Position numbers and translations under genes: made by a program. A stretch of DNA of 64,000 nt from IMG/VR virus record IMGVR_UViG_3300017786_003484, positions 1 through 64,000 of that record. One strand, written 5' to 3'. This document shows positions 1-64,000 of the stretch, in pieces. The notes beneath the pieces are model-generated. The model was given only the letters and a program-made list of their open reading frames with translations. It was not told where the DNA came from and did not search any database. Position 1 is the stretch's first letter, and each line of letters begins with the position of its first letter.

Positions 1-231
1 ATTATCTCCAGCAATACGTTTTAATGCAGTAGATAGTTCCTCTCCTGGATTCTCTTCTGGCCAATTCAATCCAGCACCAGCTACTGCAGGAAGTACTTGA
101 CAACCTACTTTTAATCCTAACCACGAATCAGCAAAAGCCTTACATAGTTTTATTTTTAATTTATTAAGCCCTTCAATATCAATGTGATTGTCTAAGTTAA
201 CGTAAGGCTTTCCATTAATTTTGTATATCAT
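1..231 (-). CDS. Hypothetical protein, N-terminal part (runs off window)
   Basis: Hand-translated open frame MIYKINGKPYVNLDNHIDIEGLNKLK... starting at 231, overlapping the thyX stop; not in ORF track. Confidence 0.6.
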   Translation of the reverse strand, partial: MIYKINGKPYVNLDNHIDIEGLNKLKIKLCKAFADSWLGLKVGCQVLPAVAGAGLNWPEENPGEELSTALKRIAGDN

Positions 232-1084
232 TCAACCCAAATTTTTCTACAATCTCTTGCATTTCTCGTTTACTGATACCAAAGTTTTCGCCTATCTCGT
301 CTATCCTATTAATATCAATTTCTCTAAACATAAGAGATTTAACAAATACAAGTTCTTGTTTACTCAGCTTTACTGATTGCTCTTGGTAATCCTCAAAGGC
401 TTCACATGCTACAGGAAACTTTTCTTTTACCATATCATACATTGCTCTAGCATATTCTTGTATTTCCCATTGTGCATGGCTATCCATTCGTAGTCTAGCA
501 TAATGTAAAAAGTTTTTAAGATTGGATTTCCAGTAACATTCTGTATATCCGCCTACTGGAAGAACTTGCCTCGCAGTCTCTCTAGCCAAGTTAAGGTTAT
601 CGGAATGTTCTGTGTAGAGGGAGTAATCACGATCCCATGACTCGTTAATATCGTCACTGATTCGTCTTTTTGTTTCTTCGTCAAGCTCTCCTTCTCTACC
701 TTGCTTATTGGTTGTACTTTGTGGCTTGATGTTCTCTGAGTTGGGTACATAGACTTCGTCTGTAAGTACCGAGTAGCGGGCTGAATATTCATTTAATGAT
801 GCCGTCCTATGTCTAACTAATTGCCTCATTACAAAAATAGGCAGTTTAATGTGAAACTTTACTTCGCACATCTCGAATGGCGTAGTGTGTTCATGTCGCA
901 TTAGATAACGTATTAATGCTCTATCACTGCTGGCTTTTTTAGTACCATCACCGTAACTAACACGAGCGGCTTGTACAATAGAGTTATCTGTGCCCATATA
1001 ATCAACTAGGCCAATAAATCCTTTATCTAATACTTGTTTGTAATTCGGGTCTTTATCAAAATCTATCTCCGAACATAATGTCAT
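215..1084 (-). CDS. thyX: FAD-dependent thymidylate synthase ThyX
   Basis: AARVSY, HTTPFE, RQLVRHR-x-SLNEYSARY and LRMDSHAQWEI motifs. Start placed at 1084 (ATGA overlap with upstream stop) rather than 1192. Confidence 0.95.
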   Translation of the reverse strand: MTLCSEIDFDKDPNYKQVLDKGFIGLVDYMGTDNSIVQAARVSYGDGTKKASSDRALIRYLMRHEHTTPFEMCEVKFHIKLPIFVMRQLVRHRTASLNEYSARYSVLTDEVYVPNSENIKPQSTTNKQGREGELDEETKRRISDDINESWDRDYSLYTEHSDNLNLARETARQVLPVGGYTECYWKSNLKNFLHYARLRMDSHAQWEIQEYARAMYDMVKEKFPVACEAFEDYQEQSVKLSKQELVFVKSLMFREIDINRIDEIGENFGISKREMQEIVEKFGLNDIQN

Positions 1085-1992
1085 ACTGTTTCCTTTGCTT
1101 CTGAGTTTCTTTCTATTATAGCATGTTTTCTGTTTCCCCACAACCTTTTTATTTCCGAAAGTGGAGCAAACGGTAACATTATAATTAAGCAAGGATCAAA
1201 CTCGTGCCATCTACCACTTACACTTGCTCCAAAATCAAAGCTACTTGCTTCTCTATGATGGTTATTATGCCAACCACTTCCAAAATGAAAATATCCTATT
1301 GGCCAACAGTTTGTACTACAGTCTTTGTTATTAAAGTTTTGGTAGCCTGCGGCAGGAACATGTCCAAATGTATTAACCATTCCGTCCATGTGTAAACTAG
1401 ATAATGCTCCCATAATCCAAAACCAAAATGTAAATTGCCATCCAAATAATAACAAACTAACTAGTAATGTTCCGTATATAATTTTATTATAATGATTATG
1501 CAACCACACAATCTTTTTATCTCTTAATAGGTCAACGGCATAACGAAAACTTACACTATCCTGTTTAATATCAAACTGCCAACCCATATAACTATGCCAC
1601 CAGCCGTTTTCTACAGGAGTGTGAATGTCCTTGCCTGGCTGATCACTAACTTTATGATGATGTCCTCGATGTAATGATGCCCACCATAGAGGACTTCCTT
1701 CTCCTACCATAACTGCTAACCAGTATAAGAATGGTTTCATCCATTCACGTGGCTTCCAGGATTTATGACTTAATAGTCGATGTAGTGTTAAATTATTTCC
1801 AATACCATCTAATGTAATCCATCCACATAACATTGCAACTAAGTACCACCATTCCCAACCAGTGTAAATTAAATAAGGTATTAGTGTTACAGCAAGTAAA
1901 TGATATGGTAACCAAATTGCTACTATAAAAGGTATTTGTTTTGTTTTTTTGTATAGGCCTACCTGCCCTTGTATCCAAGTACTAATTGCCAT
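1081..1992 (-). CDS. Membrane fatty acid desaturase (delta-9/DesC-like)
   Basis: Three His boxes (HRLLSH, HRGHHH, GWHNNHH), DxHTP-GWWHSYMGW, VNTFGH, transmembrane stretches. Confidence 0.9.
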   Translation of the reverse strand: MAISTWIQGQVGLYKKTKQIPFIVAIWLPYHLLAVTLIPYLIYTGWEWWYLVAMLCGWITLDGIGNNLTLHRLLSHKSWKPREWMKPFLYWLAVMVGEGSPLWWASLHRGHHHKVSDQPGKDIHTPVENGWWHSYMGWQFDIKQDSVSFRYAVDLLRDKKIVWLHNHYNKIIYGTLLVSLLLFGWQFTFWFWIMGALSSLHMDGMVNTFGHVPAAGYQNFNNKDCSTNCWPIGYFHFGSGWHNNHHREASSFDFGASVSGRWHEFDPCLIIMLPFAPLSEIKRLWGNRKHAIIERNSEAKETV

Positions 1993-2635
1993 TTATTCTC
2001 CTATTATTTCTGATTGCTTTGCCACCTTCTGAGGGTGCTTCTGTATCAGTTCTTCGTAGTATATATCTTCTAAAGTTCATATTATGAGGATGTAGTGTTC
2101 TTCCTAGCAGTTCATTAACTAAACTATAGTGTGTTAATGTTTTTGCTGGAATTGTCATCTCAACAAAGGTATAATACTTTTCCCGTAAGAATAACATAAT
2201 ACGACTATACGGATCTTCTCTATCTTCCGGATAAGTTAAAAAGAATTCATTTAATCCAATAGCTTCGTGTATATTACAAAGCTCTGTAACTATTTCTCTA
2301 AACATTGGTACAAATTTAATTCCCATTGAAGGCGACAAAATCCAAGCAAAGCACCAACTAGGAGAATGAGGTAAACGTCTTACTCCTACAGCTGAAATTA
2401 GTTTATCATTTTTATATACTCCCCAACAGGCTCGCTGACTAAAGTTTTTAAACTTGTCAGGATCTAACATAAACATTCTAAAAAACTTTTCTCTTTCTTT
2501 AACCTGATCAATATCAAATCCTACTCTAAAATCTGGATACTTACTAGGATCCACTCCATCGTAGATACTATCAGCAAGTTCTAAAACTTGTTGTAGATTA
2601 GTATGGTTAAATTGTTTTAGTTTATATGCTGACAT
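1982..2635 (-). CDS. Hypothetical protein, possible GNAT-like acyltransferase
   Basis: Beta-strand pattern CWGVYKNDKLISAVGVRR resembles GNAT core; translationally coupled to neighbours. Confidence 0.45.
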   Translation of the reverse strand: MSAYKLKQFNHTNLQQVLELADSIYDGVDPSKYPDFRVGFDIDQVKEREKFFRMFMLDPDKFKNFSQRACWGVYKNDKLISAVGVRRLPHSPSWCFAWILSPSMGIKFVPMFREIVTELCNIHEAIGLNEFFLTYPEDREDPYSRIMLFLREKYYTFVEMTIPAKTLTHYSLVNELLGRTLHPHNMNFRRYILRRTDTEAPSEGGKAIRNNRRINGN

Positions 2636-3564
2636 ACTGTTTCAATCCCTTGCTCTAAATTATGCTTTAATAGGTCTGTTGGTATAGTATACTCTACAGG
2701 AGTATAACTGTCTAATGAAGGATGTCTATTTTCTTCTACATAGTCCCATAAGTGCATATAGTTTTCCATACCATGATACTTTGGTCTCATTCTAAATTTA
2801 AATCCTGCCTCAGAGTAAATTCTCATTTTACTACTAGTCCATCCGTATTTGTATTCAAAGTTATCGTTTATTAATAAACTTGCTGTTGGTATATTTAAAA
2901 AAGCAAGCATTGCTTCAGGTGTATATGTGTAGAAATTATTTAATGCTATTTGTCCTGTCTTATCTTGGAATCGTCTCCACACACCGTCTTGATCTTCCTT
3001 TTTTAAGAAAACCCAACCCCACGTTGTCTCACCTGTATTGTAATCTACAGTTGGCTTCTTTTCTAATTCTACTTCATCAACAGACATCATAGGCTCTTTA
3101 AAATCCTCAACAACCTTCATTAGTATTTGTTGATAAAAAGTATAAGATTGATATTTCTCTGCAATGTCTAAATACTCTCCACTTAAACAAAACTCTTCTG
3201 GATCAAACTCTATAATCTCAACTTTCTCATTAAATTCAGATTTCATCATTTCCATCATTGGTCCAATATCATACATGTTAGATTCATCTTTAAATTTAAT
3301 GGTTGCCAGTCTCGGTTTAACACCAGCCGCCTTAAAACTACGAAATGCAATTTCGCTATCTAGACCGCCACTCATAAAAAGTGTTAAGTCTGGATACTGA
3401 TCAATTATCATTTGGGCAATGCGACGCCATTCAATCTTTGCACTAAAAGTTGGTCTAGTACAACCACCAATAGACATACTAGTAATATCTGTTTCGCTAG
3501 TTCTCCATACAGATTCTTTATCTTCGTTATACCAATATCTTAAATGATTGTTTAACGTGTTCAT
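2617..3564 (-). CDS. PP-loop (adenine nucleotide alpha-hydrolase) protein, asparagine synthetase/QueC-like
   Basis: LTLFMSGGLDSE PP-loop motif. Confidence 0.65.
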   Translation of the reverse strand: MNTLNNHLRYWYNEDKESVWRTSETDITSMSIGGCTRPTFSAKIEWRRIAQMIIDQYPDLTLFMSGGLDSEIAFRSFKAAGVKPRLATIKFKDESNMYDIGPMMEMMKSEFNEKVEIIEFDPEEFCLSGEYLDIAEKYQSYTFYQQILMKVVEDFKEPMMSVDEVELEKKPTVDYNTGETTWGWVFLKKEDQDGVWRRFQDKTGQIALNNFYTYTPEAMLAFLNIPTASLLINDNFEYKYGWTSSKMRIYSEAGFKFRMRPKYHGMENYMHLWDYVEENRHPSLDSYTPVEYTIPTDLLKHNLEQGIETVCQHIN

Positions 3565-3774
3565 TTAAATAAATTCCAATACAAAAACATATGCTCCATA
3601 GGCATACAAAAGTGTTACTGGAATAATAGCAACCATGTTAGGGTCATGAAAAAATTTAATTACCTTTTTCATATTATTATTCTCCGTTTTTATCCACATA
3701 TTAAAGTTAAGCATTATATAAAAAACCATAACAATCGATGCTAAACCTAAACCTAATATTATGCCTGTACTCAT
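3565..3774 (-). CDS. Small two-TM membrane protein
   Basis: 69 aa with two hydrophobic segments; abuts neighbours. Confidence 0.6.
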   Translation of the reverse strand: MSTGIILGLGLASIVMVFYIMLNFNMWIKTENNNMKKVIKFFHDPNMVAIIPVTLLYAYGAYVFVLEFI

Positions 3775-3932
3775 TTATCGTCCTCAAAGTTTTCTCCGTT
3801 TACTACCCAGTCTAGTCCGTTAATGTCTGCGTCATGTTGTGCTACTCTATACTCTAGTGCTTTGATTCTAGTATATAATTCATCAATAAGTTCTGAGGAA
3901 ACATATGTATATCCATTTTTAACTGTAGTCAT
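3771..3932 (-). CDS. Small hypothetical protein (53 aa)
   Basis: Hand-translated MTTVKNGYTYVSSELIDELYTRIKALEYRVAQHDADINGLDWVVNGENFEDDK; fills the gap, ATGA overlap with next gene. Confidence 0.6.
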   Translation of the reverse strand: MTTVKNGYTYVSSELIDELYTRIKALEYRVAQHDADINGLDWVVNGENFEDDK

Positions 3933-4566
3933 TTTGTATCCTTTTCACATCATGTTTAAGTTGATCCATTGAAAAGCGAGTACAAGGTTTAATAACTGCC
4001 CATTGTGTAGTTGAATGAACTGTTATTGGATTCTCAATAGGAACACAATCAGTCCACCAGTTACTCCATATACCACTAACACTAGAAGGGGTTTTGCCTG
4101 TCGTATGTGCTTGAGAAATAACTTCCCATATTAATTTGTTATATTCATTAAAAGTTAGTATCATTCCATTTTTATTATTTGTCATTGCCCAGTTTAAGTT
4201 TGCTGTTAGTAAGTGTTTTGTTATATTATGATTTTCTCTGTATTCTTTATCCATCCATAAACGATTTCCGCCACTAGCATAATCAGGATGTAAGTTAGAA
4301 TGTTCTACTGCACTAACGCCTACTATTGAACCTTTTTCTAAATCATATAATAAATCAATTTGTCCTGTATCTCTTGTCCAACGTCTATGCTCATTTCTTT
4401 CTTCTTTAATAAGGTATAATAGTCCTGAAGGTTCAGAATTATCCATATTAGGTATTACATGTGATTTTTCGTAGTCTTTAGTCATTCTTTGTAGGAATGT
4501 ATTGTATGCAGATTCATGTTTTTTAAAACTCTCTGCATTTGTGGTTTTTATTTCTAAACTTTGCAT
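3919..4566 (-). CDS. GNAT-family acyltransferase-like protein
   Basis: IVGVSAVE...GGNRLWMDKEYRENH resembles GNAT motif A. Confidence 0.55.
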   Translation of the reverse strand: MQSLEIKTTNAESFKKHESAYNTFLQRMTKDYEKSHVIPNMDNSEPSGLLYLIKEERNEHRRWTRDTGQIDLLYDLEKGSIVGVSAVEHSNLHPDYASGGNRLWMDKEYRENHNITKHLLTANLNWAMTNNKNGMILTFNEYNKLIWEVISQAHTTGKTPSSVSGIWSNWWTDCVPIENPITVHSTTQWAVIKPCTRFSMDQLKHDVKRIQNDYS

Positions 4567-4581
4567 ACTAGTATGTATCTA

Positions 4582-5109
4582 TCAATCGATGTCGTTGCTG
4601 TCCAAGCTCATCAGTAGGTGCCAACGTTTTTCGTTTCCACAATTTATTGCAGTATGTAACTCTCTTGTGTCGACTTTGAACACTCCACCATTGGCAGGTA
4701 TCTCTACTAATTCAGGAGGATCAACAAATAAAAACCGAGCTTGTTTGTTTGTATATGTTGCTATATGTAATCTTTGATGAGGATCTCTATGCATACTATA
4801 ACAGCTACGAGGCTCCATAATCATTATTCTTGTGCGATATACTTTCCATGGAAATTCGTCAAAGAACTTTTCCCAATATGTTCCAATTAAGTCTGGACGT
4901 AATTTATCCCATTGATGCTCGTTGTCGCCTAAATATGTTCCTGTACCTTCAGCATGATCTCCTATGCCGCCTGATTGTAATGCTGTTTGAGATCTAAAGT
5001 CTCCTAGTTCGTTATCCCATGCTAATTTTTTACATTCCTCATGCAACTGTTCTACATCGTTGATAACATAAGGCTTGTCGTTATGTCGCATACGGTACTT
5101 CTTACTCAT
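4582..5109 (-). CDS. Cupin/2OG-Fe(II) oxygenase, aspartyl/asparaginyl beta-hydroxylase-like
   Basis: RTRIMIMEPRSCYSMHRD...RLHI...VDTRELHTAINCG..RWHL: HxD...H triad in a double-stranded beta-helix pattern. Confidence 0.7.
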   Translation of the reverse strand: MSKKYRMRHNDKPYVINDVEQLHEECKKLAWDNELGDFRSQTALQSGGIGDHAEGTGTYLGDNEHQWDKLRPDLIGTYWEKFFDEFPWKVYRTRIMIMEPRSCYSMHRDPHQRLHIATYTNKQARFLFVDPPELVEIPANGGVFKVDTRELHTAINCGNEKRWHLLMSLDSNDID

Positions 5110-6374
5110 TATACCTCTCCTATAACCATAAACCTATTGCATTTTTCTAAGTTTAATTCACCTTGATAATGTATCTTCGATACTCCACATTCTTCAACAA
5201 ACTCGTCTAAATGAGAAAAGCAATTAACATGATCTGGAACATCAAACATATTGTTACCTTGTAATACAACTCTAGTTCCTTTAGGAAGAGACTCGACCCA
5301 ACCTCCGTGGTCATGAAAGTGTTCTGTTATTGTATCAACTATAACAAAATTTTCCATTTTGGTAAAGTCCATGGATCTAATATCTTCATTTGATACTCGG
5401 TAACGTTCAGTTGATACTCCTGCCATTGACATCTCGTTACCATCAACATCTGTTATGTCTGGTGCTGGTACATTTAATATACAAGATGGATCGTTAACAG
5501 TCTTGTCAATATCTACATTAACAACTTTTCCAAACTCTTGTTTACGACAGTTTGCTAAGAAAGGCAATATTCCGAGCCAACCTCCAACTATAATTGTAGT
5601 AGTATCTTCTGTAATCCAGTTTACTTCTTTTAATTTGTCTAGTAACCAAACTTTACTTTTAATTTGATTTCTACTTAATGCATCGTGCCAGTTTAACTTT
5701 GGACTATATGCTATTGCTTTAGACATACGTTTGAGTTCTGATTGTAATTCAGGAAAATAATTTATACTTGCATTATTTGCAAGTACTTCAATATTATCGT
5801 CAACTAAATTTTCTAACATAGTTGTTCTTCCTACTAACAGTCTTGCAAAGTAACATACCTCATAGATGTTTCCTTGTTTTGCTTCTGCTAGTTTATTAGC
5901 ACCCCAGGCTATGTTTTCTAATGCATCAGTTCCGTTTTCTTTTATCCAACCTGCTGTAGCCCATACAGGTTGAGCAATATCTTCTACTACTTGGCAACCT
6001 TTCCAAATTGTATTAATTACTTCATTGGGTGCAGATGTAAACTTGATATTATTATCTTCTCTATGATACATTCCAAGTGCTAGTGCTAGTCTTAACTGAT
6101 TCCATCTTGTTTTTTCTTTAGCAGGTTCTACACATGCTACTAAATCCTGAAAGTTTAAGAAGTTTTCGATTCCAACATTATAAAACAAATGTTCTAAGTC
6201 ATCGTCTGATCCTGTTTCTAAGTTTCTTCTAAGCCAATGTAAGCTACTACGAAACCCAATAAACTCCTCCATAAAATACAAAAAAGCTATTCTATTTTTT
6301 CTAATAGTATCTTCTTTACTTCCTGGTACTAGTCTAGTATTATTCTTTTGTTTTGCTTCTTGTAGTCTTACCAT
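5109..6374 (-). CDS. Class I SAM-dependent methyltransferase with N-terminal extension
   Basis: IIVGGWLG motif I, VNVDID motif II, DTITEH, LQGNN. Start at 6374 (TAATG overlap). Confidence 0.7.
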   Translation of the reverse strand: MVRLQEAKQKNNTRLVPGSKEDTIRKNRIAFLYFMEEFIGFRSSLHWLRRNLETGSDDDLEHLFYNVGIENFLNFQDLVACVEPAKEKTRWNQLRLALALGMYHREDNNIKFTSAPNEVINTIWKGCQVVEDIAQPVWATAGWIKENGTDALENIAWGANKLAEAKQGNIYEVCYFARLLVGRTTMLENLVDDNIEVLANNASINYFPELQSELKRMSKAIAYSPKLNWHDALSRNQIKSKVWLLDKLKEVNWITEDTTTIIVGGWLGILPFLANCRKQEFGKVVNVDIDKTVNDPSCILNVPAPDITDVDGNEMSMAGVSTERYRVSNEDIRSMDFTKMENFVIVDTITEHFHDHGGWVESLPKGTRVVLQGNNMFDVPDHVNCFSHLDEFVEECGVSKIHYQGELNLEKCNRFMVIGEV

Positions 6375-7369
6375 TACTGCCACCATCCAAACAACTTTAA
6401 GTTAGTTCTCCAATGTACATCATCATATGTTAAAGGTTTTTCAGGATGTAACTGTAACTGTTTAAAGAGTAAACTAGCACTTTCGTCTAATATTGGCAAG
6501 TTAAATCCGTAAACCTCATTTACTGCATCTTGGAGTTCCTTCATGCCTCTTTCTGTTATTGTTTCAAAACTCTTGAAGTATTCATTAAACCATTCGTAAT
6601 CCCTGATCAATGTGTAGTCAAAATTATTAAAATATAACTGTCTAATAGCAGTACGAGCACCTATAATACTCCATATACCATTTTTAACATCAGCACCAAC
6701 TGTTAGCCATGTTAGCAATCGTTGATAGTTTGCGGCATGCATTATTTCTTTAATATTGTCTTTATTAATTACTTTTCCAGCTTCGGTTGAAAGTTTAACT
6801 CCTTCTCTAAAGCCTACACGAAAAGCCTGATAAGGAGATGCATTTGTATAAACAGTTGAATAACAACCGGGTAGTTCCTTGTACTGTGATTCGTCCCAAC
6901 AAAAATCAACTTCATCTCGTTCAGTATTTGATGCTTCGTGACTTTTCATTGACATTAGATGTTCTGTATTCCATAGTTTTAATCCGCCATTACCATACAT
7001 TAATCCATTTGTAAACTGTCTACCGCCCCAAGTGTAAGACATAAATCCTATACCTTTAGGAAGACGTAATTCAAAGAAAGCAGGATCTACTATACTATCC
7101 GCATCAACTGTGATTACATATCCAGCATTAGGAAAAACCTGAGCCGCGGCTTTATGACAAGCATCAAATCCTTTAACACCATGTACACGTTGTACTTCTT
7201 GATGTGGTGTTGTTAGTTGTAATGTTTTCCAGTTAGCGTCAGCATTTGGCTCATCAAAACTTAGAAATACAATAGGAATATCTCTGGTAGTTCTAGCAGT
7301 ATGCTTTACATTTCCTGCAAGTATCTTTGCTTTATCGTCTTTTGATAGTTTAAACATTGACATTGTCAA
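6374..7369 (-). CDS. Glycosyltransferase-like protein (GT-A), paralog 3
   Basis: VFLSFDEPNADANW, HGVKGFDACHKAAA, VDAD (DxD), NGLMYGNGGLKLW, AFRVGFREGVKL. Confidence 0.65.
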   Translation of the reverse strand: MTMSMFKLSKDDKAKILAGNVKHTARTTRDIPIVFLSFDEPNADANWKTLQLTTPHQEVQRVHGVKGFDACHKAAAQVFPNAGYVITVDADSIVDPAFFELRLPKGIGFMSYTWGGRQFTNGLMYGNGGLKLWNTEHLMSMKSHEASNTERDEVDFCWDESQYKELPGCYSTVYTNASPYQAFRVGFREGVKLSTEAGKVINKDNIKEIMHAANYQRLLTWLTVGADVKNGIWSIIGARTAIRQLYFNNFDYTLIRDYEWFNEYFKSFETITERGMKELQDAVNEVYGFNLPILDESASLLFKQLQLHPEKPLTYDDVHWRTNLKLFGWWQ

Positions 7370-8216
7370 ATTCCTTTTCTAACCATTCCCAGTTATTAAT
7401 TAGATTCATTTTCTCACTATTAGCATATTTTAAACCATGCTTAACTCCAGCTTTTGCTCCTTTAATAACCCACTCTGCATTTAATCCTTCTGATACTGTT
7501 GACCATACATGATATCTCACAGATGCTTCGAACACTTCATCAAAGTAATTATGTGTTAGCAAACTTTCTCTATACTTTTCAATTATAATACTTCTTTTGC
7601 CGCCTCTGTATGATGACTTAGATTTGCTATCCCAATCTTGTTTTTGTATATGTTCTTCCAACCTAACAAATTCTTTTTCTCTTTGTTGTTCTCTTCTTTT
7701 AATTGCACCAAAAACTGAACCTAATGATGCTAGTTTTGCACACTCTCTAAATGCGCCTATAAACGCACTATCTGGTGTTGCGTTAAATCTTGTTTCACAA
7801 CTAACTTTAGACTTAGCAATAGTAGATGCTCCTATTGTTGTAGACAAATCAATTTCCCAACTGCGACCTTCTAAAAATGGCTTTTTAGGAAACAACTTAA
7901 CTCCGCCATATCCATATTCTAATCCATTGACTGGATTAACACTATTCCATACAATTACACACTCGTCTTCTGGATGATCCCAATGTAGTTCGTTTGGATC
8001 TGGAACAAAATTAAAATCAAAGTCATCTACAATCCAAGCATCAGCATCAACTACATAGAAGTTGTCTGTTGCTGACTGTTCTGCACAAGTTTTATGTACT
8101 TCATAGATTCCTTTAACATCTCTTACTTCTTTGATGTTTGGAACAAATTTTGTTAGTCTCTGGTAGTTTTCTTCTGCGTTCCATTCGCCTTGGGAAATAA
8201 AAAATACATCTAACAT
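7350..8216 (-). CDS. Glycosyltransferase-like protein (GT-A), paralog 2
   Basis: DVFFIS..E.NAEENY, VVDAD, NPVNGLEYGYGGVKLFP, GAFRECAKL. Confidence 0.65.
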   Translation of the reverse strand: MLDVFFISQGEWNAEENYQRLTKFVPNIKEVRDVKGIYEVHKTCAEQSATDNFYVVDADAWIVDDFDFNFVPDPNELHWDHPEDECVIVWNSVNPVNGLEYGYGGVKLFPKKPFLEGRSWEIDLSTTIGASTIAKSKVSCETRFNATPDSAFIGAFRECAKLASLGSVFGAIKRREQQREKEFVRLEEHIQKQDWDSKSKSSYRGGKRSIIIEKYRESLLTHNYFDEVFEASVRYHVWSTVSEGLNAEWVIKGAKAGVKHGLKYANSEKMNLINNWEWLEKEFDNVNV

Positions 8217-8220
8217 CTAA

Positions 8221-9195
8221 TCAACCTACTATTAACTGATCAACATCAGCTTCTCTAACTAATGGTGCTAGTCTGATAGGATTAAAGTAACTGGCTTTAT
8301 AAAACTTACTTGCTTCTTCATTTAGTGTAGATATTTCTAAACCCATATCTTGCTTTAATATTCTTCCTAGCTTTTCTACTTCATTGTATAATTTTTTTGT
8401 ATTCCAAGAGAAGTCGCTTATTACACAATGCTCATCTGTTCCGTAAAACTTTGGAGCAACTTCTTCATGCCAATATTTATTATGCCATTCAAAGTCTCGT
8501 ACTAGTGTAAAATCAAATTCATTTCTTTTTAGATTTGTCATATAGCAACCTAAACGAGCACCATATATTGCCCACATACCATTCTCTACATCAGAGCCAA
8601 CACTCATCCATATTAAAAGTCTTCTATGATTTTTATAATTATTTTTCTCTGCTACTTGTCGCCAATCCATAGGCTCACCGTTATGTAATGCTAACTTAAC
8701 ACCTTCTCTAAACCCTGCTCTATATGCTTGGTAAGGAGTTCTATTATTATAAACATCACTATAGATATTGTTTAACTGATGATAATGTATATCCCAGCAA
8801 AAGTCAACAGCACCTGCTCCGCTGTCTACTTCTTCATGTGTTCTCATCTGTTCTACTACTTTTACAGGCCACAACTTAATTCCACCATTGCCATATACTA
8901 ATCCATTGATTACATTTTTACCGGACCAACTTAATACGTCAGCTTCGTGAAACTTTTCTATATCTAGTTCAAGTTCAAAGAAATCTTCTCTTACTTTATT
9001 ATCTGCATCAATACCAATGAAGCGTTCTGTTTCAGATAGTTTAGCGGCGGCTTTATGGCAAGCATCAGATCCAAATACTCCGTGACTTCTTTTAGCCCAA
9101 GGACAAATTGATTGTAAATGAGCCCAATTCTCGTCTGCATTTGGTTCATCGTAACTGATAAACACAACATCATATTCGCTTATAGGCACACTCAT
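8221..9195 (-). CDS. Glycosyltransferase-like protein (GT-A), paralog 1
   Basis: DVVFISYDEPNADENW, IDAD, NGLVYGNGGIKLWP, AYRAGFREGVKL. Confidence 0.65.
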   Translation of the reverse strand: MSVPISEYDVVFISYDEPNADENWAHLQSICPWAKRSHGVFGSDACHKAAAKLSETERFIGIDADNKVREDFFELELDIEKFHEADVLSWSGKNVINGLVYGNGGIKLWPVKVVEQMRTHEEVDSGAGAVDFCWDIHYHQLNNIYSDVYNNRTPYQAYRAGFREGVKLALHNGEPMDWRQVAEKNNYKNHRRLLIWMSVGSDVENGMWAIYGARLGCYMTNLKRNEFDFTLVRDFEWHNKYWHEEVAPKFYGTDEHCVISDFSWNTKKLYNEVEKLGRILKQDMGLEISTLNEEASKFYKASYFNPIRLAPLVREADVDQLIVG

Positions 9196-10148
9196 GTTTC
9201 TACTCCAATATCTAGATTGTTTGCTTTATATAATAGGTTTACAGCTGAGTTGTCTTGCCAATCAGCAATTTCAAAAGGAGCATTTTGCCTTAGCATTAAT
9301 GCTGGAAGTTCTACCCAGTTAACAAAATTATCTGGGTCATCACCTTTAACGAGAGCACCTTTTATATTTCCTGATATATCATCAATAGGACTACCCGGCG
9401 TATAATGACTTTGTGCCCATAGCACATTATCTTTTACATATAGTGTAATATGTGTTCCAGGTCCTGGATGCGAGATTATTGTCTGCATCTCTGATGTTCC
9501 GTTAAATGTATAGTATTTTTCTGCTCTTACAAATGTTACTCCTTTAGATACCTTTGAAAAGTTTAAACGTATGTTCTTGTCCTTGTGTATTATATCATCA
9601 ATAACTAATGGATTAATTATATCCCATAAAGAAAATTCTACATATCCTTTCTCTAGCAAAGGTTGTAACTTAACATTAATGTTTCCTAATAATATATGAG
9701 GATCTGTGCTATCTGTTATATAGATTTTAAGTGGAGCCGTTTCTTTATTTTCTACTGCACGAGTTGTCCAAATCCTATTAGGTTCTAATCGTACAATACC
9801 TTTCTTAGGAAATAATACAAATTTTAATTCTGGGTCTTTACTTTCTTCGTATAATGAAGTACTATGCCATTCACTATAACTGCTAACTGTATATTCAGAT
9901 ATAGATCGTTTGTCTACTAGATCTAATGCTCCAATTTTTTCATTTATTGTAACAATATAATTATTTTGACTTTCTGTTCCAGACAGTATATTTTGAATTT
10001 TAGAATAAGATACACTTAAGGCACTAGGATTATTGTCTTGTGTTCCTGGAGATATTTTAGTAATACTACCTTTATCATTATACTCAACTGACCAAAATTC
10101 TTGTTTAGCTCGTTTTCTTTTTCTAACTGCAAATTTAATATCAGCCAT
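9192..10148 (-). CDS. Hypothetical protein
   Basis: ~318-aa ORF coupled within the operon; internal similarity between YITDSTDPHILL and LVKGDDPDNFV segments. Confidence 0.6.
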   Translation of the reverse strand: MADIKFAVRKRKRAKQEFWSVEYNDKGSITKISPGTQDNNPSALSVSYSKIQNILSGTESQNNYIVTINEKIGALDLVDKRSISEYTVSSYSEWHSTSLYEESKDPELKFVLFPKKGIVRLEPNRIWTTRAVENKETAPLKIYITDSTDPHILLGNINVKLQPLLEKGYVEFSLWDIINPLVIDDIIHKDKNIRLNFSKVSKGVTFVRAEKYYTFNGTSEMQTIISHPGPGTHITLYVKDNVLWAQSHYTPGSPIDDISGNIKGALVKGDDPDNFVNWVELPALMLRQNAPFEIADWQDNSAVNLLYKANNLDIGVET

Positions 10149-10842
10149 TATACACATACTCTAATGTTTTTTTAGAATTATCTAGCCATACTGGAAATAA
10201 TTGTACATGATTTTCTAGTTTAAAATTTCCATTTGACGGATAATATGAAATCCAATCATGCCATGTGTTTGTTGCGTACATCACTGGATCAGTTTCTAAA
10301 TCTCTAATACTTAAATCAACTAAAGGAAAAGTATCAAGAGAAGTCCAAGAAGGAAGTAAAGAAACCATTGCACTTAACCAATGCTGGAGGTCTGACTTTT
10401 CTGGTAGGTAATTTGTCCACAACTGTTCTTCTTTAAAGTTTGCTATTAACATTAAAGATTCAACTGCACTCATTGAATCCCCTATTAACATAATATAAGG
10501 AATACTTGTTTGATTATTTTCTTCTTGTACTTTTCTTTTTAAAAGTTTCTTGTTTGGGATTTCAAGTAACCTATGATCTACAAGTTTTCCTGGAACAATA
10601 TTTTCTTTATTTTCCTTAGCAATTTCTAATAGTTTAAATGATAGTGGCCTAGGAGCAAGTCCAGCCTGGCATAACATATCTCCATCTTCTAGTGGAATTC
10701 TAGACAGTTCTAATAATTGTTTTTTTGGATTATCTTCTAATAACTCTATATAAATTGTTTCAACATCATTATTAATTGTAAGTACATCTTCTTTAGTTAC
10801 ATTATAAAGATCTATGTCTTTTCCAAATACATAACACCTCAT
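10141..10842 (-). CDS. Hypothetical protein, possibly a degenerate glycosyltransferase-like paralog
   Basis: Coupled ORF between GT-like genes; no intact DxD seen. Confidence 0.45.
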   Translation of the reverse strand: MRCYVFGKDIDLYNVTKEDVLTINNDVETIYIELLEDNPKKQLLELSRIPLEDGDMLCQAGLAPRPLSFKLLEIAKENKENIVPGKLVDHRLLEIPNKKLLKRKVQEENNQTSIPYIMLIGDSMSAVESLMLIANFKEEQLWTNYLPEKSDLQHWLSAMVSLLPSWTSLDTFPLVDLSIRDLETDPVMYATNTWHDWISYYPSNGNFKLENHVQLFPVWLDNSKKTLEYVYNG

Positions 10843-11717
10843 GCCATACACCTCATAATACTTCTATAGTTACGAAGTATACTTAACTTGTTCATCATAT
10901 GTACATCTTCTCCTGTAATTCTTACTGCAATATTTTTATATTCGTCTGGCATATTACTTAACATAATCCAATCATTTGCATCTTTAACTTCTACAATATC
11001 ATCACGTTGATCTTGATAACGCATATGTAAAGGTATGCGTCCAATAAATCCTCCGTCTTGCATTCCGTCACATAAATGACAAGCTACAGAAGCGGCATAA
11101 TCAGTACGATATAAACTACCAGGAAATTTATATAAGAACCTATAATATTCCCAATGGTCCTTTACATGAGCCCAAACATTAAAAAAGTGTTCTGCCTCTT
11201 CTGATTTTCTCCAGTAAACTACAGTTGACCACCACATGCGTATTCCTGCATAGTGTAACCATCTTTCAGTAGTATAGGGTTCTTCGCAACGTAAATTCAT
11301 TGCGTCTCGATGCATTGCAACACTACTTTGTCCTCCAAATAATTTTTCTAAGTTATTACTACCAACTAGATAATCAGTATCAATTAGTATAGTCTCATCA
11401 AATGGAGTTAAATTATATATGTCGTGTTTGTTTGTGTTGGTAAATTGTGCATTAAAACTTTTGTAAGCACCGTCGTTGTGTATTCTAATATTAGTTTCGT
11501 ATTCAGGATCAGTCATTATGACTTCGTCCCAGAGTGTTTTTACTAGATTACTTTGAGATTTTTTCTTATTAAAATCTTTGAGACTTCTTTCATTGGTTAC
11601 AAGGACAACAGGTATCTCTGGCATATATTTTTTTAAAGCCGAACTTGCAACAGTCGCTAATCTCATATAGTCTATTTGCTCATTGTTATAAGCAAACATC
11701 ATAAAGCCTTTTGTCAT
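10839..11717 (-). CDS. Nucleotide-diphospho-sugar transferase (GT8-like)
   Basis: KGFMMFAYNN..IDY, TPFDETILIDTD (DxD), WSTVVYW, YRTDYAAS. Confidence 0.7.
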   Translation of the reverse strand: MTKGFMMFAYNNEQIDYMRLATVASSALKKYMPEIPVVLVTNERSLKDFNKKKSQSNLVKTLWDEVIMTDPEYETNIRIHNDGAYKSFNAQFTNTNKHDIYNLTPFDETILIDTDYLVGSNNLEKLFGGQSSVAMHRDAMNLRCEEPYTTERWLHYAGIRMWWSTVVYWRKSEEAEHFFNVWAHVKDHWEYYRFLYKFPGSLYRTDYAASVACHLCDGMQDGGFIGRIPLHMRYQDQRDDIVEVKDANDWIMLSNMPDEYKNIAVRITGEDVHMMNKLSILRNYRSIMRCMA

Positions 11718-12067
11718 TTTGCTCCTACAACTGTTTTTGTAGCCCTAGCTTTTTTTAACTTTTGTTGTTCTTTATATTTTAACTCTAATGCTTTATTATA
11801 TGTTTGTAAAAGACTTTTTAAAAAGTCTTTGCTTTTTTCAACTGCACTAGTATTGCCTATAGAATCCTCTATGTATAATACTTGTTTTGGATTTACAGTT
11901 ACTTGTGCAGATACATAACCAATTAGTTCTTGTGTTACTTTAAAAATATGATTATTATAGTTTAGTAATAACATTGATTCAACCCGAGCATCAATGTTTT
12001 TTCTTTGTGTTTGCAACGTTAATCTATAATTTGCAAACGCAAGTGCCTTTTGTAGTCTATCGTCCAT
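11714..12067 (-). CDS. Hypothetical phage protein
   Basis: 117-aa ORF, first gene after a late-promoter motif. Confidence 0.7.
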   Translation of the reverse strand: MDDRLQKALAFANYRLTLQTQRKNIDARVESMLLLNYNNHIFKVTQELIGYVSAQVTVNPKQVLYIEDSIGNTSAVEKSKDFLKSLLQTYNKALELKYKEQQKLKKARATKTVVGAK

Positions 12068-12095
12068 ATTAATATCCTAGAGTTATATATGCACT

Positions 12096-12105
12096 TATTT
12101 ATTTA
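12096..12105 (-). promoter_or_regulatory. Late promoter-like TAAATA (tandem)
   Basis: Minus-strand TAAATAAATA upstream of 12067; resembles the T4 late promoter TATAAATA. Confidence 0.55.
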
Positions 12106-12128
12106 GGGATTGTAAGGCAGGTAAACCG

Positions 12129-13118
12129 TTAAGTTTGTGTCCACGGAGATGGATTTGATACTACAGGTTGTGGAATATCTAATGTTACATTTTCTTCTGT
12201 AACACTACTTGGATGAACCATACTTGCTGTTATTGAAAGATCTCCGCTTGTGGTTATTGATGTAGAAGTTCCATCTAATACAATTCTTAAATTTAGATAC
12301 TTATTACTATCTCCGTACACTCTTCCATATACCTTAACTCGTATATTAGCATAACCACCATAGCCGCCATAACCACCATAGCCACCATAGCCACCACCGC
12401 CACCTGCTGGACTAGTATAAAGTAATTTTTCTGTTGTATTCAGTTCACTAAATCCAAGGTCTTGTGTAACTCCAACACTATTTAGACTTTGTGTTGTTTC
12501 GACATTAAGTTTAATGGTTCCCATAGCTATAAATAGATCTCTCCAAGCAGTATATCCTGTACCAGTTCCATTAGCATATGCTAATTCTAATCGTAAGTCT
12601 CCTCCGGCATTAAAGAAGTGTCTAGCACTCTCATAGTATTCTGGATCAGTGCCAAACAAATAATCTAATTGTATTTCAAATTGATTAGTCCAACTTGTAG
12701 AGGAACTGTAAGTGTTTAATGTTGATAATTGTGTAAGATTTGGATCCACGTCATTGCGTTTAATTCTTGCTAATTCTAGTAAATCATGAGCAGTATTAAA
12801 AAAATCTGCTGTAATTTTTCCGCCTCTAGAAGTTACAACTAGCTCGTCATCTGAAGCATCTGTCCTGTATGTGCTAATATTAATTCTATTAACAAGTTCG
12901 TTAGCATAAGAAGATGTAACCTTATCTCCTCTTGCTACAGTCGGTACTTCTGTTCCACCCCAACCCCAACGAATATCATCTTGAACTGCGGCGTCATCTG
13001 TTTCTGATGGACCTTCATTTGCATGTGTATCTGCAAATAGTTCATTTACTTGATCTGAAAGATTATTAAAATAATCTTTCGTAATTTTATCGCCACGGCT
13101 ATTTGGGTGCCCAGACAT
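12129..13118 (-). CDS. Virion structural/tail protein with (GGY)n loop
   Basis: Three RGxK(I/V)T repeats at N-terminus, ARHFFNAGG motif, GGGGGYGGYGGYGGYGGY. Confidence 0.6.
   Translation of the reverse strand: MSGHPNSRGDKITKDYFNNLSDQVNELFADTHANEGPSETDDAAVQDDIRWGWGGTEVPTVARGDKVTSSYANELVNRINISTYRTDASDDELVVTSRGGKITADFFNTAHDLLELARIKRNDVDPNLTQLSTLNTYSSSTSWTNQFEIQLDYLFGTDPEYYESARHFFNAGGDLRLELAYANGTGTGYTAWRDLFIAMGTIKLNVETTQSLNSVGVTQDLGFSELNTTEKLLYTSPAGGGGGYGGYGGYGGYGGYANIRVKVYGRVYGDSNKYLNLRIVLDGTSTSITTSGDLSITASMVHPSSVTEENVTLDIPQPVVSNPSPWTQT
12351..12404 (-). repeat. 9-bp tandem repeat encoding GGY
   Basis: (GGNGGNTAT) x5 on minus strand, synonymous variation between units. Confidence 0.85.
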
Positions 13119-14230
13119 TATCTGACTCCTACTGTTGCCTCAATTAATCCAATACCTTCGCCATCATAATCTTGTAAACTACGGCCAATGATACTAAAAA
13201 GAGGATCGTTTTCTGTTGCTTTTCTTGCAACTCCTGGTGTTTCACTTGCTACTAATCTATCTCCTTTTCCAATTGGTCCTGAGACTTTAGTAGGAATACG
13301 TCCTGCTACTGCAATTGGCATTGCATGTTTCTCTCTTTTCTTTCTTGCGTTTAACAAGTAAGCTGGTCTAGTTGATACCACACCAAAGATACTTGGATCT
13401 CCGTCAAACATAGTGCTAGTTACTTCGTTAACACCGCCTAGTGCAACCAATGTGCCTGGCTCGTATGTTGCATCACCTACATAAATTTCTGCAACGTCAG
13501 CAAATTCTGCTTCAACTGCTACACCACGAATTTTAAAATCACTACTTGAATTTAAATTTAATCCTTTTCCAATTATACCAGTTTGGTTATAATCTCCAGA
13601 TCCTAAATTGGCATCTACGCCACCTGCGTCTGCTCCGCAAAATGATTGTAAATTTTCACTTGCATGTGGTACATAATCTGCATCACTACTTAAAATAGCA
13701 ACAAGTATTCCGTTGACTTTAAGTTTAATTGCAGGATGTATGTTTAAGTTAGGTGTTGCATCAACATAATTTGTATCTTTAATTGTTTCATTTATAACAA
13801 CGCCTGTTTCTAATCCTGGAACTCCAAAAACATTGTTTAACTGAATAAACGCAGTTCCGTCCCACATAAACACACCTTGGTTTGCTGTATCAAACCACAT
13901 ATCTCCTTTAGCTCGTTTAACTAAAGAGGGTTGAGTACCAACAAACAAGTGCCCTACTGGCTTCCAAACTCCACCGCCTTGGTAAATGTTTATTTGTTTT
14001 GGTTCTCCAACTACATCGGTATTTCTATACCAAATTTGACCAACGATAGGGTTGGCTGGTTCGTCGTTACTATTGAAATTTTCTAATAGTTTGACAAAGT
14101 TTTCAGCAATTAATTCTCCATATCCTAAATAGTTTTTTCCTAAAAGATTTAATCCATACGTTGTATCGATTTCACCTTCTTGGATATTTAGGAGAATTGT
14201 GCCATCTGTTTTGTTTACTTCATATGCCAT
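13118..14230 (-). CDS. Tail fibre/spike with C-terminal autocleaving chaperone (peptidase G2-like)
   Basis: N-terminal GKNYLGYGELIAENFVKLLENF..P.NP..GQIW; C-terminal ADVAEIY..YEPGT..GVVST..AGRIP..GDRLV. Confidence 0.7.
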   Translation of the reverse strand: MAYEVNKTDGTILLNIQEGEIDTTYGLNLLGKNYLGYGELIAENFVKLLENFNSNDEPANPIVGQIWYRNTDVVGEPKQINIYQGGGVWKPVGHLFVGTQPSLVKRAKGDMWFDTANQGVFMWDGTAFIQLNNVFGVPGLETGVVINETIKDTNYVDATPNLNIHPAIKLKVNGILVAILSSDADYVPHASENLQSFCGADAGGVDANLGSGDYNQTGIIGKGLNLNSSSDFKIRGVAVEAEFADVAEIYVGDATYEPGTLVALGGVNEVTSTMFDGDPSIFGVVSTRPAYLLNARKKREKHAMPIAVAGRIPTKVSGPIGKGDRLVASETPGVARKATENDPLFSIIGRSLQDYDGEGIGLIEATVGVR

Positions 14231-14262
14231 AGTTTATATCCTTTACCTATTATTTAGTACAA

Positions 14263-14886
14263 TTAAGCTCTTATTCTAAGTGTGTAAATAATTTGTATTC
14301 TTTGTTCTGCGGTTTTCGTAACCGGATGAAACCTATAATGCGTTAATAATCTTCCGCTATCTAAGCCTGTAATTCCTTTGCTTTTCAAGCCAATTTCATC
14401 AAAAATTATCTCTCCATTACTTGCTAATCCTGAATCATATGTTGCGTCAGTTAGATTAGTTATATACCCACCAGTTTGTGAGTTAATATCTGGGTCTGCA
14501 TAATCAAGTGTAGTTGTAACAACTAAATCAGTAAACTGCGATCCTCTAATATGATCTGTTTCTACTTTATTATCATTTGGTAAAATGTTACCAAAATCTA
14601 AAGCATCTACTAATCTATAATATAAAGGATGATACAGCCCTGCATTCTCACCAAGAATATTAGCTGGCTTATATGTAATTACTCCTGAATTAATAGTACT
14701 TGCTCCGTCACCAAAATGTATTTCGCTAACAATACTGTTACCACTACTCATTACTTCAGCTAAGGTTTGACTCATGTTTTCTTTATGAACTGAGTTCTTT
14801 CCTTCGCGAAGTATTTGTTTTGTGTCTAGATCGACAATTTTTACGAAACCTTCGATGCTTGCATTTATATCTTGAATATGTGTCAT
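14263..14886 (-). CDS. Virion structural protein (baseplate-associated)
   Basis: FDEIGL...LLTH..FHPV.K...IQI.YTLRI motif; position in structural operon. Confidence 0.55.
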   Translation of the reverse strand: MTHIQDINASIEGFVKIVDLDTKQILREGKNSVHKENMSQTLAEVMSSGNSIVSEIHFGDGASTINSGVITYKPANILGENAGLYHPLYYRLVDALDFGNILPNDNKVETDHIRGSQFTDLVVTTTLDYADPDINSQTGGYITNLTDATYDSGLASNGEIIFDEIGLKSKGITGLDSGRLLTHYRFHPVTKTAEQRIQIIYTLRIRA

Positions 14887-14917
14887 TAGTAATATTTAGC
14901 CTGTTTGTTATAACCCG

Positions 14918-17900
14918 TTATATCGTAGGAACTACCTCAGATGCTCCATTTGGATCAACCTCTACTAGTGTTGATGTTGAAACATCTGGATTAAGGAAAC
15001 TAATCGTATTTCCATCTTCATCAGTAAGTACTGCGTCATCTATGCTAACTGTAAATTCTTCTGTTTCAATATTCATTATCAATGATTCAGTAATACCAAC
15101 GTTTATTGTATCGTTGCTTGATAATTTATTATTAAAGTTTGCTACTTTAGTATGATAAGGTTTTACTTCTTGTATATAAGTTGCAACTTGCTCTGCTAAT
15201 TTATCGTAAAATAAAGAAACGCCTCTTAAATCATCTGATGATGTTTTAGAAATATCTAAGTAAGTAGATTTAATTGCCCAACTTGAATTTGGAATTTGAT
15301 TAAGTGATTCTTTTACCATATCAAAGAAAAATAAGTTAAAGAATCCAATGTCGTTTGTGACTAATAAATCTTCTCTTAATGCAGTTAATAAACTTTCTAA
15401 TACTTCGCTACCATCTTCGTCCCATGGAAATTTATCCCACCTTGCGGTATCCCATGCATCACCTAATGATCCATCCCATACTGTATCTAGGAATTGTATT
15501 GTTCCACCACGTTGAAAAACTAATTCAATGTCTAATCCGTTTTTATTAAATGATCTTTCTAGCTCTCCATTTGAGTCTAGTAATCCAAAAATAGTAATAT
15601 CAGACGACAATGTTGTTATCTCTGATAAGTTATCTACAAAAGCCTGTTCGCTTCCAACAACATATCCAGTATCAAGGTAATCAACAAACTCCCAATAAGG
15701 TGTTAAATCTTTTACATAAGGTCCAAACAATGGCTGGTATGTTAATAGATGTGCATCATATGTTGCTTTTGAAACAACATTTGCCTGTAATAGATATTTG
15801 TTTGCTGAATAAACAAAATTACGTCTTGCCTCTTTTATATCTTTATACCATGTTTGTGGTAACGGAACATACTGATTTCCGTACCTACGAAGTGGATGAA
15901 GTTTAGTATCAGGCACTCGTCTTCTTGCTGGAATAACTGCTAAGTACTCTCCGTTTAATCCGCCTGCTTCTTGTACTGCGGTTGCTCCACTTACTACCAT
16001 ATTCCAATCACTTAGTGCATCTGCTACAAAGTCACTAGTTGATGTATAACCTGTTTTGTTTGTTATAAGCATTGGCCTATGTAACTTTTTCTTAGTTTCT
16101 AATCTAGTATCAGTTGATAATGCAAATATGTTTCCTAACGAGTCAACTAAGTTTCCAGTTCCTTCGTCAATTTGATAAATTGGTCTAAGTACTCCTTCTA
16201 CTTTTTCTCTAGTATCGTTTAAGAATTTTATCACAGGAACATCATTATCATTATAGGTACTTGTTGTAACTACTTGCGAAAGATTATAGTTTATAACAAC
16301 ATCTCCTTCGTTATAAAGTGTATTGGGTATCCATTCTTTTAAAGCATGTGTTCTTCTATATTGATCTCTACCAGATATACTTGTTTTAAGTCTACGAAAT
16401 AAGTATTCAGGAATAACACTTCCTGACTTTCCTTCGCTTACTAATAAACTATTAACATGTTGTTGTAGTCCGTCTGTTCTTTCGACTATTCTAAGTATTA
16501 CACTTTTTCTACTTGCTAAGAATCCATTAGCATTTGAAAGTACTAATGCGTTAGTTGCAATTGGACTTGCCCAAGTTATTCCTGCAATATCTGGACTGTT
16601 TAATGCAGATTGTATTGCAAGAGCAGAGTAAATTCTTTTTGCTTCTGTAGGAATATCTGAAGGATTTTTACTCCAATAATAATATTTTGTTACTAATGCC
16701 CCGTTGTTATTATATTCTTGATTTTCAGTATATCTAATTATACCGTCACCATCAGAGTAATCTATTCTTGCATCAGGATGTGTGTCTACTGCTGGTTCTT
16801 CATCTGATGAATACCATTCGTAAATTTCTACTTCACTATCTGCAAATTGCTCTCCCCAGTAGTTTGCTCTATACTCTACATTATTTCTTTGCTCGTATTC
16901 TGCATAACGTAGTTTACTGGTATCCCACCATAGTTTTCCAATCTGTGTGTTTTCCCAATATGTTGTTGCATCAAGTTCTTCGTTTCCAAATTCATCTATG
17001 TTGTAAACTGCCGGATCTGCTCCTTGCCTGTAGTTTAAATATTGTACTACATCGTCAATAGTAAATCCTTTATAAGGATCAAACAATTCAATGTTAGCAA
17101 TTTTATTTCCTGTATCACCATCTAATAATGTAATACTGTCAATTGCAGTTGAGTCTACCATGTTGCCTTGTAACGTTGTTGCTTCTTCGTTAATGATCCA
17201 AGCAGTTCCGTTAAATTCATATACTGTATATTCTCCTTGAGCAGTACTATCTGGCTCAAGATAAAACTTAGTTCCTACAGCAATATTTGTTAGGTTTGTT
17301 GGTAAATCTGCTGTAGTTTTGCCCTTGGTATTCATCATTGTTATAGATACTAGGTTTTCTGTTTTTGTTGAAACTCTAGTAGGAATTAAAATATTATAAG
17401 CATCAATAACTTTTGTAACTACATGAAAAGTTCTAATTGTTTCTTCGTTAGTTCCTAATATCAATAACATGTCATCAACTGCTAATCCATGTGCATTGGC
17501 AAATGTAACTTTACTTTCTTCTAATGCAGGATCACCATTAGGACAAATTTCATTTATTAATGCTGGAACAGTACCTTGTAAAATATTCCAACTAACTTCA
17601 GTTTCACCTGTTTCTGTTGTTGTAAAATCTTTGAAGTTAAAGTCACTTAACCATACTGTAGGAGGAAGTGAAATAGCATCTTCAGTAACAACAGTCCATT
17701 GTGCTGAATCAAATGCAGTATTTTGTCCACCAGTTACATTTTCTATTGCTTGATATAGTAAGCCATTATTCCAAACTCTATCACCTTCTTTGTATATTCC
17801 AAACTTACTAAAAGATCTTAATTCGTCTAAACGTTCAAATTTATCATCTTCAAATAATCCAATGTTAGATCCAAACAGCTCATTGACACTTCTTTTCTGT

Positions 17901-20900
17901 ACATTGGTTTCAACTAAGTTGCCAACTCCTGCACTTGGTAACCAATTATTTTTCTTGACATAGTCTGGTGTTATATCTGATCGAGCTATGGTTTTAAAAT
18001 TAATATCTTTTGATCTTGATACCCATCTACTATCATTCTTTAGTATATCAATAATGTTATCGCTTCTAAAGTCAACATCATCTTCGCCTTCTTTAAAACG
18101 TATAATCTGTCTGGTACTTGTCATGTCTTCTGCTCTGACTTCTATTTCCCAAACACGTCTATTACCTAACTTTCCAAATTCTCCATCAGTAAATAACCAT
18201 TGTTCGTTAATTTCTAAATCCTGTAATGTTCCTGGAATGTCAATAGCTGAATTCCTAAACAAAGCGTCAATTGCTAGATTAGTTCCTGATGCTGAATTTA
18301 ATCCCTGTTTGTAAGCAAACTCAACCGATTCATCTGAAATGATTTCTTCTATAATTGATTTTTTAGAAGGTATAATATCTCCCTTACTAACGTCACTTAA
18401 GAATGTGTTAAACTGGCTCTTCTCTGAATCTCTTGACTTAACAATATCTGTTGCTAAACTTTCTAATCCAGGTAGTAATCCTGTATTTGTTACAATCACT
18501 CCTTGTGCAAATGGCTTTCCGTCCCAGCCTCTTGTTCTTCTAGCAACCATTTTTAGATTTTGTAATCTATACTGTAATTGGCTATTATTGATTACATCAC
18601 CAAATCTAGTAGAGTTATTAAAGAAGAATATATGATCATAACTTCTTAAAGAGAAGTCAATAAATGTAACTTGCTTTTTTGAAGTAATTTCTACAAGGTC
18701 TTGTTTTTCGTTATAATTTCTAGATATTAATAAGTCATTTGGTTGTGCTAATTTTCCGTCTGAAAATATAATCTTTCCTCGTCTAGTTAAATCATTGTCT
18801 AACTTGTCTAAATGTCCTAGTTGGTGTTCGTATAAAAATCCTTTAGAGTCAATTGGTCCACCTAACCAGTAAGTATCTGTTCCCCAATTTTCACCAATCC
18901 AGGTCATTGCATCTAATGCTACCTGTTCCCAATTACCAACAGTTCCTCTTGAATTTAATTTATCAAAAACTAAACCATTGCGTTCTTGTAATGCTTGCAC
19001 ACCTATAAAGAATTCGTACAATTCTTGTTTTGTCTCAAACTTGTGACCGTAAGGAATATTAATAACATCTGTTTCATGTTGTTTGTATAATATAAGAGTG
19101 TCAGTATCTGTTTCTACAGTTCTTTGAAATGTTCCACTTGTACCATCTTTAATTGGTAATACAGTAGTGAAGTATCGTTGTTCTGGGTCAAAACCATAAA
19201 CTCTAAAACCGTCATCTTCTCGTTCTAGTCTTACTGCACTATACCTTAAGTCGTTAGTACCAACTCCTGCATCTAATGTTAAGTTAAAATCTTCGTCTGG
19301 AACAAATGTTCCATCAGATACTTTTGCATGTGGCATTTTAAATCTAGCTTCTTGATTGCTAAATCCACCCATACCAAACATTAACACAACTCCTAGATTT
19401 TCTAGTTCATTAATTACTTCTGATCCTGGGAAGTTTAACTCTTTATTACTTTCAAAAAGTAATGCTCCAATACCAACTGTTGGTCTTAGTTGTACCCAAG
19501 GAACATCTGGAAAAATACTATACTGTCCTAAGGCTTCTGTTGTATTATTATTGTTTGTTACAACATAAGGATTAATTCCTTTTTCTACAAATTCGTTTAC
19601 AGTATTATTATTTCCAATTTTATCAAAGATCTGATGGTATGCTCCTGCAGAGCTTCTTGCCCATAAGTCTTCCCACACGCCATAACTACCAATTTCCCAA
19701 GGTGCTCCGGCGGCGTCTTCTGTTACAGTTATTCCTAACCAATCATTTGGATGTATAAGTTTAACGTCTGTTGTAACTGGAAAGCCGTTTGGATATTCTC
19801 TTCTAGAGCCATAATCATATACTGCAGGTGTTCCTGGTTCGCTTACAAGACCTGTTTCTAACGCTGATTCTAATGCAACACGCTGGGTTGGCTCTCCCCA
19901 TTGATAATGATGATCCCACCAGTCTGGTTTATTGCTAAAGTTTAATATTTCCCAAGGACGGCTATCAGGCTGATAAGTTCCAAACAGTCTAATGTACATT
20001 CCTCTCCAACTTTCGCCGTTGTAATTCCATGTCCACGGATCTGCAAAATCAAAATCTTGTGAACGGTCTCTGAAGTCAATATCGTTGGATTCAAACCACC
20101 TAACTTCAGCTAACGAACGTAGGCTGGTAATATCAGGATTACAATATAACCCTGAATTTTCTCTTAACGTGGCTCCTGGCAATTCTATACAGCTGACATA
20201 AATTCTTCTTTCTAATTCTAATATTAAGTAGTCTCTTGGATCAGGTGCCGAATAAATGTTATCTTGGTGGGCCATTACTTTACTGCCGTCATGTCTTAAA
20301 ATTAAGAATCGATCAAACATTCCCCATCGTTCTCTAATAAGTTCTGGCTTGGTTAGTCCTTTCAATCCTAGCTTAGTAGGACTTGCTGGTACTCCGCTCA
20401 ATAAAGGAGTTGCGGAACCTCTGTAATAAATTGCTACTATACTTCCTTCACTAACTGGATTTGAAAATATTACATTAGGAGTAGTATCAACACTATATCC
20501 TTCAATTTGTAATATATTATCAACATAAACATATACATGATCTGGATCATATTCGTCTTGGTTTAATATACTACTACCAATGTTAACTGCAAAAGTTGTT
20601 TCGCTAGTTCCTTGAACAGTATAGTTAACTTTAAGCATATTAGTAGTAGAGAAAACCATTCCACTTTCAGCATCTGTTGAATTTGTATTAACTTCAATGT
20701 TTAATTGATCTAACATTAAATCTAATATTTCTCTTGAATTTGATGTTGTTACTTCGTATGCATTATTAAAAGTTTCTACTAACTTAATAAAACGTCTATG
20801 CCATCTCCATGCATTCATACTTCTGTTAATAACTACTTCACCTAAATCAGGGTTTAATCTTTGTGTTGTCCACATTCCTCTCATTGCTGAAATGTCAGCA

Positions 20901-23830
20901 GTATAAGATCCATTTATTGAAGGAATTTGAAAACTATTACTCCAGTTTTCATTTCCTCTTGAGTTGGCTAATATATTTTTCTCAAATGATTCATTTAATA
21001 TTGAAGGAGTTACTCCGTTTACAAAAGAAATGTTTTGTGTTGGATTATATGCTAATCCAGGAATTGCTGTACAATGTTGACTCTTTACATCAGCATTGGT
21101 TACAAATTCTCCTTGGTGCATTATTTCAACAGATTTGTTATCTTCGTGTTCTTCTAATGTAATTGAAAAACCTGTGGCAAAATTATCTGCATCTCTACTA
21201 ACAGTTGGTGTCCAGCTTGTAATAAATCCATTAACTTTTACTTTTAAAGTTCTAGGATCATTTTTTGGTTCAATTATCATTAAAGGTACAGAGTAATAGT
21301 TTGGTCCAAACTTAGCAGTATAAAATCCAATATCTAATGCTGTATCTACTTTTATAATTCCTTGAGCATCTGCTGTACCTGATAGTACTAACGTATTACT
21401 ATCATCATATATGTTTACATCTGTTAACGCAGTAGTCTTTAATATTAAAGGTTCATTAGATCCTCCAACTATCATATTGTAAACTACATTTTTAAAATTG
21501 TCTGCATGTTGTACAAGAATGTTATCACCGTGTGGCACTATTACCCATTCATATGTTGGCCATGCACTCTTTGAAAATTCTATTCCGTTGACTATGTCTG
21601 TGCTATCAATTCTTAAACTAGCCCAGCTCTTTAATCTAAACCAAGCCTTAAGAACACCAGTACTCATTCCGTCATTAACACTTTGTGGTAATCCTGTAAC
21701 TACCGAATGTAATCGTCTAAAGTTAATTGGTCCTGGAACATCTGCATCTCTATCCCCAGAAGTTAAAAACTTTGTAGCATCTTGTAATGTATAGTTAAAC
21801 AATATATCTGCTGGTTTATTTTTAGAATTATTGTTTAATTCAACTGAAAAGTTACTGTTATCAAACGATAATCTAAATCCACTTTCTTTATCTGCAGAAC
21901 CACTTCCGTCTTTATACTCAATAATAGTTGAACTCTGTCTAGTTGGAACGTCACCAAGTTGTTCTGCCCATTTATCCAAAGGAACTTGGTTTCTATCATA
22001 TAGTCTCCATAAAGGTACATGCGTTCTGCTCAATCTTGTCTGCGCCGGGTATACAACTGATCCGTCTACCTTATATTCAAAGTATGCTTTTAACCCAGCT
22101 CTGATATACATAGACTGTCCATCTTTAGGTGTATCAATAATAAAGTGTGTGCATATTCCTTGACTGTTAGCTCTAAAGACAATTATTTTATTTTTGTAAG
22201 CACCGTCTCTCAACCATAATATATTTTCACCAAATAATCTTATACCTTGTCTTTGTCTTACTGCAATTAAGTTCAAGTCAGTGAGTGCAGTACGAGCTTT
22301 TTGATTTGTACTAAATGCTTGAGTTAGAAAATTTTCTATCGCTACTTCGTCGCCATTAATTAACGCCTGATAAATTAATTCATTACGAGCTTGTTCAGCA
22401 GATCCTAAGAACATATCTACTAATATTCTTATAATATCTAATCCAACATAATCATCTGGTTGCTGTGAAACTCCTTCTTCGTTTTCAGCTACTGCTCCAA
22501 TTCTTCCTTTAAAAGTAGTTCCGTGGTTAAAAGTTTCTAAACTATTCTCAAATTCAATAATAGGTCTTAGAGCAACGTCTTTATCTGAAACAATGTCTGA
22601 TTGTTTAATATTAAGAAAATTACAAGTTTCATTAATTGTGTCTTTATGAAGCCAAACATTTGATCTAGAGAATGCACTTCTATTTTCTGCACCAGATTCT
22701 TGTGTAACATAATGCTTTTGATTTATTCCTAGTATGTCGCCTTCCCATGATAGTTCGTCCCATGATAAATTAGTCTGATCCCACAATGATGTTAGTTCAG
22801 TACTATAAACTGTTTGTCTATCTTGGTGTGATTGAGATAATAACTTAATTCCAGAAGGAGTACCAACTCCAGAAACTTGAAAAACTCTTTGAGTGTTTAC
22901 TGAACCTACTTGTAAAATTTCATCAGCATTAACATAGTAATCGTTTAACGTGAGAATAACCTGAGATCCTACTGCTGGTATACTTGTTGCATTCCATATA
23001 ATGCTTTCTCCTACAAAATCAAAGTCGTTGTTTTGTCCAACAGTTTTAACAACTCCGTCAACTTCTACTACTACTTTTAAGAATTTACTAAATCCCCATT
23101 CTCCAGAAACCTCATTATAGAAATCTAATTGGTTGGTTCCGTCAGCAATATGTGATTCTGAAATTGTGCCGTTAATTGATTCTCTGCCATCTACTGTCTT
23201 TTTAAAACTAACTCTCATTCCATTTTTAAGAGATAGTGTTCTTCCGTTTGCTTGTAAAGGTGTTGTATAATATTGCTTTCCAATAATATCACTGAGAATA
23301 TTAATTGGAGCACTTGTATCTGAAATGATTGATCCAGTTAAATGTATAATTGGAACCTGAGGAGCAATCCACATATAGTTACTCCAGTTAATAAATTTAT
23401 CTGGGTTAATCGGAAAATCATTTACACTTACAGGAACCAAAGGTTCGTTGTCATGCTCGTCAAGAAAGCCTTGCGATAATGCAAGATTATCTGATGTTAA
23501 TGTGTAAACTTTATTATCATTTCTTCTAACAACTATTCCTTCTTCTAGTTGTCGTTTTTTATTATCTGCTGTAGGTAAAAAGTCATTGTTTGAAGAAGTT
23601 AATTGCCCTGAAGCCGCAGTTGGCCTGCCAATATTATAGTTTACATTTTCAATAACATTAGGTTGAAACATGTCTTCAACTGTTGCTGTAAATAACTTCT
23701 TATTAATATCTGTTTTAAAGATATCAGGTAAAAGATTTATTGCAAGAGGATCAACCTTCTCTACTTTCTTTTCATTGGTATATGTATTGCTTTCAATACT
23801 TTTACCATTAAACTTTTTAGCATTTGCCAT
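14918..23830 (-). CDS. Giant virion structural protein (2970 aa), probable baseplate wedge/fibre-anchoring protein
   Basis: Directly follows gp6-like gene; LLPDIFKTDINKKL, INPDKFINWSNY, RPIIEF and YIQEVKPYHTK blocks; Ig-like and CBM-like inserts. Confidence 0.7.
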   Translation of the reverse strand: MANAKKFNGKSIESNTYTNEKKVEKVDPLAINLLPDIFKTDINKKLFTATVEDMFQPNVIENVNYNIGRPTAASGQLTSSNNDFLPTADNKKRQLEEGIVVRRNDNKVYTLTSDNLALSQGFLDEHDNEPLVPVSVNDFPINPDKFINWSNYMWIAPQVPIIHLTGSIISDTSAPINILSDIIGKQYYTTPLQANGRTLSLKNGMRVSFKKTVDGRESINGTISESHIADGTNQLDFYNEVSGEWGFSKFLKVVVEVDGVVKTVGQNNDFDFVGESIIWNATSIPAVGSQVILTLNDYYVNADEILQVGSVNTQRVFQVSGVGTPSGIKLLSQSHQDRQTVYSTELTSLWDQTNLSWDELSWEGDILGINQKHYVTQESGAENRSAFSRSNVWLHKDTINETCNFLNIKQSDIVSDKDVALRPIIEFENSLETFNHGTTFKGRIGAVAENEEGVSQQPDDYVGLDIIRILVDMFLGSAEQARNELIYQALINGDEVAIENFLTQAFSTNQKARTALTDLNLIAVRQRQGIRLFGENILWLRDGAYKNKIIVFRANSQGICTHFIIDTPKDGQSMYIRAGLKAYFEYKVDGSVVYPAQTRLSRTHVPLWRLYDRNQVPLDKWAEQLGDVPTRQSSTIIEYKDGSGSADKESGFRLSFDNSNFSVELNNNSKNKPADILFNYTLQDATKFLTSGDRDADVPGPINFRRLHSVVTGLPQSVNDGMSTGVLKAWFRLKSWASLRIDSTDIVNGIEFSKSAWPTYEWVIVPHGDNILVQHADNFKNVVYNMIVGGSNEPLILKTTALTDVNIYDDSNTLVLSGTADAQGIIKVDTALDIGFYTAKFGPNYYSVPLMIIEPKNDPRTLKVKVNGFITSWTPTVSRDADNFATGFSITLEEHEDNKSVEIMHQGEFVTNADVKSQHCTAIPGLAYNPTQNISFVNGVTPSILNESFEKNILANSRGNENWSNSFQIPSINGSYTADISAMRGMWTTQRLNPDLGEVVINRSMNAWRWHRRFIKLVETFNNAYEVTTSNSREILDLMLDQLNIEVNTNSTDAESGMVFSTTNMLKVNYTVQGTSETTFAVNIGSSILNQDEYDPDHVYVYVDNILQIEGYSVDTTPNVIFSNPVSEGSIVAIYYRGSATPLLSGVPASPTKLGLKGLTKPELIRERWGMFDRFLILRHDGSKVMAHQDNIYSAPDPRDYLILELERRIYVSCIELPGATLRENSGLYCNPDITSLRSLAEVRWFESNDIDFRDRSQDFDFADPWTWNYNGESWRGMYIRLFGTYQPDSRPWEILNFSNKPDWWDHHYQWGEPTQRVALESALETGLVSEPGTPAVYDYGSRREYPNGFPVTTDVKLIHPNDWLGITVTEDAAGAPWEIGSYGVWEDLWARSSAGAYHQIFDKIGNNNTVNEFVEKGINPYVVTNNNNTTEALGQYSIFPDVPWVQLRPTVGIGALLFESNKELNFPGSEVINELENLGVVLMFGMGGFSNQEARFKMPHAKVSDGTFVPDEDFNLTLDAGVGTNDLRYSAVRLEREDDGFRVYGFDPEQRYFTTVLPIKDGTSGTFQRTVETDTDTLILYKQHETDVINIPYGHKFETKQELYEFFIGVQALQERNGLVFDKLNSRGTVGNWEQVALDAMTWIGENWGTDTYWLGGPIDSKGFLYEHQLGHLDKLDNDLTRRGKIIFSDGKLAQPNDLLISRNYNEKQDLVEITSKKQVTFIDFSLRSYDHIFFFNNSTRFGDVINNSQLQYRLQNLKMVARRTRGWDGKPFAQGVIVTNTGLLPGLESLATDIVKSRDSEKSQFNTFLSDVSKGDIIPSKKSIIEEIISDESVEFAYKQGLNSASGTNLAIDALFRNSAIDIPGTLQDLEINEQWLFTDGEFGKLGNRRVWEIEVRAEDMTSTRQIIRFKEGEDDVDFRSDNIIDILKNDSRWVSRSKDINFKTIARSDITPDYVKKNNWLPSAGVGNLVETNVQKRSVNELFGSNIGLFEDDKFERLDELRSFSKFGIYKEGDRVWNNGLLYQAIENVTGGQNTAFDSAQWTVVTEDAISLPPTVWLSDFNFKDFTTTETGETEVSWNILQGTVPALINEICPNGDPALEESKVTFANAHGLAVDDMLLILGTNEETIRTFHVVTKVIDAYNILIPTRVSTKTENLVSITMMNTKGKTTADLPTNLTNIAVGTKFYLEPDSTAQGEYTVYEFNGTAWIINEEATTLQGNMVDSTAIDSITLLDGDTGNKIANIELFDPYKGFTIDDVVQYLNYRQGADPAVYNIDEFGNEELDATTYWENTQIGKLWWDTSKLRYAEYEQRNNVEYRANYWGEQFADSEVEIYEWYSSDEEPAVDTHPDARIDYSDGDGIIRYTENQEYNNNGALVTKYYYWSKNPSDIPTEAKRIYSALAIQSALNSPDIAGITWASPIATNALVLSNANGFLASRKSVILRIVERTDGLQQHVNSLLVSEGKSGSVIPEYLFRRLKTSISGRDQYRRTHALKEWIPNTLYNEGDVVINYNLSQVVTTSTYNDNDVPVIKFLNDTREKVEGVLRPIYQIDEGTGNLVDSLGNIFALSTDTRLETKKKLHRPMLITNKTGYTSTSDFVADALSDWNMVVSGATAVQEAGGLNGEYLAVIPARRRVPDTKLHPLRRYGNQYVPLPQTWYKDIKEARRNFVYSANKYLLQANVVSKATYDAHLLTYQPLFGPYVKDLTPYWEFVDYLDTGYVVGSEQAFVDNLSEITTLSSDITIFGLLDSNGELERSFNKNGLDIELVFQRGGTIQFLDTVWDGSLGDAWDTARWDKFPWDEDGSEVLESLLTALREDLLVTNDIGFFNLFFFDMVKESLNQIPNSSWAIKSTYLDISKTSSDDLRGVSLFYDKLAEQVATYIQEVKPYHTKVANFNNKLSSNDTINVGITESLIMNIETEEFTVSIDDAVLTDEDGNTISFLNPDVSTSTLVEVDPNGASEVVPTI

Positions 23831-23835
23831 TTATG

Positions 23836-26800
23836 TTAAGCCCTTCTTGGTAACGGAACTTGTTCGGTTGTAATAATTTCAATATTATCTGCTGTAGCAC
23901 TACTAATAAACAACTCGTTTTCTTCGCATTTGATTTGAAATATATCACTAACCGATACTGTTGCTTGTACAGGTACTAAAGCTACACTTGAGACAACTCC
24001 AGCTAATTGCTGATGTATCCATGCCGCCATATCTGTAAAATAAAATGTTTCTCCAAAATCCCAGTTTTCAACTGAGAAATAATCGTTAATTGATGCAATT
24101 ACTCTACTTCTAACTTCTGCATTACTTACTTTAGTCCCGTCGCTTCTTGTTACTCTAATTGTTACTTGATCTCTAATGTTTGCATTTTCTCCAAATATAA
24201 TTTTATATTTTATTGGATGATATATTATAGTATCACTTACACTTTTATAAGGAGTAATGCTAGACATAAAGTCACTAAGTTCAGTTGACGTCATTGTAGT
24301 TGGAACCTCGTCAAATTCTGTTCCGGTTGCTAACCAATTTCTAAAATTAGAATCATATTCGTCTGTTAATACAAACATATCAATAATATTAGTAGTTGTT
24401 GCATCTACTCTGTTTTCCCTTAAAGGAACATGATTATGTTGTATTGTTAGGCTTTGCCTTCCAGTAACTGTTTTTGAAGGAGTTGTAATATCGTTTATAG
24501 CTCTTGGTGCTAAAGTGAACTGACCTTCTGCATCATCAAATTCTTTCTCTACTAGCTCAATAGTTTGCGATACTCCTTGTACTGTAAATATTAAACTAAA
24601 CAAGTTAGGATTTTTAGGAATTAAATCATCACTGATTCCCGGAAGTTGTACAATAACTCTCTTAGGATCATACCTACCATCATCAAGTGTAAAGTAATCC
24701 GATACTTCTAGTTCTGCTCTCCTTGTAACACCTGGATTGTTTGCGGCACTACTTGAAAGTACTTGTACTGTATCTTGGATAACTCTTCTAGTTACAGAAT
24801 CCAATGCTTGTCCAAATTTTTGATTGTGAAAAACTATTTGTGATTCACTACCTAGTACTACAATATCTCTTCTTGTAGTTGCTGTCCAAGTATTACTATC
24901 ATTGCTATGAGTAAAACGTAGTAACCAACTTGTACCAACAGTAGATGAATCAAAATTTCCTTCAGTGACTATTTCATCTGCGTTAATAATCTTCCAATCA
25001 TCTAATACATGATCGTAACGTAAACCAAAGTTTCGTTGTGCTTGTAATTCATCTAAGATGTTTCTTTTTTCGCCATCTGTAAATACAACACGAAGATTAG
25101 GCATCCAGGACACTACGTCTTGGTTTGCAGAAATTCCTTCAATAAACACAGCTCCTTCACCGTTTGCTCTTTTTCCTGTGTTAACACCGTCTGATGATGT
25201 TAATCCAAATCCATCTCTGAAAACATCTTGTATCTTGTACCAGCCTAAATCGGCTAGTCTAACTAAAGAATTTTTCTTTAATGTTCTTATATCTTGTTCT
25301 ACTGAACTTCTTCCAATTCTTTTAGGATCAACATTGCCTGTAAAGTATCCATGTGTTGATCCAATTGTAGTATCTACTGTTTTCCAATAAACTGGGTTTG
25401 CAGGTGAGATAGGTGTAAATCTTCTGTAGTATAACTGATGTAAAGGACGATACTGTAGTGTATCTAATAACCATTTCATAATTTTGTTTGTTCCAACTGA
25501 GTCAGCTATTTTTGTGTCTACAGTTGATTCGTCAGTATATAAAAATGCATCATCTGCCAATGTAATAACTGGTCTATAAGATGCTGTTGGATCAGCTAAA
25601 TCTGAGTACAGGCTTTGTCCTGTGTGTATTCTGTTTATAGATTTTATTCTAGATATACCAGACACTTTACCTTGAGGATAATTATTATAATCATCTGCTG
25701 TAATCATTCTATTTTGACTAGCGGCGGTTCTGCTTGCATTATTTTTAATGTCGGTAATAGACTCACTCTCAATGCCAGCCATGTTATTTTTAGGACTAAT
25801 ATTACAAACTATTTCTTGAGGCTGTCCTAAAGAATCTACATAAACTAAATTTAAATCTACATCAGTAGTTTCGCCTTTTTGTATAATAAAGTCTTCGTTA
25901 GCACTAACTCTAAACCAAATTCTAATATTACCAAATGGTACATTACCAAATGATCCATTGCCAAATTTAATTGATATCTGGTCGTTAGTTCTAGTAATTA
26001 TTTCAAAGATATTTCTATCTTCTTTATCAATATCATTAAAAGATATGTTGTTACCAACAACACTTTCAACCTTTGTCCAATATGTTAATATTGTGCCTGT
26101 CTGGTCCACAGTTTGTACCCATACATCAGTATCATTGATATTATTTGCATTAATATCAATTACTCTGTTTTCTACAACATTATCAATAATAATATCCTGA
26201 AACTGAAGTGTTCCTTGCTTACAACTAAAGAACCAACCATTTGATTCACCAGCAAATCCTGTTCCGTCATTATTAAAAGTAAGACTCTTTGCATTTAACG
26301 GAGATGGTGGGCTTTCAATTAATGCTCCGTCTTCTAGTGTTACTGGAATAATATCAAACGTATATGATTGTCCTGCTCTACTATTCAATGAAACATTTTC
26401 TATCAAGCTAGAATCATCTGTTTCTTCAAACTCATAAATTTCTCTAGTCATTGCTCCTGACTGAAATGTACTAATTGGTCTTCCGATAGGATTACTTTTA
26501 CTAAATGCTTCGTTTAATATTAAGTTAAATTGTTCTTGAAAATCACTGTTTAGCGGATCTGCCCATACAATATTTTGACCTGCTAGGTTGACTCCTCTAC
26601 TATCGTATATTTCTTGAGAACTTGAAATACTGTTAATTCTTAAAAAACCTTCAGCAGTTTTATTTCTATGTGGCTTGTATCCTATTTGTCTAGCAATAGA
26701 TAATACGTTTTCTCTTACTTCAGCAGTTTCTAAGAATGTTTCTCTTAAATTTAAATCTGCTCTGAATGCTATGTTTTGTCCGAGGAATGAAATTAAATCA

Positions 26801-26994
26801 ACTAATGCAACATATTCACTGCTATTAATAAAGTCATTAAAATCTTCTCCGTAATTAACCTGGATATGATCTAGTAGTGCTTCTCTTAATGATTCAAAAT
26901 CATATGCTTTAAAATCTGCATTGACTAAATCTCTATAACTATTAAGCCAGCTCTCTGCGGCGTTTAACTGACTTAGACGCTTTGTCTGACTCAT
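23836..26994 (-). CDS. Baseplate wedge subunit, T4 gp6-like
   Basis: DFKAYDFESLRE, ETFLETAE..ENVL..ARQIGYKP, IKFGNGSFGNVP, ESITDIK, QNRMITADDY. Confidence 0.85.
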   Translation of the reverse strand: MSQTKRLSQLNAAESWLNSYRDLVNADFKAYDFESLREALLDHIQVNYGEDFNDFINSSEYVALVDLISFLGQNIAFRADLNLRETFLETAEVRENVLSIARQIGYKPHRNKTAEGFLRINSISSSQEIYDSRGVNLAGQNIVWADPLNSDFQEQFNLILNEAFSKSNPIGRPISTFQSGAMTREIYEFEETDDSSLIENVSLNSRAGQSYTFDIIPVTLEDGALIESPPSPLNAKSLTFNNDGTGFAGESNGWFFSCKQGTLQFQDIIIDNVVENRVIDINANNINDTDVWVQTVDQTGTILTYWTKVESVVGNNISFNDIDKEDRNIFEIITRTNDQISIKFGNGSFGNVPFGNIRIWFRVSANEDFIIQKGETTDVDLNLVYVDSLGQPQEIVCNISPKNNMAGIESESITDIKNNASRTAASQNRMITADDYNNYPQGKVSGISRIKSINRIHTGQSLYSDLADPTASYRPVITLADDAFLYTDESTVDTKIADSVGTNKIMKWLLDTLQYRPLHQLYYRRFTPISPANPVYWKTVDTTIGSTHGYFTGNVDPKRIGRSSVEQDIRTLKKNSLVRLADLGWYKIQDVFRDGFGLTSSDGVNTGKRANGEGAVFIEGISANQDVVSWMPNLRVVFTDGEKRNILDELQAQRNFGLRYDHVLDDWKIINADEIVTEGNFDSSTVGTSWLLRFTHSNDSNTWTATTRRDIVVLGSESQIVFHNQKFGQALDSVTRRVIQDTVQVLSSSAANNPGVTRRAELEVSDYFTLDDGRYDPKRVIVQLPGISDDLIPKNPNLFSLIFTVQGVSQTIELVEKEFDDAEGQFTLAPRAINDITTPSKTVTGRQSLTIQHNHVPLRENRVDATTTNIIDMFVLTDEYDSNFRNWLATGTEFDEVPTTMTSTELSDFMSSITPYKSVSDTIIYHPIKYKIIFGENANIRDQVTIRVTRSDGTKVSNAEVRSRVIASINDYFSVENWDFGETFYFTDMAAWIHQQLAGVVSSVALVPVQATVSVSDIFQIKCEENELFISSATADNIEIITTEQVPLPRRA

Positions 26995-27368
26995 TAAAAT
27001 TCTCCTTTATTAAATTCCAAAGGAAGTGTAGTTACTTCATTCTCTGGACGATAAATTAGTGTTACATCAACATTAACTGAATGTTCATTTTCTATTGTCT
27101 GAACTTCAACGAATTCCCATCTAGGATCTTCTGAAATAATTCTAACAACATCATCTCTTATTAGTTGTCTTGTACTGTCATCAAGTGGATCAAAAAGCAA
27201 TTCCCATATTATACTGCCATGCGATGGTAGCATAATACGTTCGCCTAGCTTTGTTCCAAATTGATTCAATAAATCTTGTTTTGCTAGATCAAAGTTAGTC
27301 AGCACTGGTTTTGTAAAACTAGTGCCTATTGTACTGTATCCTTTGTATTTTGTTGTCAATGTAGCCAT
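26994..27368 (-). CDS. Baseplate wedge subunit, T4 gp25-like
   Basis: DLLNQFGTKLGERIMLPSHGSIIWELLFDP...EDPR. Confidence 0.85.
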   Translation of the reverse strand: MATLTTKYKGYSTIGTSFTKPVLTNFDLAKQDLLNQFGTKLGERIMLPSHGSIIWELLFDPLDDSTRQLIRDDVVRIISEDPRWEFVEVQTIENEHSVNVDVTLIYRPENEVTTLPLEFNKGEF

Positions 27369-27407
27369 AACTATATTTAGCACCCTTATTAAGCAGGGTT
27401 ATTACTG

Positions 27408-29591
27408 TTATGCCCTTGTAGGTGTATTTGGCGGATTATTTTCGCCAGTATGAGGATTTCCATGTTTATTTTGTAATGATGCAACTTGTGTTATAGTAGA
27501 ACCAGGAGGTATTTTTCCTGTGTTTAAAAAGTAGCTTCTTTCGTACTGTGCTCGTTGTAATTTGTTAGGAGGAAGGTACTTTGATTGTAGTCTTTTACCA
27601 GTAGATGGCCCATTGCCCAAATCAGTTTTCCATTGGTCGTTTTGTGGTTGTCTTGCTCTTTTCTTTTGTACACTTTTAAAGTCAGCAGTAACTCCTTCGT
27701 TCATAAGTTCACTTGCACTTTTCTGAGCTCCTTGTACTTCGCCTGTTATTGCATATTTTGCTTCTGAGTTACGTTGAGTAGCATTTGGTGTATAATACGC
27801 ATTTGCCCATATAGTTGCAATATCTTTAGGTTGAGGTCTGCCATCACCACTTGCTTTTCCGCTATCTACTAATTGATCTGCCATTTTATAAGCATTACCT
27901 GGATTTCCAAAAGAAGCCATACACAATGCATCAAACATTGTTTGTGTAATACAAACTGTGTCTTTACCAATCCTCTTAATTAGACGGCGCCTTAGAGGAG
28001 GAGTCATATGTCTATCAATAATTTGTCTACTTGCAATTCTTGCTTCTGCTTCACTTGGTCCATCAACTAGTGCTTGTTTTATACTTGCATCTAGTTTGCT
28101 TGCAGAGTTTTGTGGTCCCCAGATATCAACTCTAGTTCCATATCCAACACTATATCCTTGAAAATCTGCATACATCATTCCTCTATATGCTTCTCTACTT
28201 TTCATCATATTAAATGCTTTTTCACTCATTACTGCTCCTTTTAAACTTAAAGGAGGCATACAAGAAACAGCATCAGCAGTCAATGGAATTCCTGTTTGTT
28301 GAGAAACTAGTTCTCCTTCAGCATTTGCAACAGGCAACAATGATTCATAACTTTCTGGAGCTGGAACTACTGTAGGACTACCAGGAACACTTGCTAAAAC
28401 TGCTTCGGGTGAGTTTGGACTTAACGTTCCAACTGGCAATGTAATTTTTTCACCAACTTCGAACTTTCCGTGTCCTGCCCAAGGCTCATGCTCTGGTACT
28501 CTAGCAGATACACTTTCTCCTACTAGTTCATTTACAATATGATTATGTACTTCGGGCTTAGTTGCCTTTGCCGCAACAGGTCCGTTCATATCAATTCTTT
28601 TTGCAGTTTCTTTATAAACTGCCGCTACATTGACATCCATTCCTGCTAGTGATGTTTGAAATAGCCCTTGACCAGCTGTAACATTATAACTCTGTCCTGT
28701 TTCAATTTTAGTGTTTTCTTTTGACTTCACGTTAATATCTTTGACTGCTTCTATATTAATATTTTTACCGGCATGCATATTAATATTCTCTTCTGCATGA
28801 AAAGATATGTCCTTCTGTGAGTACACATCAATGTTTCCTTCTTCGTCTAATTCTATCCAAGCAGTACCTTTTGCATTAATAATGTTAATATACCCGCCCT
28901 CTTCGTGCATCTGTATTTGGTGCCCACTAGAAGTACGAAAACGTATTTGTCCGTCGAGTCCTTCTTCTCCGTCGTCTAACATAAGACTATGCTGATTAGG
29001 AGTTAATATACCATATGCTAATCCAGGATGGCTTGAAGCATTTCTAAAAGGACCAGCATTAGTTTGACCTCTTCTTAAATCTTTATCAATTCCTTGTTCA
29101 CTTAATCTAAAACTAGCAGGGTGTTCAGGCCTACGCATGATATTTTTATCTGAAACATTCCATCTATTTCTATCGCCAATTGGCCTTACTAAACCTTCGT
29201 GTGTGGCTCCTGACGCAACTCCTGGCAATGCATGTGTTTTATCGTCATGTGGTACACATGCCCACCATACGCCTAAGTTTTTATCTCCATTAATAAAAGA
29301 GCATATTACAAACACATTTAAGTCTGGTGGAACATGCCATATACCATAGGCTCTATCTGTTTCTTCATAATCAACTGAACCTTTAACTGGCTTCTCTGCT
29401 TGGTGGTTTGTTGATCCAGCAAAAGGAGGACAATACTTTACTCTTCTCCAATGATCTGGATTATTTTCATCTCCGAGAAACTCTTTGATATAAACTTCAA
29501 GTACACCCATGCCATAGGGGTCTGCATTGTTTTTAATTTTACCAAGATACACTCCTGTAAAACTTTCTAAATCATATGGTCCTGTTGACAT
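27408..29591 (-). CDS. Baseplate hub/spike, T4 gp5/VgrG-like, with C-terminal lysozyme-like domain
   Basis: OB-fold (DPYGMGVLEVYI..PPDLNVFV), RTSSGHQI, beta-helix repeats (ENINMHAGKNINIEA), then EAYRGMMYADFQGYSVGYG...FDALC. Confidence 0.75.
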   Translation of the reverse strand: MSTGPYDLESFTGVYLGKIKNNADPYGMGVLEVYIKEFLGDENNPDHWRRVKYCPPFAGSTNHQAEKPVKGSVDYEETDRAYGIWHVPPDLNVFVICSFINGDKNLGVWWACVPHDDKTHALPGVASGATHEGLVRPIGDRNRWNVSDKNIMRRPEHPASFRLSEQGIDKDLRRGQTNAGPFRNASSHPGLAYGILTPNQHSLMLDDGEEGLDGQIRFRTSSGHQIQMHEEGGYINIINAKGTAWIELDEEGNIDVYSQKDISFHAEENINMHAGKNINIEAVKDINVKSKENTKIETGQSYNVTAGQGLFQTSLAGMDVNVAAVYKETAKRIDMNGPVAAKATKPEVHNHIVNELVGESVSARVPEHEPWAGHGKFEVGEKITLPVGTLSPNSPEAVLASVPGSPTVVPAPESYESLLPVANAEGELVSQQTGIPLTADAVSCMPPLSLKGAVMSEKAFNMMKSREAYRGMMYADFQGYSVGYGTRVDIWGPQNSASKLDASIKQALVDGPSEAEARIASRQIIDRHMTPPLRRRLIKRIGKDTVCITQTMFDALCMASFGNPGNAYKMADQLVDSGKASGDGRPQPKDIATIWANAYYTPNATQRNSEAKYAITGEVQGAQKSASELMNEGVTADFKSVQKKRARQPQNDQWKTDLGNGPSTGKRLQSKYLPPNKLQRAQYERSYFLNTGKIPPGSTITQVASLQNKHGNPHTGENNPPNTPTRA

Positions 29592-29592
29592 A

Positions 29593-31683
29593 TTATACTC
29601 CTGCTTTTCCTGCTTCGTTTGCTTTTTTAAACTTTACATTTCTTTCTTTTTTGATCTTCTTCTGCATTGCTTCTTTTGCTTTTTGTCCTAAAAGAGGATC
29701 TTTTGTTCCTTTTAACTTTGATGTAAACTTTCCACCTGTAAATGTATGTACAGTTGAAAAAATCCTATATACACCCGTAATCAAATCTTCTTTGTCTAGG
29801 TCCATAAGGTCTTTGTCGTTTCTATCTGCACTTGGTACTCCGACTTCTAAGTAGACTGAATTATCTACATTTTGCCCAGCTGTTTTTGCTAAGTGTTCTT
29901 TTAGTGCTTCCTTGTAGTTTCCTATATTTTCGATATAAAAATTTATGTCATCTTGTACTGGTGCTTTTCCTTCTACTCCTGCTGGTGTTTGGTGTAGCCA
30001 AAACGGATCTCCTAAAACATCAAAATCTAATGTTATTAAATCTCCACTACCTGCACTTGCACCAGCATGTAATTGTTTAAACAAATGTTTTGAAACAAAC
30101 TCTGCTCTTTTGCCTTCTGATTGTGTATCTTTTGTTTTACCTTGTGTATTAGTTGGAGTAAACATAGTCTTATAGATATTTGCTTCTTTTTCTTGTGCTT
30201 TATTTACATCAGGTTCTGTTAAATCTTCAGCAAATCTAAAAGGAGCAAGTTTTTCATCTTGTATTCTTTTTATTGTCGCTTCATCTCTTCTTTTATTTTC
30301 AGCATTTTGTTTTCTTGCAACTTCTCTTAATTCCTTGGCTGATGGTTTGTTCTTTGTAGTTTTTGCTTGTGGAACAGAAAGGTCATTAATTATTGACAGA
30401 GGAATTCTCCAAAGGTTATTAAACTTAAGATCTAAGTTTAATATTTCAGTATTTTCTCCTGAATAAATCCACTTATATGCTTTTCTAATAAGTCCGTTTT
30501 CAATATAATCATCAATCCTAGCAGATACATCATCTATAGATGAAGTCTGTTCTAATTCATTAGGATCCATAAGATCTTTGGCTAAAGCCCTTGCACCTAC
30601 AAATACTTCTACATCTACTGCTTCTTTCATTCGTTTAGCATCAAATGAATCTTTGCCTTGTACAGTAACTCCTGTAACAACTAATATTGACTTCTTTAAC
30701 TTTTTAAGAGACTCTGGTTTTGGTTTTACACTTTCTTGGTCAAATGCATCATTTGTTAAATATTTTACAAGCTCTGGCGAAGTGCCAAACATTTGATGTA
30801 TAAACCCTTGTATTGTTTCTCCTGGTGCTAGTGCAATATTACCATCCGTAAATATACTCATAAAAAAGCCTTCGCTTTTTGTTGCAATTAGTTTTGAATC
30901 AAAATCAAATTTTAATTTCTTTAGTGTGTCGCAAACATAAAATTTATAGGTGTCTGCTTTTTCTTGTATTCCGTCTTTAACTAATTCTTTTTGGTACTTG
31001 TTTAATCCAGTTTCTAATCTTGTAATAAGACCTTGTATATTATTCTGTTTACTATTATCATTGTCTTTGTCGACAGATACACCTTTTTCTATTTTCAACA
31101 CTTCTGTATTACTAGAAGAACCTAAGTTTGTTACTAGTTGTAAACTATATGTTGAACCTCTTAAATCTAGACTCATTTCTAAATCAGTAATTGTAACATA
31201 CCATTTATAGACCATTTCGTTACCTAATCCATCTTTGCATATAACTGGCATGTCGTTTTCGTAACCCTTGAAGTTTACTTCTAATAAAAATATTGCTTCT
31301 TGAGAATTAGGATAGTTAAACGATCTTGCAGACTTTGCAATCATCTCTGGTAGTTTAGCACCCAAAGGTTCAGTTATTCCCATTTTAAATGTATGATCTA
31401 TTGCAGACATATAAAAGGGTTGTGGGTGTCCAGGATTAGCTGTTGTTATTTCAAGCGATTCTAATACAATCGAACCAACTGATGCCGAGTCTAATACTTT
31501 AATCCCTCTTCCGTGATTAAATGATCTTTCTTTTATTTTAAGTGTTCTTTCGTCGCTGGGCATCATAGTTAACACTATATTATAGGTATAACTAGGATAT
31601 GCTAATAAAGGATTATCTCCTACTTCACTAGCAAGTTTTGGAGGAGCTTGAATTGACTCAGGTGCAAGTTTCGCTATGGCCAT
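29593..31683 (-). CDS. Baseplate hub protein, gp27-like
   Basis: NPLLAYPSYTYN, ITEPLG, YSGENTEIL, VLGDPFWL, GVYRI..V.HTFTGGKFT..L; upstream of gp5-like gene. Confidence 0.6.
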   Translation of the reverse strand: MAIAKLAPESIQAPPKLASEVGDNPLLAYPSYTYNIVLTMMPSDERTLKIKERSFNHGRGIKVLDSASVGSIVLESLEITTANPGHPQPFYMSAIDHTFKMGITEPLGAKLPEMIAKSARSFNYPNSQEAIFLLEVNFKGYENDMPVICKDGLGNEMVYKWYVTITDLEMSLDLRGSTYSLQLVTNLGSSSNTEVLKIEKGVSVDKDNDNSKQNNIQGLITRLETGLNKYQKELVKDGIQEKADTYKFYVCDTLKKLKFDFDSKLIATKSEGFFMSIFTDGNIALAPGETIQGFIHQMFGTSPELVKYLTNDAFDQESVKPKPESLKKLKKSILVVTGVTVQGKDSFDAKRMKEAVDVEVFVGARALAKDLMDPNELEQTSSIDDVSARIDDYIENGLIRKAYKWIYSGENTEILNLDLKFNNLWRIPLSIINDLSVPQAKTTKNKPSAKELREVARKQNAENKRRDEATIKRIQDEKLAPFRFAEDLTEPDVNKAQEKEANIYKTMFTPTNTQGKTKDTQSEGKRAEFVSKHLFKQLHAGASAGSGDLITLDFDVLGDPFWLHQTPAGVEGKAPVQDDINFYIENIGNYKEALKEHLAKTAGQNVDNSVYLEVGVPSADRNDKDLMDLDKEDLITGVYRIFSTVHTFTGGKFTSKLKGTKDPLLGQKAKEAMQKKIKKERNVKFKKANEAGKAGV

Positions 31684-31684
31684 T

Positions 31685-31975
31685 TTAAATTCCGTCTGTG
31701 CTAGTAAGTACCTCTAGTACTGTTCCAGCTTTTAAATCTCTAATAGGATCAACAAGTGCATTTCTATTGAGCATTGCAATAGTCCACCAATACTTACTGT
31801 TACCATATAAATCATAACTTAGTTTGTCTGGTCTATGTGCCTGAGCTGGTGTAACTATATGTTGTTGGGTTTCGGTCCCAGGTGATACTAAATCGTCGAC
31901 TGTCTGTGCATTATAGATATCTAAGAAAAAGTCTTTAACTTTTGTATTTCCGTAATGTGCTTTGCCTGTTGCCAT
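31685..31975 (-). CDS. Baseplate wedge protein, gp53/LysM-like
   Basis: HRPDKLSYDLYGNSKYWWTIA..N..DPI.D..AG. Confidence 0.8.
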   Translation of the reverse strand: MATGKAHYGNTKVKDFFLDIYNAQTVDDLVSPGTETQQHIVTPAQAHRPDKLSYDLYGNSKYWWTIAMLNRNALVDPIRDLKAGTVLEVLTSTDGI

Positions 31976-32574
31976 TAAATATATCCTTTGCCTAATAGTT
32001 TACCTGATGCAAAATCCTCTAACTTAAAGTCTTTAACTACTTCAAGTGGGCTAAGTTGAACAAGTAATGTTACGGAGATATCAAATAATACAGGTACTGT
32101 CTGAAATCCATCTGCCATGCTTACTGTAATGTAATCTACGTCCTGTGGATAATCAAAAGAAAACGATTGTACTACAACTGGTGTATTATTATAAAGCCCG
32201 TAAGCATTTAGTCTTCCAATTGGAGGAGGCGTTCCTCTTGTTTCTTTTTCTTGTTTTCTACCATAAAACATCATAGTAGATGTTCTTAACAAATGTATTG
32301 CATTTAATGCTCTGCGTCCTTCTTTTTCATCTCTACTAACAAAAGGTCCACTAATTGATATTGAAGGAACTTTTCTATTACCAAACGCACTTGGTTGATA
32401 ATTTGTATGTTGTAATTCAATAGTATTATAGTTAACTTCAATAGATTGTGTTATTCTCGGAGTATAGTCCCATTCAATAATATTAGTGTTAAAAGCCGCA
32501 TTATCCGAAGTTGGTGTAACTTCAGGCTTTAGTGCTTTAAACGATAATTTTACTTTATCCGCAACTTGAGCCAT
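31975..32574 (-). CDS. Baseplate/tail tube initiator-like protein
   Basis: YTPRI, HTNY, GTPPPI..LNAYG..NNTPVVVQSFSFDYPQDVDY. Confidence 0.6.
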   Translation of the reverse strand: MAQVADKVKLSFKALKPEVTPTSDNAAFNTNIIEWDYTPRITQSIEVNYNTIELQHTNYQPSAFGNRKVPSISISGPFVSRDEKEGRRALNAIHLLRTSTMMFYGRKQEKETRGTPPPIGRLNAYGLYNNTPVVVQSFSFDYPQDVDYITVSMADGFQTVPVLFDISVTLLVQLSPLEVVKDFKLEDFASGKLLGKGYI

Positions 32575-32575
32575 G

Positions 32576-33226
32576 TTATGTTAGCCTCCTGCTAAAAATA
32601 CTAAGGATCTTTTTCTGTAAACCTTCGTCTGCGTTTGGGTATAGATCTTTTACAATTCTTTCTTGTTCCTCTGTACTTCCGCTTGCAAACATACTTCTAA
32701 TCTCTGATGCACTTCCTGCTGTTTGCCCTGCAACTGTAAACTTATAATCTTTAACAGGATATATGTACCCATGTCCAGGGCGTTCTGTTCCTTCACCTTT
32801 GTCGTTTGTAAAAGGTTTCATCTTACCACCTGTGTACTTTTGAAAATAAGAAGGCGAACCATTTTTTAATGGTGTGAACTGAAATCTAGGATCTTCTTGC
32901 ATATCCTTTGATCCTACTCCAAATACCATAACATCTGTGTTAGGATCAAGACCTAATGCAGTTGGTAATATCTTTGGATTATAAGGAACCGGTTCTTCAA
33001 TAACCTGGCTTGGATTAATACCCGTTGCTTGTATCATTGCTTTTTTCTCGTCAAAAGAAAAAGGACTCTTATTCGGCTCTACTTTGCCGCTAGAAGCGAT
33101 ATAAGTATTGTTAATGCCAAACTTAGACGCTAGTTCTTTATATGCAGAAGCATGTCCATGATGGAACGGATGAAACCTTCCACCATAAATGGCAATTACT
33201 TGGGGTTGCAAATCACTAATTTTCAT
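32576..33226 (-). CDS. HxGH-superfamily nucleotidyltransferase (cytidyltransferase-like)
   Basis: IYGGRFHPFHHGH, PFSFDEK, SASEIR. Confidence 0.8.
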   Translation of the reverse strand: MKISDLQPQVIAIYGGRFHPFHHGHASAYKELASKFGINNTYIASSGKVEPNKSPFSFDEKKAMIQATGINPSQVIEEPVPYNPKILPTALGLDPNTDVMVFGVGSKDMQEDPRFQFTPLKNGSPSYFQKYTGGKMKPFTNDKGEGTERPGHGYIYPVKDYKFTVAGQTAGSASEIRSMFASGSTEEQERIVKDLYPNADEGLQKKILSIFSRRLT

Positions 33227-33245
33227 GTTATAATATCTCCAACTA

Positions 33246-33251
33246 TATTTA
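33246..33251 (-). promoter_or_regulatory. Late promoter-like TAAATA heading the baseplate operon
   Basis: Minus strand GGTAAATATAG followed by GGAG RBS and ATG at 33226. Confidence 0.6.
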
Positions 33252-33280
33252 CCGTTTTTATAAAGTGGGTAGATAACCTA

Positions 33281-33309
33281 TTGACAATAAGAACAATATT
33301 TGCTATACT
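33281..33309 (+). promoter_or_regulatory. sigma70-type promoter
   Basis: TTGACA-17 bp-TATACT, then AAGGA RBS before 33330. Confidence 0.85.
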
Positions 33310-33329
33310 AATGAAAATAAGGAATTAAT

Positions 33330-34298
33330 ATGACAACTAATCTAAAAAACGTATACTTAAAGAATAAAGACTTACTTCTTCAGATCCATAAAAGCAAACT
33401 TCAGTTTTGCTGGAAAGAAGATAGGAAATATGGTGATTATGATATCATTTTGCATGACCTAAAACATTTCCATAATCGCAAGACTATAGCATTTCCGGAA
33501 GGAGCTCTTAACATTGCAAAGGCTACTCGAGCCAAAAGATTTGCAGAAGCACTTCATAAAGAGGCTATTAAGCAATGGGAAGAAGAAGGAAAACGTCCTA
33601 GCAAGAAACCAAAAATGGATCAATTTATGGTACCAACAAAATCTATTTCTAACGATGAAATAGTGGTTAGGCTCATGGATTGGGATCATATTCCAGAAGA
33701 ACCAGGACGTAAGACTAATCCTAAAACACCTGCAGATTACAGAGCTAAAGTTAACTTTCCTCCTTTTAAACATTATGTTAAGGAAGACGGAGAGTGGAAA
33801 GAAGTAGTTCGTAGTCATTGGAAAGGTGATTTAGAAACTGGCCACTTTAGTATTGATCATGGAAAGATTACTAATAGGCTTGGCGCAATGTTTCTAAAAT
33901 TATGTGAACGTTATAGTTTACGAAGTAACTGGAGAGGATATAGTTATATTGACGAAATGAGAGGACAGGCTCTTATACAATTAACGCAGATTGCTTTACA
34001 ATTTGATGAGAGCAAGAGTCAAAACCCGTTTGCTTATTATACTGCCGCCGTAACTAATAGTTTTACTCGAGTATTAAATGTTGAAAAGAGACAACGTGAT
34101 ATACGTGACGATTTACTACAAGAAGCAGGGCAAACTCCAAGTTGGACCAGACAAGCAGAGCATATTGAAAAAGTAAAAGCAGAAGTTGAAAGAGCTCTTG
34201 CTTTAAAAGAAGCAGAGAAAGCAGAAAAAGAAAAAGAAGAAAAAGAACCATTATCAGAGATGATTGGACATAATAATCCGCCACCAGAATTTCAGTAA
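33330..34298 (+). CDS. Late-transcription sigma factor, T4 gp55-like
   Basis: YLKNKDLL, NWRGYSYIDEM, FDESKSQNPFAYYT..NSF.R....EK; upstream of gp47/gp46 as in T4-like phages. Confidence 0.85.
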   Translation: MTTNLKNVYLKNKDLLLQIHKSKLQFCWKEDRKYGDYDIILHDLKHFHNRKTIAFPEGALNIAKATRAKRFAEALHKEAIKQWEEEGKRPSKKPKMDQFMVPTKSISNDEIVVRLMDWDHIPEEPGRKTNPKTPADYRAKVNFPPFKHYVKEDGEWKEVVRSHWKGDLETGHFSIDHGKITNRLGAMFLKLCERYSLRSNWRGYSYIDEMRGQALIQLTQIALQFDESKSQNPFAYYTAAVTNSFTRVLNVEKRQRDIRDDLLQEAGQTPSWTRQAEHIEKVKAEVERALALKEAEKAEKEKEEKEPLSEMIGHNNPPPEFQ

Positions 34299-34308
34299 GG
34301 AGTAATAA

Positions 34309-34692
34309 ATGACAAATCCATTTGAAGACCAGGAACGTTTTATGTTAGCATGTGATCAAACTGTTGCAGAAGAAAACATTCCACAATACCAGCTATACCT
34401 TTCGTTAATTAACGAAGAAGCAAAGGAGTTAGTTGATGCAATTAAAGCCAGTGATAAACAGGAACAATTAGATGCCTTAATTGATATTCTTGTTGTTACA
34501 ATTGGCGCAATCCATTCTATGGGAGCCGATGGCGAAGGTGCTTGGAGCGAAGTAATGTCTACAAACTTTGCCAAAATTGATGAAGTAACTGGTAAAGTTA
34601 ATAAAAGAAGTGACGGTAAAATTCTTAAGCCAAAAGATTGGGAAAGCCCAAAATTGGAGCAATATTTACAAAGGAAACTCGAAGATGAATAG
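34309..34692 (+). CDS. MazG-like NTP pyrophosphohydrolase (PRA-PH family)
   Basis: LINEEAKEL..DALIDILVV..G, EVMSTNFAK, DGKILKP. Confidence 0.85.
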   Translation: MTNPFEDQERFMLACDQTVAEENIPQYQLYLSLINEEAKELVDAIKASDKQEQLDALIDILVVTIGAIHSMGADGEGAWSEVMSTNFAKIDEVTGKVNKRSDGKILKPKDWESPKLEQYLQRKLEDE

Positions 34693-34843
34693 AGCATTAG
34701 AACGACTCGAATATAAACACAAAGTTCTTAAGAAACTTGTTGAGGGTGCAACAGGAGACCTTGTACAAAAACTAAAGAAAGAAAAACTTTTTATAAAAGA
34801 TCAGTTAGTTAGAGCTAGACAACAAGCAAAAGAAGTGTTATAA
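34685..34843 (+). CDS. Small coiled-coil protein (DUF465-like)
   Basis: 52 aa, LKKEKLFIKDQL. Confidence 0.55.
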   Translation: MNRALERLEYKHKVLKKLVEGATGDLVQKLKKEKLFIKDQLVRARQQAKEVL

Positions 34844-34849
34844 TATAGA

Positions 34850-35872
34850 ATGAATCAACCTTTTAAGAAAGCCGCATATTTTACGGATATTCATTTTGGT
34901 TTAAGAAATAACAGTCGAGCTCATAATGATGACTGTGAAAACTTTATCAAGTGGTTTGTAGAAGAAGCTCACAAAGAAGGATGCGAAACTTGTATCTTTG
35001 GTGGCGATTGGCATAATAGCCGTAGTAATATTAATGTTAGTACACTTAATTATACTACCACAAATTTAGAATACTTGAGCCAAAACTTTGAAAATGTCTA
35101 TGTGATTATGGGCAATCATGACTTGGCTTATAGAGAAAAACGAGAAATTAATTCTCTGCCTTTTGGCGAATATTTGACAAATTTGCATATTATTAATGAA
35201 CTTACTACTATTGGTGACATGACTATTGTTCCTTGGTTAGTTGGTGAAGAATGGACAGAAATGAGAAATATACATTCTCGTTACATATTTGGACACTTTG
35301 AACTTCCTCGTTTTAAAATGAATGCTATGGTAGAGATGCCGGACCATGGAGGGCTAAATGGGGATCATTTTCCTAATCAGGAATTTGTATTCAGCGGACA
35401 CTTTCATAAGAGGCAAAGAAGAGGAAATGTAATCTACACAGGTAATGCTTTCCCTCATAATTTTGCTGATGCAGGTGATGACGAAAGAGGCATGATGATA
35501 CTTCCTTATGGTGGAGAGTATGTATTTAGACAGTGGCCAGATGCTCCTAAATTTAAAACTATGTCGTTGACACATGCAATTGACAACCATACACATTTGT
35601 TTGATCATACAACTTTTGCTCGTATTACTATTGATGTTGATATTAGTTACGAAGAAGCATCTTATATCAAAGAAAAGTGGTATAACGAATATGGAATGCG
35701 TGAATTATCTCTTATACCAAATGCTAAGGAAGAACATTCTAAAGAATGGGATGGCGGAGAAATTAAATTTGAAAGTGTTGATGCTATTGTTCTAAATCAA
35801 ATTCAATCTATTGATTCTGATGTAATAGATAGAAAATTATTAACAGAAATATACCAAGGATTGAATAAATGA
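34850..35872 (+). CDS. Recombination nuclease, T4 gp47/SbcD/Mre11-like
   Basis: Metallophosphoesterase motifs DIHFG, GD, GNHD, GHFE, SGHFH. Confidence 0.92.
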   Translation: MNQPFKKAAYFTDIHFGLRNNSRAHNDDCENFIKWFVEEAHKEGCETCIFGGDWHNSRSNINVSTLNYTTTNLEYLSQNFENVYVIMGNHDLAYREKREINSLPFGEYLTNLHIINELTTIGDMTIVPWLVGEEWTEMRNIHSRYIFGHFELPRFKMNAMVEMPDHGGLNGDHFPNQEFVFSGHFHKRQRRGNVIYTGNAFPHNFADAGDDERGMMILPYGGEYVFRQWPDAPKFKTMSLTHAIDNHTHLFDHTTFARITIDVDISYEEASYIKEKWYNEYGMRELSLIPNAKEEHSKEWDGGEIKFESVDAIVLNQIQSIDSDVIDRKLLTEIYQGLNK

Positions 35873-37638
35873 TTATATTCAAGAATATTACAATAAAAAA
35901 CTTTATGAGTGTTGGTAATGTTACTCAGGCATTAAACTTAGACAAAGATGGTTTGACTCTTGTACTAGGAAATAACTTAGATTTAGGTGGCGATGGAGCT
36001 CGTAATGGTGTTGGTAAAACAACTATTGTTAATGCTTTGTCTTTTGCACTTTATGGTGATGCATTAACTACAATCCGTAAACATAACCTAATTAACAAAA
36101 CTAATGGCAAGAATATGCTTGTTACATTAGAGTTTGAAAAGAACGGCGAAAAGTTTAAAATTGAACGTGGACGTAGTCCAAATGTCTTACATTTTTATAT
36201 TAACGATAGTAAGTTAGGTGATGTAACAGATGAAGGACAAGGCGAAAATAGAGTTACACAAAAAGAAATAGATAGGCTTATTGGCATGGGCAAAGAAATG
36301 TTCAAACACCTTGTTGCATTGAACACTTATACACAACCTTTCTTATCTTTACGGGCCAATGAACAACGAGAAATTATTGAAGAACTTCTCGGTATTACAC
36401 AACTTAGTGAAAAAGCTGACATACTTAAAGAAGGTATTAGAAATACTAAGGATCTGGTTAAAGATGAAGAATCAAGGCATCGTGCATTAGAAGAAAGTAA
36501 TGCTAGAGTTAAGTCTACTATTGACGATTTAAAAAGACGTAGCAGGACATGGGCTAAGAAAAAAGATGCTGACTTAACTAATTTGTTGGCTGGTATTACA
36601 GAGTTAGAATCAACAGATATTGATGCAGAACTTGCATCTCACAGGGCATTAGAAGTTTTTAAAGAAAACGATAATCGCCTAAAGTTAGCCAATAAAGAAC
36701 TTGCTTCTAGACAGAGTAATATTAATAAACTTAAGGAATCTTTTAAATTATCTGAAAATAATTTAGTATCTTTAAAGGATAATAAGTGCCATACTTGTGG
36801 TACTAAGTTACAAGACGAAAAGCAAAAAACTTTAATAACAGAATCTAACAATATGCTAAATCAGATTAAAGATGCTCTTAAAGAAGAACATGGTCTTTTA
36901 GCACAAGCAGATATTGCTGTTCGAGATATTGGAGATATGGGTACAAGACCTAGTACAAAATATTTGAATATTGAAGAAGCAATTAAACACCAGAGTAATT
37001 TAGAAAACTTAAAAAGTACTCTGGTAAACAAGGAAGGAGAGGCAGATCCTTACCAGGAGCAAATAGAAGCTCTTGAAACTACTGCCCTTGCAGAAATATC
37101 ATGGGAGAACATGAATGAGTATACAAAACTGCAAGAACACCAAGAATTTTTGTTAAAATTGCTTACTAACAAGGACTCATTTGTCCGTAAACGCATTATC
37201 GAGCAGAATTTAGCATATTTGAACCACAGACTAGGTTATTACTTGGATAAGTTACAATTACCACATGAAGTGGAATTTAAAAGCGACTTAGAGGTTGACA
37301 TTACTCAATTGGGTCAAACATTTGATTTTGACAACCTAAGCAGGGGAGAACGTAACAGGTTAATCTTAGCTCTAAGTTGGAGTTTTAGAGATGTGTATGA
37401 GAGTTTCACAGAACCTATGAATTTATTGTTTATTGATGAATTAGTAGACTCAGGCATGGACCAAGTTGGTATTGAGTTATCAATGAGTGTCTTAAAGAAA
37501 ATGGGCCGTGAAATGAAACGTAATGTCTTTTTAATCAGCCATCGAGACGAACTCGCTGGTCGTGTAAACAACGTACTAATGGTTGTTAAGCAAAATGGTT
37601 TTACCGAGCTTGACAATTCTACTGAAATTATTTTATAA
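35869..37638 (+). CDS. Recombination ATPase, T4 gp46/SbcC/Rad50-like
   Basis: Walker A NGVGKTT, zinc hook CHTC, signature LSRGE, Walker B LFIDE, ISH. Confidence 0.93.
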   Translation: MIIFKNITIKNFMSVGNVTQALNLDKDGLTLVLGNNLDLGGDGARNGVGKTTIVNALSFALYGDALTTIRKHNLINKTNGKNMLVTLEFEKNGEKFKIERGRSPNVLHFYINDSKLGDVTDEGQGENRVTQKEIDRLIGMGKEMFKHLVALNTYTQPFLSLRANEQREIIEELLGITQLSEKADILKEGIRNTKDLVKDEESRHRALEESNARVKSTIDDLKRRSRTWAKKKDADLTNLLAGITELESTDIDAELASHRALEVFKENDNRLKLANKELASRQSNINKLKESFKLSENNLVSLKDNKCHTCGTKLQDEKQKTLITESNNMLNQIKDALKEEHGLLAQADIAVRDIGDMGTRPSTKYLNIEEAIKHQSNLENLKSTLVNKEGEADPYQEQIEALETTALAEISWENMNEYTKLQEHQEFLLKLLTNKDSFVRKRIIEQNLAYLNHRLGYYLDKLQLPHEVEFKSDLEVDITQLGQTFDFDNLSRGERNRLILALSWSFRDVYESFTEPMNLLFIDELVDSGMDQVGIELSMSVLKKMGREMKRNVFLISHRDELAGRVNNVLMVVKQNGFTELDNSTEIIL

Positions 37639-37648
37639 GGAGAATAAT

Positions 37649-37843
37649 ATGACAGACCCAAGAGATTCAGCTCACCATATAGCACTAATGGAAAATATGG
37701 ATACTTATATGGCAGAGAACAGAAAGTTTGTAGAAAAGGGAGTTAAGGCTTCTGCAACTAGAGCTCGTAAAGCTCTTCAGGCTATTGCTGTTGCTGTTAA
37801 AGAAAGACGTAAAGAAATCACAGAAGAGAAAAACGCACTTTAA
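37649..37843 (+). CDS. Histone H1-like (Hc1-type) small basic protein
   Basis: KFVEKGVKASATRARKAL...RKEI; AAGGAG RBS before ATG 37649. Confidence 0.65.
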   Translation: MTDPRDSAHHIALMENMDTYMAENRKFVEKGVKASATRARKALQAIAVAVKERRKEITEEKNAL

Positions 37844-38355
37844 TGCCAAGTAAAAGTAAAACTAAAGGATCAAGTTTTGAGAGGGAGGTTGCAACACATC
37901 TCTCAGAAATTTACAACGAAAGTTTTGTAAGAGTTCCAAACTCAGGAGCTTTTGTTGGAGGAATGAATCAGGCTCGTAAAAGCTATCTAAGTGAAGAACA
38001 AATTAGAGGCTTTAAAGGAGATATTATTCCTGGTCCTAGTTTTCCTTTATTGGTATTTGAATGCAAATTTTATGCAGACTTTCCTTTCCATCAGTTACTT
38101 CAAAATACGGACGTACTGATATTAGATGACTGGATAAATCAAACTATAGACTGTATGGATGATGGCGACTTAGGACTTCTTTGTATGAAGTTTAATAGAA
38201 AAGGTCGTTATGTTGCATACGAGGACAAGTTTAAATTTAAGACAACAAGATCTATAAACTATAAAAATTGGCTCATAACAGAATACGATTCCTTTTGGGA
38301 ATTGAATGTAGAACAAGTAAAAACATACTCAAAACTCACAGAGACCATCTCTTAG
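37843..38355 (+). CDS. Holliday junction resolvase (PD-(D/E)xK, Hjc-like)
   Basis: SKTKGSSFERE, SGA, GDII, FECK. Confidence 0.75.
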   Translation: MPSKSKTKGSSFEREVATHLSEIYNESFVRVPNSGAFVGGMNQARKSYLSEEQIRGFKGDIIPGPSFPLLVFECKFYADFPFHQLLQNTDVLILDDWINQTIDCMDDGDLGLLCMKFNRKGRYVAYEDKFKFKTTRSINYKNWLITEYDSFWELNVEQVKTYSKLTETIS

Positions 38356-38359
38356 ACAC

Positions 38360-38890
38360 ATTGGCAAGCTATCTACTGATAGGTTAGTGCAAGCCGTTTA
38401 TATTGCACCCATAAAATCTGGATCAATTAAGGATCGCAGAGGACGGAAGTTCTGAGCAGTAGCAGAGACATATCACCACTATCCTTGACAGGACGTAGTT
38501 CAAACAGCATGAAACTGGACTGGTGTATGTATAGTATTGCTAAAATGAGTAGGCTCTGGTGAACTATTACAACCTACATAACAATAGAATTGGTTTGGTT
38601 TGGTTCTATTTGTTTGCGTTATTACAGTCTAGTGTAAAAGGGTACCGCGTAACCGCCCTAACAGAAATGTTGCTTTAACCAAAGTGTGGTAGAGGTCTGT
38701 GTCAAGACAACCATTTATCTTAGCCCCTAAACGGGGCTAAGTGTGGATAGTTAATCTATGTCAAGCTAAACTTAAAAATATTAGAGTCAAACTTATATAA
38801 TAAAAACTATGTGTTATCGTTTGAAATATAAAATTGAATGAGTAGAGCAACGCGATACGATATTCATGGACGAAGTATTCGTCCTGTAAC
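38360..38890 (+). ncRNA. Candidate large structured non-coding element (ncRNA or origin); strand tentative
   Basis: Largest ORF-free gap in the window, packed with at least 9 helices including a GAAA tetraloop and a 9-bp perfect stem. Confidence 0.45.
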
Positions 38891-38922
38891 TGATTCTTAA
38901 CAATGTTAATGAGCAACTCTGG

Positions 38923-39150
38923 CTAACGCATCTGATTAGCAATACCCTTTTTACCATACATTGTATCTATCTTCTCTTTAACTACTTCTGATAAGATTAC
39001 TCTGTCAGTATATGGCATATCCCATACAACTTGTATAGGGTTGCTACTCCAAACACTTAAATTACATATATCTTGGGTTAGGGCTCTTGACTCAGATTCA
39101 AAACTTTCGATATACTTTGTAATCTTATTTGAATCAGTTCCTAGACTCAA
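38923..39150 (-). CDS. gp51-like small protein; likely -1 frameshift extension of the upstream gene
   Basis: VWDMPYTDRVIL motif; only a TTG start overlapping the upstream stop; frame is open back to a T8 run. Confidence 0.6.
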   Translation of the reverse strand: MSLGTDSNKITKYIESFESESRALTQDICNLSVWSSNPIQVVWDMPYTDRVILSEVVKEKIDTMYGKKGIANQMR

Positions 39151-40040
39151 GAGCCTTCGGAAAAAAAACTTGTTGGATCAAAAAGCATATCTGTTTTGTA
39201 TTCTTCTTGGCAAAAATCACATTTAGCTGAAACTTCTCTGATAATTCCAAATTCTTGGAATGCTTTTAATTCTTCTTCTAACCTATCAACTGAGCCTCTG
39301 TCGAGGTTACCCAACCAGTCAGCAATAAATTTTATATCAGTTATTTCTTGTGGTTCTGCTTCTCCGGTACCTGGGATAACAACTTTAAGAATTGCGCCAA
39401 TCATTAAGTCATGACTTAGATCAACTAATTGAGCAAAGCCTGCATTTGCAATTTCAGTTTGTCTTTCTACTGGTTCTTCTCGTTGTTCACTTGACTGTAA
39501 TGCCCTCATCGAATCAAATTGCATTCGTAGTAAACGTGATTGATCTTTTAAATTATACGGTCTTAGATGTACTTCTAAGTTATTTGCAAGTTTCACGATG
39601 CCTAATTTAGCTGGAATTGGCTTTAATGTACCAATTATCTGTCCTAAACTTACATTTATTCGTTGAGACTTACCATCAGACTCGTTACAGCCATGACTGA
39701 TATCCATTGGCATATCGTCTCCGTAACTTGCCATTTTAATTGCAACTAAAATCATATCAACATCTGCTGACGGAACTTCATCAACATCAGCAATGTCTGG
39801 ACAAGAACTTTTGATTACACCTCTCATTGCTTCACCGTTAAATAAAGCGTCAGGGTTTTTAAGGCGTAATTCGTCTTTTGCAGTCATTGGATATATTGCA
39901 AGTTCCCCGCTTTCAGTTAACTTAGGTGGCTGTTTATAGTATCTTCCATTAGAAGGAAGAGTAATATATGTTCCAGGTTGCCTAAAATAATCCGATAAAG
40001 GGTTAGCAGTTTGCCCGGAAAGTGGGTTTTTATTATCCAT
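39147..40040 (-). CDS. Baseplate hub/tail assembly chaperone, T4 gp26-like
   Basis: ITLPSNGRYY, PMTAKDE, DVDMILVAIK..SYG, C-terminal CDFC...DPTSFF. Confidence 0.75.
   Translation of the reverse strand: MDNKNPLSGQTANPLSDYFRQPGTYITLPSNGRYYKQPPKLTESGELAIYPMTAKDELRLKNPDALFNGEAMRGVIKSSCPDIADVDEVPSADVDMILVAIKMASYGDDMPMDISHGCNESDGKSQRINVSLGQIIGTLKPIPAKLGIVKLANNLEVHLRPYNLKDQSRLLRMQFDSMRALQSSEQREEPVERQTEIANAGFAQLVDLSHDLMIGAILKVVIPGTGEAEPQEITDIKFIADWLGNLDRGSVDRLEEELKAFQEFGIIREVSAKCDFCQEEYKTDMLFDPTSFFSEGS
39161..39168 (-). other. Slippery sequence T TTT TTT (-1 frameshift site)
   Basis: Minus strand AGT TTT TTT TCC GAA GGC TCT TGA; -1 frame reads TTT TTC CGA AGG CTC TTG AGT... into the downstream ORF. 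Confidence 0.6.
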
Positions 40041-40134
40041 GTAGTTAATCCTATCAGGTAAATAGGCTTATAGAAACCTATATTTGTAACTATACTTATA
40101 TTCGGTTATAAAGCACAAAGGTCCAAAAGGTAAT

Positions 40135-43134
40135 ATGGAAGAAGAATTAAAAGAAGCAATTGGTAAATTAACCGATCAGATTTCCAGTATGAATAAACAA
40201 ACAGGCTCAAGACCTGGTGGAAGTCGTGGATCTACAGGTCCTAAAGTTGATGCTACTGCTTCGGCAATGGACAAACTAAAAGATGGGGTCAAAGGTACTA
40301 CTTCAAGTTTAAAGAAAACTGCTGAATCAAACGAAAAACTTGTACAAGCATCTAAAAAACTTACCTGGGAGCAAAAATCACAAATAAGAGGATTGCAAAA
40401 TTTTGGTAAAGGATTACTTGACGGAAGTAAAAAAGGACAAGATTCTTTAAACCAGTTATCCGGAGCTCTAACAAATAGCACAGGAAAAGTTACTAAAGTA
40501 CTTGGCGCCTTTGCCGCTGGTTTAGGTTTTGCATGGGGAACATTAGAAAATTTTGCAGATGCCGCTAGAGGAGCAAGTGGAGCATTAAACTTAGGTGCTG
40601 TTGGTGTTGGCTTAATGCAAACACAAAGTATGATGTCAGGACTTGGCAAAGAGTTTGCAACTGTTATTAATGAAAGCGGAGGCGGTTTTAAATTATTAGG
40701 AGCAACTACAGAAGACGCAGTTAGAAACTTATCTCAAATGTCGAGAGCAGTTAGAAACGGTTCTTCTATGATGGGCAACCTTACAAAAGAATTTGGTGTG
40801 TCAGCAAAAGCAGTCGACGAAACTGCAAAGTTAACTGCTCAGTTAGGACTTACAGAAAAAGATAGTGCCAGCTTAATGGCCGCTAGTTTAGATGTTGCAA
40901 GAAGGTCTGGTGCTTCACAAGAAACAGCAATGCAGACTGCAATTAAAAGTTATGCTACTACTGCAAAGACAGCTCGAGGATTAAGCGATCAATTTGGTGT
41001 TAGTGCCAAGGTAATTATGCAGGCTTCAATGGCTTTCCAGAAATCTATTGCAGGACAAAGAGCCGCAATGCTTGGAGTAGGAACAGATGCTACTGAAATC
41101 CAAGGAGTAATGGGTCAAATGCTTGGTAATCTAAGCCAAGATCAAAGAGATAGAGCATCAGCCGCAATGGCCGCAGGAGAAATTGGACAAGCTATTGCTA
41201 TTGCAACTGAAGGTAAATCTGGAGCAGAAGCAAGTGCAACTGCTGACATGATAAGAATGATATCTGAAGCAAACACCGGAAAAGGTGATGGTACAGTTTT
41301 ACAAGCTCTTAAAGGTATGGAAAATGCTTCCATGGAACAGTTTGCAAGCAGTAGAAACTTTAGAGATCAAAATATGAATGCCGCGGCAGGAATTGGCGCC
41401 GCATTTAAACGATTAAGTGATGATGCAGATAAGTCTAATAAAGATGCTAAGAAAAATGCAGAAGAAGGTCAAACTACAGAAGCAAGCAATATTAAGTCTC
41501 TTACACAAATGTCAACAGCCGTTGATTATGCTAAAGGATCATTTTATGGTTTAATAGCAGGTGGTGTTGGATTACTAGGATCGTTTGTATCGTTAGCGGC
41601 CGCAGGTAGTGCCGCCGCTATAGCAATGGGTGGCGGAGGCTTAACAGGAATGTTAGGTGGACTTAGCAAAGGACTTAATAAAATAACATCTGGTGCGTTA
41701 GGATCAGTAGGTAAAGTAGGCGGAGCAGTATCTGGTGCAACCGGAGGAATGCTTAGTAAAGCAAAAGGATTTTTAGGAATTGGAGCAGGAGGAGGTTCTG
41801 CTACTCAGTCTGTACCTGGTGTGCCTAGCACTAAAGGAATGCAAACAGCAGTAGGTGAAGTTAAAAGCCTAGGAAAGATGATACAAGATACTTTATCAGG
41901 TATAGGAAACGGAATTGCAAAATTAGCAAGAGGCATAGGCAGTTCATTATCTTCTATTGGAACAGGAATTTCAAAGTTAGCAAAAGGAATTGGCAGATCA
42001 ATGTCCTCTCTTGGTAAAGGTATTGGAGATTTAGGAGAAGGACTAGGTAGAGGAATTGGAAAACTAGTTGAAAGTTCTTTAAAAGGAATTGGTAAAGGAC
42101 TTGCCGCAGTATCTAATCCAAAATATTTAATTGGAGCCGCAGTACTAGCCGCAACAGGTGGTGCAATGTGGATTGCTGGAAAAGCATTCCAACAGTTTGC
42201 AAATATTAATTGGGGCGGAGTAATTGCTGGAGGCATTGCCCTAGCCGCAGTAACAGCAGGTGCCGCATTAATTGGATCATCTGGTATGATTGCACCTATT
42301 CTAATTGGAGCAGTAGCAATTGGAGCTCTTGGAGCCGCACTAATACCATTTAGCTATGCCGCTAAACTTGCAGGCGAAGGAATGGTAGACTTAGGTAGAG
42401 GGTTAAGAATAATTGGTGATGTTCCAATTCCAACGTTACTTGCTATAGGTCCTGCATTAGCATTAATGGGAGTAGGTTTAGCCGCACTTTCAGCCGCTGG
42501 TGCAGTAAGTTCTCTTTTAGGAGCATTCCAAGATGAAGGACCAATTGATAAAATTGTAAAAATTGCCAAAGCCGCTCCTGGTGTTAACTTAATGGCTAAG
42601 TCTTTAAGAACATTTGGTATTAACATAATGGTCTTTAACAAAGGACTTGAAGGTTTAAGTATGACAGCATTAGATGCTTTAGAAGACTTTAATGACGTTG
42701 CAAGTAATATATCACAATCTTCTGTAACTGCAATGGCAGATTTAGCAGTAGCAACTTCGTTACTTGGATTTAATATAAAAGATATAGATTGGAATCAATT
42801 AGTTTTACCAGTAGACATTGGTGAAAGATATCATAATTTAGCAGAAGGAATGGTAGCAACTGCTGAAGCAATGGATAAGATGCCTAAGCCAGGTATGTGG
42901 GACACTATTGTTGCAGGTGTAGGCAACTTGTTTGGAGTAAATGGTGGAGAACAAGGTAGCTTGACTGAGTCAGTTCAGAAAGAAAGAACCACAACTACAA
43001 CATACAGCGATGGATCTGTTGATACAAATACAGAGATGATTACAGTTCTTAAGTCTATTGACGGACATATGGGCAAAGTTACTCAGAATACTAAGAAAGA
43101 AGTAACTGTAACAGCACCTCGCTTTGGTAGTTAA
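40135..43134 (+). CDS. Tape-measure-like protein
   Basis: 999 aa, Ala/Gly-rich helical, 11-residue GIG repeats, hydrophobic segments; divergent from chaperone gene. Confidence 0.65.
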   Translation: MEEELKEAIGKLTDQISSMNKQTGSRPGGSRGSTGPKVDATASAMDKLKDGVKGTTSSLKKTAESNEKLVQASKKLTWEQKSQIRGLQNFGKGLLDGSKKGQDSLNQLSGALTNSTGKVTKVLGAFAAGLGFAWGTLENFADAARGASGALNLGAVGVGLMQTQSMMSGLGKEFATVINESGGGFKLLGATTEDAVRNLSQMSRAVRNGSSMMGNLTKEFGVSAKAVDETAKLTAQLGLTEKDSASLMAASLDVARRSGASQETAMQTAIKSYATTAKTARGLSDQFGVSAKVIMQASMAFQKSIAGQRAAMLGVGTDATEIQGVMGQMLGNLSQDQRDRASAAMAAGEIGQAIAIATEGKSGAEASATADMIRMISEANTGKGDGTVLQALKGMENASMEQFASSRNFRDQNMNAAAGIGAAFKRLSDDADKSNKDAKKNAEEGQTTEASNIKSLTQMSTAVDYAKGSFYGLIAGGVGLLGSFVSLAAAGSAAAIAMGGGGLTGMLGGLSKGLNKITSGALGSVGKVGGAVSGATGGMLSKAKGFLGIGAGGGSATQSVPGVPSTKGMQTAVGEVKSLGKMIQDTLSGIGNGIAKLARGIGSSLSSIGTGISKLAKGIGRSMSSLGKGIGDLGEGLGRGIGKLVESSLKGIGKGLAAVSNPKYLIGAAVLAATGGAMWIAGKAFQQFANINWGGVIAGGIALAAVTAGAALIGSSGMIAPILIGAVAIGALGAALIPFSYAAKLAGEGMVDLGRGLRIIGDVPIPTLLAIGPALALMGVGLAALSAAGAVSSLLGAFQDEGPIDKIVKIAKAAPGVNLMAKSLRTFGINIMVFNKGLEGLSMTALDALEDFNDVASNISQSSVTAMADLAVATSLLGFNIKDIDWNQLVLPVDIGERYHNLAEGMVATAEAMDKMPKPGMWDTIVAGVGNLFGVNGGEQGSLTESVQKERTTTTTYSDGSVDTNTEMITVLKSIDGHMGKVTQNTKKEVTVTAPRFGS

Positions 43135-43162
43135 GTATTAATATAAAAAGGTAAGTAATAGT

Positions 43163-44827
43163 ATGGCATCATGGAAAAAACATTTTAAGATATGGGATCC
43201 CCAAGCTGAACAGACTAATAATGGTCCAAGACAGCAGGGAGGTAGTTCATCTAAGTTCGCTAGTTGGCTACAAGACGTGTACACAGGGCAACCTAACAGA
43301 GTTGAACGTTATAGTCAGTATGATCAAATGGATCAAGACTCAGAAGTTAATGCGGCCTTAGACACAATTACAGAATTTTGTACTCAGGAGGATCCTTTAA
43401 CACATCTTCCTTTTGCTTTAAGATGGTCCTCTGACCCAACACCAAGTGAAAATACAACTATTAATGAAACACTTAAAAAATGGTGTGCTATTAACGGATT
43501 TGATCAAAAACTATTTAGAACTTTTAGAAGTGCTATTAAGTTTGGAGATCACTTCTTTTTACGTGATCCGGAAACATTTGAATTATATTGGGTAAATCCA
43601 GGTGATGTTAAAAGAGCAGTAATTAACGAAGCTGAAGGTCGTAAAGTTGAACAGTATGTTATTAGTAACTTACACCCTAACTTAGGAGCAAAAGTAGCAA
43701 CTAAGCCAATTGAAAGTGTTCAATCAATGGCCAATGCAGTACAAGCAGGACCAAACAATCAATATAACGTTTCAAATAGTGCTTATAAAAGTGGTAACAC
43801 AGGAACCGAAGTTACAGTTGATGCAAAAGATATGATTCATATTAGTTTAAGCGAAGGCTTAGATGCTAACTGGCCTTTTGGAGCAAGTATACTTGATAGT
43901 GTTTTTAAAATTTATAAACAAAAAGAATTATTAGAAGATGCGATTATCATTTATCGTGTACAAAGAGCACCAGAACGTAGAGTATTTTATATTGATACAG
44001 GTAATTTACCTAGTCATCAAGCAATGGGATTTCTTGAAAGAGTTAAAAACGAAATACACCAAAGACGTATTCCTACTAGATCAGGTGGTGGTACTACTAT
44101 GGATGCAAGTTACAATCCTTTGAGCATTATGGAAGACTTTTTCTTTGCTCAATCAGCTGACGGTAGAGGAAGTAAAGTTGAAGTATTACCGGGTGGAACA
44201 AACTTAGGTGAAATTGACGATTTAAAATTCTTTTCAAACAAATTAATGAGAGGTTTAAGAATTCCTAGTAGTTATATGCCTACTGGACCTGACGATAGTG
44301 CAGTTCAATTAACAGATGGTCGTGTAGGAACAGCATTAATTCAAGAATATCGCTTTAATAGATACTGTCAGAGACTCCAAGGTTTAATTATGCCTATGCT
44401 ATGTAAAGAGTTTAAAACTTTTGTAAAGCATAGAGGTATTAATGTAGACACATCTTCTTTTGAGATTGATATGCTAGAGCCTCAAAACTTTAGTGATTAT
44501 AGACAAATTGAAGTTAATAATGCAAGGGCTAGTGTGTTTACACAATTAGCAGAAGTACCTTACATGAGTCATAGATTTAAGTTACAAAAGTTCTTAGGTT
44601 TAACTGATGCAGAGTTACTTGAAAATGAAAAACTTTGGTTAGAAGAAAATAAAAACCCAACACCAGCTGAAGGCGACGAAGAAGCTGGATTTAGCGATAT
44701 TGGTGGCGGTGCCGGCGGTGGCGGACTAAGTGATGGTGATATGGACTTTGCCGACGACTTAGAAAATGCAGAACCAGCCGCAGACGATGGTGGCGGTGAA
44801 TCTGCACCTACAGAACCAGAAGCATAA
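43163..44827 (+). CDS. Portal protein, T4 gp20-like
   Basis: EDAIIIYRVQRAPERRVFYIDTGNLP, MEDFFF, GRGSKVEVLPGG.NLGEIDD. Confidence 0.95.
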   Translation: MASWKKHFKIWDPQAEQTNNGPRQQGGSSSKFASWLQDVYTGQPNRVERYSQYDQMDQDSEVNAALDTITEFCTQEDPLTHLPFALRWSSDPTPSENTTINETLKKWCAINGFDQKLFRTFRSAIKFGDHFFLRDPETFELYWVNPGDVKRAVINEAEGRKVEQYVISNLHPNLGAKVATKPIESVQSMANAVQAGPNNQYNVSNSAYKSGNTGTEVTVDAKDMIHISLSEGLDANWPFGASILDSVFKIYKQKELLEDAIIIYRVQRAPERRVFYIDTGNLPSHQAMGFLERVKNEIHQRRIPTRSGGGTTMDASYNPLSIMEDFFFAQSADGRGSKVEVLPGGTNLGEIDDLKFFSNKLMRGLRIPSSYMPTGPDDSAVQLTDGRVGTALIQEYRFNRYCQRLQGLIMPMLCKEFKTFVKHRGINVDTSSFEIDMLEPQNFSDYRQIEVNNARASVFTQLAEVPYMSHRFKLQKFLGLTDAELLENEKLWLEENKNPTPAEGDEEAGFSDIGGGAGGGGLSDGDMDFADDLENAEPAADDGGGESAPTEPEA

Positions 44828-44844
44828 AAGGAATAAGTAAAGTT

Positions 44845-45051
44845 ATGAGATTTAATGACTTAACAAGAATACAAGACGAAATCGAAGAAGAAATCGATCC
44901 TGAGGTAGCATTCTATTCCGACATGCGTAGACACCGTATGACTTTAGAACATGTTAACAGGTTGCGTAAACTTCGTGAACTAAGGAAATACGAGCAAAAA
45001 ACAAGACTTGAAGCCATTACTAAAATGTATCAACGTCCTCCTGCAGTTTAG
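44845..45051 (+). CDS. Small head-module protein
   Basis: 68 aa, TLEHVNRLRK; between portal and scaffold. Confidence 0.65.
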   Translation: MRFNDLTRIQDEIEEEIDPEVAFYSDMRRHRMTLEHVNRLRKLRELRKYEQKTRLEAITKMYQRPPAV

Positions 45052-45212
45052 CAATATTCTTTAAAAATATTAGATTTTCATTAATAATAAGCCGGTTTGT
45101 AAAAATTGTGCCAAAAAGTACAGTTTTTACCCTATAACTACGGCTTTTTCGTGCGTCATTAGTAAGTACTTATTGGTGAATACCCGCCTTTCGCGATAAG
45201 GAGAAAAAGAAT

Positions 45213-45929
45213 ATGACAACAGTACTTGAACAGGCACTTGAGCACCTCTTGAATAAAGAAGAGGACAAAGCAAGTATCCTATTACATGATTACTATGTTG
45301 GTATTGGTCGTAAAGTCTATGAAGACATTATGTCCGACGATACTAATCTAGAAGAAGAAATTGAAGATATTGATGCCGCAGTTGATGAAGTTGAATCTGA
45401 TTTAACTGAAGAAGGTGACGATATGGAGGCAGAAATGGATGCTATTGATGCAGACGCAGACGCCGCAGAAATTGCAACAGATATGGATGCTGATGAAGCA
45501 CCTGTATCATCTGATGCCGCTGACGTTGCTGATGCAATGGTTGACGTAGAAGCCGCACTAGCTAACCTAAAAGCAGAATTTGAAGACATGCTAACAGGTG
45601 GTGACGCAGAAGCACCAGCAGAAGAAGAAATGCCAGAAGAAAGTGTACAATTTGAAGAAAAAGAAGAAAGCCTCGATGAAGCTGATTCTGAAGAGCAAAT
45701 TGACGAAGCGGCAGAACTTAAATTAGCACAGAAGCCAGATATGGCCGACCATGCAGACAATAAAGCAAGCCCAGTCGCTAAGAAAAATGACATGGGTGGT
45801 AAAGCAGTTAACATGGCAGGTGGATCTGCAGAAGGTGTAGCATCTGGAACAACTCCAGCTAAAGCTCCAGCTTCACAGGAACTACCACATGGAACTACTG
45901 AGCCAGCAATGAGCCAGGTAAAGGGTTAA
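45213..45929 (+). CDS. Acidic prohead core/scaffold-like protein
   Basis: Very Glu/Asp-rich, strong RBS, precedes the prohead protease. Confidence 0.65.
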   Translation: MTTVLEQALEHLLNKEEDKASILLHDYYVGIGRKVYEDIMSDDTNLEEEIEDIDAAVDEVESDLTEEGDDMEAEMDAIDADADAAEIATDMDADEAPVSSDAADVADAMVDVEAALANLKAEFEDMLTGGDAEAPAEEEMPEESVQFEEKEESLDEADSEEQIDEAAELKLAQKPDMADHADNKASPVAKKNDMGGKAVNMAGGSAEGVASGTTPAKAPASQELPHGTTEPAMSQVKG

Positions 45930-45933
45930 TAAG

Positions 45934-46572
45934 ATGAACTTACAACCATTAACAGAAAGACTATCATTCGACCAAGCGAATCTCGTTGTCGAAATGGCAG
46001 AGAATCAGGATGGTGGTAAGGATCTCTACATGAAAGGGATTTTCATACAAGGTGATAAAAAGAATCATAACGAAAGAGTTTATCCAGCAGATGAAATTTC
46101 TCGGGCAGTAGAGAGCATTAGTCAAAGACTAGCAGATGGCTTTTCAGTATTAGGCGAAGCAGATCATCCAGATGATTTACAGGTTAACATCGACCGTGTC
46201 AGTCATATGGTTACTGAAATGTGGATGCAAGGTTCCGATGGATATGGAAAACTAAGAATTATTCCAACTCCAATGGGAAACATTATTAAAACATTACTAG
46301 AAAGCAAAGTAAAACTAGGAGTAAGTTCTAGAGGATCCGGGAATGTAGGCAACGGTGGAAACGTTTCAGATTTTGAAATTGTTACTGTTGATGTTGTAGC
46401 ACAACCGAGTGCCCCTGATGCTTATCCAACTCCAATTTACGAAAGAGTTATGCTAGACAAAAGACGAGCCGCTCTTATGGATGTAGCCCTAGCGACGACT
46501 TACGATAAGTCCGCACAAAAGCACCTTGAAATTGAGGTACTTAGATTCCTTGAGAATCTTAAAAAAGTCTGA
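45934..46572 (+). CDS. Prohead protease, T4 gp21-like
   Basis: GIFIQGD.KNHNERVY, GEADHP, LGVSSRGSG, DVVAQPSAPDA. Confidence 0.93.
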   Translation: MNLQPLTERLSFDQANLVVEMAENQDGGKDLYMKGIFIQGDKKNHNERVYPADEISRAVESISQRLADGFSVLGEADHPDDLQVNIDRVSHMVTEMWMQGSDGYGKLRIIPTPMGNIIKTLLESKVKLGVSSRGSGNVGNGGNVSDFEIVTVDVVAQPSAPDAYPTPIYERVMLDKRRAALMDVALATTYDKSAQKHLEIEVLRFLENLKKV

Positions 46573-46583
46573 GGAGACAAATT

Positions 46584-47696
46584 ATGAGTAATGAAAACTT
46601 TACAGATTTGCTCGGCTCTGTAACATTGTCTGAAGAGGTGCGTGATAATATCAACACCGCTTGGGATCAAAAACAGATTGAAACTCGTGAAGAAGTAACA
46701 GCAGAACTCCGTGAGGAATTTGCAACACGATATGAGCACGATAAAGGTCAACTCGTTGAAGCAATGGATAAATTGATTCAAGATACCATTTCTGGTGCTA
46801 GTGACGAGTTCAAGAAACTACATGAAGATACTAAACAATCTCGTGTAAAATATGCTACTAAGATTAGTGAAGATGCGAAACTTCTACAAAAATTTGTTAT
46901 GGAAACATTAGCAAAAGAAGTTAGTGAACTTAAATCTGATCGAGCCGCACAAAAAGAAAATTTTAAAGGCTTAGAAGAATTTGCCCTACGCAAATTAACT
47001 AATGAGCTTTCAGAGTTACACGAAGACCACAAACAATTAGTTGAAGCTCGTGTTAAACTAATTTCAGAAGGTCGTACTGCTATCGAAGAAGCAAGATCGC
47101 AATTTATTAAGAAAGCAAGTGAAAAGGTTAACAGCCTTGTAACTGAATCTTTCAAAACTGAATTGTCCTCGCTTAAAACTGATATCCGTGAAGCAAAAGA
47201 AAACAACTTTGGACGTAAAATTATGGAGGCTTTTGCCGCTGAATTTATGTCAAGTAAGTTTGCAGATGGAACAGCAGTAAGTGATCTTAATGGAAAAATT
47301 ACTGAGATGGAAGTAAAATTAGCAGAAGCACATAAAGCTATTGCTGATAAAGAACATCTCATCACCGAATCAAGTCGTTTACAGCGCCTAGCGGAAGATA
47401 AAATGACTAGATCTCGTATTATGCAAGAACTAAATGCTCCTTTATCAAAAGATAAAAGAGTTATTATGGATGAATTACTTGAGACAACTCCAACAAGTAA
47501 ACTCAATGAAGCATTCCAAAAGTACTTGCCATCAGTTCTTAACGAAGAGGTCCGTAGAGACAAGAAAGTTATCGTTGAGGGTCAACAATCACAGAAGACT
47601 GTGGTTACCGGAAACAAACCAGCAAATAACGTAGACGAAGCTCCAGTTGAAGTTGATTCAACTATTGCAGATCTTCGTAAACTAGCTGGACTCTAA
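46584..47696 (+). CDS. Prohead scaffold protein, T4 gp22-like
   Basis: Long coiled coil, FGRKIMEAF; between protease and MCP. Confidence 0.8.
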   Translation: MSNENFTDLLGSVTLSEEVRDNINTAWDQKQIETREEVTAELREEFATRYEHDKGQLVEAMDKLIQDTISGASDEFKKLHEDTKQSRVKYATKISEDAKLLQKFVMETLAKEVSELKSDRAAQKENFKGLEEFALRKLTNELSELHEDHKQLVEARVKLISEGRTAIEEARSQFIKKASEKVNSLVTESFKTELSSLKTDIREAKENNFGRKIMEAFAAEFMSSKFADGTAVSDLNGKITEMEVKLAEAHKAIADKEHLITESSRLQRLAEDKMTRSRIMQELNAPLSKDKRVIMDELLETTPTSKLNEAFQKYLPSVLNEEVRRDKKVIVEGQQSQKTVVTGNKPANNVDEAPVEVDSTIADLRKLAGL

Positions 47697-47712
47697 AGAA
47701 GGAGACATTAAA

Positions 47713-48912
47713 ATGTCAGAAGCTCTTTTTGAAGCTAAAAATTGGTCCGCAACTAAAGACGCCTTAACAGAAGGTCTTAACGGACAACGTAAATCTACAA
47801 TGGAAGTTTGCTTAGAAAATACTAAAAAGTATTTGGCTGAGACAGCAACCACTGGTGCAACAGCATCTGGAAACGTAGCAGTACTTAACAAAGTAATTCT
47901 ACCAGTTATCAGACGTGTTATGCCAACAACCATCGCTAACGAATTAGTCGGTGTTCAACCTATGCAGGGACCTGTTTCTCAGATTCATACACTTCGTGTA
48001 CGTTATGCTGAGGCAGCCGCCGCTTCTTCAAACGAAGACGGTGTAGTTGGTGCAGAGGTTGTTGCTGGTGATGAAGCATTATCACCATTTGCTATTGCTA
48101 ACCAGTACTCAGGTGGTGCTGATGGTAAAGCAGACGCAACTGCTACTAAAGAGGGAACTGGTGGAAACAAAATGTCAATCCAGATCCTTAAAGAAACTGT
48201 AGAAGCTAAATCCAGAAAGCTATCAGCTCGTTGGACATTTGAAGCCGCTCAGGACGCACAAGCCATTCATGGTGTTGACGTTGAAGCTGAAATCATGGCC
48301 GCACTTGCTCAAGAAATTACTGCTGAAATTGACCAGGAAGTTATCCAGTCATTAACAGCACTTTCCGGATCTGCATTTGGTACATATGACCAAGCCGCAG
48401 TAAGTGGTACAGCTAACTTCGTAGGTGACGAGCATGCCGCTCTTGCAGTTCTAATTAACAGAGCCGCTAACGACATTGCTTCTCGTACAAGACGTGGTGC
48501 AGGTAACTACATTGTTGTAAGCCCAACAGCTTTAACAATTCTACAATCTGCTACAACTTCAGCATTCGCTAGAACAACTGAAGGAACTTTTGAAGCACCA
48601 ACAAATACTAAGTTTGTTGGAACACTTAACAGCTCAGTAAGAGTATACGTTAACCACTACAGTGGTGACGCGGCTCCTGTATTGATTGGTTATAAAGGTG
48701 CAAATGAAATGGATGCTCCGGCATTCTATTGCCCATACATTCCATTGATGAGCTCAGGTGTTGTATTAGATCCTAACACATTCGAGCCAACTGTCAGCTT
48801 TATGACACGTTACGGATATGTTGAGCTTTCTAACACAGCTTCATCTCTTGGTAACGCGGCTGATTATGTTAATAACATTGCAATCACAAGCGGTAACCTT
48901 TCTTTCATCTAG
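47713..48912 (+). CDS. Major capsid protein, T4 gp23-like
   Basis: RRVMPTTIANELVGVQPM.GP, SRKLSARWTFEAAQD, EITAEIDQE, FYCPYIPL, TRYG. Confidence 0.96.
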   Translation: MSEALFEAKNWSATKDALTEGLNGQRKSTMEVCLENTKKYLAETATTGATASGNVAVLNKVILPVIRRVMPTTIANELVGVQPMQGPVSQIHTLRVRYAEAAAASSNEDGVVGAEVVAGDEALSPFAIANQYSGGADGKADATATKEGTGGNKMSIQILKETVEAKSRKLSARWTFEAAQDAQAIHGVDVEAEIMAALAQEITAEIDQEVIQSLTALSGSAFGTYDQAAVSGTANFVGDEHAALAVLINRAANDIASRTRRGAGNYIVVSPTALTILQSATTSAFARTTEGTFEAPTNTKFVGTLNSSVRVYVNHYSGDAAPVLIGYKGANEMDAPAFYCPYIPLMSSGVVLDPNTFEPTVSFMTRYGYVELSNTASSLGNAADYVNNIAITSGNLSFI

Positions 48913-48939
48913 TCCTAGACTAAGCGAAGAAAAAAAATT

Positions 48940-48975
48940 AAGCAGGGCTAGTTTTACTAGCTCTGCTTTTTCTTT
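48940..48975 (+). terminator. Rho-independent terminator after MCP
   Basis: AAGCAGGGCTAG-TTTTA-CTAGCTCTGCTT followed by a T-run. Confidence 0.8.
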
Positions 48976-48988
48976 GATAAATATTTCT

Positions 48989-49195
48989 ATGTTAGCATCT
49001 ATGAAAGACAGATTATCAAGAGCAAAAATTTGTCATGAGTGCGAGTTTTATACTAGATTTACAAAGCAATGCAAAGAGTGCGGTTGCTTGATCAACTTAA
49101 AAATATCATTTTCTCAAACTTCATGTCCAGTAGGTAAATGGAAATCAGTTGAAAATGGTAGTCAAACTAATTTAATTAAAAATTTTATCTCTTAA
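48989..49195 (+). CDS. Small Cys-rich (zinc-binding-like) protein
   Basis: CHEC...CKECGC...CPVGKW; true start likely 48989. Confidence 0.65.
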   Translation: MLASMKDRLSRAKICHECEFYTRFTKQCKECGCLINLKISFSQTSCPVGKWKSVENGSQTNLIKNFIS

Positions 49196-49243
49196 AAAAT
49201 TAACTCAAACGGTAAATAGCATGAAGAACATGGGAGATTTATT

Positions 49244-49729
49244 ATGCCTAAATTAAGCACATATGACGACAGTGGATTTGATACATCTATTAGTATTAAA
49301 AGCAAAAATAAACTAGCTACAAGCGATAGCCTAGCAATGGTTGCAGGCGATAACAGAAATGTTACAATAGATGTTGCCGCAAGCAGAGCGGCCACTGATA
49401 ATGCCGCCGCAGTAACTACTGCCGGAGGAGCTGAAACAACTATTAAGAATACCAACGAGAATTGGGTAAACAGTAAATGGAGACCTATGATGGGTTGGGT
49501 ATACATGGGAACATGTATTTTTGATTTTATATTAGCACCAATTGGTTGGGGAATACTACAAACAATGGGAGCAGGGTCCGGAGGACAAGTAGCAGTACAA
49601 TGGGCTCCTCTAACATTACAAGGAGCAGGACTTTATCATGTTGCAATGGGTGCCGTTATTGGTGTAACAGCATTTGGTAGAACTAAAGAAAAGACTACAG
49701 CAACATCTGCATTAGGAAAACTAAAGTAA
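49244..49729 (+). CDS. Holin-like membrane protein (3TM family)
   Basis: KWRPMMGWVYM..C.FDF..P, WAPLTL..G.LYH.AMGA..G...GRT.EK. Confidence 0.6.
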   Translation: MPKLSTYDDSGFDTSISIKSKNKLATSDSLAMVAGDNRNVTIDVAASRAATDNAAAVTTAGGAETTIKNTNENWVNSKWRPMMGWVYMGTCIFDFILAPIGWGILQTMGAGSGGQVAVQWAPLTLQGAGLYHVAMGAVIGVTAFGRTKEKTTATSALGKLK

Positions 49730-49730
49730 T

Positions 49731-51764
49731 ATGGCAATCAAGACTAATCAAACAACAGATACACTAACTCCAAGTACTGGTACTATAATAGTAAACTCTA
49801 CTGGAGCATTAGAAGTACCTACAGGTAATACACTTCAAAGACCGGTAACACCAGGTGCAGGTGCCTTGCGTTTTGATTCTAGTTCTTCTACATTAGATAT
49901 ATTTGATGGATCATTATGGAATACATTAGTTTCTTTGTCTTATGTTGATACAACTGCAACAAACTTGCAAACACAGATTAATAATATTGTTAGCAACTTA
50001 GATCCTGCAACATTAGATTCTTTAACAGAAATCGTTGCCGCTTTTCAAAGCGAAGATAACACATTACTTTCTTTGATTAATACTGCTAATACAAATATTA
50101 GTGCATTACAAACAGACTTAACACAAGAAATTAGTAATAGACAGTTTGCAGATACACTTGCAACCAACGCAAGAGCAACAGAAGTTACTAATAGGACCAA
50201 TGCTGATACATTATTACAAACTAATATAACAGCAGAAGAAACTGCTCGTATAGCACAAGACAATCAATTAGCATTAGATATTCAGCAAGAAACATCAGAT
50301 AGACAAACTGCTATTTCTACATTAGATACTGCAATTACTAACGAAGAAACTGCTCGTATTGCCGCAGATTCAACTCATACTGCTAACATTACAACACTTT
50401 CTGGAGACTTAAACACAGAAATATCTGACAGACAAACTGCAATTACTACCGAAGCCAATGCTCGTATTGCTGGCGATGCCGCAAACGGTGCTGATATTAG
50501 CACATTAACAACAAACTTAGCAACTGAAGTAACCGACAGAACAAACGCAGACACTACATTACAAAATAATATTGATAGTAACAGTCTAAGTATATTACAA
50601 GAAATACAAGACAGAGGCGCCGCTGATACATTAATACAAACTAATCTTGATACAGAAATAATTGATAGAACAAATGCTGATACAACATTACAAACTAATA
50701 TTGATACAGAAGAAACTGATAGAATAGCCGCTGATACAGCATTACAAACTAGTATTACTACTAATACAACAAATTTAGCAACTGAGGTAACCGACAGAAC
50801 AAACGCAGACACTACATTACAATCTAATATTGATGCTGAAGAAACTGCTCGTATTGCCGGAGATGCTGGCTTACAAACAACCATTGATAACTTAGAACTA
50901 AGTGATCTAACAGATGTAACTAACACTTCTCCAACAGACGGACAGATGCTTAGTTATGATGGTACAACAGGCAACTTTAGACCACAAACAGTAGCACTTG
51001 CTCCTGTTAATAAAAACTATGTTGGTGACGGAACAACTTTACAATTTGATTTAGGACAAGATGTTCCAAGCCCAAACAATCTTGTTGTGGTAGTTGATGG
51101 AATTGCACAGAAACCTTTGTATAGTTATGTTGTTACCAACGGAGATAAGTTAGTATTTGACGAAGCTCCAGAAAGTGGATCTATAGTTGAAGTTAGAATA
51201 TTAGTAGGACAATCTACAACTGATAGACCTAGGCCTAAAATTTCAAACATTGCATACTCAGAAACTGCCGCCCCGGTTTTTAATCTTATTACATTTAATG
51301 TTACAGAGATGACTTATGGGTTTGGTGCTAAAATAGGAACGGTTCCTATTGCACACATTGAATATCCATCAGCTGGATCTATGCAATTAAAAACTGCCGA
51401 GACGTTTACCGGAAATCAATCTATTACATTAATTGATAATAGTGGAAACGAATTTGTATTTGAAGATGCGTTTGCAGAACCAGATGGAACTTCAAATCCA
51501 TTATGGACTGATGCAAGAAAATTTATTGGTACTTTTAGTGCCGGAGACAGCATTAATTACACAATAGGTGTAAATAGCACGTCAACATTGACTCTGGGTG
51601 CAACATCATCCCAGGAAACTGCTCCGACTTGGTTGTCGGTTAGTGGTTTAACTCTTGTAGGAACTGCACCAACATTGAGCAGTCCTTGCAGATACGAGTT
51701 CCAAATAATTGCAACAATAGGCAGTAAGAGTATATCTCGTAATTATTGGCTTGTTGTAATTTAA
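49731..51764 (+). CDS. Tail fibre/whisker with coiled-coil repeats and C-terminal Ig-like domains
   Basis: VPTGNT.QRP..GALRF, LDSLTEI, repeated EETARIAAD/EVTDRTNADTTLQ, GDGTTLQF..VDGIAQKP..FDEAP. Confidence 0.75.
   Translation: MAIKTNQTTDTLTPSTGTIIVNSTGALEVPTGNTLQRPVTPGAGALRFDSSSSTLDIFDGSLWNTLVSLSYVDTTATNLQTQINNIVSNLDPATLDSLTEIVAAFQSEDNTLLSLINTANTNISALQTDLTQEISNRQFADTLATNARATEVTNRTNADTLLQTNITAEETARIAQDNQLALDIQQETSDRQTAISTLDTAITNEETARIAADSTHTANITTLSGDLNTEISDRQTAITTEANARIAGDAANGADISTLTTNLATEVTDRTNADTTLQNNIDSNSLSILQEIQDRGAADTLIQTNLDTEIIDRTNADTTLQTNIDTEETDRIAADTALQTSITTNTTNLATEVTDRTNADTTLQSNIDAEETARIAGDAGLQTTIDNLELSDLTDVTNTSPTDGQMLSYDGTTGNFRPQTVALAPVNKNYVGDGTTLQFDLGQDVPSPNNLVVVVDGIAQKPLYSYVVTNGDKLVFDEAPESGSIVEVRILVGQSTTDRPRPKISNIAYSETAAPVFNLITFNVTEMTYGFGAKIGTVPIAHIEYPSAGSMQLKTAETFTGNQSITLIDNSGNEFVFEDAFAEPDGTSNPLWTDARKFIGTFSAGDSINYTIGVNSTSTLTLGATSSQETAPTWLSVSGLTLVGTAPTLSSPCRYEFQIIATIGSKSISRNYWLVVI
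50508..50822 (+). repeat. 57-bp near-identical direct repeat (50508-50564 / 50766-50822)
   Basis: ACAACAAAYTTAGCAACTGARGTAACCGACAGAACAAACGCAGACACTACATTACAA, two mismatches, in-frame offset 258. Confidence 0.85.
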
Positions 51765-51883
51765 AAAATCATCTATATAACGGAAAATATTTTCCTAATC
51801 CTTTATTGGGTCTAACCAATTTAATTTTAGACAACTATAAATGACGCATGAGTGTCATTTCTCAATAATAAGGAAAAGAAAAC

Positions 51884-54800
51884 ATGCCTTTAATTAAAGC
51901 ACGTTCGAGTTCGTTGATGAACTCAATTGATTTAAGAGGTACTCCGACTGCCGCTACTGCCGCCGCTGGTACATCGACTACCCAGCTTGCGTCAACAGGC
52001 TTCGTGTCAACAGAAATTAGCAACTTAGTTAACTCCGCACCTACTCTTCTAGATACATTAGACGAATTAGCCGCGGCGATTGGCGATGATGCCAGTTTCT
52101 CTACCACGATGACAACAGCACTATCGGAAAAAGTAGCATTAGCAGGTGGTACAATGACTGGAGCATTAGTGCTCTCAGGTGCACCAGCCAATGACCTCGA
52201 AGCATCAACAAAGAAATATGTTGACGATGGATTATTAGCTCAGCTAATTTCTTCAACAGACGATGTTCCAGAAGGAACAAACAATCTTTATCATACAACT
52301 GCAAGAGTAAGAGCAGGAATTACTTTATCATCAGATAACACTACAGTATTAGATTACGATAGTGCCACTGGTGTTATTGCATATGCTCATCCTACTACTG
52401 CTGGTATTATAGAAGATGCATCAAACTTGTACTATACAGATGCTCGTGTTAGAGCCGCTATCTCATTAACAACAACAGATAGCACAATTTTATCTTATAG
52501 TAATACAACTGGTGCATTTACTTTCGCAGAGCAAGATACTGATAAAGTTGATGAAGGTTCAACAAACCTTTATTTTACAACTACAAGAGCGAGAGATTCT
52601 GTGAGTGCAGGTACTAACGTTACATACAACTCAGCTACTGGTGTTATTTCAGCAGACGGTGCGGTTGTTAGTGTTAACGGTGCTGACGGTATTGTTACAA
52701 TAGGAACAGATGATGTAGATGAAGGTTCAAGTAACTTATACTTTTCAGATACTAGAGCAAGAAATGCTATTAGTTTAACAAGTACTGATACAAACACACT
52801 ATCTTATAGTGCTGGAACTGGTGTACTTACATATACAAAACCAAATTCAGATGGTATTGCAGAAGGTACAACTAACCTTTACTTTCTTGACAGTAGAGCA
52901 AGAGCCGCAATTAGTGCCTCTGGAGATGTTGCTTACAACTCAACTAGTGGTGTAATTACATTTAACATGGCTGATCACGATACTGATGATTTAGCAGAAG
53001 GTACAGCTAACCTTTACTTTCTTGACAGTAGAGCAAGAAGTGCAATTAGTGTAGCAGGATCTTTAGCATACAATTCTACAACTGGTGTTATTTCTTATAC
53101 AACTCCAGATACTGACGGCGTAGACGAAGGTAGTTTAAACCTTTACTACACAGATGCTAGAGCAAGAGCTTCAATTAGTGCAGGTGGTGATTTAAGTTAT
53201 GTTTCTAGTACAGGTGTTATGTCTTATACAACTCCAGATACAGATGGTATTACTGAAGGATCTGTTAACCTTTACTATACAGATGCTAGAACAAGAGCCG
53301 CAATTTCTGTAACAGGTGATTTGACATACAATGGTACAACAGGTGCAATTGGTTTTGCATTAGCAGATCATACAACAGCCGACTTAGCTGAAGGAACTAA
53401 CCTTTACTATCTTGATAGTAGAGCAAGAGCCGCTATTTCAGTTTCAGGTTCCGCATTAGCATATGATAATACAACTGGTGTTATTTCTACAAACGCATTA
53501 GTAGCAAGTGTTAACACTAAAACTGGTGTTGTAACATTAACTACAGATGATATTAACGAAGGTTCAACTAACTTGTACTATACAGATGCTCGTGTTAGAT
53601 CTGCTGTTTCATTAACTTCAGACGATACTACTGTTCTGTCATATAGTTCAGGAACTGGTGCATTTACATACGCCAAGCCTAACACAGACAAAATCAGTGA
53701 AGGTACAACTAACTTGTATTTCACAGATGCTAGAGCAAGAGCCGCATTTTCTGAAGGAACAGGTGTATCGATTACAGCTGGAGAAATTGCTATCGGTCAG
53801 GCCGTTGCTACAACAGACAATGTTACATTTAATGACCTTGTTGTTGATGGTGACTTAACTATCAATGGTACAACAACTACCGTTAATACAGCAACATTAG
53901 ATGTCGAAGATATTAACATCACAGTAGCAAAAGGTGCCGCATCAGCGGCGGCCGCTAACGGTGCTGGTTTAACAGTTGATGGTGCCGCGGCAACTATCTT
54001 GTATGTTTCTGCAACTGACACTTGGGACTTTAACAAAGACGTTAAAGGAACATTTATTGGTGATTTAACTGGTGATGTTGTTGGTGATTTAACTGGTGAT
54101 GTAACTGGTACAGTTTCAGACATTAGTAATCATGACACAGATGCTTTATCTGAAGGTACAGCTAACTTGTACTACACAGATGGTAGATCAAGAGCCGCTA
54201 TTAGTGTAAACTCAACTGAACTAGGTTATGACAACTCAACAGGTGTTATAACATATACTCAAGGTAATACTGATGGTGTTGCTGAAGGTTCAACTAACTT
54301 GTACTTCTCAGATGCTAGAGCAAGAGGTGCAATTAGTGTATCAGGCGATATGACCTACAATTCTACAACAGGCGTTATTGGTTTTGCATTAGCAGATCAT
54401 ACAACAACTGACTTAGCTGAAGGTGATAACAAGTATTACACAGATGCAAGAGCAAGAGCTTCTATTTCCGTTACAGGTGATTTAGCTTATGTAGCAGGAA
54501 CAGGTGTTATTTCTTACTCAACACCAGACACAGACGGAGTTACAGAAGGAACAACTAACCTTTACTACACAGATGCTCGTGTTAGAGCGGCTATTAGTGG
54601 TAGTGGTGACATTGTGTATGATAGTGCAACAGGTGACTTTGCATACTCAACTCCAGATACTGACGGTGTAGACGAAGGAACAACTAACCTTTATCATACA
54701 ACTGCTAGAGCAAGAGCAACAATAAGTGCAAGTGATGACTTAACTTATGATAGTGCAACTGGTGTCATGACATTTAAGATGTCTGATCATGATACTGATG

Positions 54801-55711
54801 ATTTATCTGAAGGTACAGCTAACTTGTACTACACAGATGCAAGAGTACATAGTGCGATTTCATTAACATCAGATGATCAGGATATTATGTCTTATGATAA
54901 CGCAGGTGGATTCACATTTGCTATCGGCAACATGGATACTGATGATGTTACTGAAGGTACATCAAATCTATACTTTACAACTGGTAGAGCGAGAGCTTCT
55001 GTAAGTGCTGGTAGTAACATTAGCTATGATAGTGCAACTGGTGTTATTTCAACATTAGCCGCAGTTCAGAGTGTTAATGGTGCAACTGGTGTTGTTGTTA
55101 TTGGAACTGATGACGTAGATGAGGGATCAAGCAATCTTTACTATACAGATGCAAGAGCCCAAGCCTCTATTACAATGGTTTCTGATGATACAACAATTCT
55201 AAGTTATGCTTCAGGTACTGGAACAATAACATATGTAACTCCGGATACAGATGCTATTAATGAAGGTTCTGTTAACGAATACTTTACCAATGCAAGAGCT
55301 GATGCTCGTATTGCCGCGGCAAGTATTGATGACTTATCAGATGTTGATACAGGTTCTCCCGCTGACGGTGCCGCTCTTGTTTGGAGTTCATCAGGTCAGA
55401 AGTATGTAACAACCGACTTATCAACTACAACTACAGCCGCTAACTTTACAGCTAACGGTACTGATACAGACTTTGACTTAACCAGTGTTGTAGTCGACTC
55501 AATAGAAAATACCACCGTGTTTATTAACGGTATTTTCCAAGCACCAACATATTCATACACTATTTCAAATGATGGTACTGATACTACTATTTCCTTTGAT
55601 GCCGCTCCAGAAGCTAACGACATTATTACAGTTCGTTATATTTTAGGTGGAACATTGAATACTGATGGTATACTTAACGAAAGCTCAACAATTGATGGTG
55701 GTACTTACTAA
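51884..55711 (+). CDS. Long repetitive tail fibre protein
   Basis: About 20 copies of TDxxxEGxxNLY(Y/F/H)TxxRARxAIS; LDTLDELAAA module; ends IDGGTY. Confidence 0.8.
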   Translation: MPLIKARSSSLMNSIDLRGTPTAATAAAGTSTTQLASTGFVSTEISNLVNSAPTLLDTLDELAAAIGDDASFSTTMTTALSEKVALAGGTMTGALVLSGAPANDLEASTKKYVDDGLLAQLISSTDDVPEGTNNLYHTTARVRAGITLSSDNTTVLDYDSATGVIAYAHPTTAGIIEDASNLYYTDARVRAAISLTTTDSTILSYSNTTGAFTFAEQDTDKVDEGSTNLYFTTTRARDSVSAGTNVTYNSATGVISADGAVVSVNGADGIVTIGTDDVDEGSSNLYFSDTRARNAISLTSTDTNTLSYSAGTGVLTYTKPNSDGIAEGTTNLYFLDSRARAAISASGDVAYNSTSGVITFNMADHDTDDLAEGTANLYFLDSRARSAISVAGSLAYNSTTGVISYTTPDTDGVDEGSLNLYYTDARARASISAGGDLSYVSSTGVMSYTTPDTDGITEGSVNLYYTDARTRAAISVTGDLTYNGTTGAIGFALADHTTADLAEGTNLYYLDSRARAAISVSGSALAYDNTTGVISTNALVASVNTKTGVVTLTTDDINEGSTNLYYTDARVRSAVSLTSDDTTVLSYSSGTGAFTYAKPNTDKISEGTTNLYFTDARARAAFSEGTGVSITAGEIAIGQAVATTDNVTFNDLVVDGDLTINGTTTTVNTATLDVEDINITVAKGAASAAAANGAGLTVDGAAATILYVSATDTWDFNKDVKGTFIGDLTGDVVGDLTGDVTGTVSDISNHDTDALSEGTANLYYTDGRSRAAISVNSTELGYDNSTGVITYTQGNTDGVAEGSTNLYFSDARARGAISVSGDMTYNSTTGVIGFALADHTTTDLAEGDNKYYTDARARASISVTGDLAYVAGTGVISYSTPDTDGVTEGTTNLYYTDARVRAAISGSGDIVYDSATGDFAYSTPDTDGVDEGTTNLYHTTARARATISASDDLTYDSATGVMTFKMSDHDTDDLSEGTANLYYTDARVHSAISLTSDDQDIMSYDNAGGFTFAIGNMDTDDVTEGTSNLYFTTGRARASVSAGSNISYDSATGVISTLAAVQSVNGATGVVVIGTDDVDEGSSNLYYTDARAQASITMVSDDTTILSYASGTGTITYVTPDTDAINEGSVNEYFTNARADARIAAASIDDLSDVDTGSPADGAALVWSSSGQKYVTTDLSTTTTAANFTANGTDTDFDLTSVVVDSIENTTVFINGIFQAPTYSYTISNDGTDTTISFDAAPEANDIITVRYILGGTLNTDGILNESSTIDGGTY

Positions 55712-55736
55712 TCATTAATTAGAGTTAGATTTACTG

Positions 55737-55765
55737 AATAAGGGGCTTTATGCCCCTTATTCTTT
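55737..55765 (+). terminator. Terminator hairpin
   Basis: AATAAGGGGC-TTTAT-GCCCCTTATT, then CTTT. Confidence 0.75.
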
Positions 55766-55825
55766 GACACAATTATATAGAAAAGACATAAATACCTTGT
55801 ATACTATTACTCAAAGGATAAATGC

Positions 55826-58348
55826 ATGCCACTTTTTAGAGGTCAACTAAAGCACATTAGGGGTTTAACAGACTATAAAGATAGCGTTCTTGTAGCCTCA
55901 ACAAATAATGTTGGAGTAACATCAACTATATCTTCTGTTGATGGAGTTACTTTATCTGAAGGAGATAGAATACTTCTAGTAGGACAAACTACTACAACAG
56001 AAAATGGCATCTATGCAAGTCAATCTAACGGAACAATAGCAAGAGCATTTGATGCAGATAGTACTGAAGAGTTTTCTTCTGGTATGACTGTTTATGTTGA
56101 ACAAGGAACTAGTAATGGCAAGAGCACTTGGCTCTTGATAACAACTGGAGAGATTGTTTTAGGTACAACCTCTCTTCAATTCCAAAAGCAATCGCAGATA
56201 TATGATTCTCTTGAAGGAACATATGGCGGAGCATCAAAATCTTTAACTTTAGGAATACAAAAAAACGGAGTTATTACTACTGTAACTGAAAATACATTAG
56301 ATTCAGATAATGTAACTGAAGGATCATCAAATCTTTATCATACAACTGCAAGAACTAGAAGTTCAATATCAGCCTCTGGTGGTAATTTAAGTTATAATTC
56401 ATCAACTGGTGCTATGTCATTTAGCTCTGCAAGTTTAACTCCAGGTACAGGTATTTCTGGAGATAATTTTGACACTTCAACAAACAGAACATTTGCTATT
56501 GATACATCAGTAATACCGACATTAAGTTCTGGTGTTTCTGTCTTTACAAATGATGCCGGATACATTACAGGTTATACTGTTACTGAAAGTGATGTTACAA
56601 CTCATCAAGCGGCTTTAAGTATAACCGAAAGCCAAATTAGTGATTTATCAAGTTATATTACAGCTAGTTCAACAGACACATTAACTAATAAAACGATTGG
56701 TGCGTCAACAATTTCAGGAAACTTAATTCCAGATACAACAGAAACATACGACCTTGGATCGTCAACTTATAGATTTAATGACCTTTATCTAGCAGGTAGT
56801 ACTATTGACTTAGGCGGTGCTAAACTAACAAATGATGGTAGTGATAACCTTGATATTAAAGATAGTTCAGGTAATAGAAAAATACTTAGAGCAAGTGCTA
56901 TTGAATTGGTAGATAGCTCCGGTAAAAAAATTAAAATTGAACGAGACGCCACTTCAGGTAAAATGAAATCACGTAAATTTGATTCAAGTGGTAATGCAGA
57001 AGCAGATGGAGATGACGTTAACGAAATATCAGAAGACAAAACACCACAACTAGGCGGTACATTAGATGCTAATGGAAATTATATTGATATGGGTTCAAAC
57101 AACATCACAGATACAAAAGTTGGCCAATGGGATACCTCATACGGCTGGGGAGACCATGCAAGTTCAAATTATCTAACAGATTATACTGTTACGGAATCAG
57201 ATGTTACTGGACACCAATCAGCACTAAGCATAACTGAATCACAAATTAGTGATCTAGACGATTACCTCCCAATAACTTTATCAACAGTGGTTGATTCGCG
57301 AGCCGACATTGATTCAATCTCTCAAATACGTTTTATTTTAGACGAAACTACTTCTGGTTCGCAAGGTAATATATCAAATACATCAAGTTATAATATTGCT
57401 TTGTCTGTTACCAATTCCTTTATAGGATACGATACCTCAGGAATATTTTATTTAAGCGACAGCAATCGTGGAACATACGAAGACATAATTCTAAGGACAA
57501 ATGGAGTAGGTACCAGCGCCAACGGTTTTGCTAATCCGTCAGGTGCCACTAGTATATTTGGTTTTAGAGGTAACTCAGCTACCACTGGCAATAGATCCCT
57601 TACAACTGCAAGTATTAATACATCAAGTTATACAAAACTTGGTTTTGACATAATCCAAGGTACTGGCAGTAACGGTGGTGAAGGTACTGACAGTGGTGAT
57701 GATTTTAAAATCTACTATAGTACTAACAGTGGCTCAAGTTACACACTTATGCAAACATACTATGGAAGTCCAAGAACATATTCCTCCTGGACTACTGTAT
57801 CAATTGCTTTACCATCAGGCGCTATAGGAAGTAGTGTTAAATTTAAATTTGAAAACATTCATACTGCTAGTGGAGACTTTGATCATTGGGCTATTAGTAA
57901 AGTTAATTTCAACACTACAGAAACTACTGTTCCATACTTTCGATTAGATGTAGGAAGTGGAACAGTTATAGATTCTCTTGAAAATAGTACAACTTTTACA
58001 GGCAGTTTAGTTGGTAATGTAACTGGTAATGTAACTGGTAATGTTGCAGGCAACCAGTCAGGTGGTTCGGTTAGTGCAACTTCGGGTTCCTTTAGTAGTA
58101 ATTTACAAAGTAATGGTAATTTTTATGCTAATGGATCATATACCTATCTAGCAAATAATACTAACGATAGAGTTTATATAAGAACTCCGCTATTTTATTT
58201 CAACAATGTCTTAATTACAGCCACAGGAACTGAACTTAATTATGTAGATGGTGTTACAAGTAATATTCAAACACAACTTAATACCAAAGCATCTCTTACT
58301 GGTACAGAAACCTTGGATAACAAGAGCATAGACGGTGGTTCTTTCTAA
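55826..58348 (+). CDS. Tail fibre protein with reelin-repeat-like/Asp-box domain
   Basis: VDGVTL..GDRILL.GQT...ENGIY, YDLGSST.RF.DLYL, YSTNSGSSY..DHWAISKV; ends IDGGSF. Confidence 0.75.
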   Translation: MPLFRGQLKHIRGLTDYKDSVLVASTNNVGVTSTISSVDGVTLSEGDRILLVGQTTTTENGIYASQSNGTIARAFDADSTEEFSSGMTVYVEQGTSNGKSTWLLITTGEIVLGTTSLQFQKQSQIYDSLEGTYGGASKSLTLGIQKNGVITTVTENTLDSDNVTEGSSNLYHTTARTRSSISASGGNLSYNSSTGAMSFSSASLTPGTGISGDNFDTSTNRTFAIDTSVIPTLSSGVSVFTNDAGYITGYTVTESDVTTHQAALSITESQISDLSSYITASSTDTLTNKTIGASTISGNLIPDTTETYDLGSSTYRFNDLYLAGSTIDLGGAKLTNDGSDNLDIKDSSGNRKILRASAIELVDSSGKKIKIERDATSGKMKSRKFDSSGNAEADGDDVNEISEDKTPQLGGTLDANGNYIDMGSNNITDTKVGQWDTSYGWGDHASSNYLTDYTVTESDVTGHQSALSITESQISDLDDYLPITLSTVVDSRADIDSISQIRFILDETTSGSQGNISNTSSYNIALSVTNSFIGYDTSGIFYLSDSNRGTYEDIILRTNGVGTSANGFANPSGATSIFGFRGNSATTGNRSLTTASINTSSYTKLGFDIIQGTGSNGGEGTDSGDDFKIYYSTNSGSSYTLMQTYYGSPRTYSSWTTVSIALPSGAIGSSVKFKFENIHTASGDFDHWAISKVNFNTTETTVPYFRLDVGSGTVIDSLENSTTFTGSLVGNVTGNVTGNVAGNQSGGSVSATSGSFSSNLQSNGNFYANGSYTYLANNTNDRVYIRTPLFYFNNVLITATGTELNYVDGVTSNIQTQLNTKASLTGTETLDNKSIDGGSF

Positions 58349-58398
58349 TAATTTATATTATTATTAGCTCTAATAAAACACACAAATAGAAGAAATTG

Positions 58399-58406
58399 TA
58401 TAAATA
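58399..58406 (+). promoter_or_regulatory. T4-type late promoter TATAAATA
   Basis: Exact TATAAATA upstream of the fibre gene at 58474. Confidence 0.7.
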
Positions 58407-58473
58407 ACAACGGAACACAAAAAATGAGAGCCGACCTCTCATTGTGCTTATATAACCCGGGAGTATATACTCA

Positions 58474-59976
58474 ATGGCAAATACCATTATTTTAAAAAGA
58501 TCCGCAACACAAGGCAACACCCCTACTACCTCACAACTTGAGCTTGGTGAAGTAGCAATCAACACATATGACGGTAAAGTTTACATTAAAAAATCTGTCT
58601 CTGGTTCAGCCAGTATTGTTGAGGTTGGTCCTGTTGTTAGTGTTAACGGTTCTACAGGAGCAGTAACAATTGGAACAGATGAAACTGCAGAAGGTTCAAC
58701 TAACCTTTATTACACAGATGCGAGAGCAAGAGCGGCAATTTCCGCAGGAACTGGCATCACATACAATTCAACATCAGGTGAGATTCAAACAGCTCAAGAT
58801 ATAACAACTGCAGGATCACCATCATTTGCTGGTTTAACATTAACTGGCAATGCAGAAACACTAAGTCTTATCCCAGCCTCAGACAACGTATACAGTTTAG
58901 GCTCGGCTACTAAAGCATATGCTGACATTTATGTTGGTCCAGGATCGCTTTACATTAACGGTAAGAAAGCAATCGAAGACGATTCAGATACAATGACGTT
59001 TTCTACAGATACAGACCAAGATTTAAGAATGAATACATCAGGTTCTGGTTCTGTTGAATTACTTGCAAGTGGAACAGGTAGCATTCAGGCTATGGGAACA
59101 CTTTCAATACAAACATCAAAGAGAATTGTTGACTCAGCAGGAGTTAATGTTGAATTTGGTAATCCAGTTCACATGAATTCTAATAAAATTACTAACTTAG
59201 CAGAACCTACAGCTAGTACAGATGGTGCAACTAAGAATTATGTTGATACAGCAATTACTAACTTAGTAGATGCTTCACCAACTACACTTGATACATTGAA
59301 CGAGTTAGCCGCGGCACTTGGTGACGATGCAAACTTTTCAACAACAATTACTACTTCAATTGCAACTAAGTTAAACTCAGCAGACTATACTGCCTCTGAT
59401 GTTTTAACTAAAATTAAAACAGTTGATGGAGCCGCATCTGGTTTAGATGCTGACATCTTAGATGGTCAACAAGGTTCTTACTACTTAGATGGTAATAACA
59501 TGATTAACATGCCAGCAACTGGTGTTACATCTGTTTCAACTGGAAACGGTTTAAGCGGTGGAGACATTACAGGAACAGGTACTTTAACAATGTCTGGATC
59601 TTACTCAGGAACATTTAGTGTTACTGGTGAAATTAAGGCAACTGGTGAAGTAACAGCTTACTTCTCAGATGAAAGACTTAAAAAAGATATCGTACCAATT
59701 GACGGAGCACTTAAAGGTGTTATGGCAATGGGTGGTTATAACTATAAAGCAAACGGTTTAGCTAAAGAACTTGGCGTTGAAAGAACTGACAATCAAATTG
59801 GACTTCTAGCACAAGAAGTTGAAGCACAATTTCCTGAGTTAGTTACAGAGTCTGCTTTAGAAGGTTATAAGACAATTAGATATGACAAGATGGTTACAGT
59901 TTTAGTTGAAGCAATGAAAGAGCAACAAGCAATGATTGAACAACTACAAGCTGATGTGAAGAAGACTTTACATTGA
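58474..59976 (+). CDS. Tail fibre with C-terminal intramolecular chaperone (peptidase S74)
   Basis: N-terminal IILKRS..P....LELGEVAINTYDGK; SGLDADILDG; C-terminal SDERLKKDI..GLLAQEVE..PELV..Y..LVEAMKEQQ. Confidence 0.88.
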   Translation: MANTIILKRSATQGNTPTTSQLELGEVAINTYDGKVYIKKSVSGSASIVEVGPVVSVNGSTGAVTIGTDETAEGSTNLYYTDARARAAISAGTGITYNSTSGEIQTAQDITTAGSPSFAGLTLTGNAETLSLIPASDNVYSLGSATKAYADIYVGPGSLYINGKKAIEDDSDTMTFSTDTDQDLRMNTSGSGSVELLASGTGSIQAMGTLSIQTSKRIVDSAGVNVEFGNPVHMNSNKITNLAEPTASTDGATKNYVDTAITNLVDASPTTLDTLNELAAALGDDANFSTTITTSIATKLNSADYTASDVLTKIKTVDGAASGLDADILDGQQGSYYLDGNNMINMPATGVTSVSTGNGLSGGDITGTGTLTMSGSYSGTFSVTGEIKATGEVTAYFSDERLKKDIVPIDGALKGVMAMGGYNYKANGLAKELGVERTDNQIGLLAQEVEAQFPELVTESALEGYKTIRYDKMVTVLVEAMKEQQAMIEQLQADVKKTLH

Positions 59977-60002
59977 TTTTTAAACTAATAGGAGTATAAG
60001 AT

Positions 60003-60215
60003 ATGGCAAACGCCTTTCCAGCTACTGGGTCTACAAAATCAATGGGTCGTATCAGAAGAGGATTTGTTGCTTCTGGTAGTCACTATGCAACTGGAGGCTT
60101 CACATTAAGAGGTACTTTAGGAGGCTACTTAGGTATTACTAGTGGCGCGGTATCAATTAGTTCAACATTTGGAGGTTACTACTCACCAAATTCAACTGAT
60201 GATTCTGACAACTAG
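60003..60215 (+). CDS. Small Gly/Ser-rich protein, likely fibre-associated
   Basis: 70 aa, AGGAG RBS, followed by a terminator. Confidence 0.7.
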   Translation: MANAFPATGSTKSMGRIRRGFVASGSHYATGGFTLRGTLGGYLGITSGAVSISSTFGGYYSPNSTDDSDN

Positions 60216-60246
60216 GCTTTAACACAGACCCTAATATAGAGTCACC

Positions 60247-60275
60247 GAAAGGAGCAGAAATGCTCCTTTCTTTAT
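60247..60275 (+). terminator. Rho-independent terminator
   Basis: GAAAGGAGCA-GAAA-TGCTCCTTTC, then TTTAT. Confidence 0.85.
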
Positions 60276-60331
60276 GGCTAGAACACCACATAAAAAGTTA
60301 GATATATAGTAACGAGTCAAAAGGAGGCACC

Positions 60332-60856
60332 ATGACAAAGTCAGTAGAAGAAATTATGAATGCGGTGTATAATATACAATCTGGTACCCCATTTAGAACA
60401 AGTTTTGAGAGAGAAAATTTTGTTTATAATGAAGCAGAAGGTCCTAGATTAGTACTAATTTTATGTCAAGACCTTACTCAGCTTTCTAACCATCATGAAA
60501 CAGCATGTCAATCGGAATGGGAAAAAGAAGCAGTAGTTAAAGAAATGAATATTGTACAAGAGAAGTTAAACGAAGTGATGGAAGAGCTTGGTATAACTAA
60601 TCCAGAAGAGTTTAATAATGCATTAGAAGAAGCAGAACCAGAGTATTGGTCAGAGACATTATCAAGACGTGCGGCAGTTGAAGCATTATCAAACAAACAA
60701 AGTACTGCTAATATGAGTGATATGTTAAACTTACCACTTGAAGTATATGAACAAACAATTATGAAAACGCAAACGTACCTCAATGTAGTTAATAAAACAA
60801 CCAGGGTAGCAGAACGTACAGCAAATAGAAGAGCACAGGACGAAGACGAAGAATAG
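60332..60856 (+). CDS. Hypothetical helical protein
   Basis: 174 aa, AAGGAGG RBS, EEAEPEYW motif. Confidence 0.7.
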   Translation: MTKSVEEIMNAVYNIQSGTPFRTSFERENFVYNEAEGPRLVLILCQDLTQLSNHHETACQSEWEKEAVVKEMNIVQEKLNEVMEELGITNPEEFNNALEEAEPEYWSETLSRRAAVEALSNKQSTANMSDMLNLPLEVYEQTIMKTQTYLNVVNKTTRVAERTANRRAQDEDEE

Positions 60857-60857
60857 A

Positions 60858-61505
60858 ATGTTCGGTAAGAATCTAAAAGCCGTGCCTGTAACCAGTAAAG
60901 GAAGTCATATTGCTATATGTATTCCAACTAATGGACTTTTACATTCTGAATTCGCATTTTTTCTAATTGACGCAATACGTTATACGGAAAGACAAGGATA
61001 CATAGTCGACATACTTATGGATCTTGGAACAGTATTAAGTAGTCAGAGGCAATTCTTAGCTAGGCGAGCTATCAATGATCATAATGCAGATTATATTATG
61101 TGGTTTGATAGTGATATGACATTTCCAGAAGATACGATTGTTAATTTATTAGAAAGAAATAAAGATGTAGTTTGTGCAACATATTCTAAAAGAGTAGAGC
61201 CCTTTCATGCAACTGCCTTTGAAGAAATTAATCCTGTTGTCCCAGTTGAAATGAGCGGTAGTTTAAAAAAAGTAAAGTATGCTGGAATGGGCTGTATGTT
61301 AGTTAAAGCAGATGTATATGCGTCAATTGACGCTCCGTGGTTTCCTTTAACATGGCATGAACAAACAGATAGCTGGCATGGAGAAGATATGGGATTTTGT
61401 ACAAAAGCTATTGAAGCCGGTTATGATATCTGGTGTGATATTGATCTTAGTGTTAACATTGGTCATTTAGGTCAACGAGAATTTTTGTTGAGTCGGGAAG
61501 ACTAG
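60858..61505 (+). CDS. Glycosyltransferase family 2-like
   Basis: IAICIP, YIMWFDSDM (DxD), GMGCMLV, GED..FC, IWCD..V..GH.G. Confidence 0.8.
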   Translation: MFGKNLKAVPVTSKGSHIAICIPTNGLLHSEFAFFLIDAIRYTERQGYIVDILMDLGTVLSSQRQFLARRAINDHNADYIMWFDSDMTFPEDTIVNLLERNKDVVCATYSKRVEPFHATAFEEINPVVPVEMSGSLKKVKYAGMGCMLVKADVYASIDAPWFPLTWHEQTDSWHGEDMGFCTKAIEAGYDIWCDIDLSVNIGHLGQREFLLSRED

Positions 61506-61878
61506 AAAAGAATCCACACCATCTATGCAACTTTTTTAAGTTAATCCCAGCACTAATATGAAATTCTGGTAGAGAAACATTATTAACAACATTCCTCATT
61601 AATACACCATCAATGACTGTACTTTTTACAAGTTTAGCCTTTAGGTTAGTATCTTCGCATATAATTTGTATAATTGGATGGTTCCAGTTTTCGTCAAATA
61701 TAATCTTTCTGGCTTCTAAGTACCAACGTTCTGTGTAGCAAATATTATCTTTATATAACTTGTTTAACAGAGGATTATTCAATCTTTCTTCGTTACACAA
61801 TGTAAATTGCATCTGTTTATGGGGACCACTGTAAAACTCAGCTGGAATTTTATCTTTAACTAATTTTAAACTCATCAC
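61453..61878 (-). CDS. Hypothetical protein
   Basis: 141-aa ORF downstream of the NUDIX gene. Confidence 0.55.
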   Translation of the reverse strand: MMSLKLVKDKIPAEFYSGPHKQMQFTLCNEERLNNPLLNKLYKDNICYTERWYLEARKIIFDENWNHPIIQIICEDTNLKAKLVKSTVIDGVLMRNVVNNVSLPEFHISAGINLKKLHRWCGFFSSLPDSTKILVDLNDQC

Positions 61879-62293
61879 TTAGTATACTCTTTAACGTTTC
61901 TTTAAATGCTCTGCTCTTGAACATTTTTCCTGTATTATAATGGAGTGGTGACGGCCATGAATTTAGTTTAACCCAACAGTATCCAGCACTCTCGTTGTTT
62001 AATATAGGATTAAATTCTTCCTCGCATAAAACAGCATAACTTACATGCCTAAAATGTCGATTTCTTGTTGTGAATGTATAGATATGACTGATACCAATAG
62101 TATCAGGAACTCCTGGATGTCCGAGTTCTTCGACTAGCTCTCTTTTAAGTCCTTCTAAGTCGCCTTCGTTGCCTATGAGTTTTCCTCCCCATAACCCCCA
62201 ACACATACTATGACGCTCTTCTTCACTTCTTAATTGCATCATCGCTCTTTGTGTTTTCTGACATATAATTAATGCTCCTACTGCTCTTAACAT
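61856..62293 (-). CDS. NUDIX hydrolase
   Basis: Nudix box GGKLIGNEGDLEGLKRELVEELG; LNNESAGYCW. Confidence 0.85.
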   Translation of the reverse strand: MLRAVGALIICQKTQRAMMQLRSEEERHSMCWGLWGGKLIGNEGDLEGLKRELVEELGHPGVPDTIGISHIYTFTTRNRHFRHVSYAVLCEEEFNPILNNESAGYCWVKLNSWPSPLHYNTGKMFKSRAFKETLKSILSDEFKIS

Positions 62294-62300
62294 GATAAAA

Positions 62301-63674
62301 CTAGTTAACTATCCTCCAATAACCTTGTTCAAATATTCCTTCTATTGCTATTACCCAAGTTTCTCCGTCGTAATACAACTTCTCACCTGAGTTAGCATTA
62401 GTAGTATACCCTATTGTGTTTACCGCCGTTGAGTCGAAACTGACTACCCAATCTGTACCATTATATTCAATAATATCGTCTTCTCCTGCTTCTAATAATC
62501 CCCACGGACCTCCATCAAATGGGACAATATTATTAACTAGTAGATATCTCTGACCGGTTGCTTCTGCTGGTAAATTTCCAACTCCGGGTTGTGATTTCTG
62601 TGGATTAATAATACCATTGATAGAAGTAATTGTATCATTTGGCAATGTATCTTGATTCAATGTAAAAGCAATTAGATTTTCGTTGCCACTTACAATAGCA
62701 TCACATATTAATATAACTTCGTCGGCTTCGTCTGCAAAAGCTGAACTTGGACCTATTCTTAATCTAATTTCTGTAATACCCGGTTTGAATCCACCATGCA
62801 AATTAAAATGGGTTGTCCAATTTAATAAATCTGTACCTTGTGTTCTATCAATATTAGTATTATCATTATTTAATAATTCAATATTATCTGAATTTACTTT
62901 AATATGTCTATTTTCAAAAGTAAGCCATTGTCTTTGTGTATTTCCGTTAAAATTAATATTTAAACTTTCAATACTTACATTATCAATATCTTCATATGCA
63001 GATTGTAATATACTATGAATAAGAACTTGTCTTTTAATTTTTGCAGGTGGTGTTAAGTAGATTGGTAATTGATATATCAAACTTGAAACATCAATAATAT
63101 CATCTTGTCCATTTGGAATCTGTCTTGCTGTCCATGTGGTATTGATTAACTCAACAACTCCTAAACTTGTCCAATCAAATGGATTATCACTACTTTGTAA
63201 GTTAACACTTGGATTAAAGAGCAATAGTATTTGCTCTAGTAATTGTAACTTTTGTTCTGTATTACTAGTCCATATATCAACATTAAGAGTTAGGTCATAA
63301 GGAATAGGAGATATTCTTTCTAGTGTATAAGACTCGCCAAGTTCATCTAAAAACTCATTATTATTAGAATCAAACTTCTTTTCTAATACTTGAGCTCTAT
63401 CAATATGAGTTGGATTTAATCTTCTTTCCGGACTAGGAATTAATTCTGAGATATAAACAGATATAAACGGAACAGTATTGATTTTATTTTCTGAATTTTC
63501 TTTAATAATATGAGATGCCATTCTGCTAGTATCGCCATATCTAACCGGTACTAAATGAAAGTAATCTGCTCCATTGTCGTCTTTACCCATCTTAACAGAA
63601 AATCCGCCAAATACTCTCATAAATTGTACTAGCCATCTTCTTATTTGTTGATCATAAAAATATGTTTGTGCCAT
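62301..63674 (-). CDS. Tail sheath stabiliser/terminator, T4 gp15-like, with C-terminal extension
   Basis: YFYDQQIRR, VPVRYG, PIPYDL...DIW..N..QKLQLLEQI..LFNP. Confidence 0.75.
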   Translation of the reverse strand: MAQTYFYDQQIRRWLVQFMRVFGGFSVKMGKDDNGADYFHLVPVRYGDTSRMASHIIKENSENKINTVPFISVYISELIPSPERRLNPTHIDRAQVLEKKFDSNNNEFLDELGESYTLERISPIPYDLTLNVDIWTSNTEQKLQLLEQILLLFNPSVNLQSSDNPFDWTSLGVVELINTTWTARQIPNGQDDIIDVSSLIYQLPIYLTPPAKIKRQVLIHSILQSAYEDIDNVSIESLNINFNGNTQRQWLTFENRHIKVNSDNIELLNNDNTNIDRTQGTDLLNWTTHFNLHGGFKPGITEIRLRIGPSSAFADEADEVILICDAIVSGNENLIAFTLNQDTLPNDTITSINGIINPQKSQPGVGNLPAEATGQRYLLVNNIVPFDGGPWGLLEAGEDDIIEYNGTDWVVSFDSTAVNTIGYTTNANSGEKLYYDGETWVIAIEGIFEQGYWRIVN

Positions 63675-63919
63675 TATTTTTTATCCTGTTTCAATATTTG
63701 TTTTTGCATTTCCTCAAGAGTTTCATTGTTTACACATTGTATATTTAACTCTGTTATGTTTGGAAAAGCCGATCTTAAACCTTTATCTAAACCGTCTGCA
63801 TATATTGTTTGGTATCCCTTGCAATCGTTAGCATTTTCAAATTTTAAAGACGTGTTTATTTTTAACTCAACCTCTTCAGATCCTGCAAACATTACTAAAG
63901 CCACTAGAAACCAAGTCAT
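63674..63919 (-). CDS. Small hypothetical protein with hydrophobic N-terminus
   Basis: 81 aa, MTWFLVALVMFAG, two Cys. Confidence 0.55.
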   Translation of the reverse strand: MTWFLVALVMFAGSEEVELKINTSLKFENANDCKGYQTIYADGLDKGLRSAFPNITELNIQCVNNETLEEMQKQILKQDKK

Positions 63920-64000
63920 CTAATCATCCGTCCTAGGTTTTTTAAATACTTTAGATAAAGTTTGCTTTTCGCTAGTAATACCTTTTTCGTCTGCTGGATT
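63920..64000 (-). CDS. C-terminal end of an upstream gene (possibly neck protein)
   Basis: Open frame ...EKQTLSKVFKKPRTDD* abutting the next ATG. Confidence 0.45.
   Translation of the reverse strand, partial: NPADEKGITSEKQTLSKVFKKPRTDD

Follow-up and report, generated by a model that had tools for sequence, protein, structure and literature searches.

A virus-restricted cassette of PP-loop, predicted GNAT-fold, desaturase and hydroxylase genes in a large marine phage, with a possible role in tailoring an acyl-chain molecule

A large marine phage carries a tight gene cassette comprising an ATP-using PP-loop enzyme, two proteins with predicted acyltransferase (GNAT) folds, a fatty-acid desaturase and a hydroxylase. 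The cassette recurs, in shuffled gene orders and sometimes as fused genes, in many distantly related phages, so the most likely, although still tentative, reading is that it represents one uncharacterised pathway for tailoring an acyl-chain molecule and not a lone lipid gene. No description of it was found in the literature that could be searched. The analysed window is a stretch of 64,000 nucleotides from the IMG/VR record IMGVR_UViG_3300017786_003484, and the cassette and its neighbours are arranged in it as follows.

6374..12067, minus strand: upstream module A, comprising g331, g288 and g324 (paralogues), then g321, g236, g292 and g117; possibly glycosyltransferase-like
5109..6386, minus strand: g425, of unknown function, a frequent neighbour of the cassette
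4582..5109, minus strand: Cpz10-type alpha-ketoglutarate/Fe(II) beta-hydroxylase (cupin, 175 aa)
3919..4566, minus strand: predicted GNAT-fold protein g215 (215 aa), accessory acyltransferase candidate
3771..3932, minus strand: small lineage-specific ORF s53 (53 aa)
3565..3774, minus strand: small lineage-specific ORF tm69 (69 aa), with two hydrophobic segments
2617..3564, minus strand: PP-loop ATP pyrophosphatase of a virus-restricted family (315 aa)
1982..2635, minus strand: predicted GNAT-fold protein g217 (217 aa), core partner of the PP-loop enzyme
1081..1992, minus strand: SCD1/DesC-type membrane fatty-acid desaturase (303 aa)
215..1084, minus strand: ThyX thymidylate synthase, coupled downstream neighbour, probably not part of the chemistry

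All seven ORFs between positions 1081 and 5109 described in an earlier note were confirmed, with no internal stops, and neighbouring genes overlap by 4–19 nt or are 0–15 nt apart. The only correction to the note concerns the extent of the coupled run, which is much longer than it had reported and comprises 16 genes, from 12067 down to 215. The gene for g217 overlaps the PP-loop gene by 19 nt, and the desaturase and thyX genes share an ATGA overlap. Scans for promoters and terminators showed nothing above chance, so the operon structure rests only on spacing.

The desaturase was assigned to Pfam FA_desaturase (PF00487; E-value 1.3e-15, 58.3 bits against a cut-off of 29.7), and its profile hits SCD1 (PDB 4ymk) at 1.8e-29, although the cut-off of the NCBIfam DesA equivalog was not reached (63.5 against 400). 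The three histidine boxes, HRLLSH, HRGHHH and HNNHH, sit at residues 71, 108 and 242 and are invariant over 20 homologues. Desaturases of this type with three histidine boxes are known from marine T4-like phages as the cyanophage-encoded DesC-like Delta9 lipid desaturases, or vFADs (Roitman et al. 2018, PMC5776448). However, the vFADs are described as single auxiliary genes, while here the desaturase is the terminal gene of a cassette; this phage also has no psbA.

The PP-loop protein carries the SGGLDS motif at residues 65–70, of which S65, G66, G67 and S70 are invariant or nearly invariant over 85 diverse members. Its profile matches NAD synthetase at 2.5e-6, and also TtuA/NcsA, QueC, MnmA and GMP synthase, but all hits cover only positions 50–135. 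Similarity to the carboxylate-adenylating PP-loop amidoligases (NAD synthetase, QueC, asparagine synthetase/beta-lactam synthetase) stops after about 75 residues, and the C-terminal half, with its invariant KKEDQDGVWRRF, NNFY and GWTSSK motifs, resembles nothing solved. No curated Pfam or NCBIfam cut-off for specific PP-loop families (QueC, Asn_synthase, NAD_synthase, TilS/ATP_bind_3) was reached by this protein, and its relatives gave only sub-threshold hits. The family has at least 1279 representatives at 50% identity and is almost wholly viral. In clavam and carbapenem pathways, enzymes of the amidoligase kind appear to work beside 2OG oxygenases and GNATs as well; the structures 2wpw and 1nx4 were among the hits obtained here.

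No sequence family was found for g217 and g215, including OlsB-type or any other Pfam GNAT models. Nevertheless, their AlphaFold models (pLDDT of 78.6 and 94.5, respectively) have the order of secondary structure elements of the GNAT fold (beta1-alpha1-alpha2-beta2-4-alpha3-beta5-alpha4-beta6-7). Foldseek searches gave more than 300 hits at E<=1e-3, and VIA-align comparisons gave Z scores of up to 10.3 for g217 and 13.9 for g215, with all top rows being GNAT. The nearest Atlas cluster to g215 is a viral GNAT cluster (TM 0.67/0.73), and a homologue of g215 in L063, a relative with a rearranged cassette, gave an Acetyltransf_1 hit at 0.01, below the cut-off. In the alignments, neither protein has the canonical Q/R-x-x-G-x-G/A acyl-CoA loop, since YRENHNIT (g215) and LSPSMGIKF (g217) occupy that position and the glycines are not conserved. 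Since binding goes through backbone amides, loss of the motif does not exclude CoA, but acyl-ACP, aminoacyl-tRNA or acyl-adenylate donors are also possible. A complex prediction gave no answer.

The hydroxylase is a full-length homologue of Cpz10/LipG, the beta-hydroxylase of caprazamycin/liposidomycin biosynthesis (PDB 7v4f; PMC9814697), with an E-value of 8.7e-43 and a similar size (about 175–182 aa). The facial triad and the 2OG-binding arginine (H107/D109/H152/R162) are invariant and align with H115/D117/H160/R170 of Cpz10, and the histidine pair of the proposed charge relay (H123/H172 in Cpz10) is conserved as H115/H164. The Pfam Asp_Arg_Hydrox hit is weak (0.007), but relatives carry PF05118. 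The phage genome carries four paralogues of this superfamily.

Among the remaining genes, s53 was found only in L001–L003, the closest relatives, and tm69 only in the identical contig L001, and neither small ORF is thus a core part. ThyX was identified by Pfam Thy1 (4.4e-55) and also lies near the cassette in L063. No Pfam or PDB hit was obtained for g425, although by eye its C-terminal part resembles a Rossmann/methyltransferase region; homologues of this part occur in L063 and in Ralstonia phage RsoM2USA, and the gene is present in 9 of 15 of the desaturase-cluster loci considered below. In module A, g292 gave faint glycogenin (GT8) hits at E of about 0.7, and g324 gave weak GT2/GT92 leads. 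This module is shared with RsoM2USA, which lacks the cassette in the region examined.

The inference of the earlier note that these genes form one functional cluster, the desaturase not being a stand-alone auxiliary gene, is supported. The block is syntenic in 60 IMG/VR relatives, down to 42% identity for the PP-loop protein, and the association extends far beyond simple synteny. L063 carries a desaturase, the PP-loop gene, an FA_hydroxylase, a g215-like GNAT, a second desaturase and the cupin, in another order and on both strands, and the relatives L067, L068, L069 and L079 repeat the set. We grouped viral desaturases at most 48% identical to the one in the window into 15 clusters under 70% identical to each other; the PP-loop gene lies within two genes of the desaturase in 14 of 15 clusters, the g217-type GNAT lies within two genes in 12 of 15, the hydroxylase is in the locus in 12 of 15, and the g215 family is present in 10 of 15. 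At least three different gene orders occur. It should be noted that the 33 distant loci are the best-scoring subset of at least 536 hits and may all belong to one broad phage group. Fusions of the PP-loop and GNAT domains exist in both orders, as GNAT-PP-loop (family representatives P0223, P0231 and P0299) and PP-loop-GNAT (P0286).

One could alternatively suppose that these are independent auxiliary genes lying side by side in a conserved hyperplastic region of related T4-like phages, with the desaturase alone remodelling membrane fluidity, as the cyanophage vFADs do. In line with this, the whole 12-kb block, including unrelated-looking genes and thyX, is syntenic in relatives, and the cultured Pelagibacter phage Mosig and Acinetobacter phage MD-2021a have a related desaturase but no detectable PP-loop homologue; in Mosig, the hydroxylase lies 32 kb from the desaturase. 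However, the adjacency persists through at least three gene orders and strand changes in lineages whose desaturases are only 36–48% identical, the PP-loop and GNAT domains are fused, and the PP-loop family keeps GNAT and hydroxylase neighbours even where no desaturase is nearby. Moreover, the occurrence of module A without the cassette in the region of RsoM2USA examined shows that the blocks separate when they are not linked. We consider this explanation unlikely.

The chemical reading of the earlier note, which proposed an N-acyl amide, a lipopeptide, or acylation of virion or host-envelope molecules, is plausible but not shown; no substrate is identified. As a working hypothesis, we tentatively propose that the PP-loop enzyme uses ATP to adenylate a carboxylate, a GNAT partner passes the activated or CoA/ACP-borne acyl group to an amine, making an amide-linked, long-chain (lipoamino-acid-like) molecule, the desaturase puts a cis double bond into its acyl chain, and the hydroxylase beta-hydroxylates the amino-acid-derived (or acyl) part. 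The order of steps, the carboxylate and amine substrates, and the lipid nature of the product are inferred. The product would alter the envelope lipids of the infected cell or act as a phage-made metabolite. A lipid role is favoured by the FA_hydroxylase, extra FA_desaturases and PhyH found in relatives, and fragments of the region occur in four marine RNA libraries. A similar combination of a GNAT-type N-acyltransferase, an Asp_Arg_Hydrox-family hydroxylase and a FA_hydroxylase/desaturase-family di-iron enzyme probably operates in the OlsB/OlsC/OlsE pathway, yielding a phosphorus-free amide lipid, and L063 has all three classes. The resemblance is at the level of enzyme classes only, as no Pfam or NCBIfam hit to an OlsB-type N-acyltransferase or a PlsC-type O-acyltransferase was obtained for any cassette gene, and the ornithine-lipid pathway probably has no PP-loop enzyme.

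Tailoring of a peptide or protein (RiPP-like, or a virion or host-envelope protein) appears less probable. In this case the hydroxylase would act on a residue, the GNATs would acylate an amine, and the PP-loop enzyme would make an amide or isopeptide bond, as asparagine-synthetase-like lasso cyclases do. The hydroxylase belongs to the Asp_Arg_Hydrox family, structural neighbours of the GNATs include protein N-terminal acetyltransferases, relatives add radical SAM/SPASM and B12-radical SAM genes, which are typical peptide tailoring enzymes, a conserved protein of about 110 aa recurs beside the PP-loop gene in the relatives L065 and L067, and weak Asn_synthase hits occur in PP-loop paralogues. 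However, the most constant partner is an SCD-type acyl-chain desaturase, which has no role in peptide chemistry, s53 and tm69 are not conserved, so the window shows no precursor peptide, and the PP-loop protein lacks the N-terminal domain of asparagine-synthetase-type cyclases.

It is likewise doubtful, although possible, that the cassette modifies a nucleoside, a nucleotide or a nucleic acid (tRNA or phage DNA), or builds a liponucleoside-like metabolite, with the PP-loop enzyme adenylating a base or a carboxyl group, the GNATs adding an acyl or aminoacyl group, and the hydroxylase acting as Cpz10 does. Cpz10, the only characterised close relative of the hydroxylase, acts not on an acyl chain but on the aminobutyrate moiety of a uridine-based antibiotic intermediate, and the nearest solved PP-loop relatives besides NAD synthetase are the tRNA thiolases and QueC. 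The coupled thyX gene, the possibly glycosyltransferase-like genes upstream, and the TauD-family dioxygenases beside the cupin in several relatives could also be consistent with this reading, as Cpz15/LipL is likely a TauD-family enzyme, but the TauD-like proteins match generic TauD/TfdA enzymes best. The desaturase, FA_hydroxylase and PhyH genes are left unexplained. The PP-loop protein has no Fe-S cysteine motif conserved across the family and is acidic (pI 4.9), which would probably not be expected of a nucleic-acid-binding PP-loop enzyme, and no other caprazamycin-pathway enzyme types (transaldolase, aminotransferase, nucleotidyltransferase) were detected among the neighbours scanned.

Relatives carry additional TauD, PhyH, Rieske, radical-SAM, methyl- and sulfotransferase genes, which gives the cassette the look of a diversifying biosynthetic cluster. 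A more speculative and less likely possibility is that the PP-loop enzyme and dedicated GNAT partners form a CoA-independent (or CoA-recycling) N-acylation machine in a previously unrecognised virus-specific system, the product of which is diversified by a changing set of oxygenases, desaturases, methyl- and sulfotransferases; large marine and freshwater phages would then make their own family of phosphorus-free amide lipids or lipid-like metabolites during infection.

The cassette is present in hundreds of uncultured marine and freshwater phage contigs, and DNA almost identical to this region occurs in seawater or marine metagenomes from at least 12 studies. Phage lipid genes have so far been treated as single auxiliary genes that adjust membrane fluidity, while a multi-enzyme, virus-restricted cassette would mean that abundant ocean and lake phages carry out their own small-molecule or lipid biosynthesis. 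It would also define a new PP-loop enzyme family with a built-in partner, the GNAT, offer new enzymes for amide-bond formation and lipid tailoring, and give function to part of the large "dark matter" of jumbo-phage genomes.

The window comprises the first 64 kb of a 244-kb IMG/VR virus record, rated by CheckV as about 74% complete. The record represents a T4-like myovirus, since the portal, major head protein, sheath-related protein and gp46/47-type nuclease all match PHROGs. A cyanophage origin was not supported, since psbA is absent. The minus strand carries an uninterrupted run of 16 genes from 12067 down to 215, in which every junction is an overlap or a gap of at most 15 nt, although promoter and terminator scans performed no better than shuffled sequences. 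The genes of interest occupy the last part of this run, and in transcription order they are followed by thyX:

5109-4582, minus strand, cupin hydroxylase
4566-3919, minus strand, g215, a protein with a predicted GNAT fold
3932-3771, minus strand, s53, a small ORF
3774-3565, minus strand, tm69, a small ORF
3564-2617, minus strand, PP-loop protein
2635-1982, minus strand, g217, a second protein with a predicted GNAT fold
1992-1081, minus strand, desaturase
1084-215, minus strand, thyX

Just upstream of the run, at 14918-23830 on the minus strand, lies a single ORF of 2970 aa, followed by ORFs of 1052, 727 and 696 aa, which may be fibre or virion proteins. At about 32000-34000, the GC skew and AT skew change sign and coding switches from the minus to the plus strand, marking a divergent transcription boundary between the early/auxiliary block and the structural genes.

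The desaturase passes the Pfam FA_desaturase model, and its profile matches mammalian SCD1 at 1.8e-29; the three His boxes and the SCD-type SD...D.H.P motif are invariant over 20 homologues. The PP-loop protein has no Pfam, NCBIfam or PHROG annotation, but its SGGLDS loop is invariant. A profile of 85 diverse family members matches NAD synthetase (2.5e-6), TtuA/NcsA, QueC, MnmA, Cap9 and GMP synthase, although only over the N-terminal 75 or so residues, while the C-terminal half carries strongly conserved motifs and has no known relative.

Neither g217 nor g215 belongs to a sequence family, and no sequence relation between them was found by hhalign. AlphaFold models of g217 and g215, built on 46- and 60-sequence alignments, reached pLDDT values of 78.6 and 94.5, respectively; both show the GNAT strand/helix order, and only GNAT proteins head the Foldseek, VIA-align and Atlas lists. 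The canonical acyl-CoA loop is not conserved in either protein, although loss of the motif does not exclude CoA binding. Prediction of a complex between the PP-loop protein and g215 gave no verdict (score 0.00), and is evidence neither for nor against binding.

The cupin is a full-length homologue (8.7e-43) of Cpz10, the alpha-ketoglutarate/Fe beta-hydroxylase that hydroxylates the aminobutyrate moiety of a caprazamycin intermediate, and the metal triad, the 2OG-binding arginine and the His pair near the second iron are all conserved. Nevertheless, membership in the caprazamycin pathway was not supported, with no other enzyme type of that pathway detected among the neighbours scanned. The two small ORFs, s53 and tm69, are absent from all but the closest relatives, and the idea that either is a RiPP precursor or a core membrane partner was therefore rejected.

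The enzyme families are expanded within this phage: the genome holds a second member of the new PP-loop family and four Asp_Arg_Hydrox-family genes in all (genome positions 130016-130957, 174141-174407 and 194564-195163). The phage also encodes, outside the window at 123781-125471 (5781-7471 of locus L076), a homologue of Gram-negative porins (Pfam Porin_4, 8.7e-20) directly upstream of another Asp_Arg_Hydrox gene (3.1e-13), which points to a Gram-negative host and perhaps to envelope remodelling.

Sixty IMG/VR contigs carry a PP-loop homologue at 42-100% identity, and nearly all of them retain the whole block from g292, an upstream gene, to thyX. This alone could reflect plain synteny, but four further results argue for functional linkage. 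First, a distant cupin homologue lies on contig L063, where the set recurs in another order and on both strands, comprising desaturase, PP-loop, FA_hydroxylase, g215-like GNAT, second desaturase, methyltransferase, cupin and second PP-loop genes, followed by radical SAM genes.

Second, an exhaustive profile search showed that the PP-loop family is large, with 1279 representatives at E<=1e-3. Its Atlas neighbours are 85-100% viral, no relative was found in a scan of 185,579 prokaryotic species genomes, and only 1 of 301 genomes had a member in the phylum of the single bacterial MAG that carries one. Several members are fused to Pfam-recognisable GNAT domains, located N-terminally in the family members P0223, P0231 and P0299, and C-terminally in P0286. 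No relation between either g215 or g217 and these fused domains was found by hhalign; the link between them is at fold level only. In one metagenome, a 183-aa predicted protein (P0161) joins the C-terminal end of a g215 homologue to the N-terminal end of a PP-loop protein (Pfam QueC and ATP_bind_3 hits), but it is probably a frameshift or a gene-calling artefact across the overlapping genes.

Third, the genomic contexts of diverse family members repeat the combination of GNAT and Asp_Arg_Hydrox, with or without FA_desaturase, as observed in loci L065, L067, L068, L069 and L079, while L066 has only the fusion and the bacterial copy has no partners. Three additional contexts were located on contigs too short to say much, though that of L079 was still informative.

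Fourth, we started from the desaturase, relatives of which are encoded by at least 536 viral stretches; the 33 loci at 36-48% identity, plus four others, were grouped into 15 desaturase clusters under 70% identical to each other. The PP-loop gene is within two genes of the desaturase in 14 of 15 clusters, and a g217-type GNAT is within two genes in 12 of 15; a g215-type GNAT is in the locus in 10 of 15, and the cupin in 12 of 15, and in one more by Pfam. The gene orders include cupin-g215-PPloop-g217-desaturase, desaturase-PPloop-g217-cupin and g215-desaturase-PPloop. However, these loci are the best-scoring subset of the hits and may belong to one broad phage group, and the cultured phages Mosig and MD-2021a, which have related desaturases, lack the partners. 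Mere co-location of independent genes is an unlikely explanation, and the weakest of those considered.

Upstream of the cassette lies a separate module, g292, g324/g331/g288 and g425, which is possibly glycosyltransferase- and methyltransferase-like, on weak evidence. At 6374-12067 on the minus strand, within the same operon-like run as the cassette, are three paralogues (g331, g288 and g324, with F-I-S-x-D-E-P-N-A-D and D-A-D motifs), together with g321, g236, g292 and g117. PDB profile searches for the g324/g331/g288 family and for g425 found nothing, g292 gave only faint glycogenin hits, and only weak glycosyltransferase leads (GT8, GT2 and GT92) were obtained. The genes g292, g324/g331, g288 and the C-terminal part of g425 also occur together in the unrelated Ralstonia jumbo phage RsoM2USA (209753-228673), which lacks the cassette in the region examined; the two modules are therefore separable.

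Relatives add further tailoring enzymes to the cassette, including a Rieske ring-hydroxylating oxygenase, a B12-binding radical SAM enzyme, TauD/TfdA dioxygenases and a sulfotransferase (L121 11380-12405, L149 8651-10198, L134 10852-11727 and L067 12094-12867), as well as PhyH, SDRs, radical SAM/SPASM and NMO genes, and extra PP-loop paralogues. This is the pattern of a diversifying biosynthetic cluster, and suggests lineage-specific diversification of the product. In two distant phage contigs, a protein of about 110 aa recurs next to the PP-loop/GNAT genes (L065 8461-8793 and L067 6175-6507; 30% identity, E 1e-7); it has no counterpart in the window and could be a carrier or substrate protein.

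The association of a PP-loop enzyme of this viral family, its GNAT-fold partner(s), an SCD-type acyl-chain desaturase and a Cpz10-type hydroxylase allows a tentative pathway to be proposed from the established chemistry of these superfamilies. PP-loop enzymes adenylate carboxylates or carbonyls, GNATs transfer acyl groups to amines, SCD-type enzymes desaturate long acyl chains held by a polar head group, and Cpz10 beta-hydroxylates an amino-acid moiety. We therefore infer ATP-dependent activation of a carboxylate, N-acyl transfer to give an amide-linked, long-chain molecule, desaturation of the acyl chain and beta-hydroxylation. The acidic nature of the PP-loop protein and the repeated recruitment of FA_hydroxylase, FA_desaturase and PhyH genes favour a lipid-like substrate, although membership in the ornithine-lipid pathway was not supported. 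Alternatively, the hydroxylase family, the radical SAM genes and the recurrent 110-aa protein keep a peptide substrate alive, while the relationship to Cpz10, the neighbouring thyX gene and the TauD genes do the same for a nucleoside-based product, but both of these readings appear unlikely.

DNA nearly identical to this region occurs in seawater or marine metagenomes of at least 12 studies from 2018 to 2025. Short contigs 99-100% alike to the desaturase, g217, PP-loop, g215, g425 and thyX were found in four marine RNA libraries, which is compatible with transcription, although DNA carry-over is not excluded and contigs cannot demonstrate a single transcript.

The closest known counterparts are the cyanophage DesC-like vFADs, which are single genes, Cpz10, the ornithine-lipid enzyme classes and the carboxylate-adenylating PP-loop amidoligases, none of which shares the architecture. 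Full-text literature searches found no description of the combination; a survey of pelagimyophages notes the beta-hydroxylase as a core gene and a stearoyl-CoA desaturase in freshwater members, without linking them. We consider the cassette to fall within phage lipid and auxiliary metabolism, while differing in architecture from these counterparts, and, although this is the less likely reading, there is a real chance that it is a categorically new viral biosynthetic system.

What the first reader, a model, noticed from the sequence alone, without database searches (positions are those of the whole stretch)
4566..48989. Late promoters placed 5 nt before ATG imply leaderless late mRNAs
Seen: TA(A/C)(A/G)TA followed by exactly 5 nt and then ATG at the portal (TAAGTA 43152-57, ATG 43163), 44834-39/44845, 48978-83/48989, gp25-like (27374-79/27368, minus) and GNAT-like (TACATA 4572-77/4566, minus) genes; a 6-nt spacer at 14893-98/14886. 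Most lack a well-placed SD. The same hexamer occurs with longer SD-bearing leaders at 14251, 33246, 45163, 49213, 55789 and 58401, and also at 40059. Established: T4 gp55 recognises a -10-only TATAAATA with the start a few nt downstream. Inference: transcription starts at or next to the AUG, so a subset of late genes is translated leaderless, perhaps to set stoichiometry.
Basis: partly seen in the sequence, partly recalled or inferred. Interest (0 to 1): 0.6.

Follow-up and report, generated by a model that had tools for sequence, protein, structure and literature searches.

The report
Late promoters fused to start codons
In this marine giant phage and its relatives, about twenty virion genes have a T4-style late promoter box exactly five bases before their ATG and no ribosome-binding site, so their late messages very probably begin at the start codon itself; no transcript 5' end has been mapped yet.

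Summary
In the 244-kb genome, TAA(A/G)TA lies exactly 5 nt before the first ATG of 17 genes, or 18 with one TACATA. That compares with 13 of 9,268 other ATGs (p about 1e-19). These genes lack a Shine-Dalgarno (SD) sequence, although 57% of the other genes have one. Base -1 is T in 16 of 18.

Hexamer-to-ATG distances are bimodal: 5-6 nt, almost none at 7-13 nt, then 14-37 nt. In the long class 37 of 41 have an SD, and it never starts nearer than position 5 after the hexamer.

The window encodes a gp55-family late sigma factor (33330-34298). By T4 numbering (box at -13 to -6), a 5-nt spacer puts the A of ATG at +1.

In uncultured relatives the 5-nt spacing holds in 34 of 34 upstream regions of the 68-aa head protein gene and 40 of 43 of the gp25-like gene, while the flanks diverge. 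Portal spacing varies from 5 to 8 nt. T4 and PA5oct lack the pattern.

Leaderless late mRNAs are the best explanation (about 0.7). No transcription start was mapped, because only metatranscriptome contigs were available. Thermus phages are a precedent, so this is a new variant of a known kind.

The parts
43152..43165 (+). TAAGTA (43152-57), 5-nt spacer ATAGT, then ATG of the portal gene (43163-44827). Candidate leaderless late promoter.
   Evidence: Sequence. Portal identity. No in-frame upstream start. In relatives the hexamer is kept, with spacer 5 (21), 6 (1), 7 (14) or 8 (3).
44834..44847 (+). TAAGTA, spacer AAGTT, then ATG of a 68-aa gene (44845-51). This gene is the orthologue of a PA5oct protein detected in virions.
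   Evidence: The spacer is 5 in 34 of 34 distinct relatives. The hexamer carries 2 bits per position (1.3 at the A/G position) and the flanks carry 0-0.6 bit. Base -1 is T in 31 of 34.
48978..48991 (+). TAAATA, spacer TTTCT, then ATG of a 68-aa gene (48989-49195).
   Evidence: The conserved N-terminus in relatives starts at this ATG. Spacer is 4 (10 relatives), 5 (3) or 6 (1), always directly after a terminator.
48940..48975 (+). Intrinsic terminator (13-bp stem plus T-run) after the major capsid gene, directly upstream of the 48978 promoter box.
   Evidence: (fold energy -19.7 kcal/mol). Metatranscriptome contigs end at 48893-48947 and depth falls after that.
27366..27379 (-). TAAATA (27379-27374 on the minus strand), spacer TAGTT, then ATG 27368 of the gp25-like baseplate wedge gene (26994-27368).
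   Evidence: The spacer is 5 in 40 of 43 distinct relatives. Base -1 is T in 39 and C in 4.
14884..14898 (-). TAAATA, 6-nt spacer TTACTA, then ATG 14886 of a 207-aa gene. A start at the sixth base after the hexamer would leave a 1-nt leader.
   Evidence: Three genes in the genome have spacer 6.
4564..4577 (-). TACATA variant, spacer CTAGT, then ATG 4566 of a 215-aa gene. Weaker candidate.
   Evidence: no SD. TACATA is not enriched between genes. No GNAT match.
33330..34298 (+). Gene for a 322-aa gp55-family late sigma factor, the presumed reader of the hexamer.
   Evidence: phrog_12791 E 8.5e-85 and phrog_234 (the T4 gp55 family) E 5e-25. One search found it with T4 gp55. T4 pocket residues Y97 and T99 are kept, and H95 is F. 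gp47- and gp46-like genes follow it.
45163..45168 (+). TAAGTA late promoter with a 44-nt leader carrying AAGGAG, before gene 45213.
   Evidence: RNA contigs of three runs begin at 45192-45211 and summed depth rises several-fold here in all four runs.
49213..49218 (+). TAAATA late promoter with a 25-nt SD leader before gene 49244.
   Evidence: GGTAAATA plus an SD is kept in 16 relatives, with the hexamer 18-26 nt before the ATG.
55789..55794 (+). TAAATA late promoter with a 31-nt SD leader before the 840-aa structural gene.
58401..58406 (+). TAAATA late promoter with a 67-nt leader before the tail-fibre-like gene 58474.
40059..40064 (+). TAAATA late promoter with a 70-nt leader before the 999-aa gene upstream of portal.
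33246..33251 (-). TAAATA late promoter. GGAG starts at the 6th base after the hexamer, so the predicted mRNA begins with the SD.
14251..14256 (-). TAAATA late promoter with a 20-nt SD leader before gene 13118-14230.

Best explanation
TAA(A/G)TA is the -10-like box of late promoters. It is read by host RNA polymerase carrying the phage's gp55-family sigma factor (33330-34298).

At roughly 20 genes the box sits so that transcription starts on the A of the ATG: box at -11 to -6, T at -1, A at +1. These genes include portal, the gp25-like wedge, a small head protein, a PAAR-like protein and other virion proteins. Their promoter-proximal mRNA therefore has no 5' untranslated region and no SD. It must be translated by the leaderless route, in which the ribosome binds a 5'-terminal AUG.

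Other late genes use the same box with minimal SD-bearing leaders.

Shown here: the motif, its spacing and its statistics; the lack of SD; the sigma gene; conservation in relatives.

Inferred: the exact start nucleotide, and that the leaderless RNA is translated.

Because many of these promoters lie inside same-strand gene rows, the same genes may also be read from longer read-through transcripts.
For: 1. Spacing peak. 18 of 304 gene starts carry the hexamer at spacer 5, against 13 of 9,268 other ATGs. Unbiased hexamer counts put TAAATA and TAAGTA on top at that position.
2. Bimodal distances. Spacer 5 holds 17 genes and spacer 6 holds 3; spacers 7-13 hold 2; spacers 12-40 hold 41 hexamer occurrences (all at 14-37 nt). 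Within 60 nt of a start there are 79 sense copies and 25 antisense copies.
3. Internal calibration. In the leadered class 37 of 41 have an SD. Its first base is never nearer than position 5 after the box, and 9 start at positions 5-8. The start therefore lies at about position 5-6.
4. T4 gp55 flips the adenines at -12, -9 and -8, so TATAAATA spans -13 to -6 (PMC7892883). Box plus 5 nt puts the A of ATG at +1.
5. SD strength. The spacer-5 genes are at random level (median -0.95 kcal/mol; random 20-mers -1.9). Other genes have a median of -5.4, and 57% reach -5 or better.
6. Base -1 is T in 16 of 18, against 31% elsewhere.
7. Only ATG is used; there are no GTG or TTG gene starts in this class.
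8. The gp55-family sigma factor is encoded in the window.
9. The genes whose function is known are virion genes.
10. Comparative footprint. The 68-aa gene has spacer 5 in 34 of 34 relatives and the gp25-like gene in 40 of 43, with diverged flanks. In the same relatives, SD-to-ATG gaps in five SD-led gene families each vary by 4-7 nt.
11. Terminators abut the box at 48989 and 242604, leaving no room for another promoter or a leader.
12. At the leadered promoter at 45163, RNA contigs start 18-37 nt after the predicted start and depth steps up.
Against: - No 5' ends were mapped. The RNA runs are assembled contigs, which cannot show starts.
- One contig (X1, depth 7.7) starts at 43107, 56 nt upstream of the portal ATG, so a leadered or read-through portal RNA exists.
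- Portal orthologues have spacers of 7 (14 relatives) and 8 (3 relatives). The 48989 family mostly has spacer 4. So either the start site flexes or leaders of 1-3 nt occur.
- Portal, 77768 and 44845 have AAGG just upstream of the box. This could act as a distant SD on read-through RNA.
- The host is unknown. Leaderless mRNAs are usually translated poorly in SD-using Gram-negative bacteria (my own knowledge).
- No clamp (gp45) or clamp loader was found in the record, which is only 74% complete.
- The first 40 nt of these mRNAs are not significantly less structured than in other genes (p 0.15).
Confidence: 0.7

Rival explanations
1. The hexamer is a late promoter, but the start lies a few bases away from the A. 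The mRNAs then carry 1-3-nt stub leaders, or start inside the ATG at some genes, and are translated by some other SD-independent route.
For: Spacers of 4, 6, 7 and 8 nt occur in orthologues. Three genes in this genome have spacer 6.
Against: Spacing is rigid at 5 nt in two gene families (34 of 34 and 40 of 43). The T(-1)/A(+1) step sits at the ATG at every spacer length. Functionally this is close to the main explanation.
Confidence: 0.12
2. At positions -11 to -6 the hexamer works at the RNA level. It replaces an SD, as an A/U-rich ribosome-binding or coupling signal on polycistronic late mRNAs. The copies with long leaders are a separate promoter use of a similar word.
For: The hexamer sits where an SD would be. 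Most of these genes follow a same-strand gene at 5-60 nt. A contig crosses the junction upstream of portal.
Against: - The spacing is much more rigid than SD spacing in the same phages.
- TAAATA can form at most about three A-U pairs with the anti-SD (my reasoning), and the measured duplex energies of these genes are at random level.
- Conservation of T at -1 has no translational rationale.
- Terminators directly abut the box at two genes.
- The same word with the same GG/GC upstream preference drives SD-bearing leaders.
- The TAA of the hexamer is the upstream stop codon in only 1 of 17 cases (gap of 8 nt).
Confidence: 0.08
3. The boxes are internal promoters that serve only downstream genes and are squeezed into short gaps between genes. 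The adjacent gene is translated only from read-through transcripts, by termination-reinitiation, and the 5'-terminal AUG RNA is not translated.
For: Gaps to the upstream gene are short (1-17 nt) at about eight of the genes. In PA5oct the orthologue of 44845 overlaps the portal stop codon, which is a coupling arrangement.
Against: This does not explain why the distance to the ATG is fixed at 5 nt with T at -1 while the flanks drift. It also does not explain the exclusive use of ATG. Several genes stand in divergent contexts or behind terminators, with no upstream same-strand transcript to read from.
Confidence: 0.07
4. Chance in AT-rich DNA.
For: The genome is 35.6% GC and the word is AT-rich. 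8-10 of the genome's TAA(A/G)TA-N5-ATG matches are not at gene starts.
Against: Fisher p 9e-20. Shuffles never reach the observed count. The arrangement is conserved in relatives.
Confidence: 0.01

Closest known systems
Phage T4 late promoters (TATAAATA at -13 to -6, read by gp55 with gp33 and the gp45 clamp)
   Same: A -10-like A/T-rich box with no conserved -35 region. A gp55-family sigma factor is encoded by the phage. The box stands before virion genes. The box-to-start distance implied here (5 nt) equals that of T4.
   Different: - The consensus is TAA(A/G)TA, with variable bases where T4 has TA. TATAAATA occurs only 7 times in the genome.
- The sigma factor is 322 aa with an N-terminal extension, against 185 aa in T4.
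- T4 and PA5oct show no excess of the box next to ATG. PA5oct's structural genes have 20-30-nt SD leaders.
- No clamp gene was found in the incomplete record.
Thermus phages phiYS40 and Lalka27a (most transcripts leaderless)
   Same: Phage middle/late or late transcripts begin with the A or G of the start codon (bioRxiv 10.64898/2026.04.20.719267; PMC3594737).
   Different: - A -10 box next to the ORF, giving leaderless mRNA, is common in the Deinococcus-Thermus phylum to which the Thermus hosts belong (PMC12340547).
- Those promoters are of other types (TAGGGT, extended -10).
- Here only about a third of the late promoters are of this kind, in a phage whose other genes, and whose relatives, use strong SDs.
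Cellular leaderless genes with a -10 box a few bp before the ORF (Deinococcus-Thermus; from my own knowledge also Actinobacteria and archaea, and gene finders that model this)
   Same: The same logic and the same signature: a -10 box at a fixed short distance from ATG, and no SD (PMC12340547).
   Different: There the housekeeping sigma factor acts genome-wide. Here a phage-specific late sigma factor acts on a defined subset of virion genes.
Lambda cI mRNA from PRM (my own knowledge)
   Same: A phage mRNA that starts at the AUG in an SD-using Gram-negative host.
   Different: That is a single regulatory gene from a sigma-70 promoter, not a conserved set of late structural genes.
Poxvirus late promoters with the initiator TAAATG (my own knowledge; analogy only)
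   Same: A late promoter element fused to the start codon.
   Different: An unrelated polymerase. Those mRNAs gain a 5' poly(A) head by slippage. This is a eukaryotic virus.

Membership tests
T4-type gp55-dependent late promoter | The phage encodes a gp55-family sigma factor | tested here: met
   Window 33330-34298 matches phrog_12791 (E 8.5e-85) and phrog_234, the T4 gp55 family (E 5e-25). T4 gp55 finds it in the genome. T4 residues Y97, T99, R57 and E70 are kept.
T4-type gp55-dependent late promoter | A -10-like box alone, with no conserved -35 region | tested here: met
   In 34 orthologous upstream regions the hexamer carries 2 bits per position (1.3 at the A/G position), and the 30 nt upstream carry mostly 0-0.6 bit.
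T4-type gp55-dependent late promoter | Consensus TATAAATA | tested here: not met
   The motif is TAA(A/G)TA, preceded by variable bases (often GG or GC). The full TATAAATA occurs 7 times in 244 kb. It is a variant consensus.
T4-type gp55-dependent late promoter | Stands before late (virion) genes | tested here: met
   Portal, gp25-like wedge, virion structural proteins, a PAAR-like protein, the head-protease operon, tail-fibre-like and hub-like genes. Timing itself was not measured.
T4-type gp55-dependent late promoter | Sliding clamp (gp45) and gp33 co-activator | tested here: inconclusive
   phrog_223 found nothing, and its controls did not ring either. tblastn with T4 gp45, gp44, gp62 and gp43 found nothing. 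The record is 74% complete. gp33 was not searched.
T4-type gp55-dependent late promoter | Transcription starts about 6 nt after the box | not testable with these tools
   Only contigs of RNA runs are held. Indirect support: no SD begins nearer than position 5 after the box.
Leaderless mRNA | The transcript 5' end is the first base of the start codon | not testable with these tools
   Contigs cannot show starts. It is inferred from T4 numbering and.
Leaderless mRNA | No SD upstream of the start codon | tested here: met
   Median duplex energy with the anti-SD is -0.95 kcal/mol, against -5.4 for other genes. None reaches -6.
Leaderless mRNA | The start codon is AUG | tested here: met
   Box plus 5 nt stands at 17 gene starts with ATG, and at none with GTG or TTG.
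Leaderless mRNA | A -10 box at a fixed short distance from the start codon | tested here: met
   A peak at 5 nt in this genome. 34 of 34 and 40 of 43 in two orthologue families.
Leaderless mRNA | Translated from the 5'-terminal AUG | not testable with these tools
   Needs toeprinting, ribosome profiling or reporter assays.

The most novel reading that the evidence does not exclude
A clade of abundant marine (and some other aquatic) jumbo phages of the T4 superfamily keeps a dedicated 'leaderless regulon'. It consists mostly of low-copy virion parts and is driven by gp55-type promoters fused to the start codon, in hosts that otherwise rely on SD. The phage also tunes the host ribosome late in infection so that these mRNAs are read. 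One possible tool is its own ribosomal protein bS21 gene, at genome position 178113-178409.
Probability: 0.15. Interest if true: 0.75.

Novelty: new variant of a known kind. Interest (0 to 1): 0.55.

Why it matters
It would extend leaderless gene expression to the T4-type late transcription system, and to phages of SD-using bacteria that are common in the sea. The 6-kb test stretch was found in runs from 14 studies, most of them recorded as RNA.

It gives a sequence rule for setting start codons and operon boundaries in this large uncultured clade: TAA(A/G)TA, four bases, T, then ATG.

It offers a compact promoter-plus-start module whose output could be tested as a way to set the ratios of virion parts.

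It also raises the question of whether these phages alter translation initiation late in infection.

Tried and rejected
- Megablast of 4 kb against cultured phages found no match. The nearest cultured relatives share only about 50% portal identity.
- Laying RNA runs gave contigs only, so no start sites. It yielded only circumstantial depth steps and contig ends.
- Clamp and replication genes were not found: phrog_223 with silent controls, and tblastn with T4 gp43, gp44, gp45 and gp62.
- IF1 and IF3 families were not found in the genome.
- Host inference from the phage's ClpX-like gene was uninformative. The best hit was 65% identity, on a 10.9-kb contig of a Chitinophagales metagenome bin, and the other hits scatter over many phyla.
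- No tRNA genes in the window.
- The idea that the TAA of the hexamer is simply the upstream stop codon is rejected. It holds for 1 of 17 genes.
- The first 40 nt of the candidate leaderless mRNAs are not significantly less structured than in other genes (p 0.15).
- The phiYS40 primary paper is not held. Its content is cited through.
- The PA5oct transcriptome paper reports only sigma-70-like promoters and says nothing on leaders.
- The AR9 study found 5' UTRs of 26-491 nt, and the phiKZ early-infection study found no leaderless phage transcript.

Full report
**What the window is**

The window is the first 64 kb of a single 244,432-bp virus record, 35.6% GC. IMG/VR lists it as linear and CheckV rates it 74% complete. 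The portal protein is about 50% identical to those of the jumbo myoviruses Atu_ph07, Phosso, PA5oct and GAP32. Gene order around portal matches PA5oct: structural protein, portal, small virion protein, structural protein, prohead protease (annotated in PA5oct as the prohead assembly/scaffolding protein), unknown, major capsid. A 6-kb stretch is held by marine and estuary runs of 14 studies, most of them recorded as RNA. This is therefore an abundant uncultured marine phage. Its host is unknown.

**Check of the observation**

I called 305 genes with a simple codon-usage caller. I then asked how far the hexamer ends before the first ATG of each gene.

- TA[AC][AG]TA gives 18 genes at spacer 5, made up of 10 TAAATA, 7 TAAGTA and 1 TACATA. 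Spacer 4 gives 1 and spacer 6 gives 3. There is a broad second hump at 18-32 nt.
- Against all other ATGs of the genome (13 of 9,268) the odds ratio is 45, with p 9e-20. Shuffles that keep the composition of each column give a mean of 1.3 and never more than 7.
- Counted without any prior, TAAATA and TAAGTA are the two commonest hexamers at that position.
- The word plus 5 nt is followed by ATG 27 times, but by GTG 2, TTG 6 and ATA 12 times. 17 of the 27 ATGs are gene starts.
- Three further sites are likely members: 48989, 143692 and 140264. In each, an in-frame start exists further upstream, so the first-ATG rule missed them.
- One-mismatch boxes with the same 'agt' spacer and no SD add about six more candidates: TATATA (three, one of which has a moderate SD), TAATTA, TAACTA and TACATA.
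- TACATA as such is not enriched between genes.
- TACGTA is absent from the genome, apparently through restriction-site avoidance.

**What surrounds it**

- The phage uses SD as a rule. 57% of the other genes pair with the anti-SD at -5 kcal/mol or better, against 12% of random 20-mers.
- The spacer-5 genes are at random level: median -0.95 kcal/mol, and none at -6 or better.
- Base -1 is T in 16 of 18, against 31% elsewhere. Base -2 is often G.
- The distance distribution for TAA(A/G)TA is bimodal. There are 17 genes at spacer 5 and 3 at spacer 6. Only two hexamer copies lie at 7-13 nt. There are 41 hexamer occurrences at 12-40 nt (all at 14-37 nt), and 37 of them have a clear SD.
- In that leadered class the SD never begins nearer than the fifth base after the hexamer. 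Nine begin at bases 5-8, so several predicted mRNAs start with the SD itself. This is what a transcription start about six bases after the box predicts. It serves as an internal calibration for the spacer-5 class.
- Sense copies within 60 nt of a start outnumber antisense copies 79 to 25.

Window 33330-34298 encodes a 322-aa protein of the gp55 late-sigma family. T4 residues Y97 and T99, which form the pockets for A-12 and A-8, are kept, as are R57 and E70. gp47- and gp46-like genes follow it; in T4, genes 55, 47 and 46 lie within the same 8-kb stretch.

In the T4 open complex the adenines at -12, -9 and -8 are flipped out (PMC7892883). TATAAATA therefore spans -13 to -6, and TAAATA plus five bases puts the next base at +1. 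With a 5-nt spacer that base is the A of ATG. The conserved T before it gives the pyrimidine/purine step that bacterial RNA polymerase prefers at starts (my own knowledge).

**Which genes**

The genes with known function are virion parts:
- portal, the gp25-like wedge and a PAAR-like protein
- two 'virion structural protein' families
- the 68-aa gene at 44845, which is 49% identical (over 45 aligned residues) to a PA5oct protein found in virions by mass spectrometry

Many have no known function. In T4-type virions, portal, gp25 and the spike-tip protein are low-copy parts (my own knowledge), while the major capsid gene here has a strong AAGGAG.

**Relatives**

IMG/VR holds many relatives, with portal identity of 51-100% and wedge identity of 31-100% (50% or more in all but one locus). 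Results per gene family (48989 family):

| Family | Distinct upstream regions | Hexamer-to-ATG spacing | Other |
|---|---|---|---|
| 68-aa gene (44845) | 34 | 5 nt in 34 of 34 | Hexamer 2 bits per position (1.3 at A/G); flanks 0-0.6 bit; T at -1 in 31, C in 3 |
| gp25-like (27368) | 43 | 5 nt in 40 of 43 | T at -1 in 39, C in 4 |
| 48989 family | 14 | 4 nt (10), 5 nt (3), 6 nt (1) | Box follows a terminator directly |
| portal (43163) | 45 | 5 (21), 6 (1), 7 (14), 8 (3); 22-23 nt in 4 distant relatives | AAGGTAAGTA conserved |

As a control, in the same relatives the SD-to-ATG gap of five SD-led families wanders by 4-7 nt. The leadered promoter of gene 49244 sits 18-26 nt before its ATG. The fixed 5-nt spacing is therefore a tighter constraint than ribosome binding imposes.

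T4 and PA5oct show no excess of the box next to ATG. PA5oct's structural genes carry GATAAATA with 20-30-nt SD leaders.

**RNA evidence (weak)**

Only assembled contigs of four metatranscriptomes could be laid on the window.
- They show a several-fold step up in depth just after the leadered promoter at 45163. Contigs of three runs begin at 45192-45211.
- Contigs end at 48893-48947, at or just before the capsid terminator (48940-48975).
- In run X1 no listed contig bridges 44814-44864, around the ATG at 44845.
- One X1 contig starts at 43107, upstream of the portal ATG, so a read-through portal RNA also exists.
- Contigs cannot place a start site.

**Mechanism and rivals**

The best reading (about 0.7) is that the gp55-like holoenzyme starts on the A of the ATG, and that the resulting leaderless mRNAs are translated. 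Many of the promoters lie inside same-strand gene rows. The same genes can therefore also sit on longer transcripts, where coupling or a distant AAGG may serve.

Rivals:
- Stub leaders of 1-3 nt (0.12).
- An RNA-level substitute for the SD (0.08). This is weakened by the rigid spacing, the T at -1, the abutting terminators and the random-level pairing with the anti-SD.
- Promoters that serve only downstream genes (0.07).
- Chance (0.01).

**Comparison with what is known**

- Leaderless mRNAs with a -10 box next to the ORF are well known in Deinococcus-Thermus (PMC12340547), and from my own knowledge in Actinobacteria and archaea.
- Thermus phages phiYS40 and Lalka27a make mostly leaderless transcripts.
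- In the held library I found no paper that links leaderless mRNAs with gp55-type late promoters.
- The AR9 study reports 5' UTRs of 26-491 nt, and the early-infection study of phiKZ found no leaderless phage transcript.
- I therefore rate this a new variant of a known kind: a T4-type late promoter fused to the start codon, conserved for a defined gene set across a clade whose other genes use SD.

**Limits**

- Gene calls and SD calls are my own simple scripts.
- The temporal class 'late' is inferred from gene function and from the sigma family.
- The host is unknown.
- The record is incomplete.

Noticed in passing
G000:C1:176844-179002 (outside the window; locus L181 172-2330): The phage encodes a ribosomal protein bS21 homologue (98 aa, Pfam PF01165, 60 bits, above the cut-off). 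It sits directly after a ClpX-like ATPase (422 aa) and before a 156-aa ORF that looks like a small heat-shock protein; that last call is by eye and was not tested. The bS21 start overlaps the ClpX stop (TAAATG). It could bear on how the phage handles translation initiation.
   Followed up: partly
whole genome (G000): Strong avoidance of some 6-bp palindromes: TACGTA 0 seen against 28.5 expected, GCTAGC 1 against 27, GTGCAC 1 against 18, AAGCTT 5 against 30. This looks like restriction-site avoidance and could hint at the host's restriction enzymes.
   Followed up: partly
window 27380-27407 (minus strand) and loci L102-L179 at about 1080-1120: There is a short hairpin between the stop of the hub/lysozyme-like gene and the gp25 promoter box. 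Its arms change in step among relatives (CCCT/AGGG, CCAG/CTGG), and no T-run follows. It may be a transcript-end, processing or barrier element. I judged it by eye.
   Followed up: no
window 45090-45150 (+): A long composite hairpin followed by TTTTT lies in the 160-nt gap before the 45163 promoter. An outer AGCCG/CGGCT stem encloses an inner 11-bp stem with one mismatch. It is probably a terminator for the portal / 68-aa gene unit.
   Followed up: no
window 14918-23830 (-): A single 2,970-aa open reading frame lies in the baseplate/tail module. I did not study it.
   Followed up: no
loci L035-L074, upstream of the orthologues of window gene 39147-40040: In 12 relatives TAAGTA lies 1 nt before the ATG of the hub-like 297-aa gene, preceded by AAGGA or a close variant at normal SD distance. 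Here the word cannot act as a promoter for that ATG. In the window the same gene has the box 52 nt upstream instead.
   Followed up: no
window 34850-37638 (+): gp47-like and gp46-like recombination nuclease genes lie just downstream of the gp55-like gene, separated from it by a MazG-like gene at 34309-34692. In T4, genes 55, 47 and 46 likewise lie within one 8-kb stretch. No gp43, gp44, gp45 or gp62 homologue was detected in the 74%-complete record.
   Followed up: partly
window 43132-43137 (+): A second TAAGTA overlaps the stop codon of the 999-aa gene, 25 nt before the portal ATG. Portal may therefore have two tandem late boxes. The upstream copy is lost in the 90%-identity relative L027, where it reads TAACTA.
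   Followed up: no

What the first reader, a model, noticed from the sequence alone, without database searches (positions are those of the whole stretch)
5109..12105. Late-expressed glycosyltransferase/methyltransferase cluster next to tail genes: candidate virion glycosylation system
Seen: directly downstream of tail/baseplate genes, and behind its own late-type TAAATA motif (12096-12105), lie eight coupled genes: a 117-aa protein, a GT8-like protein, two unknowns, three tandem paralogous GT-A-like proteins (shared FIS.DE.NA..N, H, DAD, NGL.YG.GG.KL, FRE..KL motifs) and a SAM methyltransferase. Inference: late timing, location and the very Ser/Thr-rich fibres point to building and methyl-capping a glycan on virion proteins rather than DNA modification. 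No nucleotide hydroxymethylase is seen in the window.
Basis: partly seen in the sequence, partly recalled or inferred. Interest (0 to 1): 0.7.

Follow-up and report, generated by a model that had tools for sequence, protein, structure and literature searches.

The report
Tail-fibre-linked glycan-building operon of a jumbo phage
Right after the tail-fibre genes, an uncultured jumbo phage carries a tightly packed, probably late-expressed operon of unannotated sugar-transferring and sugar-decorating enzymes; it is conserved in hundreds of related phages, and what it decorates (most likely virion fibres) has not been shown.

Summary
Eight overlapping minus-strand genes lie at 5109-12067, behind a CTAAATA-type motif that also precedes the structural genes.

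- The 292-aa protein has a glycogenin/GT8-like fold (Z 16.4).
- The three paralogs have a GT-A N-terminal domain (Z about 10) with an invariant DAD motif.
- The 425-aa protein ends in a class-I SAM-dependent transferase-like domain. This call is weak, and methyl transfer is not shown.

New findings:
- One 'unknown' (236 aa) is a degenerate GT8-like paralog.
- The operon continues downstream with a close Cpz10-type 2-oxoglutarate hydroxylase homolog and a PP-loop-like protein.
- In 80 IMG/VR loci, where the contig reaches far enough, the order fibre genes, 117-aa gene, GT8-like gene, its paralog, fast-evolving gene, GT-A gene is kept. It is followed by a hypervariable tailoring region holding extra GT-A genes or up to seven radical SAM genes.
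- GT-A homologs also occur in bacterial genomes beside other glycosyltransferases, not beside DNA enzymes.

No ThyA homolog, TET/JBP or C5 DNA methylase was found in the 244 kb held. Virion-protein glycosylation is the best reading (about 0.4) but is unproven. DNA, host envelope glycans and a small molecule remain possible acceptors.

The parts
12096..12106 (-). Late-promoter-like motif CCCTAAATAAATA, 34-38 nt upstream of the first gene's ATG
   Evidence: Sequence read. CTAAATA/TAAATA is enriched 17-fold/8-fold in upstream gaps of the genome and is present before structural genes. A gp55-like sigma factor is encoded at 33330-34298. Function as a promoter is inferred.
11714..12067 (-). f1: 117-aa basic protein (net charge +9), unknown function, first gene of the conserved core
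   Evidence: Present at the same position in nearly all loci that reach far enough (HMM hits in 68 ORFs of the 80 IMG/VR loci) and in RsoM2USA. Only a weak PHROG match of unknown function.
10839..11717 (-). GT8-like (glycogenin-fold) GT-A glycosyltransferase, 292 aa
   Evidence: AF2 model pLDDT 92.8. Foldseek top hit glycogenin-1, E 2.7e-7. VIA Z 16.4 over 219 residues, and all 50 listed matches are GT8-like enzymes. D113, D115 and H214 are invariant in 45 homologs. No Pfam hit.
10141..10851 (-). Degenerate paralog of the GT8-like protein, 236 aa; DxD replaced by A-P-R in this lineage
   Evidence: hhalign of A8 against A4: probability 93%, E 2.7e-7. The alignment shows DAD kept in RsoM2USA but lost here. 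In some loci this position is called GT8 by the HMM.
9192..10157 (-). f11: fast-evolving 321-aa protein of unknown fold, no enzyme motif; candidate specificity factor or acceptor
   Evidence: 18-20% identity between lineages. Only 13 representatives at E<=0.001 among 1.84 billion proteins. Atlas feature neighbours are phage structural-type clusters, but at chance-level scores.
8221..9195 (-). F0 paralog 1: 324 aa, N-terminal GT-A domain (residues 1-150) plus a family-specific helical C-terminal domain
   Evidence: AF2 pLDDT 88.5. Foldseek TarS/TarP E 1.7e-4. VIA Z 10.3 over 142 residues. D63-A-D65 invariant. More than 7,700 metagenomic homologs with no Pfam domain.
7350..8216 (-). F0 paralog 2: 288 aa, the most diverged copy
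   Evidence: 37% identity to paralog 1 over residues 8-169, E 1.1e-16. VDADA motif kept.
6374..7369 (-). F0 paralog 3: 331 aa
   Evidence: 47% identity to paralog 1, E 2.7e-66. VDADS motif kept.
5109..6386 (-). 425-aa protein: helical N-terminal half plus a C-terminal class-I SAM-dependent-transferase-like domain (about residues 230-425)
   Evidence: The ESM Atlas model of this protein (pTM 0.55) matches class I methyltransferase clusters, TM by the hit 0.69-0.90. GGWxG ... NVDID motifs align to PH0226 (E 1.1) and to thermospermine synthase (E 0.09). No Pfam hit. The short form is present in RsoM2USA and in Bdellovibrionales.
4582..5109 (-). Cpz10-like Fe(II)/2-oxoglutarate beta-hydroxylase, 175 aa, start overlaps the stop of the previous gene
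   Evidence: Profile against PDB: 7V4F (Cpz10) E 1.8e-39 over residues 7-166. H107-x-D109, H152 and R162 invariant. Pfam Asp_Arg_Hydrox matches all four aligned members, the best at E 7.7e-5 and the window's own copy below Pfam's cut-off.
3919..4566 (-). 215-aa conserved protein of unknown function (F12)
   Evidence: Syntenic in the window's sub-lineage. No Pfam or PDB match.
2617..3564 (-). 315-aa protein with an SGGLDSE PP-loop motif (ATP pyrophosphatase-like)
   Evidence: Invariant S65-G-G-L-D-S-E. Weak matches at that motif to NAD synthetase (E 0.026) and a tRNA thiolase.
1982..2635 (-). 217-aa conserved protein of unknown function (F13)
   Evidence: Syntenic. No informative match.
12129..14230 (-). 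Upstream neighbours: 329-aa Gly-Tyr-repeat, Ser/Thr-rich protein (f6) and 370-aa tail-fibre-like protein (FIB); candidate acceptors
   Evidence: PHROG tail-fibre and virion-protein matches for the 370-aa protein. Sequences. Placed directly before the core in nearly all loci that reach far enough.

Best explanation
This is a late-transcribed glycan-assembly operon fixed at the end of the tail-fibre module of a distantly T4-like jumbo phage.

The conserved core has five genes: the 117-aa protein, a GT8-like (by analogy retaining) GT-A transferase, its degenerate paralog, a fast-evolving 321-aa protein, and a GT-A enzyme of a large unannotated family. I infer that this core starts and extends an oligosaccharide from host nucleotide sugars.

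Lineage-specific enzymes downstream then decorate it. Here these are two further GT-A paralogs, a SAM-dependent transferase-like protein, a Cpz10-type hydroxylase and a PP-loop-like protein. In sister lineages they are one to seven twitch-type radical SAM enzymes.

The most likely acceptor is a virion protein made at the same time, namely the adjacent fibre proteins. The result would be phage particles with a variable glycan coat.

Shown: gene order, paralogy, folds, catalytic motifs, conservation and the promoter motif.
Inferred: enzyme activity, timing and, above all, the acceptor.
For: Folds and motifs: the GT8-like protein matches glycogenin at Z 16.4 with invariant DxD and His. The F0 family has a GT-A domain at Z 10.3 with invariant DAD.

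Position: in 80 IMG/VR loci (43-100% identity) the order giant protein, f4, fibre (1-3 copies), f6, f1, GT8-like, paralog, f11, GT-A is kept wherever the contig reaches far enough (a few loci have an inserted ORF, or a member the HMMs miss), while the downstream region is shuffled. The same core sits after experimentally confirmed virion proteins (ORF356, 359, 361) in Ralstonia phage RsoM2USA, together with a GDP-mannose 4,6-dehydratase (PMC8504454).

Timing: a CTAAATA-type motif is shared with structural genes, a gp55-like sigma factor is present, there is no terminator-like site in the gap before the cluster, and there is no internal copy of the motif on the coding strand.

Not DNA-linked: no ThyA homolog, TET/JBP or C5 DNA methylase in 244 kb. 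The ThyX has the canonical RHRxxS motif. The SAM-dependent-transferase-like domain lacks the PC/ENV or (D/N)PPY DNA-methylase motifs (consensus).

Cellular homologs of the GT-A family lie beside GT-B glycosyltransferases and a secreted caspase-Sel1-peptidoglycan-binding protein, not beside DNA enzymes.

All the enzymes are predicted to be soluble.

Precedent from the literature: mycobacteriophage virion glycosylation (Freeman et al. 2023, as cited in PMC12619734).
Precedent from my own recall, not checked here: the PBCV-1 A064R protein combining two glycosyltransferase domains and a methyltransferase domain.
Against: - No direct evidence of any glycan on any protein.
- Linkage to fibre genes may simply be inherited synteny within one phage lineage.
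- Phage DNA-glycan clusters use the same folds and are also found near structural genes (10.1101/2023.12.21.572611).
- The record is only about 74% complete, so a base-hydroxylating enzyme could lie in the missing quarter. RsoM2USA has a second, divergent ThyA homolog.
- The Cpz10-like, PP-loop-like and twitch radical SAM partners resemble small-molecule and nucleoside-sugar chemistry.
- The GT-A, SAM-dependent-transferase-like and radical SAM trio also occurs in Bdellovibrionales genomes without fibre genes.
Confidence: 0.42

Rival explanations
1. DNA sugar hypermodification. The GT-A and GT8-like enzymes would build mono- to oligosaccharides on a hydroxylated pyrimidine in phage DNA before packaging, as an anti-restriction coat. 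The variable tailoring enzymes would diversify the glycan.
For: Published phage BGCs combine a methyltransferase, a dioxygenase, a TarP/JGT-like GT-A and GT8-like secondary transferases, and many lie near structural genes (10.1101/2023.12.21.572611). The F0 top PDB hits are TarS/TarP. This cluster also holds a methyltransferase-like protein and a 2OG dioxygenase. RsoM2USA has two ThyA homologs, one of them divergent. Hypervariability fits an arms race with restriction systems.
Against: No ThyA homolog, TET/JBP or C5 DNA methylase in 244 kb. The dioxygenase is a close Cpz10/Asp-Arg-hydroxylase relative, not a TET/JBP. The SAM-dependent-transferase-like domain lacks DNA-methylase motifs. F0 has DAD, not the DDD motif described for the DNA GT-A enzymes. 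Cellular F0 homologs sit with envelope-type glycosyltransferases. Late-type promoter.
Confidence: 0.17
2. Modification of a host envelope glycan (LPS, capsule or a teichoic-acid-like polymer) during infection, as prophage TarP or Gtr systems do. The purpose could be to block superinfection or to prevent released particles from re-adsorbing to cell debris.
For: The best solved structural neighbours of F0 are the wall-teichoic-acid transferases TarS, TarP and RmlT. LgtC and WbbM are among the GT8-like neighbours. Cellular F0 homologs lie with GT-B transferases and envelope proteins.
Against: No membrane segment, flippase or polyprenol-linked step is encoded in the cluster. The phage is lytic, the promoter is late-type and the cluster sits inside the structural operon. 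The tight, conserved coupling to fibre genes is not explained.
Confidence: 0.15
3. Biosynthesis of a free glycosylated small molecule (nucleoside-, amino-acid- or lipid-linked) that acts on the host or on competitors. The GT enzymes would act as tailoring enzymes.
For: The coupled 175-aa gene is a close homolog of Cpz10 from the caprazamycin liponucleoside pathway (E 1.8e-39; PMC9814697). The partners are a SAM-dependent (possibly aminopropyl/acp-type) transferase-like protein, a PP-loop-like ATPase and a desaturase-like membrane protein. In sister loci there are ACP, TauD and fatty-acid hydroxylase genes. The nearest solved relatives of the twitch radical SAM proteins act on sugars and nucleotides: MoaA, BlsE and BtrN.
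Against: No scaffold-forming enzyme (NRPS, PKS or a nucleoside-aldehyde pathway) was found. The Cpz10-like gene is missing from most lineages that keep the GT core. No exporter is present. The position and promoter point to virion assembly.
Confidence: 0.12
4. The proteins have GT-A folds but are not active transferases. They would be sugar-nucleotide- or glycan-binding structural or assembly factors of the fibre apparatus.
For: One member (236 aa) has clearly lost its DxD motif. No Pfam GT model recognises any of them. The genes are embedded in a structural operon.
Against: DxD and further acidic or His residues are invariant across 44-45 homologs of the other four proteins. In RsoM2USA none of the homologs was among the ten abundant virion bands.
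Confidence: 0.06

Closest known systems
Mycobacteriophage virion glycosylation (Che8, Corndog, Myrna; Freeman et al. 2023, cited in PMC12619734)
   Same: Phage-encoded GT-A glycosyltransferases (with methyltransferases, by my recall) encoded beside structural genes, and glycans placed on virion proteins. The Che8 transferase appears among the generic GT-A structural matches of F0.
   Different: No sequence relationship: tblastn against 50,697 phage records finds only RsoM2USA. The host type, phage morphology and gene set differ. Here there is a five-gene core with a hypervariable tailoring region, and no glycan has been observed.
Chlorovirus PBCV-1 A064R (two GT domains plus a methyltransferase domain that build and methylate the capsid glycan; from my own knowledge) and the PBCV-1 capsid-glycosylating transferase solved as PDB 2P72
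   Same: A virus-encoded series of GT-A transferases plus a methyltransferase acting on a virion protein. PDB 2P72 is among the Foldseek matches of F0.
   Different: A eukaryotic virus with fused domains. Similarity is at the fold level only (E about 2e-3, 128 aligned columns).
Phage DNA glycan-hypermodification clusters (C5 methyltransferase + 5mYOX/TET or ThyA homolog + TarP/JGT-like GT-A + GT8-like GT; bioRxiv 10.1101/2023.12.21.572611; NAR 2026, PMC13326640)
   Same: The same two transferase folds, several successive GTs, neighbourhoods that include structural genes, and very large metagenomic diversity.
   Different: No entry enzyme (ThyA homolog, TET/JBP, C5 methylase) was found. The dioxygenase here is Cpz10-like. 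F0 has DAD instead of DDD.
Glycogenin / CAZy GT8 (also LgtC, GlyE, LARGE1 xylosyltransferase domain, UGGT catalytic domain)
   Same: The whole 292-aa model superposes on glycogenin (Z 16.4, 219 residues, 16-18% identity). DxD and a downstream His are invariant.
   Different: Not recognised by Pfam Glyco_transf_8 (no hit at E<=0.1). Donor, acceptor and stereochemistry are unknown.
Cpz10, the Fe(II)/2OG beta-hydroxylase of caprazamycin biosynthesis (PDB 7V4F; PMC9814697)
   Same: Same length and collinear full-length match (E 1.8e-39). The HxD...H...R iron and 2OG ligands are conserved.
   Different: A phage context with none of the other caprazamycin pathway genes. The substrate here is unknown.
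Bacterial flagellin/pilin glycosylation islands and O-antigen loci (general knowledge, not tested here)
   Same: A conserved transferase core next to the gene for a surface filament, followed by a hypervariable set of sugar-tailoring enzymes.
   Different: An analogy of organisation only. No homology was shown, and no nonulosonic-acid or nucleotide-sugar genes were found in this genome.

Membership tests
CAZy GT8 / Pfam PF01501 Glyco_transf_8 (292-aa protein) | Recognised by the family's sequence model | tested here: not met
   No Pfam, NCBIfam or PHROG family at E<=0.1. A profile of 45 homologs finds no PDB sequence.
CAZy GT8 / Pfam PF01501 Glyco_transf_8 (292-aa protein) | GT-A fold with glycogenin/LgtC-type topology over the whole catalytic domain | tested here: met
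   AF2 pLDDT 92.8. VIA Z 16.4, 219 residues aligned, rmsd 3.5. All 50 listed matches are GT8-like enzymes.
CAZy GT8 / Pfam PF01501 Glyco_transf_8 (292-aa protein) | DxD motif plus a downstream His that bind Mn2+ and the nucleotide sugar | tested here: inconclusive
   D113, D115 and H214 are invariant in 45 sequences, and their spacing resembles that of glycogenin. No residue-level superposition was available.
CAZy GT8 / Pfam PF01501 Glyco_transf_8 (292-aa protein) | Retaining glycosyl transfer from a UDP-sugar | not testable with these tools
   Needs an enzyme assay.
GT-A fold inverting transferases of GT2 type (F0 paralogs 324/288/331 aa) | Recognised by Pfam PF00535 Glycos_transf_2 or a related model | tested here: not met
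   No hit. A PF00535 search of the genome finds only a weak site elsewhere, at 61065-61196. None of the listed homologs carries a Pfam domain.
GT-A fold inverting transferases of GT2 type (F0 paralogs 324/288/331 aa) | Nucleotide-diphospho-sugar transferase (GT-A) Rossmann-like domain | tested here: met
   Residues 1-150: VIA Z 10.3 (B4GALNT1) and 8-9.6 for many GT2/GT-A enzymes. Foldseek TarS/TarP E 1.7e-4, probability about 1. Nucleotidyltransferases of the same superfamily also score Z about 8, so the subclass is not fixed.
GT-A fold inverting transferases of GT2 type (F0 paralogs 324/288/331 aa) | DxD motif at the end of the central strand | tested here: met
   D63-A-D65 is invariant in 44 sequences, including all three window paralogs.
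Class I SAM-dependent methyltransferase (425-aa protein, C-terminal half) | Recognised by a methyltransferase sequence model | tested here: not met
   No Pfam or NCBIfam hit for the window protein. Among 24 diverse members, one hits MTS at E 0.015 and one hits Spermine_synth at E 0.079.
Class I SAM-dependent methyltransferase (425-aa protein, C-terminal half) | Rossmann-like class I fold with a Gly-rich motif I and an acidic residue at the end of strand 2 | tested here: inconclusive
   The ESM Atlas model (pTM 0.55) matches methyltransferase clusters, TM by the hit 0.69-0.90. GGWxG and NVDID align to the motifs of PH0226 (E 1.1) and thermospermine synthase (E 0.09).
Class I SAM-dependent methyltransferase (425-aa protein, C-terminal half) | Transfers a methyl group (rather than aminopropyl or acp) | not testable with these tools
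   The weak best hits are aminopropyltransferases. The co-folding job with SAM was not run by the tool and is no evidence either way.
Phage DNA sugar-hypermodification BGC (Pyle et al.) | A base-hydroxylating entry enzyme nearby (ThyA homolog or 5mYOX/TET), with or without a C5 cytosine methyltransferase | tested here: not met
   PF00303, PF12851 and PF00145 give no match in 244 kb. Caveat: the record is about 74% complete.
Phage DNA sugar-hypermodification BGC (Pyle et al.) | GT-A enzyme with the R...DDD...EDY/F active-site motifs and JGT/TarP-like fold | tested here: inconclusive
   TarP/TarS are the top PDB hits, but the motif is DAD, and no JGT match appeared among the named AFDB hits.
Virion-protein glycosylation system (mycobacteriophage type) | Glycan covalently attached to capsid, tail or fibre proteins | not testable with these tools
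   Needs glycoproteomics. RsoM2USA is the cultured phage in which to test it.
Virion-protein glycosylation system (mycobacteriophage type) | Transferase genes embedded in or adjacent to the late structural module | tested here: met
   Placed directly after the fibre genes in the 80 loci wherever the contig reaches far enough, and in RsoM2USA. The promoter motif is shared with structural genes.
Cpz10 / Pfam PF05118 Asp_Arg_Hydrox (175-aa protein) | Full-length homology and the HxD...H iron triad plus the 2OG-binding Arg | tested here: met
   Profile E 1.8e-39 to 7V4F over residues 7-166. H107, D109, H152 and R162 are invariant. PF05118 matches all four aligned members, the best at E 7.7e-5; the window's own copy scores 16.6 bits against a cut-off of 22.6.

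The most novel reading that the evidence does not exclude
Aquatic and soil jumbo phages of this lineage would carry a 'virion glycosylation island'. Its invariant five-gene transferase core is welded to the tail-fibre genes and is headed by a very large, unannotated GT-A family (more than 7,700 clusters at 90% identity). It is followed by a hypervariable set of sugar-tailoring enzymes: extra transferases, a SAM-dependent aminoalkyl- or methyl-transferase coupled to a Cpz10-type hydroxylase, or arrays of up to seven twitch radical SAM enzymes. Each lineage would thus display a different, chemically elaborate glycan on its fibres, as a phage counterpart of bacterial flagellin-glycosylation and O-antigen islands. 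This would be the first such system in myoviruses of Gram-negative hosts.
Probability: 0.35. Interest if true: 0.78.

Novelty: new variant of a known kind. Interest (0 to 1): 0.6.

Why it matters
If the acceptor is the virion, glycan coats on phage fibres would be widespread in environmental jumbo phages. That bears on host recognition, on evasion of host or predator recognition, and on phage engineering.

Whatever the acceptor, the work defines several things:
- a very large transferase family that no sequence library names;
- a GT8-like family and its pseudo-enzyme paralog;
- a hypervariable tailoring region rich in radical SAM enzymes, which is a source of new sugar chemistry.

It also names a cultured, tractable phage (Ralstonia phage RsoM2USA, ORF347-354) in which the question can be settled at the bench.

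Tried and rejected
- Pfam, PHROGs and NCBIfam scans of all eight proteins gave nothing usable.
- Sequence profiles of the F0, GT8-like, F12 and F13 families against PDB gave nothing.
- megablast of the region against phage records found no match.
- A T4-type TATAAATA late promoter is rejected: 2 sites against 9.4 expected.
- Sigma-70-like promoter and intrinsic-terminator scans were at chance level.
- The 321-aa protein is not related to the GT8-like family (hhalign probability 1.6%). An exhaustive HMMER search found only 13 relatives, so no fold or function could be assigned.
- The co-folding job for the 425-aa protein with SAM was not folded by the tool and is not used as evidence.
- 'ThyX as a hidden hydroxymethylase' is rejected as unsupported, because the canonical RHRxxS...SxRY motif is present.
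- The 'moraphage' paper (PMC12619734) reports four core glycosyltransferase orthogroups in aquatic jumbo phages, but I could not show that it describes this lineage.
- No phage-encoded nucleotide-sugar genes were found (PF01370, PF00483).
It was rebuilt without that row.

Full report
What the window is. The window is the first 64 kb of a 244-kb IMG/VR virus record estimated to be 74% complete. PHROG matches show a distantly T4-like myovirus: gp6-like baseplate wedge, gp5-like hub, portal, major head protein, SbcCD-like nuclease and a gp55-like late sigma factor. The only cultured relative that carries the cluster is the 344-kb Ralstonia jumbo phage RsoM2USA.

Checking the observation. The eight minus-strand ORFs are at the stated coordinates and are joined by 4-20-nt overlaps or a 4-nt gap. 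The three tandem genes are true paralogs: 47% identity with E 2.7e-66, and 37% identity with E 1.1e-16. They carry the quoted motifs.

The gap before the first gene reads CCCTAAATAAATAAG. The exact T4 late box TATAAATA is under-represented. A de novo k-mer count over the upstream gaps of the whole record shows TAAATA enriched 8-fold and CTAAATA 17-fold. The motif stands before the fibre-like, baseplate and other structural genes. CTAAATA is depleted in the window as a whole (11 against 23.5 expected). Even so, four coding-strand copies fall in the short gaps before late genes, one of them before this cluster, and none lies inside the cluster on that strand. No terminator-like site lies in the gap that separates the cluster from the fibre genes. 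Late transcription is therefore a reasonable inference, not a measurement.

What the proteins are. No Pfam, PHROG or NCBIfam model recognises any of the eight.

- The 292-aa protein. With an alignment of 45 homologs it folds at pLDDT 92.8. It superposes on glycogenin-1 at Z 16.4 over 219 residues, and every one of the 50 listed matches is a GT8-type enzyme: glycogenin, LgtC, GlyE, LARGE1, UGGT and the Skp1 galactosyltransferase. D113, D115 and H214 are invariant.
- The 324-aa paralog. It folds at pLDDT 88.5. Residues 1-150 form a GT-A domain: Z 10.3 to B4GALNT1, and Foldseek E 1.7e-4 to TarS/TarP. D63-A-D65 is invariant. Residues 150-324 form a helical domain found only in relatives of this family. 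The family is very large, with more than 7,700 clusters at 90% identity and none carrying a Pfam domain. It is almost entirely viral.
- The 236-aa 'unknown'. It is a distant paralog of the GT8-like protein (hhalign probability 93%, E 2.7e-7). It has lost the DxD motif in this lineage but keeps DAD in RsoM2USA.
- The 321-aa protein. It evolves very fast (18-20% identity between lineages). It has only 13 detectable relatives among 1.84 billion representatives and shows no enzyme motif.
- The 425-aa protein. The Atlas model of its C-terminal half matches class I methyltransferase clusters, and its GGWxG...NVDID motifs align with methyltransferase motifs I and II. A profile of 24 diverse members finds thermospermine synthase best, and only weakly (E 0.09). 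I therefore call it a class-I SAM-dependent-transferase-like protein and leave the transferred group open.

The cluster is larger than reported. The next gene (4582-5109) overlaps the 425-aa gene by one base. It is a full-length homolog of Cpz10, the Fe(II)/2OG beta-hydroxylase of caprazamycin biosynthesis (E 1.8e-39), and keeps the HxD...H...R residues (PMC9814697). It is followed by:
- a 215-aa unknown protein;
- a 69-aa protein with two membrane segments;
- a 315-aa protein with an invariant SGGLDSE PP-loop motif;
- a 217-aa unknown protein;
- a desaturase-family membrane protein and a canonical ThyX.

Comparative anatomy. Six fetched loci and 80 IMG/VR loci at 43-100% identity show one core order wherever the contig reaches far enough: giant virion protein, f4, one to three fibre-like genes, f6, f1, GT8-like gene, its paralog, f11, GT-A gene. 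A few loci carry an inserted ORF or a core member that the HMMs miss.

What follows the core is hypervariable. In the window's sub-lineage it is two more GT-A genes, the SAM-dependent-transferase-like gene, the hydroxylase and the rest. Elsewhere it is one to seven tandem radical SAM genes, all belonging to NCBIfam NF033640 (N-terminal twitch domain). Their nearest solved relatives act on nucleotides and sugars: MoaA, BlsE and BtrN.

RsoM2USA keeps the core (ORF354-350), a radical SAM gene, a short GT-A gene and the short form of the SAM-dependent-transferase-like protein. This block lies directly after ORF356, 359 and 361, which were identified in purified virions, and near a GDP-mannose 4,6-dehydratase (PMC8504454).

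Cellular homologs. A scan of one genome per prokaryotic species found GT-A family members at 34-45% identity in two groups.
- Rhodobacterales and Roseibium, at host-like G+C. There they lie beside a GT28-like and a GT4-like transferase and a secreted caspase-Sel1-peptidoglycan-binding protein.
- Bdellovibrionales. There they lie with the same SAM-dependent-transferase-like and radical SAM partners.
In neither group are they next to DNA-metabolism genes.

Which acceptor? This is the open point.

For virion proteins:
- the conserved physical link to the fibre genes;
- the shared late-type promoter;
- soluble enzymes;
- a hypervariable tailoring region, as expected for an exposed glycan;
- the envelope-type context of the cellular homologs;
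- the absence of ThyA homologs, TET/JBP and C5 DNA methylases from the 244 kb held.

Against virion proteins:
- phage DNA-glycan clusters use just these folds and often lie near structural genes;
- a quarter of the genome is missing;
- RsoM2USA has a second, divergent ThyA homolog;
- the Cpz10-like, PP-loop-like and radical SAM partners have small-molecule relatives.

I put virion-protein glycosylation at about 0.42, DNA at about 0.17, host envelope glycans at about 0.15, a free metabolite at about 0.12 and non-catalytic roles at about 0.06.

Comparison with known systems, and novelty. By organisation the nearest precedents are mycobacteriophage virion glycosylation and the chlorovirus A064R system. 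By fold the nearest are the DNA-glycan clusters of Pyle et al. There is no sequence-level membership in any of them.

The 292-aa protein works like a GT8 enzyme but fails the family's sequence model. The paralogs are GT-A enzymes outside every curated family. I found no paper describing this cluster. The RsoM2USA homologs are annotated as hypothetical proteins. I rate it a new variant of a known kind, with interest 0.6.

Noticed in passing
window 4582-5109 (-): A 175-aa gene overlaps the stop of the 425-aa gene by 1 nt. It is a close homolog of Cpz10, the 2OG/Fe beta-hydroxylase of the caprazamycin nucleoside-antibiotic pathway (PDB 7V4F, E 1.8e-39).
   Followed up: yes
window 2617-3564 (-): A 315-aa protein has an invariant SGGLDSE PP-loop motif, with weak matches to NAD synthetase and a tRNA thiolase. 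It may be an ATP-dependent amidoligase or adenylating enzyme belonging to the same operon.
   Followed up: partly
window 215-1992 (-): A fatty-acid-desaturase-family membrane protein (1081-1992) and a canonical ThyX end the co-directional gene array. The ThyX carries the RHRTAS...SARY motif, and its likely start is the ATG at about 1084 rather than the listed TTG at 1192.
   Followed up: partly
L048, L049, L043, L041 and other IMG/VR loci, downstream of the GT-A gene: Arrays of four to seven tandem radical SAM genes of NCBIfam NF033640 (N-terminal twitch domain, function unknown) replace the extra GT-A and SAM-dependent-transferase-like genes in sister lineages.
   Followed up: partly
L109-L143 (Rhodobacterales, Roseibium); L119, L124, L132, L140 (Bdellovibrionales): Cellular homologs of the phage GT-A family occur in two settings. 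In alphaproteobacteria they lie beside GT28-like and GT4-like transferases and a secreted caspase-Sel1-PG-binding protein. In Bdellovibrionales they lie with the same SAM-dependent-transferase-like and radical SAM partners as in the phages.
   Followed up: partly
window 12129-13118 (-): The 329-aa protein just upstream of the cluster has a GGGGGYGGYGGYGGYGGY repeat and a Ser/Thr-rich tail (S+T 19.8%). It has no database match.
   Followed up: no
whole record; window example at about 33280 (+), before the gp55-like gene: A second upstream motif, GGTTGACC(T), is about 29-fold enriched in intergenic gaps. It is probably the early or middle promoter of this phage.
   Followed up: no
window 60858-61505 (+): A weak Glycos_transf_2 match (E 7.9e-4, 16.6 bits, below the cut-off) lies in a 215-aa ORF far from the cluster. 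It may be another GT-A protein.
   Followed up: no
L001 (RsoM2USA 225112-226089); L012, L013: RsoM2USA has a GDP-mannose 4,6-dehydratase among the structural genes just upstream of its copy of the cluster. It also has two ThyA-family genes, one of them divergent (85 bits).
   Followed up: partly
L007 17564-20933: A sister locus carries TauD, an acyl-carrier protein, an Asp/Arg hydroxylase and a fatty-acid hydroxylase a few kilobases past the GT core. This hints at acyl or lipid chemistry in the variable region.
   Followed up: no
window 3565-3774 (-): A 69-aa ORF with two predicted membrane segments lies inside the array, after the only sizeable gap (144 nt).
   Followed up: no
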